Shown: positions 1 through 64,000, counted from the first letter of the stretch. The stretch is 64,000 nt of DNA from Zootoca vivipara (GCF_963506605.1 NC_083277.1:83762001-83826000); one strand, 5' to 3'. Program-made: numbers and translations. Notes: generated by a model not told the origin, from the sequence alone.

Positions 1-1253
1 CTCTGACTGTTCTCCTAAATTGTGGTTTTTAAAATCTACAAGATTTTATTTGTACTATTTGTGCTGCTCCACAATATGCCCACATCTTATGATTGCCCCC
101 ATTTCTGCTTCACCTGGCTTTACTCTCATCTGAGAGGCAAACTGGAACTCCTGACCACTTTCCCTTTTGTGTATGTTTGTGTGTAGAGGGAAAAAAGTTT
201 GCCCATTCATTGGAAAACTGTAGGTGCACTGTAGATAACTCACAGTAGAGTTGGGATCATGTGGTTCATGGAATTGGGACTAGGGATGTTGGAGAATTCT
301 AACAAAAATGGAAACAGGGACAGAAATTGCTGGTGTTCACTTACTGATCCCATACTGGAATGGAAGTCAATCCAGTGAATACAATTGGTATTTGCTGTTG
401 TCGTTTTCAGTCTACAAATGATATGGAGTATGCTTTTTCCTCTGTTTCCATTGTGTTTCCTTTGCATTGAAATGAATGAGGTGGAATAATGTAATTTCAC
501 CACAGTGGACAGTGAAATGAATAACATAGTTTTTTGGGGGAAGGTGAACTGCAGTGGAGCGGAACCGGTGGTGCATGTGATGAATGCAGGGCAGGATGGA
601 AAACAGTGCCTGCTTGCCTCCCTAACTGGGGCTGGGGCAAAGAGTTAACCATCCCTCTCCCATCTCCACATCTTGCCCCACATCTCATCTGGTTTGGTCC
701 CCATGTACATCCAGATACATTTGATGCTTGTCCAAAAGGGGAATGGGAAGCCTTGAGTCAGGATTGTGAAGAAATCAGGTTTGGCATTCGCTAAACCAAA
801 CTACGGTAGCAAATGAAAATGACAAGGTGCTGCAATTTGGCAGTTCTTGACTTGTGGCTTAACAAGCAGCGCTGGAAGCTATTCAAAAAAGTTGGGCAGA
901 AATAATAATGTGCAGTTAGGAAAGTTGCAAACAAGCCACCACAAGGGTATTTTGCCTCATTGAGGATCATTTGCTTGTTACAGAACCCCTGGGGTGTGAA
1001 TCCCTGGGGTGTCATTAAAAAAAACTAGATCCAAACACACATTCCCTGCAGGCAAAATCCCACAGTTCCCTGTGTTGATGACACAATGAGCTCCCTTAAC
1101 AGTGCGCAAAGTGTAAAGCAGAGACAGGACAGTGGGACAGTATACTGTATACACAGAAGGGCCTAAGAGAAGCCTCAAACCAATGAGAAATCCCTACACG
1201 CCACAACTAGTCCCCATTCACTAAACTCAGTGCACAGCTTGCTTGGAAGAACA

Positions 1254-1284
<31 letters not shown>

Positions 1285-1321
1285 CTTCTTCTTCTTCTTC
1301 TTCTTCTTCTTCTTCTTCTTC
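1254..1321. repeat. (CTT)n microsatellite
   Basis: Read directly from the sequence. Confidence 0.95.
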
Positions 1322-1324
1322 TAT

Positions 1325-1740
1325 ACGACTGTACTACTAGTAATTTATTTCTTATCTTCCTTCACCCTAAGGTCCCAGGGTGGGTCACAGCACTTAAAAC
1401 AAAATGTTAAAAACAGTTTAAAACACATCAGAATCACATGAATAGGGTGTGTCCTAAAAATATACTCCCACAACTGTTAAAGACCAGGCAAAATAGATGT
1501 GTCTTGAGCATACAACATAAACTGTATAGTGAAAGTGACAGACACACCACTGTGGGGAGTGAATCCCACAGCTTAGAAGGGGGTCATGGACAATGCCCTC
1601 TCCCAGGCTGCCACCACCCGTGAGAGCAGTGGAACTACCAAGAAGGCGCCTTCTACTGATCTTAAGATCCGAGAAAGGGTGTGGAGAAGGAGGTGGCCTT
1701 TCAGATATTTGGGGGCTAAGCTGTTTAGCATGTTAAACTC
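1325..1740 (-). mobile_element. Old L2 3' fragment
   Basis: Minus strand encodes PKYLKGHL...LRSVEGAFLVVP. Confidence 0.6.
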
Positions 1741-1821
1741 TAATGTGTTTGTGTTAAGGAGGAGAAAGTGTGTAATAACAGGACAACCCAATCTGCTTAA
1801 AGCATCCTGGATTATTGTTAG

Positions 1822-2017
1822 AAGGAGGAGAAGAAGAAGAAGAAGAAGAAGAAGAAGAAGAAGAAGAAGAAGAAGAAGAAGAAGAAGAAGAAGAAGAGGA
1901 GGAGTTTGGATTTGATACCCCGCTTTATCACTACCCAAAGGAGTCTCAAAGCGGCCAACATTCTCCTTTCCCTTCCTCCCCCACAACAAACACTCTAAAC
2001 CGCTACACCACACTGGC
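1822..2017 (-). mobile_element. Same Squam3-like SINE with an internal deletion and (CTT)n tail
   Basis: Matches both ends of the 26629-26946 copy but lacks the middle. Confidence 0.72.
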
Positions 2018-2461
2018 TTGTCTTAGTTTCCAAGTTTAAGCTGCAAAGGATGGTACTCTGCTGATCTCACTAATGTTAGCAAGGAAGGATAATAACTAAA
2101 CAATATGTCCCCTCATAGCGCCTACTGCCTCCTACAGTGATGATGCTTGTTATGCACTTTGCCACTGCATAGCTGTCTTTTTTTTTTCTTATTAAAGGGG
2201 CAGCTAGATCAGGACTGGCGAAAGAAGGCTTTAGCTCTTTGTCTCTGCAACAATCCCATTCACAATTGTACATATATACAGTTAGATTGTACACAACTAA
2301 GCAGTTCAGCCATCCTTAGCTAAGGAAGGGCTATCCCTTGCCCCTTTCCTGCAGTGATTTGACTGCGAGAATGGCACTTTCCCAGTGGCTTTTATCTAGT
2401 TAACACTAATATATATTCCCCCCTCCCTTGAGCAGTGAGGCATTAGTCAGGCATCGGGGTG

Positions 2462-2510
2462 CCTGACTTTCCTGTGGTTTGTTACATAGAGGAAGCTGAT
2501 AGTGATAGAA
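2462..2510 (+). promoter_or_regulatory. Gene A proximal promoter module (RUNX TGTGGTT, ETS AGGAAG, tandem TGATAG x2)
   Basis: Motifs lie about 75-110 bp upstream of the ATG and are conserved in order with genes B and C. Confidence 0.6.
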
Positions 2511-2583
2511 AGAAGGCAGAAGCATCCGGTTGCCGAGCTTTAGCTGCTTTGGAAACCATTACAGAAGAAGATTTGAGGCCACC

Positions 2584-5500
2584 ATGGATGACGGCTATGA
2601 GATTGAAGAGTATCAGAATGACATTGTTTCAGAGAAACTGCCCCATGCTTCGGAAATGTCCTCGAAACATGGAGGAACAGGTAAACATTTACACTGGCTT
2701 CCTTTCCCCTAATTTCAGTCCCGTGGCTTCCTCATTTCTCCTGAGCTGACCATGTGCTCAAAGGAACAGACTCTACACTCCCGAAGCATAAGCTTTAGCA
2801 ACATCATAGCCTCAAAATATTTGGGTAGGTGCCCTGACAGTTCCCAGCATGTGCAATTGTAAAGTAGAGTAATGTAAGGGTGGCTACTGCTTCCTTCCTT
2901 CCTTCTGGGCTCTGCCTCACCTTTAGGTGGTCTAGCCAGGTAGCTGTGTCCAAGGCTGCATGGAGGAACAGGTCTTGATACCAAGGTGCTAGCCAGCTCA
3001 AGAACAGCCTCTACAAAATTAAAGGGAGGGAGATCTAGTAACATCTCTCAAGAACAATGGGTCTGTGTTTGGAAGAATGCCTCTATAGGTGCATTAACTA
3101 AAAATAAAAACTCTATAAAATATGTGAGGTGCGACGGAGGGAGAGAGACCATTGCATATGGCAATATGTATCCAGCTTTCAATATATATACATTTTGCAC
3201 AGGGGAGACTTTTCTCTGAACAGCATTTCCCCAGGTTGGGACAACTCATTTTTGATTGTATGAAAATATTTTACTGCTTAATACAAAAGTAAAAAAGGAC
3301 ACCCCCCCAAAAACCCCCTCACAAAACAGCAAGAAGCATACAAGTCAAGGAAACCATTCATAAACCACATAGTAGCATTACTATAGATTACAAAATATAC
3401 AAACTGAACCAAAATGCCTAACAATGGTCCACAGGCCATCTATGATCACTGAGACAGTAGCCTTCTGTGAGAGCAAGAGGGATGGAAGTACATATTTGAG
3501 AATATAGAGCAAGAACGCTCAATCTGAAGTGCAGAATGCCTGGGACTTGCCCTTTCTCTCTCTAGAAACAGTGACTATTGGTGGTGAGAATAACAACCAG
3601 GGCTATGACTACATCATAGACGAGGACATGCTGATGAGAAAACTACCAGAGAAAGAACTGGAAACAGAGCAGGGTGAGAAATATAGATTATAATTATATA
3701 GATTATATTAAGATGATCTGCCTCTTACATGTTAAAAAATGTAAATGTGTCTAATGGAGTGTGCAATACTGAAAACAACAGTTTTTAAATTGACTTATGC
3801 TCCTCAGAAATGTGGCTAGTATTAAATCATTGATAAAGGCAATTTCCTCCCTCCTTGTTCTTGTGTTCCTAAACAGGAGTGGGCAGATCTCAGCCCTGAG
3901 ATATACCAATTGAAGACAGGAGTAAAACATATGTTGGGGACAGACATACACTTAGACCACTTCCAGACTATTTTGCAGATGGGAATTCAATTGAATTCCA
4001 GATTATCTGGAAACAACCTTAGACAGGATGAGTACATGCTCAGCCCATGTATTTGTTTTCAAGGTGGTAGAACTGAGTGCATATTCCTATCCCACAAAAA
4101 TCCACTCTTTGTCTCCCTCAGTTACCTGCCTAATTTGAAGGTACATAGTGTCTTCTTGGGTGTAGGTGTTTGCCTTTGTTAAACAATTGCGAATCGGAAT
4201 CCCTTTGCCAGTCTAATGTAAATCACAAACAGAGCCAACAGTAGACCCCAGTCTACCTTCTACCCATCCCTCAAAATCAAAATGTTAATGACAGAAAAAC
4301 ATAGAATATGGGCTGCCCTTTCAAGGAGCATCGCATATGTTGCCCTTGGAAATTATGACCCAGGAGCATTAGAGTTGCATGACCACCGTTCATATTCAAA
4401 CGTGCACAATGCAGATCAGGAAATGGTGGGATCTGCACTATTGTCTGTCTCAGGGATTGCCAGCATGGCACACACAGTGTCTTCTACAGGGCTTGTGAAA
4501 TTTCTCAGTGAATATCCCCTCAGAAATCCACGATTCGTAAGATACTGTTTGCTCTTCCTGTTTGCACTGGCTTGGCCTCTCCTACATGGAACACACTCCC
4601 TTAAAACATACCCACATTTCATTGGGTGATAGGATGGACACCCTCTCTCCCTTCTATTCTGAGCAGAAGTGCAAATACTGTAACTTTTCTCTGTGAGCAA
4701 GGATGGTAGTGGCTGGTGTAGGTGCCTTTCTTCCATTGATGGGCCTGCACCATTTTTGCATTTCTGTCTCTTTTTCTGCTCTTTTTTTAAAAGACATGGA
4801 ACCATTTTGTATACTGCCCCACCCTATGGTGACCATTTTGTGTTGTTCCACCTACCTTACCCACGGCACATTCTCAAAATTCCAAATGTGTCCACTGGCC
4901 CCCAGAAGCTGGCAAACTCTGCTCTATATAGAATATGGTAGTGGGTATCAGTAAGCTTGCATGCCCCCAGTCCATAGAGGGCAGGGATGACACTAACAGA
5001 CAGTCAGGGAAAATCTACTTTGTGGTTTCCCACTAACCACCTAAGCTCCACTCCTTCCTCCTGCTCTCTCTCCTTCCTGCTGCACAAGGCAGCCATGAAA
5101 CCTTCCTTCACAATGTAAACGTAGAATCCAAAGCCATCCTTCTGACAATGAATAACTGTAGGTACAGAACCTTTTGTTCTTTACCAAGGGAACTCCTGTG
5201 CACATATTTCATTTTAACTTTTAAAGCAATGCTGGTGATATGTGAATGAGATAGATGCTGGGTTGTGGGTTAGCTCCAGCTTCCAAGCATTTCTTTTTTA
5301 AAAACAATAACACACACCTCTGTTAATAACTACTGTGAATGTCTTCTCATTTCTTTCTAGCTCTGTTTGCATCCAGTTTTGGCAAATGGGACCGCCACAG
5401 GATAACCTTTGTCATAATCTACCTTCTGACAATCTTTTCCCTGATAATGGCAAATGCTGCCTTTGTGATTGCGTTTCTCAGATGTAAGTCCAGGTTTGAA

Positions 5501-8500
5501 GCTAATTGCTAGCTTGAGTCTGCATCCTCCATAGCAGGCCATGGGCAATGACTGCTCCAGGGCTGGATCAGCTGGGTTTATGTTTGTGGGTTCACTGACC
5601 AAGTCTTACAGCAGTTGCAGAAAAGAACATGAAATGGTCTGGCCATCCTTTCAATATTTAAACTCCTGCCCCTTAGGGTTTCATAGATTTTCAGACCTCT
5701 GCAGACTTGTGGCAAGGCATGACTTAGCTGCTGAAATTGTATACCCAGGCATTCACTGTACGGTATAGGAGCCCTAATACTGAAAGCCTGTGGTTGGTTA
5801 CAGTGATCTCTTAAACTTGATGGTGCCTTTCCAAGAGGACTGAGCTCTGCTCACCAGTTCTGTTCTTGAAAAAGAGCCATGGAGGAAACTAGCTCCCATC
5901 CTGCTATGTCAAAAACTGGCAAGGACCAGCAAGCACACATGCATATGCTGAGCCTGGATTCCGATGCTTTAGAGTTGGAAAAAGTTCAGAAAAGGGCAAC
6001 CAAAATGATCAAGGGGATGGAGTGACTCCCCGCTGAGGAAATGATGCAGTGCTTGGGGACTTTTCAGCTTAGAGAAAAGGCAAGCAAGTGGTCACATGAT
6101 AGAAATTCATAGTTTTATGCATGGCATGGATGAAGTGTGTGTGGAGAAAAGTTTTTCTCCTTTTCTTATAACCCTAGAACTCCCGGATATCCAATGAAGT
6201 GGAATCTTGGAGGTTTCAGGACAGATAAAAGAAAAAAGTACTTCATGCAGCACATAGTTTAACTATGGCATTCACTCCCAGTGGAGGCAATGGTGGCCAC
6301 CAACTTGGATGGCTTTAAAAGAGGATTGGGCAAATCCATGGAGGATAAAGCTATCAATGGCTGCTTAGCATGATGGCTCTTATCTGCCTCTATAGTTGCT
6401 CAAAACTGCAGGGCAGCAGGGAGGGTACTCTTGTGCTCAAATCCTGTTTGTGGGTTTTCTAAAGGCATCTGATTGGCCACTGTGAGAATAGAATACTGGA
6501 CTAGATGGGCCATTGGTCCAGCAAGCTTTTCTTATGTTCTAATGTTATGTGATGCTCAAGCTACTGTATGAATCAATTAACATTGTGTACTACAATATGG
6601 ATGAACAGAAAAGACAAACAGGCCACACGTGTGCATTTGCTAAGTGTCCGTCTGTAGCGGTATATGGTGCCACTCACAAAAACATCCTGTAAACAATGAG
6701 GCATTCATTCTGTGCTGCATTATTTCATGAATCTGTGTATTGCAGGCTTTCCAATATGTGCATTCAATTGGCATGAATTCCAGGACAAATGCTACTACTA
6801 CTCCAGAAAACAAGTCCCTTGGGAAAAGGCCAGGAGCACCTGCCAAGACCTGAGTGCAGATCTGGTGATTATAGGTAGTGAAAAGGAACAGGTGAGTTTT
6901 CCCTGTGATGGACATCTTGCACAAGAAGCCCCTCTTCTGCTACCAGGAATGTTATGTTTGCAACCTACCAGTACCTTAAATCTTCCCAGTCAGAACAATA
7001 AGGAAGGCAGCACACAAACCCAACTGCTAGGTGTAACCACATGGAAAGGTGTAGTTAAAGACCAGCTTGGGGAGCCCCGAATGACAGCTATTCCAATTAA
7101 TTCTACTTTCTTCTCAAATGAAATTCTATCTTTTATATTGCTACAAAGGTTGGGTGCCACCCCCGAGTGGTAACAAGATTCCAGGGAGTTCCAGGCACCC
7201 ACCCAGGGTCTGTGTTCCTTTGGAGAATTGAGAAATGGCAGAGACTTTAAGAAATATAGTTTATTCACCTATTTACACCTTCAGTCTGCATGTTGGAAGT
7301 CCCAATCTTACAGCATGGTGATCTCAAGCAGAACTTGTTTCCCAGAACCAGTGCAGCACAGGAGTCAAAGACATCTCTCCCAGCCAGTCTTCAGCCAGCC
7401 TGCCCAAGATGGAACTCACTCTTTCTTCTTCCCAGCCCACCTTGTTCTGAAGACTCTCCTTTCCTGACACCTGAAACACACACCCCATCACCATGGCAAC
7501 CTCTGTCTGCCCAAGCCCAAGAATCATTTTTGAGCCATCAACAACTTTTGTCATGTTTAATGCCCAGGTGAAGAGCTGGCTTGGGAAGGAAGCTTAGCCT
7601 GTTTCCCCCTACTGGCTTGCAATCTTCCCTTCAGTACTCTAAATAATCAAATTCCTACCATTTATTAATTTCTAGGGTTTAGAGGAGGTCCCCCTTCACA
7701 AATCTATAACAATTTGTTTTTCATTATGATCAAACAAAAGTAGATGTTTATTGCAGTGAAGAAGGTTCAATAAGAAAGCGGTGTCACATCCCTAAGGCAC
7801 TTTTCACATGGGCCAAACTTGTAAAAAGGTAAAGGGACCCCTGACCATTAGGTCCAGTCGTGACCGACCCTGGGGTTGCGCGATCATCTCGCATTATTGG
7901 CCAAGGGAGCCGGCATACAGCTTCCAGGTCACGTGGCCAGCATGACAAAGCCACTTCTGGCGAACCAAAGCAGCATACGGAAACGCCGTTTCCCTTCCCG
8001 CTTAGAGCGGTACCTATTTAACTACTTGTACTTTGACGTGCTTTCGAACTGCTAGGTTGGCAGGAGCTGGGACCGAGCAACGGGAGCTCACCCCGTTGTG
8101 GGGATTCGAACCGCCGACCTTCTGATCGGCAAGCCCTAGGCTCTGTGGTTTAACCCACAGCCCCACTTGTGTTCTTTGGTTCTTTTGCATCAAATGTAAA
8201 CAAACTAAACAAAAATGCCTCTTACTGAGGTGTCTTTGGTCCTCCTGGTCTGCCAGTAACTCTTCTGACTGGCAGAGGCTCTTTGAGGTCTCTCAAGCTG
8301 AGGTCTCTCCCAGATGTGCTTCTGGAGATTCTGCAGTACAAGTAAGCTTCTCCTTGCATACCTCCTAAATGCTTTCACTCTCCAGCGATACTTACAGTGG
8401 TACATCGACTTACGAATGACTCGACAACCGAATTTTTCGACTTACGAATGGGTGCAAATGGCTGCACGCTTATGAATTTCTTGACATCTGAACGGAAACC

Positions 8501-11500
8501 ACAGAGTTTTTAGTTTAGTTTTTGAAATGTTGTCGTGTTTGCCACCCTGGGCTGCTTCAGGAGGAAGGTGGGGTATGAATTCAATAAATATATAAAAGAA
8601 GTAAATAAAGATGTTCTTCTAATGTCAGCTTTCTACGTTCTAAATTCTTGTAAGAAGATACTGTTCCCCCCACTGTGTATTGAATGAAGTTTTTTTGACT
8701 CTAAAATCATGTCCAAAAACTGGGGTTGTCCAATACACGGATACTGGCATTGGGGGGGGGGGAGAAGCAGCATGCCGCTGGCAGGAGTGCAGCTTCCCCC
8801 GATGCTGCAGCGAGCGATCTGGGGTGTGTGTGTGTTTTCTGCCCACAGCTGCGTGGGGGGGGGGGAGAAGCTGCGCACTGCCACCCAGCTCGTTGGCAGG
8901 AGCGCAACTTCCCTCGATGCCACTGCATGCGGGAAATGATCTAAGGAGTGTTTCCTGCCCACAGCTGCATGGAGGGGAGAGGCTCAACAACTTTGGGCCA
9001 TCTCACCTCATTTTCTTAAAACTGAGTCCCCAAAAATGGGGGTGGGGGTATTATACATGGGGGCGTCTTATAGACTGAAAAATACGGTAACTGTTTTGCA
9101 AGAGTTAAAATTCCCTGTCCCAAAGTTGGGGCTTGGAGACAAGAAATCTCTGGCTGTGTGAACACATTCATTTTTGCTCTGCATTCAGTTTGGGATGCAG
9201 TGAGCACATGACGTTAGAAAAAATTCATATCTATCCTGTTCTTTCTTATGAAGCACCACGTGTCAATGTATCCACACACACACACACAAACACCGTCCAA
9301 ACCATCTTCAATTTGAATTGCGAAAAAGAACAACCTAGCTTCGCTTCAAGTTGTCAATGTGAAGCCTGAAAGGACAAGAAAAACAGGATGGCAGAAGTTC
9401 ACCCATCCCTCAGCATGCTAAGTGTGTGCTCTACTCCTGAACTATGTGAACATGTGCATATGATTTACTCACATTTGTACAGAGACACATGGGGTGCACT
9501 CCCCAGGCCCACTGCGGGGAACACTGGGGAGCAGGTGAGGAGAAAATCCATCAATTCTCTATCTTTTTCCTAGGATTTCCTCGTTTATAACATGAAAGAG
9601 AAGACCTCACAGTGGATTGGCTTAAGATACACGACAACAGAAATGGCGTGGAAGTGGGTGGATGGCACAAATGCCTCTTACACTTGAGCTTTCATTCTTT
9701 CAGTGGATTTATCTCAGATCTCTCGTGATGTTTCAAAAGCACAGCTGGCCAGCTATGTTAAAGAGAGTTATATCATGCAGCGGCTGGTCTTTTATGGATA
9801 AGAGAATGGATCCTGTTGGAGAACCCAGAGATACTAGATCTGGAAGGGTACAAAAATTGGCATGGTTGGCATTCCTATTTATTGTACGAAAAAGTAAGAG
9901 TACATAGAGGTTTCCTAAACCATCTAGTAAGAAAATCTTTATATAATATATGGGCCAAATTTAGAGGAATACTGGAACCAAAGATACCACTGTGGGCTTC
10001 ACCAGGAGAAGCTACAGCAGTGAAAAAACTAAATATGGAAACAAAATGGATAACATATAGAGAAATGTTGGAAGGGACAAAGGAAAAATTAAATTTGAAA
10101 GAATATGAAAAAATCAAATTGAACATAACAGATTGGTTCCAATATTTCCAGATAAGGCAGAGGTTTATGGAAGATCAGAAATTAGGAATTGCAGAAGAAA
10201 CATCAAAGTTTGAAAAAATAATAACGCAGAAGAAAGGAAAGTATATCTCGCAATTATACAATACTCTATTGGAATGGGAATTATTCGAGGAGCGAACAAA
10301 ACCAACCATGATAAGATGGGCCCAAGACTTGGGCCATAATATTTCAATAGAACAATGGGAAAAACTCTGGCAAAAAGATATAAAATTTACCCTATGTTAC
10401 ACACTAAGAGAGAACATTCTTAAGATGATGTACAGATGGCACCAAACACCAGACAAATTGGCCAAAATTTACAAAAATAGATCCCACATGTGCTGGAGGT
10501 GTGAAAAAGAAAGGGGTACATTTATGCACATGTGGTGGAGCTGTACAGAGGTGGGGGTGTTTTGGAATAATATATACAGTAAAGGTAAAGGGACCCCTGA
10601 CCATTAGGTCCAGTCGTGACCGACTCTGGGGTTGCGCGCTCATCTCGCATTATTAGCCGAGGGAGCCGGCGTAAGAACTAAAAAAATTATTAAAGTGTAC
10701 ATTTACTAAAAGACCAGAGACACTCCTGAGTATAATGCCAAATGAAATGGAGAAAACAAAGGTAACATTACTTATGTATGGAACAACAGCGGGTAGAGTA
10801 TTAATAGCGAGAAATTGGAAGAATAAGGTAGTGCCCAGTATAACAGACTGGCAAGCACTAATGATAGAATATATGCAACTGGCAAAAACAACTGGTAGAA
10901 TAAAAGGTCAAACTAAACAAAAAGTCAATAAGGAATGGGAAATTTTTGAAGAGTATTTGAAAAAGAATAAATTAAAAGAAACCCCATTGGCAGAAATAGA
11001 CTGTACCTTGTAAAATAAATTATTAGACATCAGTTGGAATGAAAATAAACAACACATATATCACTGTGCAAAATATAAAGGAAATAACAAGTTTAATTGG
11101 AAGTCTGTTCAGAATCTGGTGAAGAAAGTGTGAAGATGAAAGTAATAGAATAACGTGATTTTTAAGATTAGTGTGGGTTATGTGTATGTTTTTGTGATGA
11201 GTCGTATGTTGGGGGACGGGAATTATGTAGGTATGTATGTATGTATGTATGTATGAGTTAGTCGTGTAGGTATGTATGAATTAGTTAAGTGTTAGTATGG
11301 TGAGTTTATATGTCCGTAAATGTGAAGTTGTTTGTTTCAATCTATTTGCTTCATTTTTTTGTTTTAAACAATAAAGACTTTATATATATATAAAAGATAC
11401 ACAACAGAAGAAATGGCGTGGAAGTGGGTGGATGGCACAAATGCCTCTTACACGTGAGCTTTCATTCTTTCAGTGGATTTATCTCAGATCTCTCGTGACG

Positions 11501-13376
11501 TATCAAAAGCACAGCTGGCTAGCTATGTTAATTTGTGCCATCAAATTGTTGAATCTGTAGTTGTGGGCAGAAGGGAGGCCAGTTGGTGGTATGGGGTCTT
11601 TGTGCTGTGCTGTTGTATTGTGAGGAGAATGCTGTTTGTATGAGGTACCTTTTTCTCCTTTACATCGCAATGCAGTTGAAGCAGAATTCCAAGTACTGTA
11701 TGGTTGATACTTGGCCAATAAATTATTTTATTCTATTCTATTAAATGGGCAGTTTTGAGCTGAATACTGCAATGTGCGTTAAGTGTTTCTATCTGTGTTG
11801 GGGTAGCAGCATATTCAGTTTTTTAGTAAGTGGCCAAAAGAAAGCATTCTATCCGAATTCACATCACTCCTTCTGTTTCTCGCCTCCCCCCTCCAACCCC
11901 CGGCACCAAGTTGCACAATGCCTTGATATGGAATTCAGTATAGTCATACCTCGGTTTAAGTACGCTTTGGTTTGAGTACTTTCAGTTTAAGTACTCCGCG
12001 GACCCGTCTGGAATGGATTAATCCACTTTCCATTACTTTTAATGGGAAAGTTCACTTCAGGTTAATTACGCTTCAGGTTAAGTATGGACTTCCAGAACCA
12101 ATTACACTCATACTTTGGGTTAAGTACGCTTCAGGTTGAGTACTCCGCAGACCCATCTAGAACGGATTAATCCACTTTCCATTACTTTCAATGGGAAAGT
12201 TCACTTCAGGTTAAGTCCGCTTCAGGTTAAGTACAGACTTCCGGAAACAATTGTACTTAAACCGAGGTACCACTGTATCTCATCACAAGACTTCAGAAAG
12301 AGAGGAGTCACCCTCCTTGACCGAAAAAAGCTCAGCGCCCCTGGTCTCACAGCCACATGCTACAACATTGTTGGTGTGTGGAGGTGGGCTTGGAGTCTAA
12401 CTTCGGTAATTTCACTGGTTAGAGTAGTGGCAGCAAACTTTGCAAGGGATTACTTGTGTTCTGTCCAGAGCTGAGTGAGACCAGCTGGCTTGCCTTAGTT
12501 TGTGGCAGAAACTATAAAAGAAGCTGCTGCCTAGGGTTGTGCTGTTGCACTGGGTAAGGAAACAGCCCCCTTCCTATCTCAGCAGACATTTTTGGTAAAA
12601 AATTATAATTATAATTATAATTATTAAGTTTGTATTGAACAGCATTAACTGTTCATTGAACGGTTTGCTTTTTGCTTGACTGATACGCCACTATGTTCTT
12701 TAGCTCTGGTTCTATGGATGGTAATGTGGTCTTGTCTACTTCGTTGTTCAGCTTTGTTGTTGGGAGAGCAGCATGCAAATACTAAATCAAAATCAGCACC
12801 TGAAAGAAAAGCATCAGAAATGGCACTAAAGGGGCAAGGGGCATTTCTCAGTGGGTGGGGAAGAAGGTGAGCATGTGAAGAGGAACCACAAGGGACTAGT
12901 TACAGGTAGGTAGCCGTGTTGGTCTGAGTCGAAGCAAAATAAAAATTCCTTCAGTAGCACCTTAAAGACCAACTAAGTTTATATTTTGGTATGAGCTTTC
13001 GTGTGCATGTTCTGAAGAAGTGTGCATGCACACGAAAGCTCATACCAAAATATAAACTTAGTTGGTCTTTAAGGTGCTACTGAAGGAATTTTTATTTTGT
13101 CACAAGGGACTAGAAAGAGGGAGGCGAGGGAGAACTGACAGTCTGGCAAGTTCATCACCAGGCAAATGTTTGCTTCTTCTTCTTCTTTTCAGACAATGGG
13201 GACCTTCTAAACCGACTAGCAAAGCTGACCATGATTCACAAGAAGACTGTGTTGTTATGGAGCAAGGAAAGAACCATAAGTGGAGTAATGGCTTGTGCGA
13301 CTCCACCAATCTGTTTATTTGTGAAAAGAGCATGCAGCTTGCCTGTGTCTGGCAGGCTCTTTGTAGTTCTCACTGA
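2584..13376 (+). CDS. Gene A: type II transmembrane C-type lectin receptor, FCER2/CD23-like (255 aa if spliced normally; exon 5 donor is defective, so possibly a pseudogene)
   Basis: Exons 2584-2680 (MDDGYEIEEYQNDIV...), 3566-3673 (...QGYDYII...MRKLPEK), 5361-5483 (TM ITFVIIYLLTIFSLIMANAAFVIAFLR), 6746-6891 (CFPICAFNWHEFQDKCYYY...EKEQ), 9574-9683 (DFL...WIGLRY...WKWVDGT), 13193-13376 (QWGPSKPTS...EDCVVM...WSNGLC...ICEK...stop). Phases 1,1,1,0,2 sum to 768 nt in frame. All splice sites are GT-AG except TT at 9684-9685. Confidence 0.8.
5968..6545 (+). mobile_element. CR1 LINE 3' fragment
   Basis: ttggaaaaagttcagaaaagggcaaccaaaatgatcaagggg (LEKVQKRATKMIKG) and a CR1-type 3' UTR ending in cttatgttct. 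Confidence 0.75.
7824..8163 (-). mobile_element. Sauria SINE, near full length
   Basis: tRNA-like head with B box GGTTCGAATCC and an (ACCTTT)n-type tail on the minus strand; acttgt occurs on both flanks. Confidence 0.88.
9762..11393 (+). mobile_element. 5'-truncated L1-clade LINE (ORF2 C-terminus plus 3' UTR) inside gene A
   Basis: ORF2 C-terminal zinc knuckle CWRCEKERGTFMHMWWSC, GT-rich 3' UTR, AATAAA at 11370 and an AT/A tail. Flanked by a 138-bp direct repeat (9624-9761 and 11394-11531). Confidence 0.85.
10580..10673 (-). mobile_element. Sauria SINE 3' fragment nested in the L1
   Basis: Matches the 3' end of the full copies at 7824 and 34587 and interrupts the L1 ORF. Confidence 0.85.
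11941..12275. mobile_element. Tc1/mariner (Tigger-like) MITE with internal tandem repeats
   Basis: TIR similar to CAGTGGTACCTCGGTTTAAG; TA flanks. Confidence 0.75.
12900..13100. mobile_element. Penelope-like element remnant: 75-bp perfect inverted repeat with a hammerhead core
   Basis: Arms 12935-13009 and 13025-13099; CTGAAGA...GAAAGCTC at 13012-13041; 13-bp TSD cacaagggactag at 12887-12899 and 13101-13113. Confidence 0.8.
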
Positions 13377-13448
13377 ACATTTTCCTGTTTGGTATTGGTG
13401 TACATCCTCAATCAGTTACAGAATGCTATGCACAAAATCTATAGATCA

Positions 13449-13583
13449 NNNNNNNNNNNNNNNNNNNNNNNNNNNNNNNNNNNNNNNNNNNNNNNNNNNN
13501 NNNNNNNNNNNNNNNNNNNNNNNNNNNNNNNNNNNNNNNNNNNNNNNNNNNNNNNNNNNNNNNNNNNNNNNNNNNNNNNNNNN
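13449..13583. other. Assembly gap (135 N)
   Basis: Run of N bases. Confidence 0.99.
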
Positions 13584-14402
13584 AAGTGCACTCCAAAACA
13601 CACAGCCATCTGTTATTGCAGCAGCAAAAGGCCATGCAACAGAGACACAAACACAGAGCCCACACAGCCGTGCCCTCATGCATTCTACATAGGTGTGACT
13701 TTGCCCCAAAGGAAAAATGAGTCACATCAGAAAAGGACATACTCTGAAACCAACAGACTTCCAGGACACCCCAACACTGACCTCCAGGTAGCTATCCATG
13801 AACCAAAGGAGGAAAACTTCATCATGAAATTGCTGAATGAAGACTTATCAGGAAATTCAAGTGTATTTCATCTGGTCTGCATTAAGATCATGGGGTTTGA
13901 ACCCTCTACAGATGTTCATTAGCCAATAAATAGCAGGATGTTGTCCTCAGCACTTCTTTATGACTTGTTATCGTAAATATTTTCCAATAATTTCAGCTCT
14001 TTTGAGAATACATTGCTTTTGCTTTCTTCTTATATGACAATTTACAACTTAAGAGCAAAGCGTCTGCGATAGAGAACAATGGACAGACTCAGACCACAGG
14101 CCCATCATACAAACTTTTATAAAATTTGCATATGGTGATTTATATGGATAGATTCCTCTGGGAAATTTAAGATGGTGTGTGAGTGGGATCTCACCATCAC
14201 TCCACTTTGCAAGGCCACCAGCCACCCTATAAGCAAAGAAGAGGATTAGGCAGGACACCCAGGGTCAAATATGACAGACCCAGGACTCAAACCCTTTGGG
14301 CTATCCTCTAACATGAAGTCATTTGCTACACAACCTAGGGATACACTGAAACAACCACAAATGCAATTTGGTTTAAATGGAATCTGTTTGCATTTATTGT
14401 AT

Positions 14403-15344
14403 TCATATCTTTTGGGAAAGTACCTTTTTAATGATTACCTTCCTTACCGCAACCTTGATTTCCTTGTTTCTCAAAGTAAAGATAATGGGACTGAGAAATG
14501 GAGTAATTATGGTGTAGGGTATGGAAATCAGTGTGTCATCTTCTAATGTGTCAGCTGTGCTCGATTTGAAATAAATGATGGAGGCAAAGGTATAGTGCAC
14601 ACTTACCACAATGAGGTGGGCGGCACAGGTGGAGAAAGCTTTCTGGTGGCCTTCAGTGGAGGGAATGCGCAGGATGGTGGAGAGAATTAAGATGTAGGTC
14701 ATCATGATGAACAGAAGGCTGCCAGCCAAACCCAGCATGCCAATAGTAGAGATCGACACTTCAGTCATATTATCGGCAGTGCAGGCTAACCTAACCACTG
14801 CCCTCATGTGACAAAAGAAGTGCCGGATGGCATTGGGGCCACAAAAGGGCAACCTAAGGATCTGTGCAGCCTCACTCAGAGATATGAGGAATCCCGCAAC
14901 CCAGGAAATGACTATGAGTCAAAGAATTACCCGCATGTTCATAAGGACAGGATAGCGCAAGGGGTGGCATATTGCCAGGTACCGATCATAGCCCATAGAC
15001 GTAAGAATGAGACAGTTTGTTGCACCCAGTCCAAGGAAAAGAAACATTTGTGCAGCACACCCTGCAAAAGAGATGATTCCGACTTTTGCTATCAGATCAA
15101 CCAGCATTTTGGGGACAATGACTAAACTGTAACAGGTTTCAGAGCAAGACAAAGCAAAGAGGAAGATGTACATGGGAACATGGAGGCTCCGATCAGAATA
15201 AACAACAGACATTATCAGCAGATTTCCTATCAGGGTTAGGATGTACATGAGCAGGAACAGGATGAAAAATGCAATCTGTAGCTCTGGACGTACAGAGAAC
15301 CCAAGCAGGATAAATTCTGTCACTTGTGTGTGGTTCTTCTTCAT
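14403..15344 (-). pseudogene. Olfactory receptor, class II family 10-like, full length (313 codons) with one in-frame TGA at codon 142
   Basis: Motifs GN, LHVPMYIFL, PKML, MGYDRYLAICHPLRY, HFFC, KAFSTCAAHL, PFLSPIIFTLRNKE. The two track ORFs are in the same frame and separated only by TGA at 14921-14919. An upstream acceptor with GCTAAC branch point is intact at about 15361-15388. Confidence 0.92.
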
Positions 15345-15508
15345 TGTGTTTTACCAGCACCTTGGGAAGAAGAAGATAACAGTTAGCAAACACAAGGCTC
15401 AGTCTTACGGACCATGAGCAGCATGGATCTTTTATACTGTTACTAGTTATTAAAAAATCACTATGAGCACACCTAGATTGCATCATAATCCCTTCTTAAC
15501 CATCTGAT

Positions 15509-15567
15509 GGTCCATCTTGGGGTCACGATGAGTCAGACACGACTAAACGACTAAACAACAACAAAAA
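15509..15567 (+). mobile_element. Minimal Bov-B 3' end (about 59 bp)
   Basis: ggggtcacgatgagtcagacacgactaaac tail flanked by an 11-bp TSD aaccatctgat. Confidence 0.8.
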
Positions 15568-15758
15568 AACCATCTGATATATAATAGTTTGATAATTACA
15601 AAATTTAATAAACCATTTTAAACCTCTTTGCCTTTTTTACCAGCAAAATATGTATCACAGGGCTCAACCTTCAAAAGTTCTGACTCCATCCGTTTTACAA
15701 TTGGTCCATCTGTGTTATGATTGTCTACACCTGTCAACTGTCCTAAGACCTACAGGTA

Positions 15759-16138
15759 TGTTGTTTTTGTTGTTTAGTTGTTTAGTCGTGTCCAACTCTT
15801 CGTGACCCCATGGACCATAGCATGCCAGGCACTCCTGTCTTGCACTGCCTCCCGCAGTTTGGTCAAACTCATGTTCGTAGCTTCGAGAACACTGTCCAAA
15901 CATCTTGTCCTCTGTCGTCCCCTTCTCCTAGTACCCTCAATCTTTCCCAGCATCAGGGTCTTTTCCAAGGATTCTTCTCTTCTCATGAGGTGGCCAAAGT
16001 ATTGGAGCCTCAGCTTCACGATCTGTCCTTCCAGTGAGCACTCAGGGCTGATTTCCTTCAGAATGGATAGGTTTGATCTTCTTGCAGTCCATGGGACTCT
16101 CAAGAGTCTCCTCCAGCACCATAATTCAAAAGCATCAA
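15759..16138 (-). mobile_element. Bov-B 3' fragment
   Basis: Encodes PWTARRSNLSILKEISPECSLEG...LMLGKIEG; (CAA)n tail. Confidence 0.9.
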
Positions 16139-16491
16139 GGTATAGGGCAGTATATAAATTTAATTAACAAAACAACAACAACAACAACACACTGACTGGC
16201 TCAAAGAAAAGGACTCAAAGACAGATCTACCTAGCATCTTGTCTGACTCCAAGGATTTAAATGATACTTCTTTCTGCAGGCTTAATTTCTTTGCCAGGAT
16301 CACAGCATTTTTAGATTTCTCTGCTATTTGCACAAAACCGGCTCTCTGTAAAAAAATACATGGAAAAACTAGCTGCAATTGCACTTTGGATTTTATTCTG
16401 AAGCAATTAGTTTAATGGCTAAGAGTTAACTGCATTTTTTATTCATTTACGGGTCCACATTTTTACTATATAAAGGATGGTATTTAGCTAA

Positions 16492-17410
16492 AAATTGGGA
16501 AAGGAGTACTACAAGATTGTATATGGTCTCCCTGCTTATTTAACTTATATGCAGAATTCATCATGCAAAAGCCTGGACTAGATGAATCCCAAGCCGGAAT
16601 TAAGATTGCCGGAAGAAATATCAACAACCTCAGATATGCAGATGACACAACCTTGATGGCAGAAAGCGAGGAGGAATTAAAGAACCTTTTAATGAGGGTG
16701 AAAGAGGAGAGCGCAAAAAATGTTCTGAAGCTCAACATCAAAAAAACCAAGATCATGGCCACTGGTCCCATCACCTCCTGGCAAATAGAAGGGGAAGAAA
16801 TGGAGGCAGTGAGAGATTTTACCTTCTTGGGCTCCTTGATCACTGCAGATGGTGACAGCAGTCACGAAATTAAAAGACTTCTTGGGAGAAAAGCAATGAC
16901 AAACCTAGACAGCATCTTAAAAAGCAGAGACATCACCTTGCCTACAAAGGTCCGTATAGTTAAAGCTATGGTTTTCCCAGTAGTGATGTATGGAAGTGAG
17001 AGCTGAACCATAAAGAAGGCTGATTGCCGAAGAATTGGTGCTTTTGAATTATGGAGCTGGAGGAGACTCAAGACTCCTCCTCCCATGGACTGCAAGAAGA
17101 CCAAACTTATCCATTCTGAAGGAAATCAGCCCTGAGTGCTCTCTGGAAGGACAGATCCTGAAGCTGAGGCTCCAATACTTTGGCCACCTCATGAGAAGAG
17201 AAGACTCCCTGGAAAAGACCCTGATGTTGAGAAAGATTGAGGGCACAAGGAGAAGGGGACGACAGAGGACGAGATGGTTGGACAGTGTTCTCGGAGCTAC
17301 GAACATGAGTTTGACCAAACTGCGGGAGGCAGTGGAAGACAGGAGTGCCTGGCGTGCTCTGGTCCATGGGGTCATGAAGAGTCGGACACGACTAAACGAC
17401 TAAACAACAA
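16492..17410 (+). mobile_element. Bov-B (RTE clade) LINE, 5' truncated
   Basis: RT segment NINNLRYADDTTLMAESEEEL...VMYGSES, 3' end CACGACTAAACGACTAAACAACAA, TSD atttagctaa. Confidence 0.93.
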
Positions 17411-19158
17411 ATTTAGCTAAATTTAGCTAACGTAGGTTATGTTTATTAATTTCAGTGGGTCTATTCTGAGTAATACTTACGGTACTTGAATATCACTCAA
17501 AGTGGACAGAAGCTGACTTAGTTGAATACCACCCAAACTGGACAGAAGTGAGGGGTGGTGAGATCTTACTTCAGTAGTCTAAGGTGTGTTAGGGAGAGTG
17601 ACACTGCCCCTTTCCTCTCCTGCACCATACCTCTATTAAGTTCATCGCTTGAGGCATTCTTCTTCATTCCCAGATCACTTCCACTAATTGCAGTGGTTGA
17701 AATTTATACACTTTCCAAGTGCACACCACTGTGTGGATCAACCAGAAGGCAAAAAATGATATATATTTTCAAAGTCATTGACACATACACGAGATGGTCA
17801 GCAGGTATTTCCCCAGGTAATTCAGCATCATTAGAGGTCACGCAATAATGCTTTGGGACTCCAGAATGTGCGAAAAGATCAGTAGTGATAGAAACAAGTG
17901 GAACTTTCCAAGATGCTTGGTTACCATCTCTGTTGTTCTCATTGAAGAACCCTAAAGAATGTTGGAGGTCCCTGAAACATTATTTGAAAACTAAGTCATT
18001 GGCTTAAATGAGTTCTCAAACAAAGCACACTTTCTGATTGTCAGAATGATCCCAATAACAGGCGACTTACCTTCAGTTTCTGACCTGGAGCTGCAAAAAG
18101 AAAAAGAGAAGGAGGAAACTACAACTGGCCACAGGGGGGGGGGGAGTAAACTCAAGTAAGGAACAAAATGTCTTGCCACGATTTCCACTGAAATCTGTGG
18201 TCCTGTTGCAAAGGGTGGACAGTATGTCATCCCCTAACCATGCAATAAGTTTAACATTCTATGCCAAAAAGTAAAAGAGAAAGGGAGTTTAACCCTGTTC
18301 ATAGGTTGTGGGAATTCAGCATCAAGATCCCAGAGACATTCGGGGAGCGAGGCCTGTGGGGAAATTACACTAATTTGGCTCAGGAGATGTTTAAGAAAGG
18401 AAAGCACATCAGATATTTCATCATTTGTTATTTACTCCAGAAAAACAAAATTTAGTTCAAGTTTCAGAAACTCAAAGGGCCAATGTTTTTGAGTTTAAAA
18501 AACCCACACATTTCTGATCAATGTGTGTGCCCTTTCCTGCACACTCCATGCTTTTCATGGTCCTGTGAATTAGGAGGCCAGCAGAATGATAAACCAGATG
18601 TCAGCAACCTTTTGGGGCAAATGGAAATGCAGTGGGTGCCACACACAAAATGGCTCGCATGCGGAGTGGCATCACACAAATTGGCTGCCACATCCAAAAG
18701 AGCAGAAAGAGACAGGGTTGCAAAATGGTGCAGGCATGCTTCCCCATCAGCTACCTTACCGGTGGGGGAGAAAAGCACCTTCATCAGCCATTGCTGCACT
18801 CGCTCCCATAGAAAGCCCCTGAACCTCTTTTCTGTTCACAATAGGACGGTAAGTGCCCATCATGGCATCAAATGAAACATGGGAATATTTAAGAGGGCAT
18901 GCACATCATACGAGAGGCTGAAAACAGTAACCAAGCAAGCAGACCAAATAGTCTCTAAGGTATTGTAGACTTGAGTGGATATTTAATGAAACCTTTTGTG
19001 AGTGCTATAGGAGATACTGGTGGCCACTTTCAGGCCTAGGAATACAGTAGGTTACTTTTGTAGGGATAATGAAGAACTAGTCTAGGTTTCACACCTTCTC
19101 TAACTTCCATGAACTGCCTCATGCCTCAGCTACTCACAGGAGATTTGTCTAGCTTGTA

Positions 19159-19423
19159 CAGTGGTGCCTCGACTTACGAATTTAATCCGTTACGAAGGCA
19201 CCTTCGTAAGTCGAAAAATTTGTAAGTCGAAAAATGCCATTGGAAACGCGATTTCCCATAGGAATGCATTGGAAACGGAAAAATTCGTAAGTCGAAGCAA
19301 TCCTATCTAAAAATTCGTAAGTCGGAAAATCCCTATCTAAAACCGCCGCGGTTTTTCCCCCGGATGTCGAGACATTCGTAAGTGCGCGGCCATTACCCCC
19401 ATTCGTAAGTCGAGGTACCACTG
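19159..19423. mobile_element. Tc1/mariner (Tigger-like) MITE
   Basis: CAGTGGTGCCTCGACTTACGAA...TTCGTAAGTCGAGGTACCACTG; TA TSD. Confidence 0.8.
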
Positions 19424-19659
19424 TAGTTACTGAAAGTGGTGGTTCCATGGAAAAGAGAATAGGAAGCACTCAAGAGTTCTTACCCAGAAGCTGATCCCCA
19501 GATGGAACCTTGCATCATGCAACAGCTGCACCAAAGGTTGAGCACCAGATACTCAGTTGAGTAGCACAAGCACTCAATTAGCAAACATAGTATATCCGAT
19601 AATAATTACTGGCTGGAATGAGCACCTTTAAATGGCAAGGGTATTACCCATTAGATAGC

Positions 19660-21350
19660 AATGGCTCTCAAAGTGAACCATTAACAGTGGGATCAGGCAT
19701 TAAACAGGGATCTGTTATCGCCCCAACTCTATTATCTTCATCAACATTGTTGAAGAGAAATTCCCCACCAGAGTAGAAATCATATATCATATATTGAACA
19801 GATGGAAAGCTATTTAATCTGAGTAGGCTGAAAGCAAAGAGTAAGGTTACAATAACTTCCATCATAGAACTTCAGTATGCTGATGACATACTGAGTGTGT
19901 GCACACTCAGAGGATGACCTCCAAACCATCCTAAATATATTCACAGAATCTTATGGAAAGCTTGGCCTATCGCTCTATATCCAAAAAACCAAAGTGCTGC
20001 ACCAACAAGCACAAAACAACCCCTCTGCAGCACCACAATGACCGCTCCACACATCAAGTGGGGGGGCGACCTTTGTGTGGTCGCACGCAGCCCTCTGATC
20101 CCATAAGGCAGGCACCCCCAAACTGTGGCCCTCCAGATGTTTTGGCCTACAACTCCCATGATCCCTAGCTAACAGGACCAGTGGTCGGGGAAGATGGGAA
20201 TTGTAGTCCAAAACATCTGGAGGGCCGAAGTTTGGGGGTGCCTGCCATAAGGTGACTCCCTGGTAGTTCGGGGCTGGCACTGCCTTCCCAGGCAGGATGC
20301 CAGGGGTCTCCGCCTACCCCAGCTAATTACCCAATCCTGCCTGGGGAGGTGTTGCCAGGGTACTGCCCAGGTATGGGGAGGGTCTTTCCAGCTCATACAA
20401 AATAGAAGTTGAATCCTATCTGCAAGCACCAGTCGGCTCCAGAGCTTCTATATTGCTCTATATCCAAAAAACCAAAGTGCTGCACCAACAAGCGCGAAAC
20501 AACCCCTCTGCATCACCACAAATCCAACTTAATGGTGTAACGTTGGAAAATGTCAATCACTTTTCCTACCTGGGCAGTTATCCAAGGGCCAACACTGATG
20601 CCAAAATCCAGCATCGCCTGAGCTCTGCAAGTACAGCTTTCTCCCAATTGAAGCGCATAGTGTTTGAGGACCGGGACATTCTCAGGGAAACCAAATTGCT
20701 TGTTTACAAAGCTATCATACCACCAACTTTCCTGTACGCTTGTGAAACATGGACCACTTATAAACGTCATCTTCAAATTGTTGAATGATTCCATCAATGG
20801 TGTCTCCAAAACATTTTACACATTACTTGGGCAGACAGGCAAACTAATGGCGGTGTACTGGAAGAAGCAAAGATCACCAGTGTCAAAGCAATGATTCTTC
20901 AACATCATCTTTGTTGGACTGGTCATGTTGTTTGGATGCCTACTCTATTCTCAACTTAAGAATGAAAAGTGAAATACCAGTGGACAACAAATGAGGTTTA
21001 AAGACGCTCTCAAGGCAAATCTAAAAAAAAAAAAAGTGTATAAGCACTGATAACTGGGAAACACTGGCCTGTGAATGCGCCAACTGGAGAACAACCTTTA
21101 CCAAAGGTGTCATGGGCTTTGAAGAAGCACGATCTCTGGACAAAAGGGAGAAACAAGCTAAGAGGAAGGCATGTTTGGAAAACCCTCACCCTGATCAACT
21201 CCCACCCGGAAACTTACCATATGTCCTCACTGTGGAAGGACATGTGGAACCAGAATTGGCCTCCACAGTCACTTATGGACTCACTGTTAAGACCATGTTC
21301 ATGGAAGACATCTTACTCAGCTACAAGTGATTGCCAAAGGAGAAGATGAC
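19660..21350 (+). mobile_element. Degraded RTE-clade LINE (not Bov-B), interrupted
   Basis: Remnant motifs GIKQGSVIAPTL, ELQYADD, KTKVLHQ, LENVNHFSYLGS, FLYACETWTTY, with frameshifts and stops. Confidence 0.75.
20109..20244. mobile_element. hAT-type MITE (136 bp)
   Basis: CAGGC...GCCTG TIRs; 8-bp TSD ccataagg. Confidence 0.88.
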
Positions 21351-22424
21351 CCATTAGAAATGTCTCCAGAAACTTAACTTCCTAGGTCATCAGCAGATGT
21401 TGATTTGGCACTCAGTTAATTGCATTATTATGCACTCAAACTTCCCTAAGTGAATTTACACTCAGCAGTAAACAGCGCTTCTTCCCCTCCTTCTGAAGTA
21501 TGTCCATAGATTTAAGCCTAATTATCTTCTTTAACCATGGAAATCCCCGCCATGCAGATTAGCATCCGGGAGTCCCGGCCCTCGTAAGTGCTTCAGCCCC
21601 CTAAGTGAATTTACAAAGTTTTCCCCATGGTTTGGGAAAGAACCATGTGGATGATTGCTCTGTCCAATGGTTACATGGTTAACAAAGCAAGGATTGGCTT
21701 TCAGAACATCAGCCCTGTTGTGAATGTAGCCACAGATCAATCACAGGAACTCCACAGCCGTGATACGTAGTGGGAAAGGACTATATGCCAGGATACTGCC
21801 CCAAATGTAATTGAGTGAAATTGCAGTGCAAAACTCCTGCAATTTTCTGAGTAAATGGGTTTGCAATGAATTTTTTCTAGTGACAACATGGAAATGAACA
21901 CTAAACTTGCATTAATTTCCTGAAGTGGCTTTTATGTTGTGTCATGTAAAACGCAAAAATTAATACCGGTAGGTAGCAAAGTGTTGTGAACATAGAAAGA
22001 AGTACCATGGCCTGATTGCAAACTAATACACAGTCATCTGCTCCAACATGTAGTTTAAGTGTATTTTGGCAATTTAATGGAGGACAATTCTACCAAAAGT
22101 TGCAAGCCATGACAGCTACCGGTAGATGGAAACTAAATGTTGAGAGATAGTTTATCTATTACAGATGCTGGAGACGGATAAAATAGGCTTCAGTTCAAAA
22201 CAGGATGCTAGACTAGATGGCCTGATACTGTCAAGCACTCCCAAACTTCTGAAAATATATATACACATTAACTGTAGAAGGACAAGCCATGTGTTTTAAA
22301 TGACTACATTTTACCAGTGCTTTTTCTCTTTTAAAAAATGTTTAGGGGTACTCTCATTTTCCTATTCATATTGAAAGACTGCTCTCAATGAGGCCAAAAT
22401 TAGATTCACAAAATGTTTAGGGGT

Positions 22425-22489
22425 AATTAGTATTATTAATATTAGTAGTATTAGTATTACTACTACTACTACTACTACTACTACTGGTA

Positions 22490-22540
<51 letters not shown>
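22425..22540. repeat. Compound (TAT/TAC/AAT)n microsatellite
   Basis: Read directly from the sequence. Confidence 0.9.
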
Positions 22541-22541
<1 letters not shown>

Positions 22542-23499
22542 CGGCATTGGGACTTAGGAGACATGGGAATGAAAGCACATTTGCAGGTCTTAAATCAGTA
22601 TTTTAATTGTTTGCTTAAAATATTTTTAATACAGATGTTTTACACAACAGCAGATTTGTATTGAATGAACATGGACAGGAACTGAAAGCTACAATATGCA
22701 AACATAAATTCAGAGTGAAGGGAAATGGAGCCGATTCTTCCCTCCCCTAGCTGCCTCCACAGGAGCCGACAACATTATTTAAGCTACCTGAAATTGGACA
22801 GAATCTTTTCCATTTCAAAGCTCAAGAAGGGGGGAAGCCTTTTTGAACTTCTCCAAGGCTTTTAATATTTGCAAAATGTTTAGGTGACATCATGGCTTAT
22901 TCAGAAAGCCATCCTCTGCTGAAAGTGGTGAGCATAGGATAGGAGGGAGGGAAGCAAGCAAGCAAGAAGATTTCTTAGACTGGCTTTTTCTTTACCAGTG
23001 ACAGATCCAGCGGGGGTCTTTTGCAGGAATCTGCATTCATCACAGAAGGATGTCTGTTTTGCCTATTGTGGAATATACTGGTAGAATTTGGCTCTCGTCC
23101 TTCCTGGGTATTTCTTGAATAATAATAAAATGTAAAGAAATACCTGTGCATGCACCCAGTTTGACCAGGCATAACCATTAGATTGGACCACCATGTTTAG
23201 GGGAGGTATACTTCAGAATACAGATCTGGGAGACAGATAGCAGGGGGAGTCTTGCCGGTGGCATCAAACTGGTCACTGCTGGCTCTAAAAACCAGGGCAG
23301 AGGCATGGAGAGGGAAACCCATGTGCTTCGTTCCTCCCCATGACACCATGCACATTCAGCCAGGCTTATTTCTTCCCCCCACTGCCTTTCAGAGACATTT
23401 GCCTGGCATCACAGTCTAGAGGACCAGACAGACATTGTTCTAACCCTGCAAATTCTTGCAACCTTAAAAAAAAAATCCAATGAATTGCTTCTGCTTGCG

Positions 23500-23535
<36 letters not shown>

Positions 23536-23543
23536 GCCAAGTT

Positions 23544-26102
23544 TCAATGCGGTAAGAATGGGGACTGCAGGGCACAGGCAATGTGCCTGCTCTTTTCACA
23601 AATGGAGCCAAAGCGTCTTTGGCACTCGGTGTCCTTCCAATTTAATTCATACGCGGGGTCCAAAATCACACAGTGTCGTTGGGAACGGCTTGGTTCTGTC
23701 CTTCCATTCCAGTTTCTGAAAAGGAGAAACACAGATTTGTCTGAATTGCATGCTATCAGGGGAATTCAGTATATGGGGCAGGATCGTGAACTTGGGATCA
23801 GGGGTGGAAAGCAGATGTTGGCCTCAACTTTTTTATGTGGGATAACTAGTCTCATATAACCAAAGAGTTAATGCCACAATGACAGAGAGAGCTGCCCTGT
23901 CCGGCTTAGCTAGTTCATTCTCCCTCACTTTGGTAAGGAGGGAATCAAGGCCATTGCTGTTCCCCTCCAGTTTATCTGAGAAGCTCAGTGTGTAAAGAGG
24001 TCTGAGCTGGTTGCTCTTACAAGCCATCCTTGTGTTCCTATACCAATAATTTAGGAACTTTCACCACTGAGACGAAGCCCAGGTTTACAACCTGTGTTTT
24101 CTGACTGCTGTATGGAAAAGCACATGAATCTGACCTTTGGAGAGTTTGGGAAGATCTGCTACCATCTTCTAAGAGGAGAGGTACTTGGAGGAGGAAAATG
24201 GTTCAGCTTTAGCTGTCAAGGTTTTTTTGGGGGGGGGGAGACATTGCTAGTGCACTATAAGCACTAGAGAGCAGATCTAACTGTAGCTAATGCACATAGT
24301 AAACAGGGGTGGACAAGAAGTCATCGCAAATCAGTGCTATGATATGGTAGAGAATTTTCAGCTCAATAATGCTACTCACGTGTAGGAATGATTTTTGAAG
24401 TCTTGCCACATCCACTTTCTTCCAGCCTCTATGTAAGTCAGTCCAATCCAGGTTTCCTTGCTTATCTGCAGTTCATCTTTCAGAAAGTCCTCATAGAAAA
24501 TGAAAAGAACATGGATTTGCAGTTCTCTAGCCAAATAACACATGCAAAAGTGCACATATTAGGCAAGTGTTCATAGAAATGAATATATTAGTGAAAGTAA
24601 CATACTCAATTACATTTTATCTGGACAATTACTTGCAAAAAATGTGCAACATTAAAACTGCACACGAAAAGGTGTTTATTAGGAGAATATTGTGCTAAAA
24701 TGCTGTTGAATTTCAGTGAGGGTGATTGTTGTTGTTTTAAAAAAGCTAATTGCTGCAGAAATTGGGGAGAACTGGGGAAAATTAGATACTGTACCAGGAG
24801 AACCGAAGTAGGAAGGTAGGAAAGTAGGTAGGCTTAGCACTTCACCGAAGTCGAAAGTGCAACAGTTTGCATGTCCATCTGTACTTAGGAATGGAATATG
24901 TGTCAAGTGAATATGATTGGTATTCATTAGCACACACTGTTAAGAGCATTTTCATGGAAGACAATCTTACTCAGCTATGAGTGATCACCAAAGAAAATGA
25001 AAAGTGTTAAGTCCACAAATGATGCATAATTAATGACATTTCTTTACATTGTTTTGACCAGGCATCCCCAAACTTTGGCCTTCCAGATGTTTTGGACTAC
25101 AATTCCCATCTTCCCTGACCACTGGTCCTGTTAGCTAGGGATCATGGGAGTTGTAGGCCAAAACATCTGGAGGGCCACAGTTTGGGGATGCCTGGTTTTG
25201 ACGTTTCCTTTACCTTGAAACGAATATTAGTTACAAAAATTACGTTAAGAAGCAGGCAATTGAATGAATAACGTAGTATTTGGTAGAAGCCGAATTGCAG
25301 TGGAATGGAAACAGTGCTGATTGTGACAAATTACAGGTCAGAACAGAAATTGCTGCCCTTTCCCATTCCTTAGATAGAATTGTTGCGTATTTAGCAGATT
25401 AATTGCACTGCAGAAAGTGTGCTGGGGAGACCACACATTCAGGAAACAATGAACAAATGCAAAAATATATTTTGCTTGGCTTTGATTACAAAAACTCCTC
25501 TTACATTAAATCTATAAGTATGACCCATTCACCAGGGTACTGAGAGAGGTGCATGCTGCTCTTTATATACTATACCCAATTGCTGACACAGCTTAATTAA
25601 CACAACTTAACAGCACCTGCTATACTGCTTCACAGCTGTAAAACAAGGTCATGATATTTACTCAGTCCTTTAAAGAGATACACATCTTGTGAAACAATAA
25701 TGAACCTTAATATTTAAAGAAACCATTCAACAAAAATTACCTGTTCATTTTCACTGTCAATCACTATTAGATCTGCACCTAGGGCTTGGCAGTAACGTCT
25801 AGCTGTATTCTGTTCCATTCTTTCCGTGGAATAGTAGTAGCATTTCTCCTGAAACTTATACCAGTCATCTGCACACTTTGGAAAGCCTGCAATATATGGA
25901 AATGTTCATTAATGCTACCTAGCATGAATATATCTTAAATGTTTTGCTGGTCAAAGGATGTTATTGTGCCTGGAGTCAAACACTAACTGGGTTCAGTTAA
26001 TGGAGAAAGATGTGATCTGTGATTTGACTTTGGCTGTGTGTGCTGGGGAGATATGTGAAAAAACATGTACCGGTAATTCCAAGAGGATCTCTTTTACCAG
26101 TT

Positions 26103-26144
<42 letters not shown>

Positions 26145-29100
26145 TGTGTGTGTGTGTGTGTGTTTGAGAGAGAGAGAGAGAGAGAGAAACTTCTCATCTC
26201 TCCTGCTCCAGCATTCCACCCCCTCCTCTCTGTGTGTGTGTCCCTCTTGATCTCTGTCTTTGTTCTCACACTGCCTCCTCGTAGCGACTCCATTTTCCTA
26301 GTCTCTCAGACTGCTCCTCCTTTCCATATTCTCTCTTGTCAGTTTGCTTTCTTTTCAGCTGCTGATTTGAGCCTTGAAAAGCAATGTTATTAGTTTGTGG
26401 TTGCCAGACCTCTTTAATCACTGGATCCAACAAATGCTAGAATTTAATCAACTCGGGCTAACTGCCTGGGTGAGGGGCCATTCAGAGAACAAAGGAAAGG
26501 TGATGGGCCATTAAGAGAATAAAGGAAAGAGAGCTCTGTGCCCGATGGCAAATGGGAGGGGCTCCTGAGTTTGAGGGCAGAGTTTGCTATGATGTGAGCT
26601 AGAAACTGGAGAAAAAGCTGCAGGCTGGAAAGAAGAAGAAGAAGAAGAAGAAGAAGAAGAAGAAGAAGAAGAAGAAGAAGAAGAAGAAGAAGAAGAAGAA
26701 GAAGAAGAAGAGGAGTTTGGATTTGATATCCCGCTTTATCACTACCCTAAGGAGTCTCAAAGCAGCTAACATTCTCTTTTCCCTTCCTCCCCACAACAAA
26801 CACTCTGTGAGGTGAGTGAGGCTGGAGACTTCAGAGAAGTGTGACTAGTCCAAGGTCACCCAGCAGCTGCATGTGGAGGAGTGGAGACGCGAACCTGGCT
26901 CACCAGATTACAAGTCTACCGCTCTTAACCACTACACCACACTGGCTCTCACACCACACTGGCAGAAGAGTGGGCCATAGTTGATTTCTGCTTTAATCCA
27001 AGGCTGCAGCTATGGGAGAAGCAAGAACTTTTTGGGGTGTTGATGCTGTGAACCGCTCCATCATAGGCTCAGGTTGCATATATGTGTAAATATATCATAA
27101 AGACACCACAGTCTCTACTATGCCTCATTTCCAGAAGGAAACATCTGGAACCCCTAGAATCCTGGCACTTCTCGGAGATTGGGGTGATTTGCAACAAGAC
27201 ATATAAGCTGAAAGAGTAATACATACAGCTGAATACATAGAGCTGAAAGAGGAAGTGGGACAGAGTGTCGCTCTCTCTACTTCCTCCTTCAGCACTATGT
27301 ACTTTGGGGTGGGGCAGGTGGAACTACACAGAAGTAATATCCAGAAGAATTTACCTTCTTCAGATATGCACTTACATCTAAGAAACGCCATTATGAGAGC
27401 AGCTGTCACTATGATCAAGGAGCAGAGCAAGAGAACTGAGAAGATCATGAAGGGTTTCCTGCCAAAGGGTCCCCACTTGCCGTCTTCAAATGTAAACAGT
27501 GCTGCAAATAAAGAAGAATAAACCTGGAAGCTCCAGGAGGACCACAGGATTTCAGGAGCAGGACTATTGAGAATAAAGAAGGCTTCCTTCAGATAATCGT
27601 GGGGACTTTAATTTATTAAGGGTTCCCTTCAGAGAGCTACAGTTCCCAGGATTCACAGGGAAGAGGGATTGGCTAGTCTCCCTTCCGTCCAGGTTTCCCT
27701 CTTTTCCCCTGCCAAAATACAGCAAGCATTCCATGCCTACTGAGCATGCTCATTCTGGGTTTCAAAATATTTTTTGTCCTTCTGGAAAAGCTTGAGGTTT
27801 CCCCAAGCCTTCTGATACTGGTACCTCCCTCTTGTGCGTGAATGGTGCCATTTTGGCTACATGGGGCTCATCTGAATTTTGGAAACAGAAGGAATGAGAA
27901 CAACAACAATGTTGATGTGGTCCTCCAATACATCAGAGCCCGAAGCGGGACCGGGAAGTAGATGAAAAGTGTAACTGGTGTCTGAATTGGGCAGCAAAGG
28001 CTTTTTAAAGTCTAATGAGGAAGGGGCATATTGTTTGTGCTCTTCTTCAGACTGCAGCACAATATAGAGGGCCAAAGTCATTTATTTGTGCCATTTGCAT
28101 GTCGAGGTCACAGGACATCCCCCCAATAATTCACACATCGCACAACAATTTAAGTTTAAGGTTTTTTGGCATTATTTTGGCCACAACTTTATTTAAAATA
28201 CAACCAAATGTGAGTGGTTGCTTAGGCATTGGTTCATCCATCTGTCCCCCACCCTGGGACAGATCTGACATCCCTAGCCGTCTAGGGAAGTCAGTAGGTA
28301 AACACCCCCTGAGAGAGGATGGAGCCGTGTGTCAGGCTTTTCACCTCTCCCTGAATGTTCCCCGAGGCTCTTGCTCTTGCATAGCCCTAGCCCCTTGTGG
28401 GGGTACAGATGAGAGCCCGTTGAGCCCCAGGATTCCTTTAACAGAATACCCCTATAAACAGCAGCAATTTCGAGGGGTAGGCCCAGCCTTTCCATACCCC
28501 TCCACTAACCAATTTTTAACCAATGCCTAACCGCCAACCTTACAAGTTGTGACGATTTGCTACGCAGTAGGCAAAAACCAAATGGCAACAGCCAATCAGC
28601 CAAATGGACAAAATTCCTACCAGGCCCCTGCCCCAAAGCAGGTGACCCCATGACAGGCATAGCCATGTCAAAGCAAAAGGCCCTTAAAGAAGGCGGGCAG
28701 GCAGGAGATCCATTGCATTGGCAAAAGTGGAACCAAAACTTGCCCACAAAGAATTTATACCTGCTATCGCTATCAATCATTAACTTGCAACATGACTTTC
28801 CCCCCATCAACAAACTGTCCAATCACCCTGTGGCCATTTTACTAATCTGCCCAGCAACCCCAGGGGATGTCCTATTAACCCTACCACAACACGTGCTCTC
28901 AATGAATAGAGAACCCGATTTATCGAGGTATGTTCTCTTTTCACCTGGTTCTCTTTCCTCTCCCTTCTCTGGTAGCCTTCTCAGCCAGATGCCAGAAAAC
29001 CCAATATACTCATATTCCTGCGCAGCATTCTCATATCCCTGCTGGTCCAAAACCACTGATTCTAGAGACAAAAAAGGTTGTTGTTTTTTTAAAAAAGAGA

Positions 29101-29829
29101 TTGCCTACTTGGTTCTCCATTGTGACTTTTCAGATTTCATGGTCTTGCTACCCACTGGAAGTGGGCACGTCCAGCTTTGTCACTCATTGTGGAATAGTAT
29201 ATCATTCAAAGAGCTAAAACTGGGACAAAAGAGGCTTATTAGCAAATGTAAATATTGAGAATGCTTGTGCTGATAGCAAGTTAGAGCCTAACATGTTAAT
29301 GTGACCACGCTGCAACTGCTGCAGCAAATGTGACTGTTTATTGCAGTCTCTTACTAAACAGCCTCCCAAGACTGCCATCCTTGGATAACTGTGGCAGCAT
29401 GATCTAGTCCAGGCATAGGCAAACTCGGCCCTCCAGATGTTTTGGGACTACAACTCCCATGATCCCTAGCTAACAGGACCAGTGGTCAGGGATGATGGGA
29501 ATTGTAGTCCCAAAACATCTGGAGGGCCGAAGTTTGCCTATGCCTGATCTAGTCCTAATGAGTATAGAGGAGAACTCCAGTAAGGAATGAAAAGATTTAC
29601 CTTGTTAGATCACTCACATAGGGAATTGTGTGTTTTATATGTGTTGTGGACACAACAGCAGCAGCCTTTTGAGAATCTCCCATCCTCCCTTCCACCGCCA
29701 CCCCAGTTTACCTGTGCTTCCATGTTCTGACTCTGAGGAAACTTCAGCATTATGAGACACATTGTCTGAAACAATGTCATTCTGGTAATCTTCATTCCAA
29801 TAGTCTTCATTCTGAAAACCGTCATCCAT
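23544..29829 (-). CDS. Gene B: type II transmembrane C-type lectin receptor, FCER2/CD23-like, 262 aa, apparently intact
   Basis: Exons 29829-29712 (MDDGFQNEDYWNEDYQND...), 29061-28945 (GYENAAQEYEYIG), 27501-27376 (TM), 25886-25741 (CFPKCADDWYKFQEKCYYY), 24489-24380 (DFL...WIGLTY...WMWQD), 23715-23544 (NWNGRTEPSRSQRHC...WKDTEC...ICEK). 789 nt in frame, GT-AG introns, same exon phases as genes A and C. Confidence 0.88.
25059..25194. mobile_element. hAT-type MITE (136 bp)
   Basis: Same family; 8-bp TSD gttttgac. Confidence 0.88.
26105..26187. repeat. (TG)n(GA)n microsatellite
   Basis: Read directly from the sequence. Confidence 0.95.
26396..27196 (+). mobile_element. Probable solo LTR interrupted by the Squam3-like SINE
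   Basis: TG...CA ends; a homologous diverged copy lies at about 47690-48073. Confidence 0.5.
26629..26946 (-). mobile_element. tRNA-derived SINE with an L2-type tail and (CTT)n, Squam3-like
   Basis: Minus-strand head GCCAGTGTGGTGTAGTGGTTAAGAGC with GGTTCG B box and a (CTT)n tail. Confidence 0.75.
29410..29546. mobile_element. hAT-type MITE
   Basis: Same family; 8-bp TSD atctagtc. Confidence 0.88.
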
Positions 29830-29903
29830 GGTGGGTTTGATTCTTCTCCTCGAATGCCTCTCAAAGCAGCTAAGCCTCAGTAACCGGATGCTTGTGCTTG
29901 CTG

Positions 29904-29953
29904 TCTATCACTATCAGCTTCCTTTCTCTCTAACAAACCACAGAAATGTCAGG
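29904..29953 (-). promoter_or_regulatory. Gene B proximal promoter module (RUNX, ETS, tandem GATA)
   Basis: Minus strand reads cctgacatttcTGTGGTTtgttagagagaaAGGAAGcTGATAGTGATAGac, a near match to gene A. Confidence 0.6.
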
Positions 29954-30420
29954 TGCTTGCCCCACTCCTGATGCCTCGCTGCTCAGGAAGGGGAGTGCAA
30001 CTGTCATGGTTGAATGTAGCAAAGCAGGATGGGATGATCCTAGCTAAGTATGGCTGAACTGTGAAAGAAATTGAAACTGATTCATTACAATAGGTTCAGA
30101 CACCTATGAGTGGGCTCTTAATAAAAGAGCAAGTGATCAGGCTTCATGTTATTTGAGAAAAGAAAGGGACTGCAAAACAAAGGTTCAAATTATCATAAGA
30201 AATGTCTGGAGGAGTCTGAAAGAAGGTTGACCACAAAGGTATCTGCCAAAATTTTCACTTTCCCTAACACAGCAAGACACACACTCCATCTGTGCACAGC
30301 ATTTTTCCGGAAATGTAATTTCATCTGTATTATTTTCCTTGCTGTTGTTATTTTTAAGTATTTGTGTGTGGGTTTTTTTTTCCTATTGATTTACATTGAG
30401 AAATTATCCATGTACTAGTC

Positions 30421-30556
30421 CAGGCATCCCTAAACTTCGGTCCTCCAGATGTTTTGGCCTACAACTCCCATGATCCCTAGCTAACAGGACCAGTGGTCAG
30501 GGAAGATGGGAATTGTAGTCCAAAACATCTGGAGGGCCGAAGTTTGGGGATGCCTG
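30421..30556. mobile_element. hAT-type MITE
   Basis: Same family; the flanks are inverted rather than a perfect direct TSD. Confidence 0.85.
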
Positions 30557-30727
30557 GACTAGTACATGGGGCTTCCCCCAAATGCTACTCAGAAGGTGCA
30601 GAGCACAGCAGCCAGAATACTGACAGGTACAGCTGACAGAATTCTTATTACACTAGTCTTGAGAGAACTGTTCTGGTTGCCTGTTTGTTTCTGGGCCCAA
30701 TTCAAGGTAGGTCCTGACCCCGGATAT

Positions 30728-30956
30728 TGTTGTTGTTGTTTAGTTGTGTCCGACTCTTCGTGACCCCATGGACCATAGCACGCCAGGCACTCCTGTCTTG
30801 CACTGCCTCCCGCAGTTTGGTCAAACTCATGTTCGTAGCTTCGACAACACTGTCCAACCATCTCGTCCTCTGTCGTCCCCTTCTCCTAGTGCCCTCAATC
30901 TTTCCCAACATCAGGGTCTTTTCCAAGGATTCTTCTCTTCTCATGAGGTGGCCAAA
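30728..30956 (-). mobile_element. Bov-B 3' fragment nested in an old L2 fragment (about 30565-31160, +)
   Basis: Nearly identical to 15759-16000; the flanks encode L2-like GLP...AARILTG...WLPV...QFKV. Confidence 0.85.
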
Positions 30957-32212
30957 TATGAAATCCTAAATACCTGAATGGCCTCTTTCCTTGATGCAAA
31001 ATAACTTGAGGGTTGTGATTGACAAAGGAAACAATTCTGACACCCTCAGAAATCTGTGGGACAGTGGTATGCAACAGAGCCTTCTCTGTGGTGACCTCTG
31101 GACTATCAGAATCCCTACCTTTTAGATGTGTGCACGGCACCATCTGCTTATATTTAAAAGGCATACTAACATGTGATGTTGGAAAGAGAAGCTTGGGGAA
31201 TAGATTCTTCCTCTCTCCTCGCAGAGATAGGCCGATTGCTACCAAGCACATTAAAACTTAGTTAGATTCTGCATATGCCTTCATCCCCCTTTAAACCACA
31301 AAAATACTTAGGCTAGAATAAATCACAGACACCTTGTTTTGTAAATAAATAAAGATTTCACTTACAGAGTTTCAGAAGTTACAGTAAACAATTCTCCATC
31401 CATTGGAAGTAAAAATAAAGAAGAAAAATGGTTCCAAACAATTTAAAAGGAAAAGAATGTGGTTTCATTACAAAAGGATCATGCAGTCTTTGTGTTAACA
31501 AAGACATGCAGGGTGTGTAAATCTCCTAGCTAGGAAAATTTACTCACGTGTATATTTTGTTGAGCTGGGAGCCATGCATAGCAGAAACCTGTATGTAGAA
31601 ACCTATTCAGTTGATGGAGCACAGTTAAAGCTGTTTGAAATTATCACAAAGAAAAGCTTCATGCAAGAACTAAACACATTAGGGTAAAATACTACCATGT
31701 GCATTAGGTAATACAAGACAGACATATTGAATTGGTGTATTGTCAAACCAATGCAATGACAGCTGATATTCAGACTAAGCCACTTCCAAGAGACACTTCT
31801 GAAAACCTTCAAGTCAAGATGGGACTCTGAGTGGGTCGTTAATTGTGCATGCAATTGTTACATTTGCTTGAGAGGCGGTTTGTGGGATAACCAGCCTCAT
31901 ATAAACAACATGCCTGAGTCTAATTAGTGTTTGAATTGGTTTCTAGGATTCCAACAAGACGCACCTTTTAACCCAAGCTTTGGGGAATACTTGGTTGGTT
32001 GTCTTGCCTTGTAGTTGTTGATTTTTAATACAATGAAAACAAACCATGAAATACTGTTAGGAATAGAGCACATGTTTTCACAGCAGTGACACATCTGTTT
32101 GACTGATGTATGTCCTTGCTACAAGCTGCTTTTGCTTTTCTTCTGTATTTTCTTTGTACAATTATCTTTTTAAAAAAATTGTTTCTATGGAATAAAAATA
32201 AAGCAAATGATT

Positions 32213-35200
32213 TCAGTGTGGTGAAAGTGGAGACTGCAGAACGCAGGTCACCTCCTTGTCCCTTTCACAGACAGACTGATGGAGCTTATCACAGGGAATG
32301 TTGTTCCACTTGCCCTTTGAGGCTTCATCTGATGTAACAACACAATGGGTTTTATAATTATATTTGTCGGTAAGTTGAATGTTATCTGGCATCTCCCAGT
32401 TTCTGAAAAACATAAAACAGCACGAGTCACATACCAGCAGGGGGATGAAAGGGAGCAGAGCATGAAGTTGGGGAAGAAACAGCTACTGGCCTCAAATTTT
32501 CTGCAGATTCTGAGCAGCAGGATCAACTGCAAGTGGCTGCAATCCTAGGAACACTTTGCCTGGGAGGAAATCTCCCTTAAACACAGTGGTACTGACTTTT
32601 AAATAAAGATGGCTAAGATTGTGGTGCATGTGAAGAAGAGACCAGCACATTGACCAAAGAGGATGGTGCTGCTTTCACAGAGCCAATCCCAGATCAAACA
32701 TAGTCTTTCTTACTTGTCATTTATATTGAAGTACCGTGTACTTCAATGACTCTGGTGGCAGCAGGATCTATATTCTTCCTTCTCCATCCAAGTTTCCTGC
32801 TATGCCCTTCATGCTTTTATCTACCACCTATAAAATCTAATAAATACAAGTACCCGCTGTTTGGATTAAAGACCAGGGCTGAGGAATAGGATATAACTAG
32901 TGGGTTGAATCCTTATCTCCTCCACCCACAGGCCAAATGTGACAGGTGGGTAGGGCTGGATGCCTATCAATCACCTGGCATCACAATGACATCATATGAC
33001 CCATTGTGGGACACACTAAAACCCTGACAATCAGTTGATCAAAGCACCACATACAGCACAGGGATACTGGCCCAGCCCCGTTTTTATCCCTCCACATCTG
33101 ATGGAAGAAGGAGAATTAACATGGGAGGCTTTTGGCCAAGCTGGCACTCCATGTAACACCCACCTCCATACGGACCATATATACACAATGGTCACATCAA
33201 CACCCTACATTTATTTCTTTGCTATGGGTGCTGAGAGCTGTTAGGAGAAACTTAATACACAACTCCCAGGATTCTCTGGGTGAAGCCATGACTGATAAAG
33301 AATAAGAGTGCTTTAAAGGTTTGATGTGAATGTGTTGTTTCCTGTCCATATTATTGGAAACACACTTCCAAATTTTTACTGCTGAAATTCTTAAAGCTTT
33401 CTGAGCCTCAGTCTCAATGTGTAAAGATAAAGGATGATGCATTGAGGAATTCTACTCACTCGAAGGTCAACTCTGTACCATCCACCCATTGCCACCCTGG
33501 TACACCCTCTGCATAACGCAAGCCAATCCACAGTTTCTTTGTGGAATCCATTTTATAAATCAGAAAGTCCTAGACAAAATGAAAACAGAATCAAATTACT
33601 CCTTACCTGCTGCCCAATATTTTTGCCAAGCACTTTTGCATGTTCTTTCCAGTAATATGTTCATTTATGTGCACTGTTTACCCTGGTATATAGTTTTGTA
33701 CACATTACAAGGATTGCATTGCAAAATCCAGAGAAATGCAAATCTTAAAAGATGACAGCACTTTGGTTCACATATTGTTTCAGAAATTGTGAATTAGGGT
33801 AGGTTCACCTTTGAATGTGAACTCAATCAAATTTCTCTTCTGTCTCTACTTAAGTCTGGATTTTATGGGAAGGCAGTTCTTTGCCATCTGTTGTTTGCCT
33901 GCTTGCAGTAATTTCTACCTAGCAAGGAGAGGATGTCCTATGCAACAGTCTCCGAATCTCCACATCTTAGACGAGAGAGTCAGGACAGGAGAGACTCGCC
34001 TGTTCTGTTTTGTTGTCAATTATCATCAGATCTGCACCCAGGCGTCGACAGAAGCTTCTGACCTCACCCCAACTTCCTGGTTTTATGGGGAAGTAATAGC
34101 ATTTCTCCCGAAATGCTACCCATTCATCTGGACACACTGAAAAGCCTGGAGGATATGGAGCCTTAAACAATATATCCCACAGCAAGTGCACCCAAAATGT
34201 TCCACTGGTCATTCATCCGATATTTCTATGACTGGTGTCAGACACTACATGAACATTCAGCAAATGATACAATATCTAGGAGTTTTTAATCATATGATAG
34301 TTAATAACACAATAGTGTGACAGCAGAGACATGGGGACCTGCCACCTTTTGGAAATCCAAAAGGGGTATTTAGGTTTCCCATTCAACCCACATACCCTAC
34401 TGACCTTAAGATGGTGTGCCACTTCCTCACAACTTTCACCATAATAAAGGAAAAATCAAGAAAGACATTGTAATATTTGTACAGTATTCACTTCATTCCA
34501 ATGCCTGGTCTCACTTAGCACGCAGTGTGCTTTGAAGGATCATGCCATAGAGTTACAGACATGGGGTGGAATTAAGCATCTCTATTGGGACGCAGGTGGC
34601 ACTGTGGGTTAAACCACAGAGCCTAGGGCTTGCTGATCAGAAGGTCAGCAGTTCGAATCCCTGTGACGGGGTGAGCTCCCGTTGCTTGGTCCCAGCTCCT
34701 GCCAACCTAGCAGTTTGAAAGCACGTCAAAGTGCAAGTAGATAAATAGGGACCGCTACAGCGGGAAGGTAAACGGCATTTCCGTGTGCTGCTCTGGTTCA
34801 CCAGAAGCGGCTTTGTCATGCTGGCCACATGACCTGGAAGCTGTACACCGGCTCCCCCGGTCAATAATGTGAGATGAGCGCGCAACCCCAGAGTCGGTCA
34901 TGACTGGACCTAATGGTCAGGGGTCCCTTTACCTTTACCTTTATTGTTCCATCAGTGCAAGTATTTCAGCTTACCAGGTAGAAAAATCTCCCCTCTCCTC
35001 CCCCCTGCACACTGTTCTGGGGTTTCTTACAACCCTCCAGACAGGGTTTCTGATTTTGTCATATATTGTGAAGTGAGTTGCAGTAAGTACCAGCTAATCA
35101 GCAATGATTTAAAACTGATGTATATCAACAGTGTGATGCAGCTGCAAGAAGAAGAAGGGGTGGGGAGGCTAAGGCAATATTTGGCCTCATTAACAGGCCT

Positions 35201-37945
35201 ATAGTTTCCAAGTCATGGGAATTCATAATCCCACTTTATTCTGCACTAGTCAGACCTCATCTGGATAACCATGTCCAAGAAGGATATAGAGACAATAAAA
35301 TGGGTTCAGTGGAGGACCACTGGCTAATGAAGATAAATAAAGGTGTAAACTAAGAACTGGGCATATTCATCCTGGTTTGGTTTGGTTAATTGGGGGGGGG
35401 GGTTGGTGGGGGAAATGTGGCACTCTTCCAACACCTGAAGGGCTGTCACATAGAAGCTTATTTTCTGCTGCCTCAGCAAGCAGGACCAGATCTAGTGAGC
35501 TTAAGTTACAGGAGGAAAGATTTCGGCTGAACAACAGGAAAACATTCTGGATGGTAAGAGTGGTTTGGCAGTGGAACCAGCTTCGAAGGACAGTAGTGGA
35601 CTCTCCCCTGTTGTAGGTCTTTAATTAGAGGCTGGAGAGTCATCTGCTATGGATGTTCTACGTCTGGATGTCCTGAGTTGAGTAGACTCTACGTGCATCA
35701 TGCTTTAAGCTTCAGAGAAGTAATAACAAAAAAAATGTTTAACCTTCTCCAGATATGGACTTACATCTAACAGATGTCATCACAAAAGCGGCTTTCACCA
35801 TGATAAGGCAGCAGAGCAGCAGAAGTGAGAAGATGCTGATGGGTTTCCTGACAAAAGGTCCCCACTTGTCATCCTCAAATGTATACGGTGCTGCAAATAA
35901 AGAAGAGTAAGCCACCTAGAAGCTGTAGGAGTGTCAGAAAATTTCAGAAACTAAAAATCTTGCAGGCAAGCAAGAGGCATTAGCACAGTTCAAGGACAAA
36001 TTCCAGCCAGGAAAAGCAATCAAGGATGCTAAAAAGCAAGGACTGTGGCCTGGGGAGGAAGCATGACTCCAGGAGTGTCCTGAGGTCTGGGCAGCATTTG
36101 GCCCCCAGGCTTTAGGTTCCCCACAGTCTCTGAGCTGTGACCTCCCTCAAATCCCTGTTGTAATTCTAAACAGTCCTCTTCTTCTCTGGAAGGGTCAGGC
36201 TAGTGAGGTGGTCTCCACCATTCCTCCTCTGCCCAGTCCCTGACAGTTTCATATATTGCACAAGCATATTCCCAGAGTTTTCCAAGCACATTGGAAAAGT
36301 TCATAATATCATTTGTCAAGTGCATTGAACCTTTCACCTGGCTCTGCTTTCCCTCTGTTGTCCGGTAGCCTTCTCATCCGTATGCCAGAAAACCCGATGT
36401 ACTCATATTCCGGCTCAGCATTCTCATATCCCTGGTCCAAAATCATTGAGTCTACAGAGAGGAGAAAGCACTTCTAAGAGACTGTCTGCTTTGTGACTTT
36501 CTGGATGGAAGGGTCTTGCTGCACCCTGGATGGGTGCACATCCAGCCCTCTCTTTCTACAGTGCACAGGTAAGAAACTAACACAAACCAATGGGAATATG
36601 GCTCTTTTGGTGGCTTCTTTCCTACATTTATAACATTTATGTATTGCATTTTATTAAGAGCGTATTAGTACAGTGGAACCTCGGTTTATGAACACCTCGG
36701 TTTATGAATTTTCGGTTTATGAACGCCGCGGACCCATCTGGAACGGATTAATTAATTTTCCATTACTTTCAATGGGAAAGTTTGCTTCAGTTTATGAACG
36801 CTTCAGTTTATGAACAGACTTCCGGAACCAATTACACCCATGCTTCAGTTTATGAACGCTTCAGTTTAAGTACTCCGCGGACCCGTCTGGAACGGATTAA
36901 TCCACTTTCCATTACTTTCAATGGGAAAGTTTGCTTCAGTTTATGAACGCTTACTCCGCGGACCGTCTGGAACGGATTAATTCACTTTCCATTACTTTCA
37001 ATGAGAAAGTTCGCTTCAGTTTATGAACGCTTCAGTTTATGAACAGACTTCCGGAACCAATTGAGTTCATAAACCGAGGTACCACTGTATAGGCAATACT
37101 AGGGCTACCTTCTGGACCCTCCTGCTTTGAGTGAAATGTCTTTGGGGGATAGTGAGACATAAGCCTTGGAGAACGTGAATAAACTACTGTAGTAATATGA
37201 TTTCCCCACCCCCATCACTAGTCCTGACCAATGTTTCAGGTCAGCCTCTTCACTTTGGCAAATATTTCTCCCAAAATTCAGTTTAATGTATTGATTTACT
37301 TTTTGGAGGTACCAAGAGATTCCAGATATACTAAACTGCTCCTTTTCCAGTCAATTTGATGGCTGCAGACTAGTAGTCTCCCTACTACTTCAGACGTTGC
37401 TTCTAACCTTTGCCCACTGTGGAACAGGGGCCCCACCATTCAACCCTCACTCTTGAAAATTGAGCCCTTTGGAACACATCTCTAAAAATTGAGAAAAATG
37501 TTTCAAGAGCTGACACTTTTTAGCAGATATCCATTTTAAGAAAGTTTATACAGCAAGCCAAACGTTAGCAAAAAGCACCTGACATTAACTAAACTGTAGT
37601 GAAAAATGTGACTGTTTCTTACAATGTTTCCACAAAAACATCTGAGTTCTGCAGCAAGACATTTTATTGCTCTTGGAGAACTGTGGCTACACGGCATAGT
37701 GAGTAGTTACAAATTTCACTTGGGAATAAGACACCTTCCGTAGCTAAGGACACTTCCTTTATTTTGCTTCTGTTGTGTGAACATAACACTTTATTACAGA
37801 AACAGAGCAACCCTTTGAGAATTTCTTCTCCTTCTCCGTTACCTGCTTTTGTAGGTTCTAACTCCGAGTGCACTTCGTCAGTGTGGGATATTCTCTCTGA
37901 CACATTGTCATTGTAGTATTCTTCATTCTGATAGCCGTCATCCAT
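32213..37945 (-). CDS. Gene C: type II transmembrane C-type lectin receptor, FCER2/CD23-like, 262 aa, apparently intact
   Basis: Exons 37945-37843 (MDDGYQNEEYYND...), 36451-36338 (GYENAEPEYEYIG), 35890-35765 (TM with Lys), 34145-34000 (CFSVCPDEWVAFREKCYYF; GC donor), 33569-33460 (DFL...WIGLRY...WQWVDGT), 32402-32213 (NWEMPD...HCVV...WNNIPC...VCER). 789 nt in frame. Confidence 0.87.
34587..34943 (+). mobile_element. Sauria SINE, full length
   Basis: GGGACGCAGGTGGC head, GTTCGAATCC box and 3' GGGGTCCCTTTACCTTTACCTTTA. Confidence 0.9.
35150..35690 (+). mobile_element. CR1 LINE fragment (old)
   Basis: ctttattctgcactagtcagacctcatctgga and the LKLQEERFRLN...WNQL remnant. Confidence 0.65.
36671..37087. 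mobile_element. Tc1/mariner (Tigger-like) MITE with internal tandem repeats
   Basis: CAGTGGAACCTCGGTTTATGAAC TIRs, TA TSD, related to the 11941 copy. Confidence 0.8.
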
Positions 37946-38004
37946 GGTAGGTTAAGGCTGCTCCAAGTCAGAGTTCTTGGGGCAGATGCAACACAGCCAC
38001 TTGT

Positions 38005-38062
38005 GCTTCCTTTCTGTCACTATCAGCTTCTCTTCTATCTAGTAAGCCACAAATGAGTCAGG
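38005..38062 (-). promoter_or_regulatory. Gene C proximal promoter module (AP-1 TGACTCA, variant RUNX, GATA x2, ETS)
   Basis: Minus strand reads ccTGACTCAttTGTGGCTtactAGATAGaagagaagcTGATAGtgacagaaAGGAAG, homologous to the A and B modules. Confidence 0.5.
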
Positions 38063-38899
38063 CCCCTAAATGCCCACCCCTAGCACCACCTCACTGCTTG
38101 GGGTAGGGGAGTCTTCTTGTTTACTTGGTAAAAGCCAAGGGAAAGCACAATTTGTTGTTCTGTTTTTTTCCTCCTCGTGCACCTCCCTTGCAAAGATGGT
38201 GTGGACACTTTTAAGCATTGCAGTTCTGCAACTACTTAGCACTTAACAAAATGTAACATGCCTTACTTTGGTTCAGAATGTGTCCCTGCTGTCACAGTCA
38301 CTTCTCTGCTGGGAGAAAAGTTGTATGGTCTCCTAAAGCTATATGGATGTATTTCGCACTTAAGTTCCTGTTTCCACAAGCCAAACACCTCCTCAGAGGT
38401 GGCTCTTATTCGATGGAAGTCGTTTACAATTTAGTTGTTATGATCACCATCAAGTCATTTGTATCATGAGTTGTACCTCCTACCTACTCAGCATCTGCAA
38501 GCATCTGATTACAGGAAAAGCTCAATTTGTTCCAAGATAAGTTTACAGCTTTTGGTGGTGAATAAAAGCCATCATATGCACCCTGATCAGTAGATCAAAA
38601 GACAATGAGCAAAAACTGTTAAGACTGGTAGAAGTCTGCAATTCTATGTAGGCTTTAGCAAGAATGCATAAAAGTGGTTATTGGTTACGTTCCATAACTT
38701 GTAATCTTATTTAATAATTTTCTAATGAACTGCATAGGGAGGGGAAGGAATTAGTCCTACATCTGAGAGTGATCAAGTAGCATATACAAGAGTCCTCTCT
38801 TGGAATTGTAAGTACAGTATAGAGTAATAGAATCATTGAGTCAACTGTAACTTCTCCCACTTTTAAGAAGCATCAATTTGATGGTTTTTATCCAAAATG

Positions 38900-39677
38900 A
38901 GTTATGATGCAAGACACTACTTCTGGGGTGCTTCTGGAGGCAGCTCTATCACTGGAGGCTCAGGCAGCCTCAGTGGCGAGAAGTGCCTTTTACCAACTGT
39001 GGCTGGTTCAACAGCTGCAACCATTCCTAGACTGGGAAAGTGTTGCCACATTTCCTCAAGGCAATGGACTATGTGGGGCTTCCCTAGTCACTTGATCCAG
39101 AAGCTGCAGTTAGTGCAAAGTTGCTGCCAGGCCAGGGGTGAGACTTTGTCAGCATACAACACCTGTACTCAGGGATCTGCCCTGGTTGCTGATTTGCTAC
39201 CAGGCCAGTTTCAATGTGTTACTATTAGTATACAAAGTATTTAACAATTTGGGCCTAGTTTACCTGCAAAATCACCTTACCCCATATATGTCCACTTGAC
39301 CACTTCAAACTGAGGAACTGGCACCATTACAGGTGCCACATAATACCCATTCTGCATTTGTAAAAATGATATTTTAGTGTGGTAGCACCTATACTTTGGA
39401 ACTCCCTTCCTATTGATACCAGGCAGGCACCTTCACTGTACTCTTTTCAGCACCTGCTAAAACATTGTTTAGCGAAGTCTACCTAGATATCTAGAATGCT
39501 GTTTGTTGTGTTTTTTTGTTTATTGCTGGTTTTAGTTTTTTGAATGTTTTAAATTGTTGTTTTAATTGTTATTACCAATAAATTTTATTGTTTTATTCTT
39601 TTTGTAAACCACTTTGAAGTTTTTTTCCACTATGACAAAAAACAAATAAATTCACTTACATATTTATAATAAAAACA
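38900..39677 (+). mobile_element. Old L2 3' fragment, tail-to-tail with the young L2
   Basis: Remnants of SLEAQ...VARSAFYQL and QKLQLVQ. Confidence 0.7.
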
Positions 39678-39790
39678 AATAATAATAATAATAATAATTT
39701 ATTATTTATACCCCGCCCATCTGGCCGGGTTCCCCCAGCCACTCTGGGCGGCTTCCAAAAAAAACAGAAATTCTAAAATACAGAAATCCA

Positions 39791-42700
39791 TCAAACATTA
39801 AAAGCTTCCCTAAACAGGGCTGCCTTGAGATGCCTTCTAAAGGTCTGGTAATTGTTCTCTTTGACCTCTAGTGGGAGGGCATTCCACAGGGTGGGTGCCA
39901 CTACCGAGAAGGCCCTCTGCCTGGTTCCCTGTAACTTGGCTTCTCGTAATGAGGGAACCGCCAGAAGGCCCTCGGAGCTGGACCTCAGTGTCCGGGCAGA
40001 ACGATGGGGGTGGAGACGCTCCTTCAGGTATACCGGACCGAGGCCGTTTAGGGCTTTAAAGGTCAACACCAACACTTTGAATTGTGCTCGGAAACGTACT
40101 GGGAGCCAATGTAGGTCTTTTAGGACCGGTGTTATGTGATCTCGGCGGCCGCTCCCAGTCACCAGTCTAGCTGCCGCATTCTGGATTAGTTGTAGTTTCC
40201 GGGTCACCTTCAAAGGTAGCCCCACGTAGAGCGCATTGCAGTAGTCCAAGCGAGAGATAACTAGAGCATGCACCACTCTGGAGAGACAGTCAGTGGGCAG
40301 GTAGGGACTCAGCCTGCGTACCAGATGGAGCTGATAAACAGCTGCCCTGGACACGGAGTTGACCTGTGCCTCCATGGACAGCTGTGAGTCTAAAATGACT
40401 CCCAGGCTGCGCACCTGGTCTTTCAGGGGCACAGTTACCCCATTCAGGACCAGGGAGTCCTCCACACCCGCCCGCCTCCTGTCCCCCACAAACAGTACTT
40501 CTGTCTTGTCAGGATTCAATCTCAATCTGTTAGCCGCCATCCATCCTCCAACCGCCTCCAAGCACTCACACAGGACCTTCACCGCCTTCACTGGTTCCGA
40601 TTTAAAAGAGAGGTAGAGCTGGGTATCATCAGCATACTGATGGACACCCAGCCCAAACCCCCTGATGATCTCTCCCAGTGGCTGCATATAGATGTTAAAA
40701 AGCATGGGGGAGAGGACAGAACCCTGAGGCACCCCACAAGTGAGCGCCCAGGGGTCTGAACACTCATCCCCCCCCACCACTTTCTGAACACGGCCCAGGA
40801 GGAAGGAGCGGAACCACTGCATGACAGTGCCCCCAGCTCCCAAGCCCTCTAGACGGTCCAGAAGGATGTTATGGTCGATGGTGTCAAAAGCCGCTGAGAG
40901 ATCCAGCAGAACAAGGAAACAGCTCTTACCTTTGTCCCTAGCCCGCCGGAGATCATCGACCAGTGCGACCAAGGCAGTTTCAGTCCCATGATGAGGCCTG
41001 AATCCTGACTGGAAGGGATCCAAATGGTCCGCTTCTTCCAGGCGTGCCTGGAGTTGTTCCGCAACCACTCGCTCAATCACCTTGCCCAAGAATGGAAGAT
41101 TTGAGACTGGGCGATAGTTGGCCGTATTGGCCGGATCTAAAGATGGTTTTTTAAGAAGCGGTTTAATAACCGCCTCTTTCAGCGGGTCTGGGAAGGCTCC
41201 CTCATGGAGAGAAGCATTTACCAACCCGCGAAGCCCATCGCCCAGCCCTTCCTGGCTAGCTTTTATAAGCCAGGATGGGCAAGGATCAAGGAGACAGGTG
41301 GTTGGTTTCATTCGTCTAAGCAGCCTGTCCACATCCTCGGAGGTAACAGATTGAAATTGATCCCACAAAACTTGACTAGACAGGACTCTAGCACTCCCCC
41401 GCCCCGGCCCTGCTCCCACGGTGGAGTCTACCTCTTCCCGAATCTGAGCGACTTTATCTGCAAAAAACTTTGCAAAATCATTGCAGGAGATCATGTGGCC
41501 CGTACTGGGCCCGGATGGAGCAGGTGGTTCCGCTAAATTGCGAACCACCTGGAAGAGTCTCCTGCTGCTGTTTTCTGCAGATGCGATGGAGACGGTGAAG
41601 AAGGTCCTCTTCGCCGTCGCCATTGCCACTTGGTAGGCTCGAAGTTGAGCTCTAGCCCGTGTCCGGTCTGATTCAAAATGAGTTTTCCGCCACCGGCGCT
41701 CTAGCCGTCTCAATGACTGTTTCATTGCCCTCAGCGCCGGGGAAAACCACGGGGCTGTCCGGGCTCCATGCAATCTGAGAGGGCGCTTCGGAGCCAGACA
41801 GTCAATAGCGCTGGTTAACTCCGCATTCCAGCGGGCCACCAGGGAATCAGCTGAAAGGCCATCGACATGGGATAAAACATCCCCTACCACTCTTTGGAAG
41901 CCAATTGGATCCATTAAGTAGCGGGGGCGGACCATCCGAATCGGTCCCACCTCCCTGCAGAGGGAAAGGGTTGCGGAGAAGTCCAGTTGCACCAGAAAGT
42001 GATCTGACCATGGCACTTCTTTTGTTTCGCTTTTACTTAATGTCAGATCACCAACATCCATAGAGGTAAACACCAAGTCCAAGGCATGTCCGCGGCTATG
42101 AGTTGGGCCAGACTTATTCAGGGACAGCCCCATGGTGGCCATGCTTTCCACGAAGTCCCGAGCGGCTCCTTGTAAGGTCGTGTCGGCATGGATGTTAAAA
42201 TCCCCTAAGACAACCAAGCTAGGTGTCTCCAGGAGCACATCCGACACGACCTGAAGCAGCTCGGGCAGGGAATCCTTGGTGCAGCGGGGAGGTCGGTACA
42301 CCAAAAGGAATCCTGTACTGCCTCTATTGCCCAACTTCCAGAACATGCACTCAGAGAACTGGGTCTTCCCAATAGGACGCCTGGTGCAAACTAATGACTT
42401 CCTAAAAATCACTGCAACCCCCCCTCCCCGCCCAGATGGCCTGGGTTGCTGTGCATAAGAGAAACCTGGTGGGCAAGCAGCGCCAAGAACGGGCCCATCG
42501 GCTTCCTCCAACCAGGTCTCTGTCACACATGCCAGGTCAAATCCTCCATCCACAATCAGGTCGTGAATGGCGGTGGTCTTATTCATCATCGACCTGGCAT
42601 TGCACAGCAGCACCTTCAGGTCATGTGGGTATCCCTTGCTGATTCCAATATCCGTCCGGTCAGGACCAGACCTGGAGGCAGGGATAGTCCTCAGACAACG

Positions 42701-42874
42701 ACTAAGTCTGCCTCCTCGGTAATGACATGGTCTGGTCTTAGCGTAACTCCTCCTCCTACCCGTGACCACTGAGATCGGTTGTTCCAGTGCACACACCCCT
42801 GTGGAATCTGCCCCAGCCATTTTGCTTGCTGGGATCCCCTCCCGGGCAGCCCTGACCCCTCCCCTTAAAAACAA
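39791..42874 (-). CDS. L2 LINE ORF2: AP endonuclease plus reverse transcriptase (1027 codons open; first ATG near 42820)
   Basis: EN motifs CNARS, CVTETWL, LVYRPP, LGDFNIH, LDLVF, SDH. RT motifs YRPVSNL, QSGFR, DLSAAFD, GVPQGSVL, YADD. L2-type C-terminus SRLDYCN...LQLIQNAAAR...LHWLPV. Confidence 0.93.
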   Translation of the reverse strand: MFLRGGVRAAREGIPASKMAGADSTGVCALEQPISVVTGRRRSYAKTRPCHYRGGRLSRCLRTIPASRSGPDRTDIGISKGYPHDLKVLLCNARSMMNKTTAIHDLIVDGGFDLACVTETWLEEADGPVLGAACPPGFSYAQQPRPSGRGGGVAVIFRKSLVCTRRPIGKTQFSECMFWKLGNRGSTGFLLVYRPPRCTKDSLPELLQVVSDVLLETPSLVVLGDFNIHADTTLQGAARDFVESMATMGLSLNKSGPTHSRGHALDLVFTSMDVGDLTLSKSETKEVPWSDHFLVQLDFSATLSLCREVGPIRMVRPRYLMDPIGFQRVVGDVLSHVDGLSADSLVARWNAELTSAIDCLAPKRPLRLHGARTAPWFSPALRAMKQSLRRLERRWRKTHFESDRTRARAQLRAYQVAMATAKRTFFTVSIASAENSSRRLFQVVRNLAEPPAPSGPSTGHMISCNDFAKFFADKVAQIREEVDSTVGAGPGRGSARVLSSQVLWDQFQSVTSEDVDRLLRRMKPTTCLLDPCPSWLIKASQEGLGDGLRGLVNASLHEGAFPDPLKEAVIKPLLKKPSLDPANTANYRPVSNLPFLGKVIERVVAEQLQARLEEADHLDPFQSGFRPHHGTETALVALVDDLRRARDKGKSCFLVLLDLSAAFDTIDHNILLDRLEGLGAGGTVMQWFRSFLLGRVQKVVGGDECSDPWALTCGVPQGSVLSPMLFNIYMQPLGEIIRGFGLGVHQYADDTQLYLSFKSEPVKAVKVLCECLEAVGGWMAANRLRLNPDKTEVLFVGDRRRAGVEDSLVLNGVTVPLKDQVRSLGVILDSQLSMEAQVNSVSRAAVYQLHLVRRLSPYLPTDCLSRVVHALVISRLDYCNALYVGLPLKVTRKLQLIQNAAARLVTGSGRRDHITPVLKDLHWLPVRFRAQFKVLVLTFKALNGLGPVYLKERLHPHRSARTLRSSSEGLLAVPSLREAKLQGTRQRAFSVVAPTLWNALPLEVKENNYQTFRRHLKAALFREAFNV

Positions 42875-42928
42875 AATAAAACCTCTGTAAAAAACAGCAA
42901 GAACTCAACAAAAGAAGAACACAAAAAG

Positions 42929-43130
42929 ACAATAAAACAATAAAACCAAAAACAATAAAAATTACAAATACACTAAAATTTAACAGATTCCCACACCCAA
43001 CTAAAAATCCCTCCCACCTACCATCCCAAACACAATAAAACAATAAAACCAAAAACAATAAAAATTACAAATACACTAAAATTTAACAGATTCCCACACC
43101 CAACTAAAAATCCCTCCCACCTACCACCCC
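42929..43130. repeat. Two tandem copies of a 103-bp unit in the L2 5' UTR
   Basis: caataaaacaataaaacc...tccctcccacctacca repeats at 42930 and 43033. Confidence 0.85.
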
Positions 43131-43200
43131 AAAGAAGATAAAAACATTAAAAATTCTTTAAAAAGCATTTTAAAAAGGACTCTGTGCTGTTTCAAGTTCC

Positions 43201-43696
43201 CCTGGGCAGCACCAGCAGCAGAGCGGCGGCAGCAGTCCTTTATGAGGCCTTCCAGGCCCCGCCCTAGACCAGGTGGAAGGAGGCAGGGACAGGGCCTGTG
43301 GGCACTCACAGCAGGAGAGAGTCCTGGGCAGCACCAGCAGCAGAGCAGCGGCAGCAGTCCTTTATGAGGCCTTCCAGGCCCCGCCCTAAACCAGGTGGAG
43401 AGAGGTAGGGACAGGGCCTGTGGGCACTCACAGCAGGAGAGAGTCCTGGGCAGCACCAGCAGCAGAGCAGCGGCAGCAGTCCTTTATGAGGCCTTCCAGG
43501 CCCCGCCCTAAACCAGGTGGAGAGAGGTAGGGACAGGGCCTGTGGGCACTCACAGCAGGAGAGAGTCCTGGGCAGCACCAGCAGCAGAGCAGCGGCAGCA
43601 GTCCTTTATGAGGCCTTCCAGGCCCCGCCCTAAACCAGGTGGAAGGAGGCAGGGACAGGGCCTGTGGGCACTCACAGCAGGAGAGAGTCCTGGGCA
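43201..43696. repeat. Four tandem 122-bp monomers at the L2 5' end
   Basis: Units start at 43201, 43323, 43445 and 43567, with a partial unit at 43689. Confidence 0.92.
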
Positions 43697-43816
43697 ACAT
43701 AAGCCCAACAATTCAATGCTATTTGGAAATAGACTGTGCACAGAACAGGAACAAAAAACTAAATGAAGTTGAGAGCGAGAGCGAGAGAAACATCCTTAAT
43801 GGATTACTTTATGGAA

Positions 43817-43822
43817 TTTATT
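43817..43822 (-). terminator. Candidate TRAPPC5 polyadenylation signal
   Basis: AATAAA on the minus strand, followed downstream by a GT/T-rich tract (about 43740-43760). An alternative AATAAA lies at 43951-43956. Confidence 0.45.
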
Positions 43823-44866
43823 AACCAGGTAAACAATTCTTCAAAACCATTAGCATCTTCACTGTATGGAATGATTTGAAACTGACTGGTTTAGATGAGA
43901 TTTCTGCAATAAAATATCTTTCAACAGTATATTCCTGGTATTTTAGTTAATTTATTTTAACATTTTTGAAAAAAGGAAAAGAGAGAGAAATCTAAGTTGG
44001 GGGGGGGGTGACATCACTTTCCTCTCTTCTCAGAGCAAATAGGAAACACTGTGAAGGATCAGTTATGCTGAGGGAAAGCCCTGTAAGAACAGCTCTTGGA
44101 ATAACTATCAAAGGAGTCTTCATAACTCTTAGAAATTTTCCTCAGGTGTGGGGACAAGTATTCAAAGAAGAAACATGGGCAGTGAACAGTGTATTTTACA
44201 GAAGCAGGCAAAGCTCTCACCAGTTCTGGTGTGTTTTACCCCTGTCATTGAGCTTTCTACTTAAAGTGCTTCATTTGCAAGTCTGAGCCACTCTTAAGCA
44301 AACTAATGTAATTTGTGGGTTTCACTTGATTTGCTAAGGCAGACTGCAAAGTTAAATAATAACTGATAGGTACTAGGTAAGAAGCAGCAACAGAATGAGT
44401 AGAGACAATTTAGCTCATTCCAAAGCTGGCAGCCTAGCAATAACCTTTCATCTGTGCTTTTCTAGTGGCAATGTCAGCGGGGTAACAACAAAACCAATAC
44501 AACAGCATGAGAGGAATCTTTACAACAAATTACATAGCTCATATGCAAATCAAGACTACGCTATCTCTTGGCTAGGAAAGTGAACTGCATTCCCTCTTCA
44601 AGCCTTCGCCAAGAGTCAAGCAACAGAATTAAGGGTAGATTTCTGGAAGCAGAAGTGGTCTTGTGGAATCAGTACAAATGCTGTAGAAACATTTACCATC
44701 AGTATATGGGACACAGTCATTTGTTCCGATGCCACTTGATTCTCCATTACCATGCACCAAGCATGGTCAGCGTAGTTATTTTAGGATACTGTCAAAATGT
44801 GTGTATATATACATATACATACACACATACACACACAAACAATCCAGATTAAATCAAATGAAGCGG

Positions 44867-45433
44867 TCAGCGGCCATCCAGGGCTTTGTCACGTGCTATT
44901 ACTGACTCATCAAATTTGATCATGAGGGTGGTTCCCTTGTGCCAGTGGGCTGTCACCTTGGCAGGGAAGCCGCTGCAAGTGAGCATAGCCTCCACGATGC
45001 CCGCTGTGAAGGAAGCACAGTTGAGTGTGCTGTTCTCCTTGGGAACAGAAATGTAAGTATTGATAAGAGGCTCCTTCTCGATGATGTAGTAAGTCTTGTC
45101 ATCGTCATTGGCTTGCTCCAGCTTGTCAGCCTCCTTCCCAAAGAGAGCCTTCCATACAGTAACCTTGATGAACAGGAGAATGTTGATGACCTTGGTTTCT
45201 CTCTTACCATTTTTCTCCCGCATCACCAACACATCCAGGATACGGGCACCCACCTGCTGACCTAGCTCAGAAAGTTTGTTCTGAAGCTCAGAAACAGAGT
45301 AGACCCTGTTCTGACAGTACTGCACAATCTCAGAAAACAATAATGAAAAGGCACTGAGGCTAACATCAGTCTTGGGTCGGGTGAGTGACCGTTCAAGGAT
45401 AGCAGACTTTCCACGGGTAAAACGTGCGTCCAT
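44867..45433 (-). CDS. TRAPPC5: Trafficking protein particle complex subunit 5, 188 aa, single coding exon
   Basis: MDARFTRGKSAILERSLTRPKTDVSLSAF...ENSTLNCASFTAGIVEA...GFPAKVTAHWHKGTTLMIKFDESVIARDKALDGR. A splice acceptor (ctcaatag|catcATG) lies just upstream of the ATG. Confidence 0.97.
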   Translation of the reverse strand: MDARFTRGKSAILERSLTRPKTDVSLSAFSLLFSEIVQYCQNRVYSVSELQNKLSELGQQVGARILDVLVMREKNGKRETKVINILLFIKVTVWKALFGKEADKLEQANDDDKTYYIIEKEPLINTYISVPKENSTLNCASFTAGIVEAMLTCSGFPAKVTAHWHKGTTLMIKFDESVIARDKALDGR

Positions 45434-46036
45434 GATGCTATTGAGAAAGAGAATAAAAAGGGTAATAAGCACCTGTCTGGATTTCGCACAACTGCATTTC
45501 AAATGGGGCACTACTTTATATAGCAACTTCTAAATGATATTTATTTTGCATGGGAGGACAGACATATAAGCTAGTACAAGGAAGTGGATAGGATGCTGAA
45601 TCTGGGTATGGCCAGCCTAAGTTCAAAACCCCACTAGGTGACTTTGGGCTAGCCATCACGTCCCAGCCTAACATAACTCACAGATTTTTGTGAAGGTATA
45701 ATGTGAGAATTCCTACAAATGTTACCATTCAGCTGCTTGGGAAACGCATTCAGTAAAACCACAATATAACAAGATATGCATAATCTGTGAAAAAAGATAA
45801 CCAAAATGATGACGCTTGATCACCACCTCTACAAAAAAGGGCCTAGTAGTTCACAGCTAGTAGTTCATATTTAGCCTAGCAGTCCCTGAAGTGGTGTCAG
45901 TGACTTACAAAAATAACAAACTAGAAACTCCAGTTTCCTTGAGATTAAGAGGGGAAGGCAATAACGATAACAATATTGCTTCCTCTCCCTCCCCGCCAAC
46001 TTTTATTGAGCCAAATTGCATCTTCATCTCTCTTAC

Positions 46037-46460
46037 CTACTGTGTGAAATTATCACTCTTTTGCAGCGATGTTCACCTTCCGCCTGTACGGCAATCTTTA
46101 CGGCCGTTGCAAAAGGGGCGGGGAGAAGCGAATGCGTCTAACGGAAGTGGCGAAGACTCGGAAGCGTCACTATGGCAACGAAACGGTGGCCTAGGTGTTT
46201 TTGCGCCTATCGTTCCGTGAGAATGAGCTTAAACGGAGTGTTTCCTCGGAGCTCGAGTTGAACCTAAGGGAATATTATAAGGCTGGTAATAATAACTTGC
46301 GTGTCTTTACCAAACTGCGGAAGAAAACAGGGCTTGGTAGAAGTTCAGCGTAAACGGCAGAGGGAGGAAAAGAGGGTGGGGCTTGGAAGGTTGAGCAGTC
46401 ACCGTGGCAATCTGTCTTGTGCTCTATGGTTATCTTATACGCATGCGCTCCTCATTTCCC
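46037..46460 (-). promoter_or_regulatory. TRAPPC5: TRAPPC5 non-coding first exon and CpG-rich promoter
   Basis: Minus-strand donor ag|gtaaga at 46037/46036, local CpG enrichment, GC box GGGGCGGGG near 46115, ETS CGGAAGT near 46142, RFX-like GTCACTATGGCAAC near 46166 and GTCACCGTGGCAAT near 46398, NRF1-like CGCATGCGC near 46440. Confidence 0.7.
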
Positions 46461-47689
46461 CGTTTAAAGGGAAGCCTCCTGGTGAGGGTTATGGTTAAGG
46501 CAGCTTTTCTCGCTTTTTAGAAATAACGTAGAGAGGCAATGTGTGTGCTTTGTGCCCCTCTAGTGGCCAGATGGCATTGCAGTGATTTCAGCGTGGGGTG
46601 GGGGAATAACAAAAATAGAGAGAGTAGAGAGTCTTGTGGCATTTTAAAGAGGAAGAAACGTATTCCGGCATAAGCATTCGTTCTTACTATGCTGCAGCAC
46701 ATTGGTTACTCAAAACTCTTAGATTTTGCTGCATCAAACACAAAGCTGACCCCTCTGGAAATTGCAGTTGCAGTGGTTATTAAGTGATTGAAACGCACAG
46801 TTACTTTGCATTCAGTACGGTAACTGGATGGAGCACCCATACTTCCTGTTAGTGTTGGCCATGTCTGGAACTTCCGAAGTCTGAGGTAGGCGTTCAGTTT
46901 GTTGGCACCTGAGCCAATCCCCCACCCTCCAATTGTAGGCAGCTTTTCTGTACACCTAACTCCCAAAAGCTGTTTTTGGTTGGAAGTGCACCCTAGCTGT
47001 AACATTCCAAGATGTATTTCTAATTCAGATTCATCAGTGGACTGAAGTATATCGGAAAACACTTCATGTACCTGGAGAAGGATAGAGCATTGTCTCATTT
47101 GTGAAGGTAGTCCTACTTCTGCTCCTCAAGAAAGAGAAAAATTTCACTAATTATTAGCAGAATATTAGACTGGGGCATCAAGAAGACTGGATCAAATTAA
47201 GCTTTTTCTTTATTTTTAAAAATTCTGTGCTTTATGATCCTCATCTTTCTCTGGTGTATTTATACACTATTCAAGGTGTTAGCACTAACATATAAAGCTC
47301 TAAGTGGCCTGGGTCCTACATACTTTTTGAGGCGTTGTCATATGATTATTCCTGCCCAGTAGTTAAGGGTCATCAGATGGTCCTGCTGTGAAGCCAAGTT
47401 ACCCACTCCTCACAAGAGGGTTATGGTGTAGGGCTTTCATAGCAGCATATTCTGTGTGGCAGCTGAAGTGCTGAATTGGTGCCTGAAATCAGTAATAGCC
47501 TGCTTTGGATGAGGACCAATAATCTGAAGCGCAATCCTGACAAGATGGAGGTTTTGAGGGTCCGTGTTTAATTTTCTCAGGGAGAAGGTGCTTAGCCTGT
47601 TCTGGATGGGACAGTACTCTCCCTACAGGACCAGTTTTGCCATTTTTGGATGCTCTTACATTCAACTTTAATCAAGCCTCCCAAACCCC

Positions 47690-48073
47690 TGGATCCAGCA
47701 AGGGTTAAAGTCAGACAAGCCATTAAGAAAACAAAGGGAAGATGATGAGCCATTAAGAAAGCAATGGAGAGGGGGCTCTGTGCCAGACGGGGATGTTGCA
47801 GGTTGCAAAAGGCAGCAAGCTAGAGGATCAGAGCACAATGGTTGATTTCTGTTTGAATGAAGGCTGTGGCTATGGGAGAAACAAAACCTTGGGGTATTGA
47901 TGCTGTGACCTCTTCTATCATAGGCTCAGGTTGTATATGTATGTGTAAAAAAAAAAACCCTATATGATGAAGACACCCCAGTCTCAGTTGTGCCTCATTT
48001 CCAAAACAAAACATGGACCTTGTGCCTGGAACTCTTGGAATCTCACACTGCTTGGAGATTTGGGTGGTGAGCA
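47690..48073 (+). mobile_element. Diverged second copy of the LTR-like repeat
   Basis: Shares gccattaag, gctctgtgcc, gttgatttctg, gctatgggagaa, cataggctcaggttg and gcctcatttcca blocks with 26396-27196. Confidence 0.5.
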
Positions 48074-48913
48074 ATGGTATATTAAATAAATAAATGTTTA
48101 TTTCTCTCACTCTATTACTACTATTACTTTGATTTTAATAACTTGTATTCCAGTCCATCAAAGATCGACCCAAGATGGCTCATAAAATTGAAAAACAACT
48201 AAAACATCAAAACCACAGAATATAACATTTGGTGTCTTTGAGTTTGCATCCTGGTGTCTCTTGTTCCAACAGGGCCAGAACTTCATAATAAAGTTTGTCA
48301 CAGAGTTCCATGTTACTTAGAGAGGAAGCAGAATTGTCTGTACAAGGTCAGGGAGGCTATTTTGTCTGAATTTCTTGGAAACTTGTAAGTGGTATATAAA
48401 TTGATGGTTGGTGATTATTAATGTCCCATAGCCTTTTTCTTCCTTTCCTCTGCTTTGCCCCTTAGTGACTCAGCTTGCTTCAAAACTGATCTGCTTTGTG
48501 CTATGACTAGCCCAAGATGGCTCCCCATTATTATATTTGATTTATTAATAATCACATTCTAAACCACTGTCTCAAGGCGATTTACATATAAGGCAATGAA
48601 AAACAAGTTAAAAGCAGTTAAGGCTGCTCACCGTCCCCTCCCAGCAATACACACTAAGCAGGGTAAAGGAACTGAGGGGGCTGGTAGAAGAGTCATGATG
48701 TGTAGACCTTTTATGGCTTGTGGTCTCTGAGCTAAAGGAAGCTTCTGAGAATTTTGCAAGACATAAACATTTAGGTCCACTTGTTGTACAAGTCAGTGAC
48801 GCCTGCCTTTGTGGAAGTAGCCACATCTCACTTTTGAGGGAACTGCAAACAGTGCCAAGTGCCCAAACAGTTCTGGAGCACTGGAGCTGTACTACACCAC
48901 GAGAAAAGAACAA

Positions 48914-51900
48914 ATGGCACGTCGGAGGCCAGGTAGGAACTGGACAGCAAAAAAAGAACCTTGAAGTGTTTGTGTGTGCGCACGTAGGCCTGTCTTCTCT
49001 ACCTTTACCAGAGTTTTGATGGATTGGTCTATTTACTCTAGTGAGGGAAGTGACATTTGAAAAGGGAGACCAATACCAAATTAGAGGGGTAATTATTAGG
49101 CCTACTATGTGGGCAGAACGGAGGCTATGTCAGGCTCAGCAAAAACACAGTGGGAATGGGATGGAGCCGTGAGGATAATGGTCTCGCCAGCATTCCTGGT
49201 TGACCTGCTCCCAACATTATGTGTTTCTGGTAGAGAAGCAGTGACTCATCCTGGCTTATTGACCTAATATTTGCCCCCAGTGTTTCTTGACTTCTAGCCC
49301 ACTGTCTTTACTAAACAAAGAGCCCGGGTGACATAGCGGTTAAAGTGTTGAACTAGGACCTGGAAGACTGGGGTTCAAATCCCAAATCAGCCAAAAAGTT
49401 TACTGAGTGACCTTGGGCCGGTCATCATTTCTTAGCCTGACCTTCTACATAGGATGTTTGTGAGTATAAAATGGGGGTGGGGAGAAGTGTGTCTGCCTCC
49501 TTAAGCTCCTTGGAGGGAAGGTAGTATATAAATGTGATGATGATACAAAGGACCACATTGCTTTTGAACAGACCACTGCAACCTGGCATGGATTCTCTTC
49601 CATGACCCACCCACCCACCCCTGGCTGCCTCTTTGAGATTACGATTTGGGCATTCTCTCTTGAGTTTCATTCTGGTCTCTTTATCTCTGGCTCTGGATGG
49701 AAAGGGAGGTTTTGGGTTAAACCACTTCTGGATAATGTCTGTCTCTCCCTGCCCTCCCCCCAAACCTACCAAGTGTGACTGTGAAATAACGCAGGATATC
49801 TAGAAACTGCCCTGAACATTGCATGAAGAGTGGGATATGAACGTTATACATAAAACATAAAGTTTACCTCCACATAATGTGAAATGGGTATCTGCCGTTA
49901 GTTTATTTAGATGTTTCTATCTGTCTTTCACTGTATGGTCTCGGGGTTGTGCTATAGTGTACTGTATTAAAACTCACCAGTACATATTTCTAAAACATAT
50001 TTAGTCTAAAGCAATAACCAGTATCAAAGGTTACCTATATCTCTACCTGGATTTTATTCATACATGTACTATGGGTTGTATCCAGCTCATTCCACACGAG
50101 GACTTCAGTTTCACTCTCTTCCCCTTGCTTGGCCCCCAGTTCCCACACTTGGCCTTGGGGAAAAAAATTTTGGAGCAGTGCAGGAGACACATGAGAAGAG
50201 GAGAAGGAGGAGAAGTGCCATTGCACTTATGGAAGTTGTTCTGCATGCACAGTGATTTAGCTGGCTGCAACTGTGGCATTCTTTGACAAGGCATGCCAGA
50301 CAGGAAGGAAGTGGTAGCACTGCTGTGAGAGCAGCTTAAAAATGGAATTTATATATATTTAAGGTAAATGTGTGCTAGTATCAAACCTGTCCATTTTACC
50401 CAGCCTTCCAAAACAAAAAACCACTGTAACACATAAGGCAGTGGCTCAACTAGATTACATGATTAGTTTGTTACCCTAGAATCAATAGGATGTATGAAGC
50501 ACCATCTCCCCAGTTTGTTCCTTGCTTTCCCTTGCAACATATGCTTAATGAGGTCATGGTGATACAGGCAGGAAAGTCATGTGAAGTATACTGGGTCTGG
50601 CTGGGACTCAACTTCTCAAAGGTTCTACTCATAGAAGGCAAGAGGTAGAAAGCAGTTCCTATACAGAGGCAACAGAATGACCAAATAATAAAAATATATT
50701 TTGGCCCAGCTTAAAACCAGAGGCATACATTTCCTGTTCACCTTTTCTTTCTCTTTTCTATAAGCTATGTTTACTTCCCAGATGTATTTTCAGGGAGCTT
50801 AGGAATTTTAGAGGCCGACTGTAGTTTTTAACTGATGTGTTTCTTTCCTGCTCATATGCTAGTATTACAACATGTATTTTATTTGTTTTACTATCAGTTT
50901 ATGGGTCACTATCCCCCACCCTGAGATCGTGTGAAGAAGGGTTTCCTATTGTGGATTCTAACCTCACATACATAGGATCACAGGTTTGGAAGGGATCCAT
51001 GAGTATCGTTCAGACTGACCCCCCTCAAACCTATAACAATATAAAATAATGTCTTCTTTGCTTTGATAGTTATAACTACAAGAAGCCTGTGTTTAGTGTT
51101 TTGGCTGAACAACTCAAAGGCACACTAGCTAATTGTCAGTCTGTAGGAAGAACCTTGCTCTACCGTGTATCTCTCTCCTCCAATGCATCCTTTTCTGTCA
51201 CACATCATTCCCCTTGTCCATCCCTTTCCATAGTATCTTCTTTCTCACTCCTGCACACATGCTGTGAGTGGGTGGGTGGGGCAGCGGGTGGCTTACAGCT
51301 TGCAATGGATGAATTTGTCAATTTCTGTTTCTCAGTTTCTAATTTATTGAATCTTAAATTCACTTCTCCGCTGTTCTGCATCAGTTTAAGGTTTGTTTGT
51401 TTTTCTAACAAAAAATTAAGATCATGAACATTCATTTGCATCATAACTCATTTTGGAGAAAGATCGTAAAGTTGATGCTTCTTAAAAGTGGGAGAAGTTA
51501 CAGTTGCATCCATTTGCATTCTAGTGTGAATTTCTCCTAATGTACACATTCTTGCATGCAATTTTGCCAAATATACACATGCAAACAGTGCTCCCTGAGA
51601 ACATAACACAGGAAGAGCTCTTGCAAGGATCGTGCCAAAGGCCCATCTAGTCAAGCATAATCTTCCCCACTGTGGCCAACCAAATAATAATAATAATATT
51701 ACAGTAATAATATAGTTATATGCCTCCCATCCAGAGGCATAGTTATGGGGGGGGGGGGTAGCCAGATTTTTTGTCCCAGGTGAAGCCTCCAGAGGGGCGC
51801 CATTAAGAATCCTAGCCTGTGTGTGCGCACGCATATGTGTGTGTGGTGCGTGTGCCAAACTGGGTCTTCGACCCGGGTGAAATAAAGCCTGGGTTCGCCC

Positions 51901-53493
51901 CTGCGCCCATCTGCCTGGGTTGCCCCAGCCACTCTAGGCAAATCACAACAAAAAACAGTAAAAGCACAATACAACATCACACACTAAAACCTTTGGCTCC
52001 CAGCAGTGGTGAAGCTTCAAGCTCCAGTGGGGGGAGCAGAGAGCAGGCAGGGGCATGACTGGTGCGCGTCCCGGGGGCATGGCACGCGTCCTGTGGGCGT
52101 GGCGTGCTGCCTGTGGGGGCATGGCGCCCAGCGCAGGTTGAGGGGGCAGCTGCGATGGCACCCCACCGGGATCGTGCCGCGGGGGGGCGGTGCGCTCCAC
52201 CCTGCACCCCTGTTCTTCCGCCAGTAGCCCCCAGACACAGTAAGGTTCCCCAACCCCAGTATAGAGGGTGCCCTCCTGAACATTTGTGAAGCCCAGAAGC
52301 AGGACATGAATGGAGAAGCACCTTCCCACTTGTGCTCCTTAGCAGCTGGTATTCCAAGGCATGCTGCCTGTGGTACTGAGTTAATATACAGCCATCATAA
52401 CTAGTAACCATTAATAGCCTTATCTATCATTAATTTCTCTAATCCTCCTTTAAAGCAAACCAAGCTCTTCATATATCTTATGGTATTGAATTCAAGGGCA
52501 AGTAGAAGTCCTTGCATTGGGCTTCCACGGATGGGACTCTCTGTTGAATCCTGTTCCATGGTTTTAACTACAGTATATGCTGTGTGAAGAAGTACTTCCT
52601 TTTATATCTTCCAATCTTTAGCTTCATTGGATAGCCCCAGGCTCTAGTATTAAAAAATACTAAGATGCTCTCTTCACTTTCTTCACACCATGAAGCACAT
52701 GTCTTTATACACGTCTATCACGTCCCACATCTTCTAAACTGAAAAGCCCCAAATGATGTAACTTTTCTTCATAGGGAAGCTGTTCCACCCCCTCCATTGG
52801 TTGGGCTTTTCTGAAACCTTAAAGGATGGTTTTCACTGTTTCTTTCTCTAGATTCCATAGAAAGTTTGTCCCCATCTGAAAGGGATTATGAGAATGTTAT
52901 ACCTCCCCATTTGCTGAGATGGCAACAACCAACCCCACAGCAAACACAGAAAGCGGATACAGGTGAGTGATTCTTAACAGCACAATAATGTCTAGGGCAG
53001 GCATGTCAAACCTGCGGCCCTCCAGATGTTTTGGCCTACAACTCCCATGATCCCTAGCTAGCAGGACCAGTGGTTGGGGAAGATGGGAATTGTAGTCCAA
53101 AACATCTGGAGGGCCGCAGGTTTGACATGCCTGGCGTAGGGCTTCAATCTGGTTTGGGGATCGGGAAGAAGCCATTGCATGCTCTGCGGAAATGCCTGTG
53201 AGGTCTCGCCCTATCACCCCATCCAAAGGGCCCACTAGAACCTGTTTAAGTAATTGCTTGCCTAGATCACTTCCACATAAATAAACAAACTATCCTACTG
53301 GAGGAGTAGGTTGAAGCAGATCATGAGGTGAGTGACCACACCATGTTGACATCTTTCCAAGGCCTTCATTATTTTTAACCAATAGGATGTTTTGTTAAAT
53401 GACTCACTGATGCTGATAGGTCAGCTTTGTGGAGAAAGGTAGAGTGGATGTGTCCTTGAACGATACACCTCCCTTAAATTAAGGTTGTATACA

Positions 53494-53538
<45 letters not shown>

Positions 53539-56500
53539 GTCGTTTAGTCGTTTAGTCGTGTCCGACTCTTCGTGACCCCATGGACCAGAGCATGCCAGGC
53601 ACTCCTGTCTTCCACTGCCTCCCGCAGTTTGGTCAAACTCACCTTTATAGCACATTCAAAACATATCATTTCCATATAAGCAGTGCTTTTTTTCCTAGAC
53701 AGAATGGTGCCGGAATGCACCTCCCTCAGATGTCCCACCCCAGAAGCCCTCTGTGGCGTTCACACAGAGCCCCTGGTTGTTCCACGGACTATTGACCCTG
53801 TGCCACCACGTCTATTCTCTTCCACTGCCACCAACCAGGTTTCCCCAGTAATATATTCAGAATCAGTCAGGTTGTAACGTATTAACAAAGATTCCAGTTT
53901 ACTGTGAACGCAAACAAGTTTTAAATACTTTGAAACACTGTAATCTGATTCACTCTCTCTGTGTCTAACCCACTCTGACTCCTGTGCCTCCCACCCACAA
54001 GAAACCAACTGAACTAACTGTCTCTCTATTTCCAACTGTCTTCCCCACTGTCTAAACCTCTGGCTAAGCCTTTTAAAAGCAGGTAGGCTCTGCCTCTGGG
54101 CTTCCCTATTGGTCTACCTATTAACCCTTTCTCTCCCCCTGTACAGACATTTCCAAAAGAATGGGCAAATGCCACACCCTCCTTCTCCTGCTTTGATCAA
54201 ACACCATCTATTACAGATCACATATCAGGATGCCTGGTGCTTATCTGCCTGCTGTACACACTAGGCCCATCTGTCCTTTCAGAAGGATTGAGCCTAGAAG
54301 ACATGGAAGTTGGTGGTCTGAGGCACCACTTAACAGGCTCATGGAGAGCTTGTCTGAGGCACAGGGCAGAAGTCTTGATAGAATAAAGCTATGAAGAAAA
54401 GAGCAGCCAGTGCCTGCCCACCCCAACCCCAGCCGGCTTAGCCCTCTGAGGCCCAGGGCAAGTATACCCACCTGTGTCCCCCTCCCTCTGCACGGGCCTG
54501 TCAATATACATTAGGGGGGGGTTCACCCCAAGTATCATCCTCCACCACCCTACCTCATCTTTGAACCACAGATCCCACCATCTTCCATCCACAGCAGGTG
54601 TAGTGGGTGGAGGAAGTGGGCTGCACTTAAGCATGTCATCTCATATACACATGCATTTTACATACATACAGGTCACATCTGGCCCCTTACTCCGTGATAC
54701 CAGCTATTTTGTGTGTGTGTGTATGCTATAATAATCACTCTTATTGGTTATCTGCAGGTGTGCCCACGCCCACCAGATTTACTGATCATACGGACTGCTG
54801 TTGTCGGAGAGCTTCTGTTGTCCCCCTCTACATCTTGGTGTTTGTTTCCCTGTTAATAGCGTCAGCTGCCTTTGTGCTGGCCTTTCTGAAATGTAAGTTC
54901 AACAGAGGACCTGGAAGGGCACATCATCCTATGCCGCTAGTCATTTTAGTCCAAACATTCTCAAACTTTATACTGTGAGAGGACCTGTTAATGTGCCACA
55001 AGAAACAGACTAAAAAAATAAGATTCCTGCTAGCCTAAAGTACCCACTCCCAGAGGAGGGATGCCACTGTGCTTCCACATTATGTACAGTTCTTGCCTTC
55101 TTCCATTCAACCCCACCAGAATGGGGAGAGTCATGTTACCACATCTTTCTGCATTGGCTCTGGTCTGATCAGTCACTGCTAATGCAGCAGGCCCAGAGCC
55201 ACTCAGATGGAAATGCAGCAGTTGGGCTTCTCGAGTGGGTAAAGGAAGTTTTCACTCTTAGCATGCTCATGTAATGAACCCTTTTTGGATGTAAGAATGA
55301 AATGTACCTTCAGCTTCTCTCCAGAAAAAAGTGCACTTATCAGAAGTTCAGGAAGTATTGTACTAATTGATGTTAGTGCAAGAGGTGTGTTGTGAGGAGG
55401 AGTTGAGAAAACGTGGCACCCTCTTGGTTTGGCGCCCAGTGTGGACAAACCGGCTAGTACCCCTAAATCCGCCTCTGTCTGTGGCCCTCCTGATGCTGTT
55501 GGCCTCCAACCTTTGTCAGCCCCAGCCAGCATGGCAAGTGGTCAGGGTGATGGGAGTTGTACTCTACTAGCATCTAGAGGGCCACAGGTTCACCATCTCT
55601 GATACACAAAATCAAAGCCTTTTGCTGTGGACAGCTGATGTGGTCACTTCCTGATGTGATTTTCATGGAACTATTGTGTATGTGTGAAGTTGTCAAGGAC
55701 CAGTTGATTAAATATTCAAATACAGATTTGGCTCTTTGAGAGCATAGCTGGCTGCCTTGGGTTTCTGAGGATAGTTCAGTTATGTTGCTGTAGCACCGGC
55801 ATGTACACTGGAAGAACAGTAGCCAAGTTGTTAGAGGGAAGATGGTGTTAGGAGCTCTACAGCCCAAAGGAATAGAGGAAGGACAGGGCTGAATTATAGG
55901 TTAAACCAGGCACCCCCAAACTGCGGCCCTCCAGATGTTTTGGCCTACAACTCCCATGATCCCTAGCTAACAGGAGCAGTGGTCAGGGATGATGGGGATT
56001 GTAGTCCAAAACATCTGGAGGGCCGAAGTTTGGGGGTGCCTGGGTTAAACCCACAGCCTGTTGTGACGATCCATGGGCAATGGATCAAAACCTCATGTAC
56101 TCTCTGCTGGGCTGGGTAGAATACATTTGTAATATATAAATGTGCAAATATCCACAGCATTAAGCACTGGGGAGCCCAGTTTTGGATGGTTGAGTATGAC
56201 TAGCAAGCTAGGCTGGAGTTTTCATGATGAGTGCATATAATCTTTTCAGTACTATGGTTTCTTATCCCAGGGCTCTGTGTGTTTCAGTTATTCCTCAGTG
56301 TCCAGGTGGCTTTCAGAAGTACCAGACAAAGTGCTTTTACATCTCCATTCATAAACATACCTGGGCAGAAGCACGGAGGGACTGCAGTAGGCGAAGTGCG
56401 CCCCTGGCAACAGCTGAAGCGGTGAGCATTGGTGACTTTCCTGGAACTAATGGTTGGGTACCTTGCATAGAGAACCAAACCTATATTCCAACCCTATTCC

Positions 56501-59500
56501 CACAATATTAATTAATTATTAATAATTAGATTAATAATTATTAATTGATTAGATTTCTGTGATGCAGGACACGCACACACAAACTGTTCTTCTCATTCTT
56601 GGTCCTCATGGTTTTCTGTGATGATCCATCTGCTACTCAGTTTCTTTACTTAACTCTATCCCTAGGTACAGTAGTGGCATACAATTGCAGCCTCTTATGT
56701 ACCATGTGCGACCTTTCCCCTTCCCAGAATTTTACTCAGATTCCTGCTTCACAATTTTCTCCTGCCATTTGTTTCCTGAGCACTGCCAAATGTGCTGAAG
56801 GCACCTCATTGGCCACTGTGGGATGCTGAACCCAACAAAGAAGAAATATGTCCCAGCCCACCCACCCACAAAAATGGGATCTAAATATCAAAATTATACA
56901 AAATAGAATAGTATGAACTAGTTATATAAAGCAACTTTATATCACAGATGAGAACAAATTCAAGCTGAGTGCTAATCTACACTTCTGCTTGGACTATGAC
57001 TTCCCTTGAACTGGACAATATGATGCAGCCTAGAATAGCATTAGCTGTTTTTTGTTGTTTTCTGCTGCTGCTGCTTGCTCATGTTAAGCTGTTGTCTACT
57101 AAGATACTTTTCGTATGTACTACAGTGGTACCTCGGGTTACAAACACTTCGGGTTACAAACTCCGCTAACCCGGAAGTAGTAAATCGGTTTGAGAACTTT
57201 GGCCCAGGATGAGAACAGAAACTGCACACCGGTGGTGCGGTGGCAGCGGGAGGCCCCATTAGTGAAAGTGCTCCTCACGTTAAGAACGGTTTCGGGTTAA
57301 GAATGGACCTCTGGAATGAATTAAGTTCGTAACCCAAGGTACCACTGTACTGGCAAGGCAGGTGTCCCCCATCTTATATTTGTGCGCTGATTCTTCCTGA
57401 CTAAGTGTAGAACTTTACATTTGAGCCTATTGAATTTCATTCTGTTAGTTTGGGCCCATCTTGAATCCTGATTCTGCCTTCTGTGGCATTGGCCCCCCCC
57501 CTCCCAGTTTGGTGTCATCTGCAAATTGGATGAGCATCCCCTTAATTCCTTCATCTAAGTTGTTTATAAAGACGTTGAACAACCATGGGCACAGCACAGA
57601 ACCCTATGGCAACCCACTTGTCCCTTTTTTCCGGGACGACGAGGAACCATTAGTGAGCACTCAGTCAGTCAATCTCTTTTAGTTCGTTAAATTAGTGGTG
57701 CAGTTGCTATAGTCCAGAGCTGTCTCAGAGGTCCTAATTTGGAGGGTAACTTGTGGTTCCTTTTTAAGTGTTGCTTACACCCTTCTGAATTGAGGGGGAG
57801 GGCAAAGAAAACCCTTTCCTGCTTTCCGAAGACGGCTCAGAAACTTCAGCTAGTGCAGAATTCAGCAGCCAGGTTGCTCACCGGAGCAAGATGGTTTGAG
57901 CATATTACACGGATCCTGGTCTGACTGCACTGGCTACCAATTAGTTTCCGGGCCCAATTCAAAGTGCTGGTTTTGACCTATAAAGACTTAAATGACTCAG
58001 GACCACAATACCTCAAGGACCGTCTCTTTCCATATGAAACTACCCGGACCCTGAGATCATCTTCTGAGGCCCTTCTTCATGTGCCTCCTCCTTGAGAGGT
58101 CAGGAGGGTGGCAACACGAGAACGGGCCTCCTCTACAGTGGCTCCCCATCTATGGAATGCTCTCCCCAAGGAAGTTCGCCCGGCACCTTCATTATACACC
58201 TTTAGGCGCCAGGCAAAAATGTTTCTTTTTAACCATGCCTTTGGTTGATCTGATTGACATCCTATGCCCTTTTAAAATGTGGCTCTTTTATGGGGGGGAC
58301 GTGTTATTGGGTTGTTGTTTTTATTTTGGTTATATATACACAGTATATTGTGGTTTTTATGTTTATCTTTTCTGTGAACCACCCTGGAAGGCTGGAACCT
58401 CCGGGTATAGGGCGATATATAATAGTAGTAGTAGTAGTAATAATAATAATAATCTCTCCTTAGATCAAGGAGGTCAATCTAAACCTTGAAAATAATTCTG
58501 AATACTGGGTTGACAACCCTGAAGGAGAACAGAATAAAGTGACTGACAGGTAAGTAAGCTTCATTTACTACTGTTGGCCTCCTATCAGCTCACAAGAATT
58601 TTATGACCACATGAAACTGCAAATGTGTGCTGCACTTTTCAAAAGAGAACATTATGAAATCAGCTGATAAGGGTCACATCATGGGCTGTAGGTATCCATT
58701 AAGCTCCAGTAGAGAGAGAACAAAGACCAGTGTGGGCTAGGTAGAGCAATTATATGAATGCCAGTGTATATAACCTATAGTTTGTCTGATGAATTCCCCA
58801 CAAGTTTATTTTCCCCAGAGATCCTGCATCATGTATAACACAAGATTCCATCTCAGGGCCCATCCTGCTTCTTGTCCTGTGCCTAGAAAACATGGCTCTG
58901 GGTGATTTCCCACTTGTCCCATGCTTTCTAGGCATAAATTTAGTGGTTTTGCCTTTGCCCCGCCACTTTCCCCCAGAAAACCTGCTCTTTAGCTCTAATT
59001 TGGTGCAAGCAGAAGTATGGATGAGCCTTCAGTGTATCTCAGTTTTCTTGAGAAACCCTACTAGTGTGGGTTAAGGCCTAGATATGGCAAGTTGTAATTT
59101 TGACTAACCGAAGCACTCAGAAAGCTGGTCCGTCATATCAGAATTCTCCAGAGGAGTTTATATATGGAGAAGTTACCACATTAAAAATACTGAGAACCAA
59201 GCCTTTAGGTGGGCACCACATGTTATTCGAGAGATGACAAACCTACCCGTGCTTCCCTAAGTAAATTGTCATTGCAGGTAATTGTTTCCACCTCCTGATG
59301 TTTCTGTAGGAACTTACAGCGCAGACCTGTAAAGGTTAAGGGGTTCAGTGTCAATCGAAACCCCTGAACCGGTAGGCTGTCACCACTCCTGTTAACAGTC
59401 CACCCCCAACTCAGACCCGGGAGATGCCACACTCCTGCAAGATTCCAGGAAATAAGAATTAAAACGCTACTCTCTGCTGTGTGTAGCCTCCAGCAGAACA

Positions 59501-60878
59501 AAACACTTACATGTTAGCCCAGTGTGACCAAAGAGATCTAAGGCACCGGTTTAGATCAAGGCAAGTTTCCAAATAACCACATAAAAGTATAGCACATATA
59601 TATATTTATTGAAGATTTCTAAAATAGCAGAATGAGAACCCTGTTACCCAATTAGAATGAGAGATTTTACAGTTGGTGGGAAGTGCTGATCAGTTAGGAA
59701 GGGGATTGGCCAACCAAAGGAAGCCAGTTCTCTTTGATATCACATCATTGTGGTTTATATTATCCACAAAGGGAAATTTTATCATTAGCATTTGCCAACA
59801 ATCCAGTGAGGTGTGACAAGGTGTGTGAATGGGGCCAACCTCCTTCTGAAGTTTCATGTCAAATGGAGTGGTGGTCCACCCTCTGTGCGTGTGATGCTTT
59901 TGACATGAGTTGTTCTCTCCTAGGCAATGGAGTACAGGGTTTCTAGATGTAGATGTAGATTCTCCTAAAGTGATTGAGAGGGAGAGAGACTGGATTTTTT
60001 TTGTTACCTGTGCAGTGAATCAGCATGTTCAACACCTAAGAAATCCTTCATCTGGACCTGCCTTTAAGGTGACTTCCGCCCTATTTTCACTGGAATTAAC
60101 CTCCTTTGTTCACTATTTTTTTATGTGTACATTTTATTCATAATGGCAGCCCATGTGAGTTCCTCTGCTGTCTTCCCATTTTTTTCAGACCTGATAAGGG
60201 CCTCTTTTTGTTGTAAAATACAGTTGCAGCACCAGTCTGTCTAGTGTGGACTGGCAAAGTACTATGGACACTTTTGAGTTACTGTAGCTTTTTAATTAGT
60301 AACACCCTCCTAAGTAGTTGATTCCTTTTCAGTCACTAGCCATGACTTTCCTGAATTGTCCTTCATAAGTCAGTTCCTATTCCCTGCAAATTACAGGAGT
60401 GGAGGAGTTTGTTGTCATTAATTGGTTGTATTTATGTTAGACACTTGGAGTGTTTCATTTTGAAATTGGAGAGCTCAGATGTACAGTACAAAAATGCTCC
60501 AATAAAATAAATGAGTAATATATAGTGGAACTTTGCCCAATGAAAACAGCATTATCTAAAGTGTCATGTAGGACCACCGTTTTAATTCTGCTTCCAACTG
60601 ATTGCAGAAAGGCAAGGAATGCCTCACCAATGCTAAAGGGTCCCGATCAGTTGAAAGCAATCTACCGTAAGTGTCCTTGTGTGTTTCTTAACTGACACTT
60701 GTAGAATTGGGTCATTCTTTCCCAGGAAAAATGAAGCATGTTATTCTTTCTTTATAGATCTCAGAAGACAGAAAGTGAAAACTGTATGTTTGTCTCTTGG
60801 AAAAACAATACAATTGCTCCTTCACAAATTTCTTGCACCCATCATTTGCATTACATTTGTGAAAAATATCAAGCATAA
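48914..60878 (+). CDS. Gene D: divergent type II transmembrane C-type lectin-like receptor, about 201 aa (first coding exon tentative)
   Basis: Candidate exon 1 is 48914-48932 (ATG GCA CGT CGG AGG CCA G|gtagga; low confidence). Further exons: 52852-52962 (ERDYENV), 54758-54892 (CCCRR plus TM LYILVFVSLLIASAAFVLAFLK), 56288-56421 (CPGGFQKYQTKCFYIS...WAEARRDC), 58464-58549 (EYWVD), 60758-60878 (ENCMFV...SC...YICEK stop). Phases 1,1,1,0,2 match genes A-C, all six CTLD cysteines are present, and the total is 606 nt in frame. Confidence 0.75.
49320..49535 (+). mobile_element. Older tRNA-derived (CORE/MIR-like) SINE
   Basis: A-box-like TAGCGGTTAAAG, GGTTCAAATCC, GTGACCTTGGGC core. Confidence 0.55.
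52250..52810 (-). mobile_element. CR1 LINE 3' fragment (old)
   Basis: Reverse-complement similarity to 5968-6545. Confidence 0.55.
52998..53133. mobile_element. hAT-type MITE
   Basis: Same family; imperfect TSD gtctaggg/gcgtaggg; lies 35 bp into an intron of gene D. Confidence 0.85.
53494..53642 (-). mobile_element. Bov-B 3' fragment with an expanded (CAA)n tail
   Basis: Same 3' end as the other Bov-B copies. Confidence 0.85.
53752..54176. mobile_element. Solo LTR (425 bp)
   Basis: TGTGGC...GCCACA inverted termini; 5-bp TSD ccctc on both sides. Confidence 0.7.
55907..56042. mobile_element. hAT-type MITE
   Basis: Same family; 8-bp TSD ggttaaac. Confidence 0.88.
57123..57347. mobile_element. 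Tc1/mariner (Tigger-like) MITE
   Basis: CAGTGGTACCTCGGGTTAC TIRs; TA TSD. Confidence 0.8.
57350..57660 (-). mobile_element. CR1 LINE RT fragment
   Basis: Minus strand encodes IKFADDTKL and NRMKFN...KCKVLHL. Confidence 0.7.
57819..58453 (+). mobile_element. L2 LINE 3' fragment ending 10 bp before exon 5 of gene D
   Basis: Encodes KLQLVQNSAARLLTG...HITRIL...LHWLP; (AGT)n(AAT)n tail. Confidence 0.85.
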
Positions 60879-62230
60879 GAAACAATATATTTTCATGTTA
60901 CTTTGTAAGCTTTGCATTGTCATTAGTGAAAAATTATGGTATGTAGCTGTAATGTGCTAGTCTATGTATGTGTTCTGTTCATAGTTTCAATGTACGGTGG
61001 ACTTTGCCCTTCTATGGCCGGTTGCATGGGAATATGTCTCAAACGGCTGTTATAGTGCTACGGAAGTATATCTCCAGAGCGGAAACAAAACAGCCAATTT
61101 TGAGGTGGGCAAACAGCTGAGAATGGTCTTTTAAAAATTTGGTATAACACTAAAGAGCAGGTGTGTCTGCTTCCGGCGACCAGCTCTTGGCCTTCTTTTG
61201 TGTGTGCTTGTGCAGAGACTTTGCATCTTGTCTTCCACCCCATCACTGTTGGAAGCAGAAATGGATCATGCTCTGAAAACTGAAAAAAGAAAGAAAAGGA
61301 AATAAACAGGAAATGGGAAGGGCGAGAGAGAGCATTAAATATGGCTTTAAATAGCACAAGCATGCCAAGAAAACAAGGGAACAGCAAACTGAAAAACAGT
61401 ACCAAAAGCAGATTTCAGCCAGAAAAAAAGGATGTTAGAAATGTGCCTCAATAATAAGAGGGAAATGAGAGAAAATTGCCTCGCTGCTCAACTGGCAATG
61501 TGAACTAATATTGAAAATACGAAAGAAGGAGGGAAAATGTTCAGTGCTGGCTTTGATTCAGCCTTTCTAAAGCTCAGGATGTGACTGGATGATTATGCAA
61601 ACATGTAAAAATAAGGGAAGGCAAAGAATGAAAATGAAAATACAGAAGAAGAAGCTCAAATAATATTTACCTGATTTCAAGGAAATGAGCTGAGCCTAAA
61701 GTAATACACTGTTGTGCATGGAACTTGCTTGAGAAATGTTCAGTTAAAGGTAGACAAATCTCACAGTTTCTCCCCATTTCAAATTTTTCCAATCTTAATT
61801 CACCCTTATTTCTGCATCAGTTTGTAAATATTTTTAAAGTTCATGAAAATTTATTTGCATTTTCCTGTGCTTTTCTCCTTATGTGTTTTGGATGCAGTTG
61901 TGCCCAGCATATGCATTTTTGCCAGCATATTCCCTAATATGCTGTTTTCATCAAGACACATGTTTTTAATATATGCATTCTTTTACATACTGTTGTTATT
62001 GTTGTTAGAGAACTGCATCACAAAAGCGCAAATTTCAATGGGTTGCTGTGTCTTGTGCTTGTGTACTGGGTCTGGAAGTCTGGATTGGGTAGATTCAATT
62101 CATTGTGCAAAGTTTGATCTTCACCCTTCAAAATAGGTCAGATGACAAATGCAAACACTTCTTGACTGGTTTAAACTGAGAAGTATTTCAAATGAATAAG
62201 ATAGTTGCAATAGCGATTGGATTCTGAGTA

Positions 62231-62470
62231 TAGTGGTTCCGTGGTTCTCAAACTCAATCTGTTCTGGAAGTCCTTTTGACTTCCAAAATGTTTGCAAACC
62301 AAGGCATGGCTTCTGATTGGCTGATTGGCCCTGGAAACAATGCCGACATCCGAAATGGACGTTCGGCTTCCAAAAAATGTTCACAAATCAGAAAACTTAC
62401 TTCCGGGTCTGCAGTGATCGGGAGCTGATTTGTTCGGGAGCCAAGCCGTTCGAGAACCAAGGTACCACTG
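62231..62470. mobile_element. Tc1/mariner (Tigger-like) MITE
   Basis: Degenerate left TIR, right TIR GAGAACCAAGGTACCACTG, TA flanks. Confidence 0.7.
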
Positions 62471-64000
62471 TATTTCACAATTCACTGAATATCATCTTTG
62501 CAGATGGTATTTGGAATCAAAATTTGTAGATCTGTGGGTAAAACCACACACAAACACACAGCGGTCCCTGTGAGTGAGCACATTTATGTGCCCCAAAAGA
62601 GAGAGGGTCAGACAGCTGAGACTTTGTAGATGGAGTTCAGCTGTGGTGATGGAAGCTGCCAAAGTTTCTCTGGGGATCTGCCTGCTGATGGAGTGTCTAT
62701 TTGCTTCCAAAAGGCTCTGCTTATATCACTTCTAGCTGCAGACAGATGTTGCATACCAACAAGACTGTAGCCAAAACAGGGCTACTGGGGAACAAGCTGG
62801 AGGTATCAGCATACTTATGTAAAACCCTAAGTTTGCAAAGTAGGGGGGGGGACTAAGAAAGGGGAACACCACCACCCTTCATAAAAAAGACCAGTGAGGA
62901 CTGGGCATGCTCACTGGCCATATGAAGAAGAGAATGGAGTATGATGGGAAGGGGCATGGCTCTGTGGATCACCAAACAGGAGCATTCTGCACAGCATAAT
63001 TTTTAAGCAAATGTTCAAGGAATGGTGAGTCTTCAATGCTACCTCATTCAGAGGGAATTAAACCCTGTAGGACTGTCCTTGATGTCTTGCCACTTAGGGA
63101 AGTGGTGCCATGCACTCATGACAATTTTTTTAAGGTACTTGGAAAAAACCGTTCAGTGTGGGTGCTAAATGTTTCTAAGGAAATAAGTTCATATTGCATA
63201 ATTCCCTGCCAAGTTTTAAGGAAGTGAGAGGAGAGGTGGTTAAAAGTTACAACAGATGCCCTAGTTGGATCCATTGTCCTTCTTTGTTCTCCTTCAGTAG
63301 AGTTTCTCCTGTTTTTCCAGCTAGCTAACCACCCCAAATCTGTTTGCCAAAGCCCACAACCTCCCCTTTGCATGTCTCAGGTGGCATTTCCCTGGACCAC
63401 TGAAGGATGGATTATTATCAGTAGTTTCATGAACAGAAACACCACCAGTTGAATTGCTGTCTTAACAAAATGTCTCTTGCCCTCACTTGTTCTAAAATAA
63501 TAGGACTAAACGTAGGGGCTGAGTTCAGCAAAGGTGCTTTCTATTTCCAGCCCGTTTTAGTCACTCACACCCTTACACTCAAGCACCATTTGGCACCCTG
63601 GAGTCCTTGGCCTAATTTGCCTGTCATCAGAAGGGATAGGCATTGTTCCTGAACCTCATCCACCTTTTGTTGCCTTGGAAACCATGAGAGCCAGCAGTCA
63701 TATTTGCTAATGGAAGCTCACCTGCCTTCTGAGTTGGACTGGTAGACAGTTTTATTATTATTATTATTTTACTAAGGGCATACTGTGAAAGCCCACCATT
63801 TCAAGGTTATATATGGGGTGGGAGAAGAGACTTCAGGAGAAGGGCCAAGATTAACACCAACGTTTAGTCTCATCCTAGCCTATATTCAATATTAAATTGG
63901 GGTGGGAAGACCTTAATCACCATGGCACATTAGCTGAAGATGCAACTATTCATGCCTACTTTTAATAGACCCATGGCCTTTAAAAAGATGTTATTGAGTC

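Follow-up and report, generated by a model that had tools for sequence, protein, structure and literature searches.

Lectin-receptor genes around TRAPPC5

The window analysed here, a 64,000-nucleotide stretch of the Zootoca vivipara genome, contains a single-exon TRAPPC5 with genes for type II C-type-lectin-like receptors on both sides of it (Table 1). The initial annotation had placed TRAPPC5 among such genes and had noted that mammalian TRAPPC5 neighbours MCEMP1 and FCER2. Both statements hold, as gene C lies 6.9 kb from TRAPPC5 on one side with gene D on the other, and the published mammalian order is MCEMP1-TRAPPC5-FCER2-CLEC4G (PMC4467842), so that the lizard genes occupy the TRAPPC5-adjacent position expected of CD23/FCER2. 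I looked for a resistin gene in the 64-kb window and found none, and HMM scans of the window found no extra family exons.

Table 1. Features of the window, numbered from its first nucleotide; exons of each gene are listed in coding order.
Feature	Position	Strand	Description
Gene A	2584-13376	+	Exons 2584-2680, 3566-3673, 5361-5483, 6746-6891, 9574-9683, 13193-13376
138-bp direct duplication	9624-9761 and 11394-11531	+	blastn, 131/138 identical (95%)
Assembly gap	13449-13583		135 N, from 72 nt 3' of the gene A stop codon (13374-13376)
Gene B	29829-23544	-	Exons 29829-29712, 29061-28945, 27501-27376, 25886-25741, 24489-24380, 23715-23544; 262 aa
Gene C	37945-32213	-	Exons 37945-37843, 36451-36338, 35890-35765, 34145-34000, 33569-33460, 32402-32213; 262 aa
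TRAPPC5	44867-45433	-	Single-exon CDS, 188 aa; Pfam TRAPP 4.2e-44
Gene D	52852-60878	+	Exon 2 candidate 52852-52962, TM 54758-54892, CTLD 56288-56421, short exon 58464-58549, last exon 60758-60878

The coding sequence of each of genes A, B and C is divided into six exons (phases 1,1,1,0,2), a plan that had been ascribed to four genes; it stands for these three, although the exon 5 donor of A is dead, but not for D. Two of the three, B and C, are intact genes, and transcripts of C exist. The splice sites of B and C are all AG/GT except for one GC donor in C (exon 34145-34000), and their translations are identical, letter for letter, to the Z. vivipara RefSeq proteins XP_034963867.2 (B) and XP_034963863.2 (C), while use of another exon 3 donor, 17 nt further downstream, gives isoform X1 of gene B. 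Each encodes a complete Pfam Lectin_C domain (PF00059; 6e-18 for B and 9e-20 for C) that covers 104-106 of the 107 profile positions and carries the conserved cysteines, WIGL motif and core of the CTLD superfamily. Supporting these splice models, RNA-type spliced contigs from runs X1 and X2 join exons E1-E5 and E4-E6 of gene C at the modelled junctions, so that all six exons are connected as predicted. AF2 modelling places a TM helix at residues 90-122 and a confident CTLD from about residue 130 (pLDDT about 90 for the CTLD of gene B). The proposal that the genes encode type II lectin-like receptors of the immune type, each with a tyrosine-rich tail of its own, is supported. Whole-protein searches used database proteins identical to the models (P0187, P0192 and P0067), and exons were searched separately.

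A mutated splice donor truncates gene A. Its exon 5 is followed by TT rather than GT (9684-9685), and because of this the reading frame runs directly into an in-frame TGA, giving 195 aa instead of the 255 aa that splicing of exon 5 would yield; the database model of A (XP_034963869.1, 195 aa) corresponds to these first 195 aa and ends at the same TGA. The 138-bp duplication overlaps exon 5 and brackets a 1.6-kb L1 3' fragment ending in AATAAA and a TA run, an old insertion, and an ORF between the two copies (9816-10604) contains a zf-RVT trace. Of exon 5, the second copy has just the 60 nt at the 3' end, followed by an intact GT donor. The assembly gap overlaps no coding exon. The protein closest to gene A in the tree is P0155 from Varanus (50% identity).

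Gene D is a decayed member of the family. Its exons have AG/GT sites throughout and phases 1,1,0,2. Scored with a family HMM from which D was left out, only its first CTLD exon (E 6e-9) and its TM exon, which carries CCCRR (E 7e-5), reach significance; the match of the last exon is borderline (E 0.03). The exon 5 candidate is 86 nt long and lacks WIGL, no Pfam match was obtained on any gene D exon tested, and scans for exon 1 by ORF, donor and blastn gave no credible candidate. The exon 2 candidate, with its DYENV motif, is a match by pattern alone.

A family found across squamates

Members of the family were identified in Eublepharis, Paroedura, Anolis, Varanus, Elgaria, the amphisbaenian Rhineura, Podarcis, Lacerta and Zootoca. 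They have in common an N-terminal M-D/E-D-x-Y-Q-N-E, the motif YEYI, an RCFPxCP junction and a C-terminal tail. As the backbone of the CTLD tree is unresolved, it is on the tail, TM and C-terminal motifs that monophyly of the squamate family rests. The expansion that had been proposed around TRAPPC5 is not supported as a local one: the family is squamate-wide, and one copy is broken and one decayed.

Ahead of the TM helix lies a cytoplasmic part of about 85-95 aa, acidic and tyrosine-rich, which is encoded by two exons and the start of the TM exon. Its motifs include several of the form YxN (GYENA in B and C, and YQND) as well as YEYI or YDYI. A single TM helix then leads to the lectin domain without a neck, as the TM exon is joined directly to the first CTLD exon, a junction seen in the gene C RNA contigs and matched by the RefSeq proteins and the models. 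An extra cysteine stands before and another after the domain. Genes B and C share 64% amino acid identity in the tail and 35-45% across the CTLD exons.

The sugar-binding site varies among members. Eublepharis (a gecko) has EPN with WND, Varanus EPN with WHD and Paroedura EPN with WNA, whereas the lacertid genes A-C have lost the sugar motif (KPT/WSN, EPS/WKD and WNN). The initial annotation had read the EPT/KPT-type sequences as a likeness to human CD23. That likeness is convergent, because EPN loss in CD23 is primate-specific (cow CD23 has Glu-Pro-Asn, and mouse CD23 retains the sugar-binding residues) and because the gecko and Varanus members retain EPN.

Automatic database names for the family number about ten and are mutually unrelated; they include CD69-like, CLEC2B-like, CLEC2D-like, CLEC4E-like and several CD209 antigen-like in NCBI, and none is FCER2. 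Word-based homologue searches, which are insensitive and may miss non-squamate members, yielded members from squamates and, beyond these, just CD209-like proteins of fish, a single one from a rodent, and a turtle fragment (1e-23), a doubtful member; FCER2, CLEC4G, CLEC17A, ASGR and CD72 were absent from their returns. A profile search of representatives with exon 4 gave mostly multi-CTLD proteins, together with the family's full-length proteins. Literature searches covering reptilian FCER2/CD23, expansions of lectin receptors in squamates and TRAPPC5 synteny turned up no account of the family, which is at present uncharacterised.

Ancestry and probable function

What kind of receptor, then, do these genes represent? 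The N-terminal tail, TM helix, three-exon CTLD and ancestral EPN/WND are those of group II type II receptors of the ASGR/CD209/CD23 kind. The best explanation, which I consider probable, is that they form a squamate subfamily of type II group II lectin receptors, most likely derived from one or more ancestral lectin genes in the TRAPPC5-adjacent block that also gave rise to mammalian FCER2, CLEC4G and CD209, and that an ancestral Ca2+-dependent sugar receptor lost its sugar site in lacertid A-C. Position supports descent from the FCER2-CLEC4G-CD209 block.

A narrower reading, that these are true co-orthologues of FCER2, duplicated in squamates and binding immunoglobulin heavy chains such as IgY, seems unlikely. 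Mammalian FCER2 is convergent with TRAPPC5, as is the squamate-wide copy A, and CD23, like the lizard family, has an extra N- and C-terminal cysteine pair; the lizard tails also resemble the N-terminal acidic tyrosine motif of CD23a. In Foldseek searches with gene B, human CD23 took ranks 1-7 (E 6e-11, 31% identity), the lacertid B and C genes score 62-65 bits against CD23 vs 44-53 bits against CD209-type lectins, CD23 outscores DC-SIGN and ASGR whether the query is B, C or the family profile, and it gives the longest aligned span in the VIA comparison, N- and C-terminal extensions included. The lead of CD23 over Mincle, BDCA-2 and SRCL is, however, within noise: the family profile scores 119 bits against SRCL, 112-108 against CD23, 109 against Mincle, 105 against BDCA-2 and 98 against DC-SIGN, and VIA structural re-ranking (Z 17.6-19.1) ties CD23 with NKR-P1B and NKp80. 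The gecko member ranks CD23 under Dectin-2, Mincle and DC-SIGN, searching solved structures one exon at a time failed to tell the lectin families apart, a mammalian CD209-like protein (P0184) has the same extra cysteine pair, and the EPT likeness is to a primate-derived state. An extended neck is a defining feature of the CD23 ectodomain (PMC6791321), and neither neck nor coiled coil is found in the gene C RNA, the RefSeq proteins or the models. The description of the genes as CD23-like is supported in part: for it stand the locus and the place of human CD23 among the best solved-structure matches, against it the missing neck, a lead within noise and the absence of FCER2 from the names given to the family.

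Two other readings deserve mention. Scores against Dectin-2, Mincle, BDCA-2 and DCIR that equal or exceed those against CD23, the compact six-exon genes, the Atlas clusters nearest gene C (CLEC6A-like, CLEC4A-like and CD94-like) and the CD69-, CLEC2B-, CLEC2D- and CLEC4E-like names could all place the family in the Dectin-2/DCIR (CLEC4A-E, CLEC6A) or NK-type lineage, near TRAPPC5 by chance. I regard this as quite improbable, as EPN with WND/WHD outside Lacertidae is unlike NK-type (group V) lectins, the locus is the FCER2/CLEC4G/CD209 block rather than the NK complex, the cysteine pair is that of the CD209-like protein and of CD23, and in the Atlas the gecko CTLD falls among hepatic lectin, ASGR2, CD209 and collectin-12. 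The least probable reading is that the cluster is mostly decaying, its duplicates turning into pseudogenes without present function. It would account for the dead donor of gene A, whose counterpart model in Lacerta agilis is also incomplete, for a gene D that has neither WIGL core nor Pfam match, for the loss of the sugar site from A, B and C, and for the finding of no reads on gene C exons in two other RNA runs. Yet the ORFs of B and C are intact and show 88-92% conservation with Podarcis, their dN/dS is about 0.5 overall with the tail conserved, gene C is spliced in two runs, and the CTLD is modelled confidently.

If the family is indeed a squamate offshoot of the ancestral lectin genes of this block, its ancestral form, similar to the gecko and Varanus members, would have bound mannose, GlcNAc or fucose-type sugars in a Ca2+-dependent manner through EPN and WND/WHD, and would have carried endocytic or signalling motifs, namely YxxPhi and an acidic di-leucine-like DxDMLM. 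The paralogues A, B and C of lacertids, having lost most Ca2+/sugar ligands, probably bind non-glycan (protein) ligands or act as membrane-close co-receptors. The YxN motifs may be of the Grb2-SH2 type, and YEYI/YDYI may be Src-SH2 or YxxPhi-type sites, where the readings for Grb2, Src and AP-2 are consensus matches only. From these tail motifs it would follow that the lizard receptors probably need no partner chain for signalling or internalisation.

Comparison with known systems

A lectin domain set directly on the membrane behind a long tail with multiple SH2-type motifs is an unusual architecture among lectin receptors. CD209 (DC-SIGN), CLEC4M and CLEC4G belong to the same block in mammals, and CD209 shares the EPN-type site with the gecko and Varanus members, but the lizard genes lack neck repeats, so that the combination of tandem neck repeats and functional EPN that distinguishes CD209/DC-SIGN is not found, and their tails differ. 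The Dectin-2/DCIR cluster (CLEC4A-E, CLEC6A) likewise consists of compact six-exon type II lectin genes with similar scores, but these lie in the NK-complex region, and their products have short necks and short tails, either carrying an ITIM or pairing with FcR-gamma. They are not known to have the extra N- and C-terminal cysteine pair.

MCEMP1, the other mammalian neighbour of TRAPPC5, is also a type II membrane protein, but without a lectin domain; the comparison with it is one of motif and position. Its orientation relative to TRAPPC5 presumably differs from that of gene D. Its cytoplasmic YENI motif, which binds Grb2 (PMC10090139), can be set beside GYENA in B and C and DYENV in the candidate exon of gene D. 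One very improbable scenario is that the squamate genes at TRAPPC5 represent an ancestral amniote lectin, neck-less and self-signalling, whose halves were split in mammals between MCEMP1 (the YENx Grb2 tail) and FCER2 (the lectin on a new stalk). Gene D, in which the DYENV tail exon and the TM helix are kept but the lectin domain is decaying, would then be a living transition of the MCEMP1 type, CD23 would have served before IgE to recognise sugars, and the lacertid genes B and C may independently have gone over to protein ligands, immunoglobulin among the candidates.

The practical gain from the family is modest; it is at present a lineage-specific group of immune receptors that annotation pipelines name inconsistently. 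No Fc receptor other than CD23 is known to have a lectin fold, and a sauropsid family at the CD23 locus whose older members have a sugar site offers a concrete way into what CD23 did before IgE. Like CD23/FCER2, the lizard proteins are type II, have a C-terminal long-form CTLD from three exons and extra cysteines on both sides of it, neighbour TRAPPC5, and have lost the sugar-binding Ca2+ site in some lineages. Unlike CD23, they are multi-copy, lack a neck or trimerising stalk and the CD21-binding C-terminal extension, and replace its short cytoplasmic part with a long, tyrosine-rich one.

Gene models around TRAPPC5

With gene regions cross-compared and every junction inspected, exact models were obtained for genes A, B and C, the receptor genes near TRAPPC5, each with six coding exons: two cytoplasmic, one for the transmembrane helix and three for a C-type lectin-like domain (CTLD). 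The initial annotation had proposed six exons with phases 1,1,1,0,2 for four genes, which holds for these three but not for gene D. Splice sites are canonical everywhere in B and C except for a GC donor after C exon 4, and Pfam Lectin_C is complete in both (6e-18 and 9e-20, respectively). The products of C, B and truncated A are letter-for-letter the Z. vivipara RefSeq proteins XP_034963863.2, XP_034963867.2 and XP_034963869.1, which marks the common lizard as the source of this vertebrate DNA. Models were searched one exon at a time, and database proteins identical to them served for searches at whole-protein length.

The interval of gene C (32100-38000) was compared with two sets of RNA-type contigs and with reads from two raw RNA runs. 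C exons 5-4-3-2-1 are joined in a contig of 627 nt and exons 6-5-4 in one of 823 nt. Every join matches the model to the base, the GC-AG intron included, and the transmembrane exon runs straight into the lectin domain. The raw runs gave zero reads on the exons in this interval, and gene C expression is thus low or tissue-restricted. Coverage of two intronic repeats is very deep on either strand in every RNA run; they look like abundant dispersed (SINE-like) repeats rather than gene C transcript. Relative to the reference, the contigs are identical in exons 1 and 4 and carry D248E, V104A and, clustered in one surface loop of exon 5, G185A, P187L and G188R; these differences may reflect allelic variation in the receptor's binding part, or another lineage of the species. 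Gene B exon 3 has two phase-compatible donors 17 nt apart. Both isoforms are in the database (262 and 269 aa), the longer inserting KC.SEEG between transmembrane helix and lectin domain; gene C RNA uses the upstream donor.

Gene A exon 5 is followed by TT, not GT, and immediately by an in-frame TGA, and its database model ends at this boundary (195 aa). A 138-bp stretch (the terminal 60 nt of exon 5 plus 78 nt of intron) is duplicated, with a 1.6-kb L1 3' fragment between the copies. The first copy holds exon 5 complete except for the donor base. By itself the L1 insertion was not necessarily fatal to the gene; the G-to-T donor change was. Exon 6 retains an open frame, and the Lacerta agilis gene A model is likewise incomplete. 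An assembly gap begins 72 nt beyond the gene A stop codon and touches no reading frame. Between A and B lies an olfactory receptor gene, probably a pseudogene since an in-frame stop divides two halves matching Pfam 7tm_4 positions 1-111 and 137-280. The interval from gene C to TRAPPC5 holds an unbroken LINE ORF2 (1027 aa), an element that may be young.

Gene D exons were scored with a family HMM that excluded D, and the CCCRR reported earlier is indeed present in its transmembrane exon. I was unable to find an exon 1, Pfam gave zero matches on the D exons tested, and the sole phase-compatible exon 5 candidate lacks the WIGL core, so that D does not stand as an equal fourth member; its CTLD branch measures 3.8 substitutions per site, and its sequence is read as that of a decaying copy. 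The exon 5 candidate begins directly after the AAT tail of a repeat. The short exon's acceptor coincides with the end of this repeat, whose tail consists of AGT/AAT trinucleotides, and the repeat may have displaced the WIGL-encoding half. DYENV in the candidate cytoplasmic exon resembles YENI of mammalian MCEMP1, the upstream neighbour of TRAPPC5.

Positions of features in the window
Feature	Position	Strand	Observation
A exon 5	9574-9683		
A duplication copies	9624-9761 and 11394-11531		131/138 identical
Assembly gap	13449-13583		135 N; only N run in the 64-kb window
Olfactory receptor	14403-15344	-	in-frame stop, 14919-14921
B exon 3 donors	27359-27376		
C exon 5 variants	33497-33505		
C intronic repeats	34464-35054 and 36631-37221		
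LINE ORF2	39791-42874	-	endonuclease 7e-14, reverse transcriptase 1.5e-37
TRAPPC5	44867-45433	-	single-exon CDS; Pfam TRAPP 4.2e-44
D exon 2 candidate	52852-52962	+	phase 1 to 1, DYENV, start like other genes' exon 2; pattern only
D transmembrane exon	54758-54892	+	family HMM E 7e-5
D first lectin exon	56288-56421	+	family HMM E 6e-9
Repeat before D exon 5	57690-58460	+	
D exon 5 candidate	58464-58549	+	86 nt
D last exon	60758-60878	+	family HMM E 0.03

Range of the family and its sugar site

An exon 4 profile searched against 1.8 billion representatives recovered full-length proteins of the family, and the range was then widened by homologue searches and cluster look-up. Members were found in Podarcis muralis, P. 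raffonei, P. lilfordi, Lacerta agilis, Elgaria multicarinata, Varanus komodoensis, Anolis carolinensis, A. sagrei, the geckos Eublepharis and Paroedura, and the amphisbaenian Rhineura. Squamate members share an N-terminal M-D/E-D-x-Y-Q-N-E, YEYI or YDYI, an RCFPxCP junction directly after the transmembrane helix and a C-terminal tail that follows ACVWQSL..SH or ACxLQSP..PH. Their automatic names include ASGR2-, CD69-, CLEC2B-, CLEC2D-, CLEC4E-, CLEC10A-, nattectin-, lactose-binding lectin l-2- and PLA2R-like, CD209 antigen-like A/B/C and 'uncharacterized'; none of the members found is named FCER2, and the literature searched does not describe the family. The best non-squamate matches comprise a CD209-like protein of a rodent (2e-25 against the profile), a fragment from a turtle (1e-23) and, at about 1e-11, CD209-like and hepatic-lectin-like proteins of fish. 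The CTLD tree gives (A,(B,(C,Elgaria))) with supports of 85/81, 98/96 and 96/91, and since C groups with Elgaria, the B/C duplication seems to predate the lacertid-anguimorph split. How this group connects to the gecko, Varanus, Anolis and turtle sequences and to the mammalian CD209-like protein is not resolved by the tree's backbone.

EPN is accompanied by WND in Eublepharis, WHD in Varanus and WNA in Paroedura, whereas the lacertid copies show KPT with WSN in A, EPS with WKD in B, and WNN but no EPN in C; the Glu before Cys is also gone in B and C. This contrast suggests that the ancestral receptor was probably a Ca2+-dependent mannose-type lectin and that the lacertid copies have probably left this mode. 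Cow CD23 has Glu-Pro-Asn, mouse CD23 retains sugar-binding residues, both bind sugars, and it was among primates that CD23 lost the site (PMC6791321). What KPT and EPS resemble in human CD23, its EPT, is therefore a derived primate state, and the resemblance is convergent.

Relationship to CD23

That the lizard genes are CD23 has several points in its favour. They adjoin TRAPPC5, as FCER2 does in the mammalian order STXBP2-RETN-MCEMP1-TRAPPC5-FCER2-CLEC4G (PMC4467842). Against all solved structures, the family profile places human CD23 (112-108 bits) among the highest single-domain entries, together with SRCL (119), Mincle (109), BDCA-2 (105), DCIR (103), cow CD23 (101), DC-SIGNR (100) and DC-SIGN (98), and B and C alone score CD23 at 62-65 bits versus 44-53 for DC-SIGN and SIGNR1. 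With the AlphaFold model of the longer gene B isoform X1, P0064 (CTLD pLDDT about 90), human CD23 takes Foldseek ranks 1-7 (E 6e-11, TM 0.82-0.84, 31% identity), followed by DC-SIGNR (1.5e-10).

However, this lead over other lectins is small. VIA-align puts CD23 level with NKR-P1B, NKp80, SRCL, MGL and others (Z 17.6-19.1), the gecko member ranks CD23 (69-78 bits) below SRCL, Dectin-2, Mincle, BDCA-2 and DC-SIGN(R), and in the Atlas the neighbouring clusters are CLEC6A-, CLEC4A-, hepatic-lectin-, ASGR2- and CD209-like. An extra Cys stands on each side of the domain, the one behind it having been proposed as CD23-like, but both occur also in the mammalian CD209-like protein P0184. Weightiest is the neck: in CD23 an extended neck carries the lectin domain and mediates trimer formation (PMC6791321), whereas the lizard receptors have none, the transmembrane exon joining the lectin domain directly. 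On these grounds, chiefly the missing neck, I do not class the genes as CD23 but by type and position, as a subfamily of group II lectin receptors that lacks a neck and occupies the CD23/CLEC4G/CD209 locus, any orthology to one of these genes being putative.

Cytoplasmic tails

The part before the transmembrane helix (about 85-95 aa) is acidic, tyrosine-rich and disordered in the AlphaFold model. No other part is as well conserved between B and C (64% identity, versus 35-45% in the lectin exons; overall dN/dS about 0.5), which would fit a conserved signalling end and a diversifying binding end. The tails contain the YxN motifs YQND, YWNE and GYENA plus YEYI or YDYI, with DxDMLM in addition in A-type tails; YxN is the Grb2-SH2 consensus. 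Through these motifs the tails may signal or drive endocytosis. MCEMP1, TRAPPC5's other neighbour in mammals and also a type II protein, was shown to bind Grb2-SOS through its YENI motif (PMC10090139).
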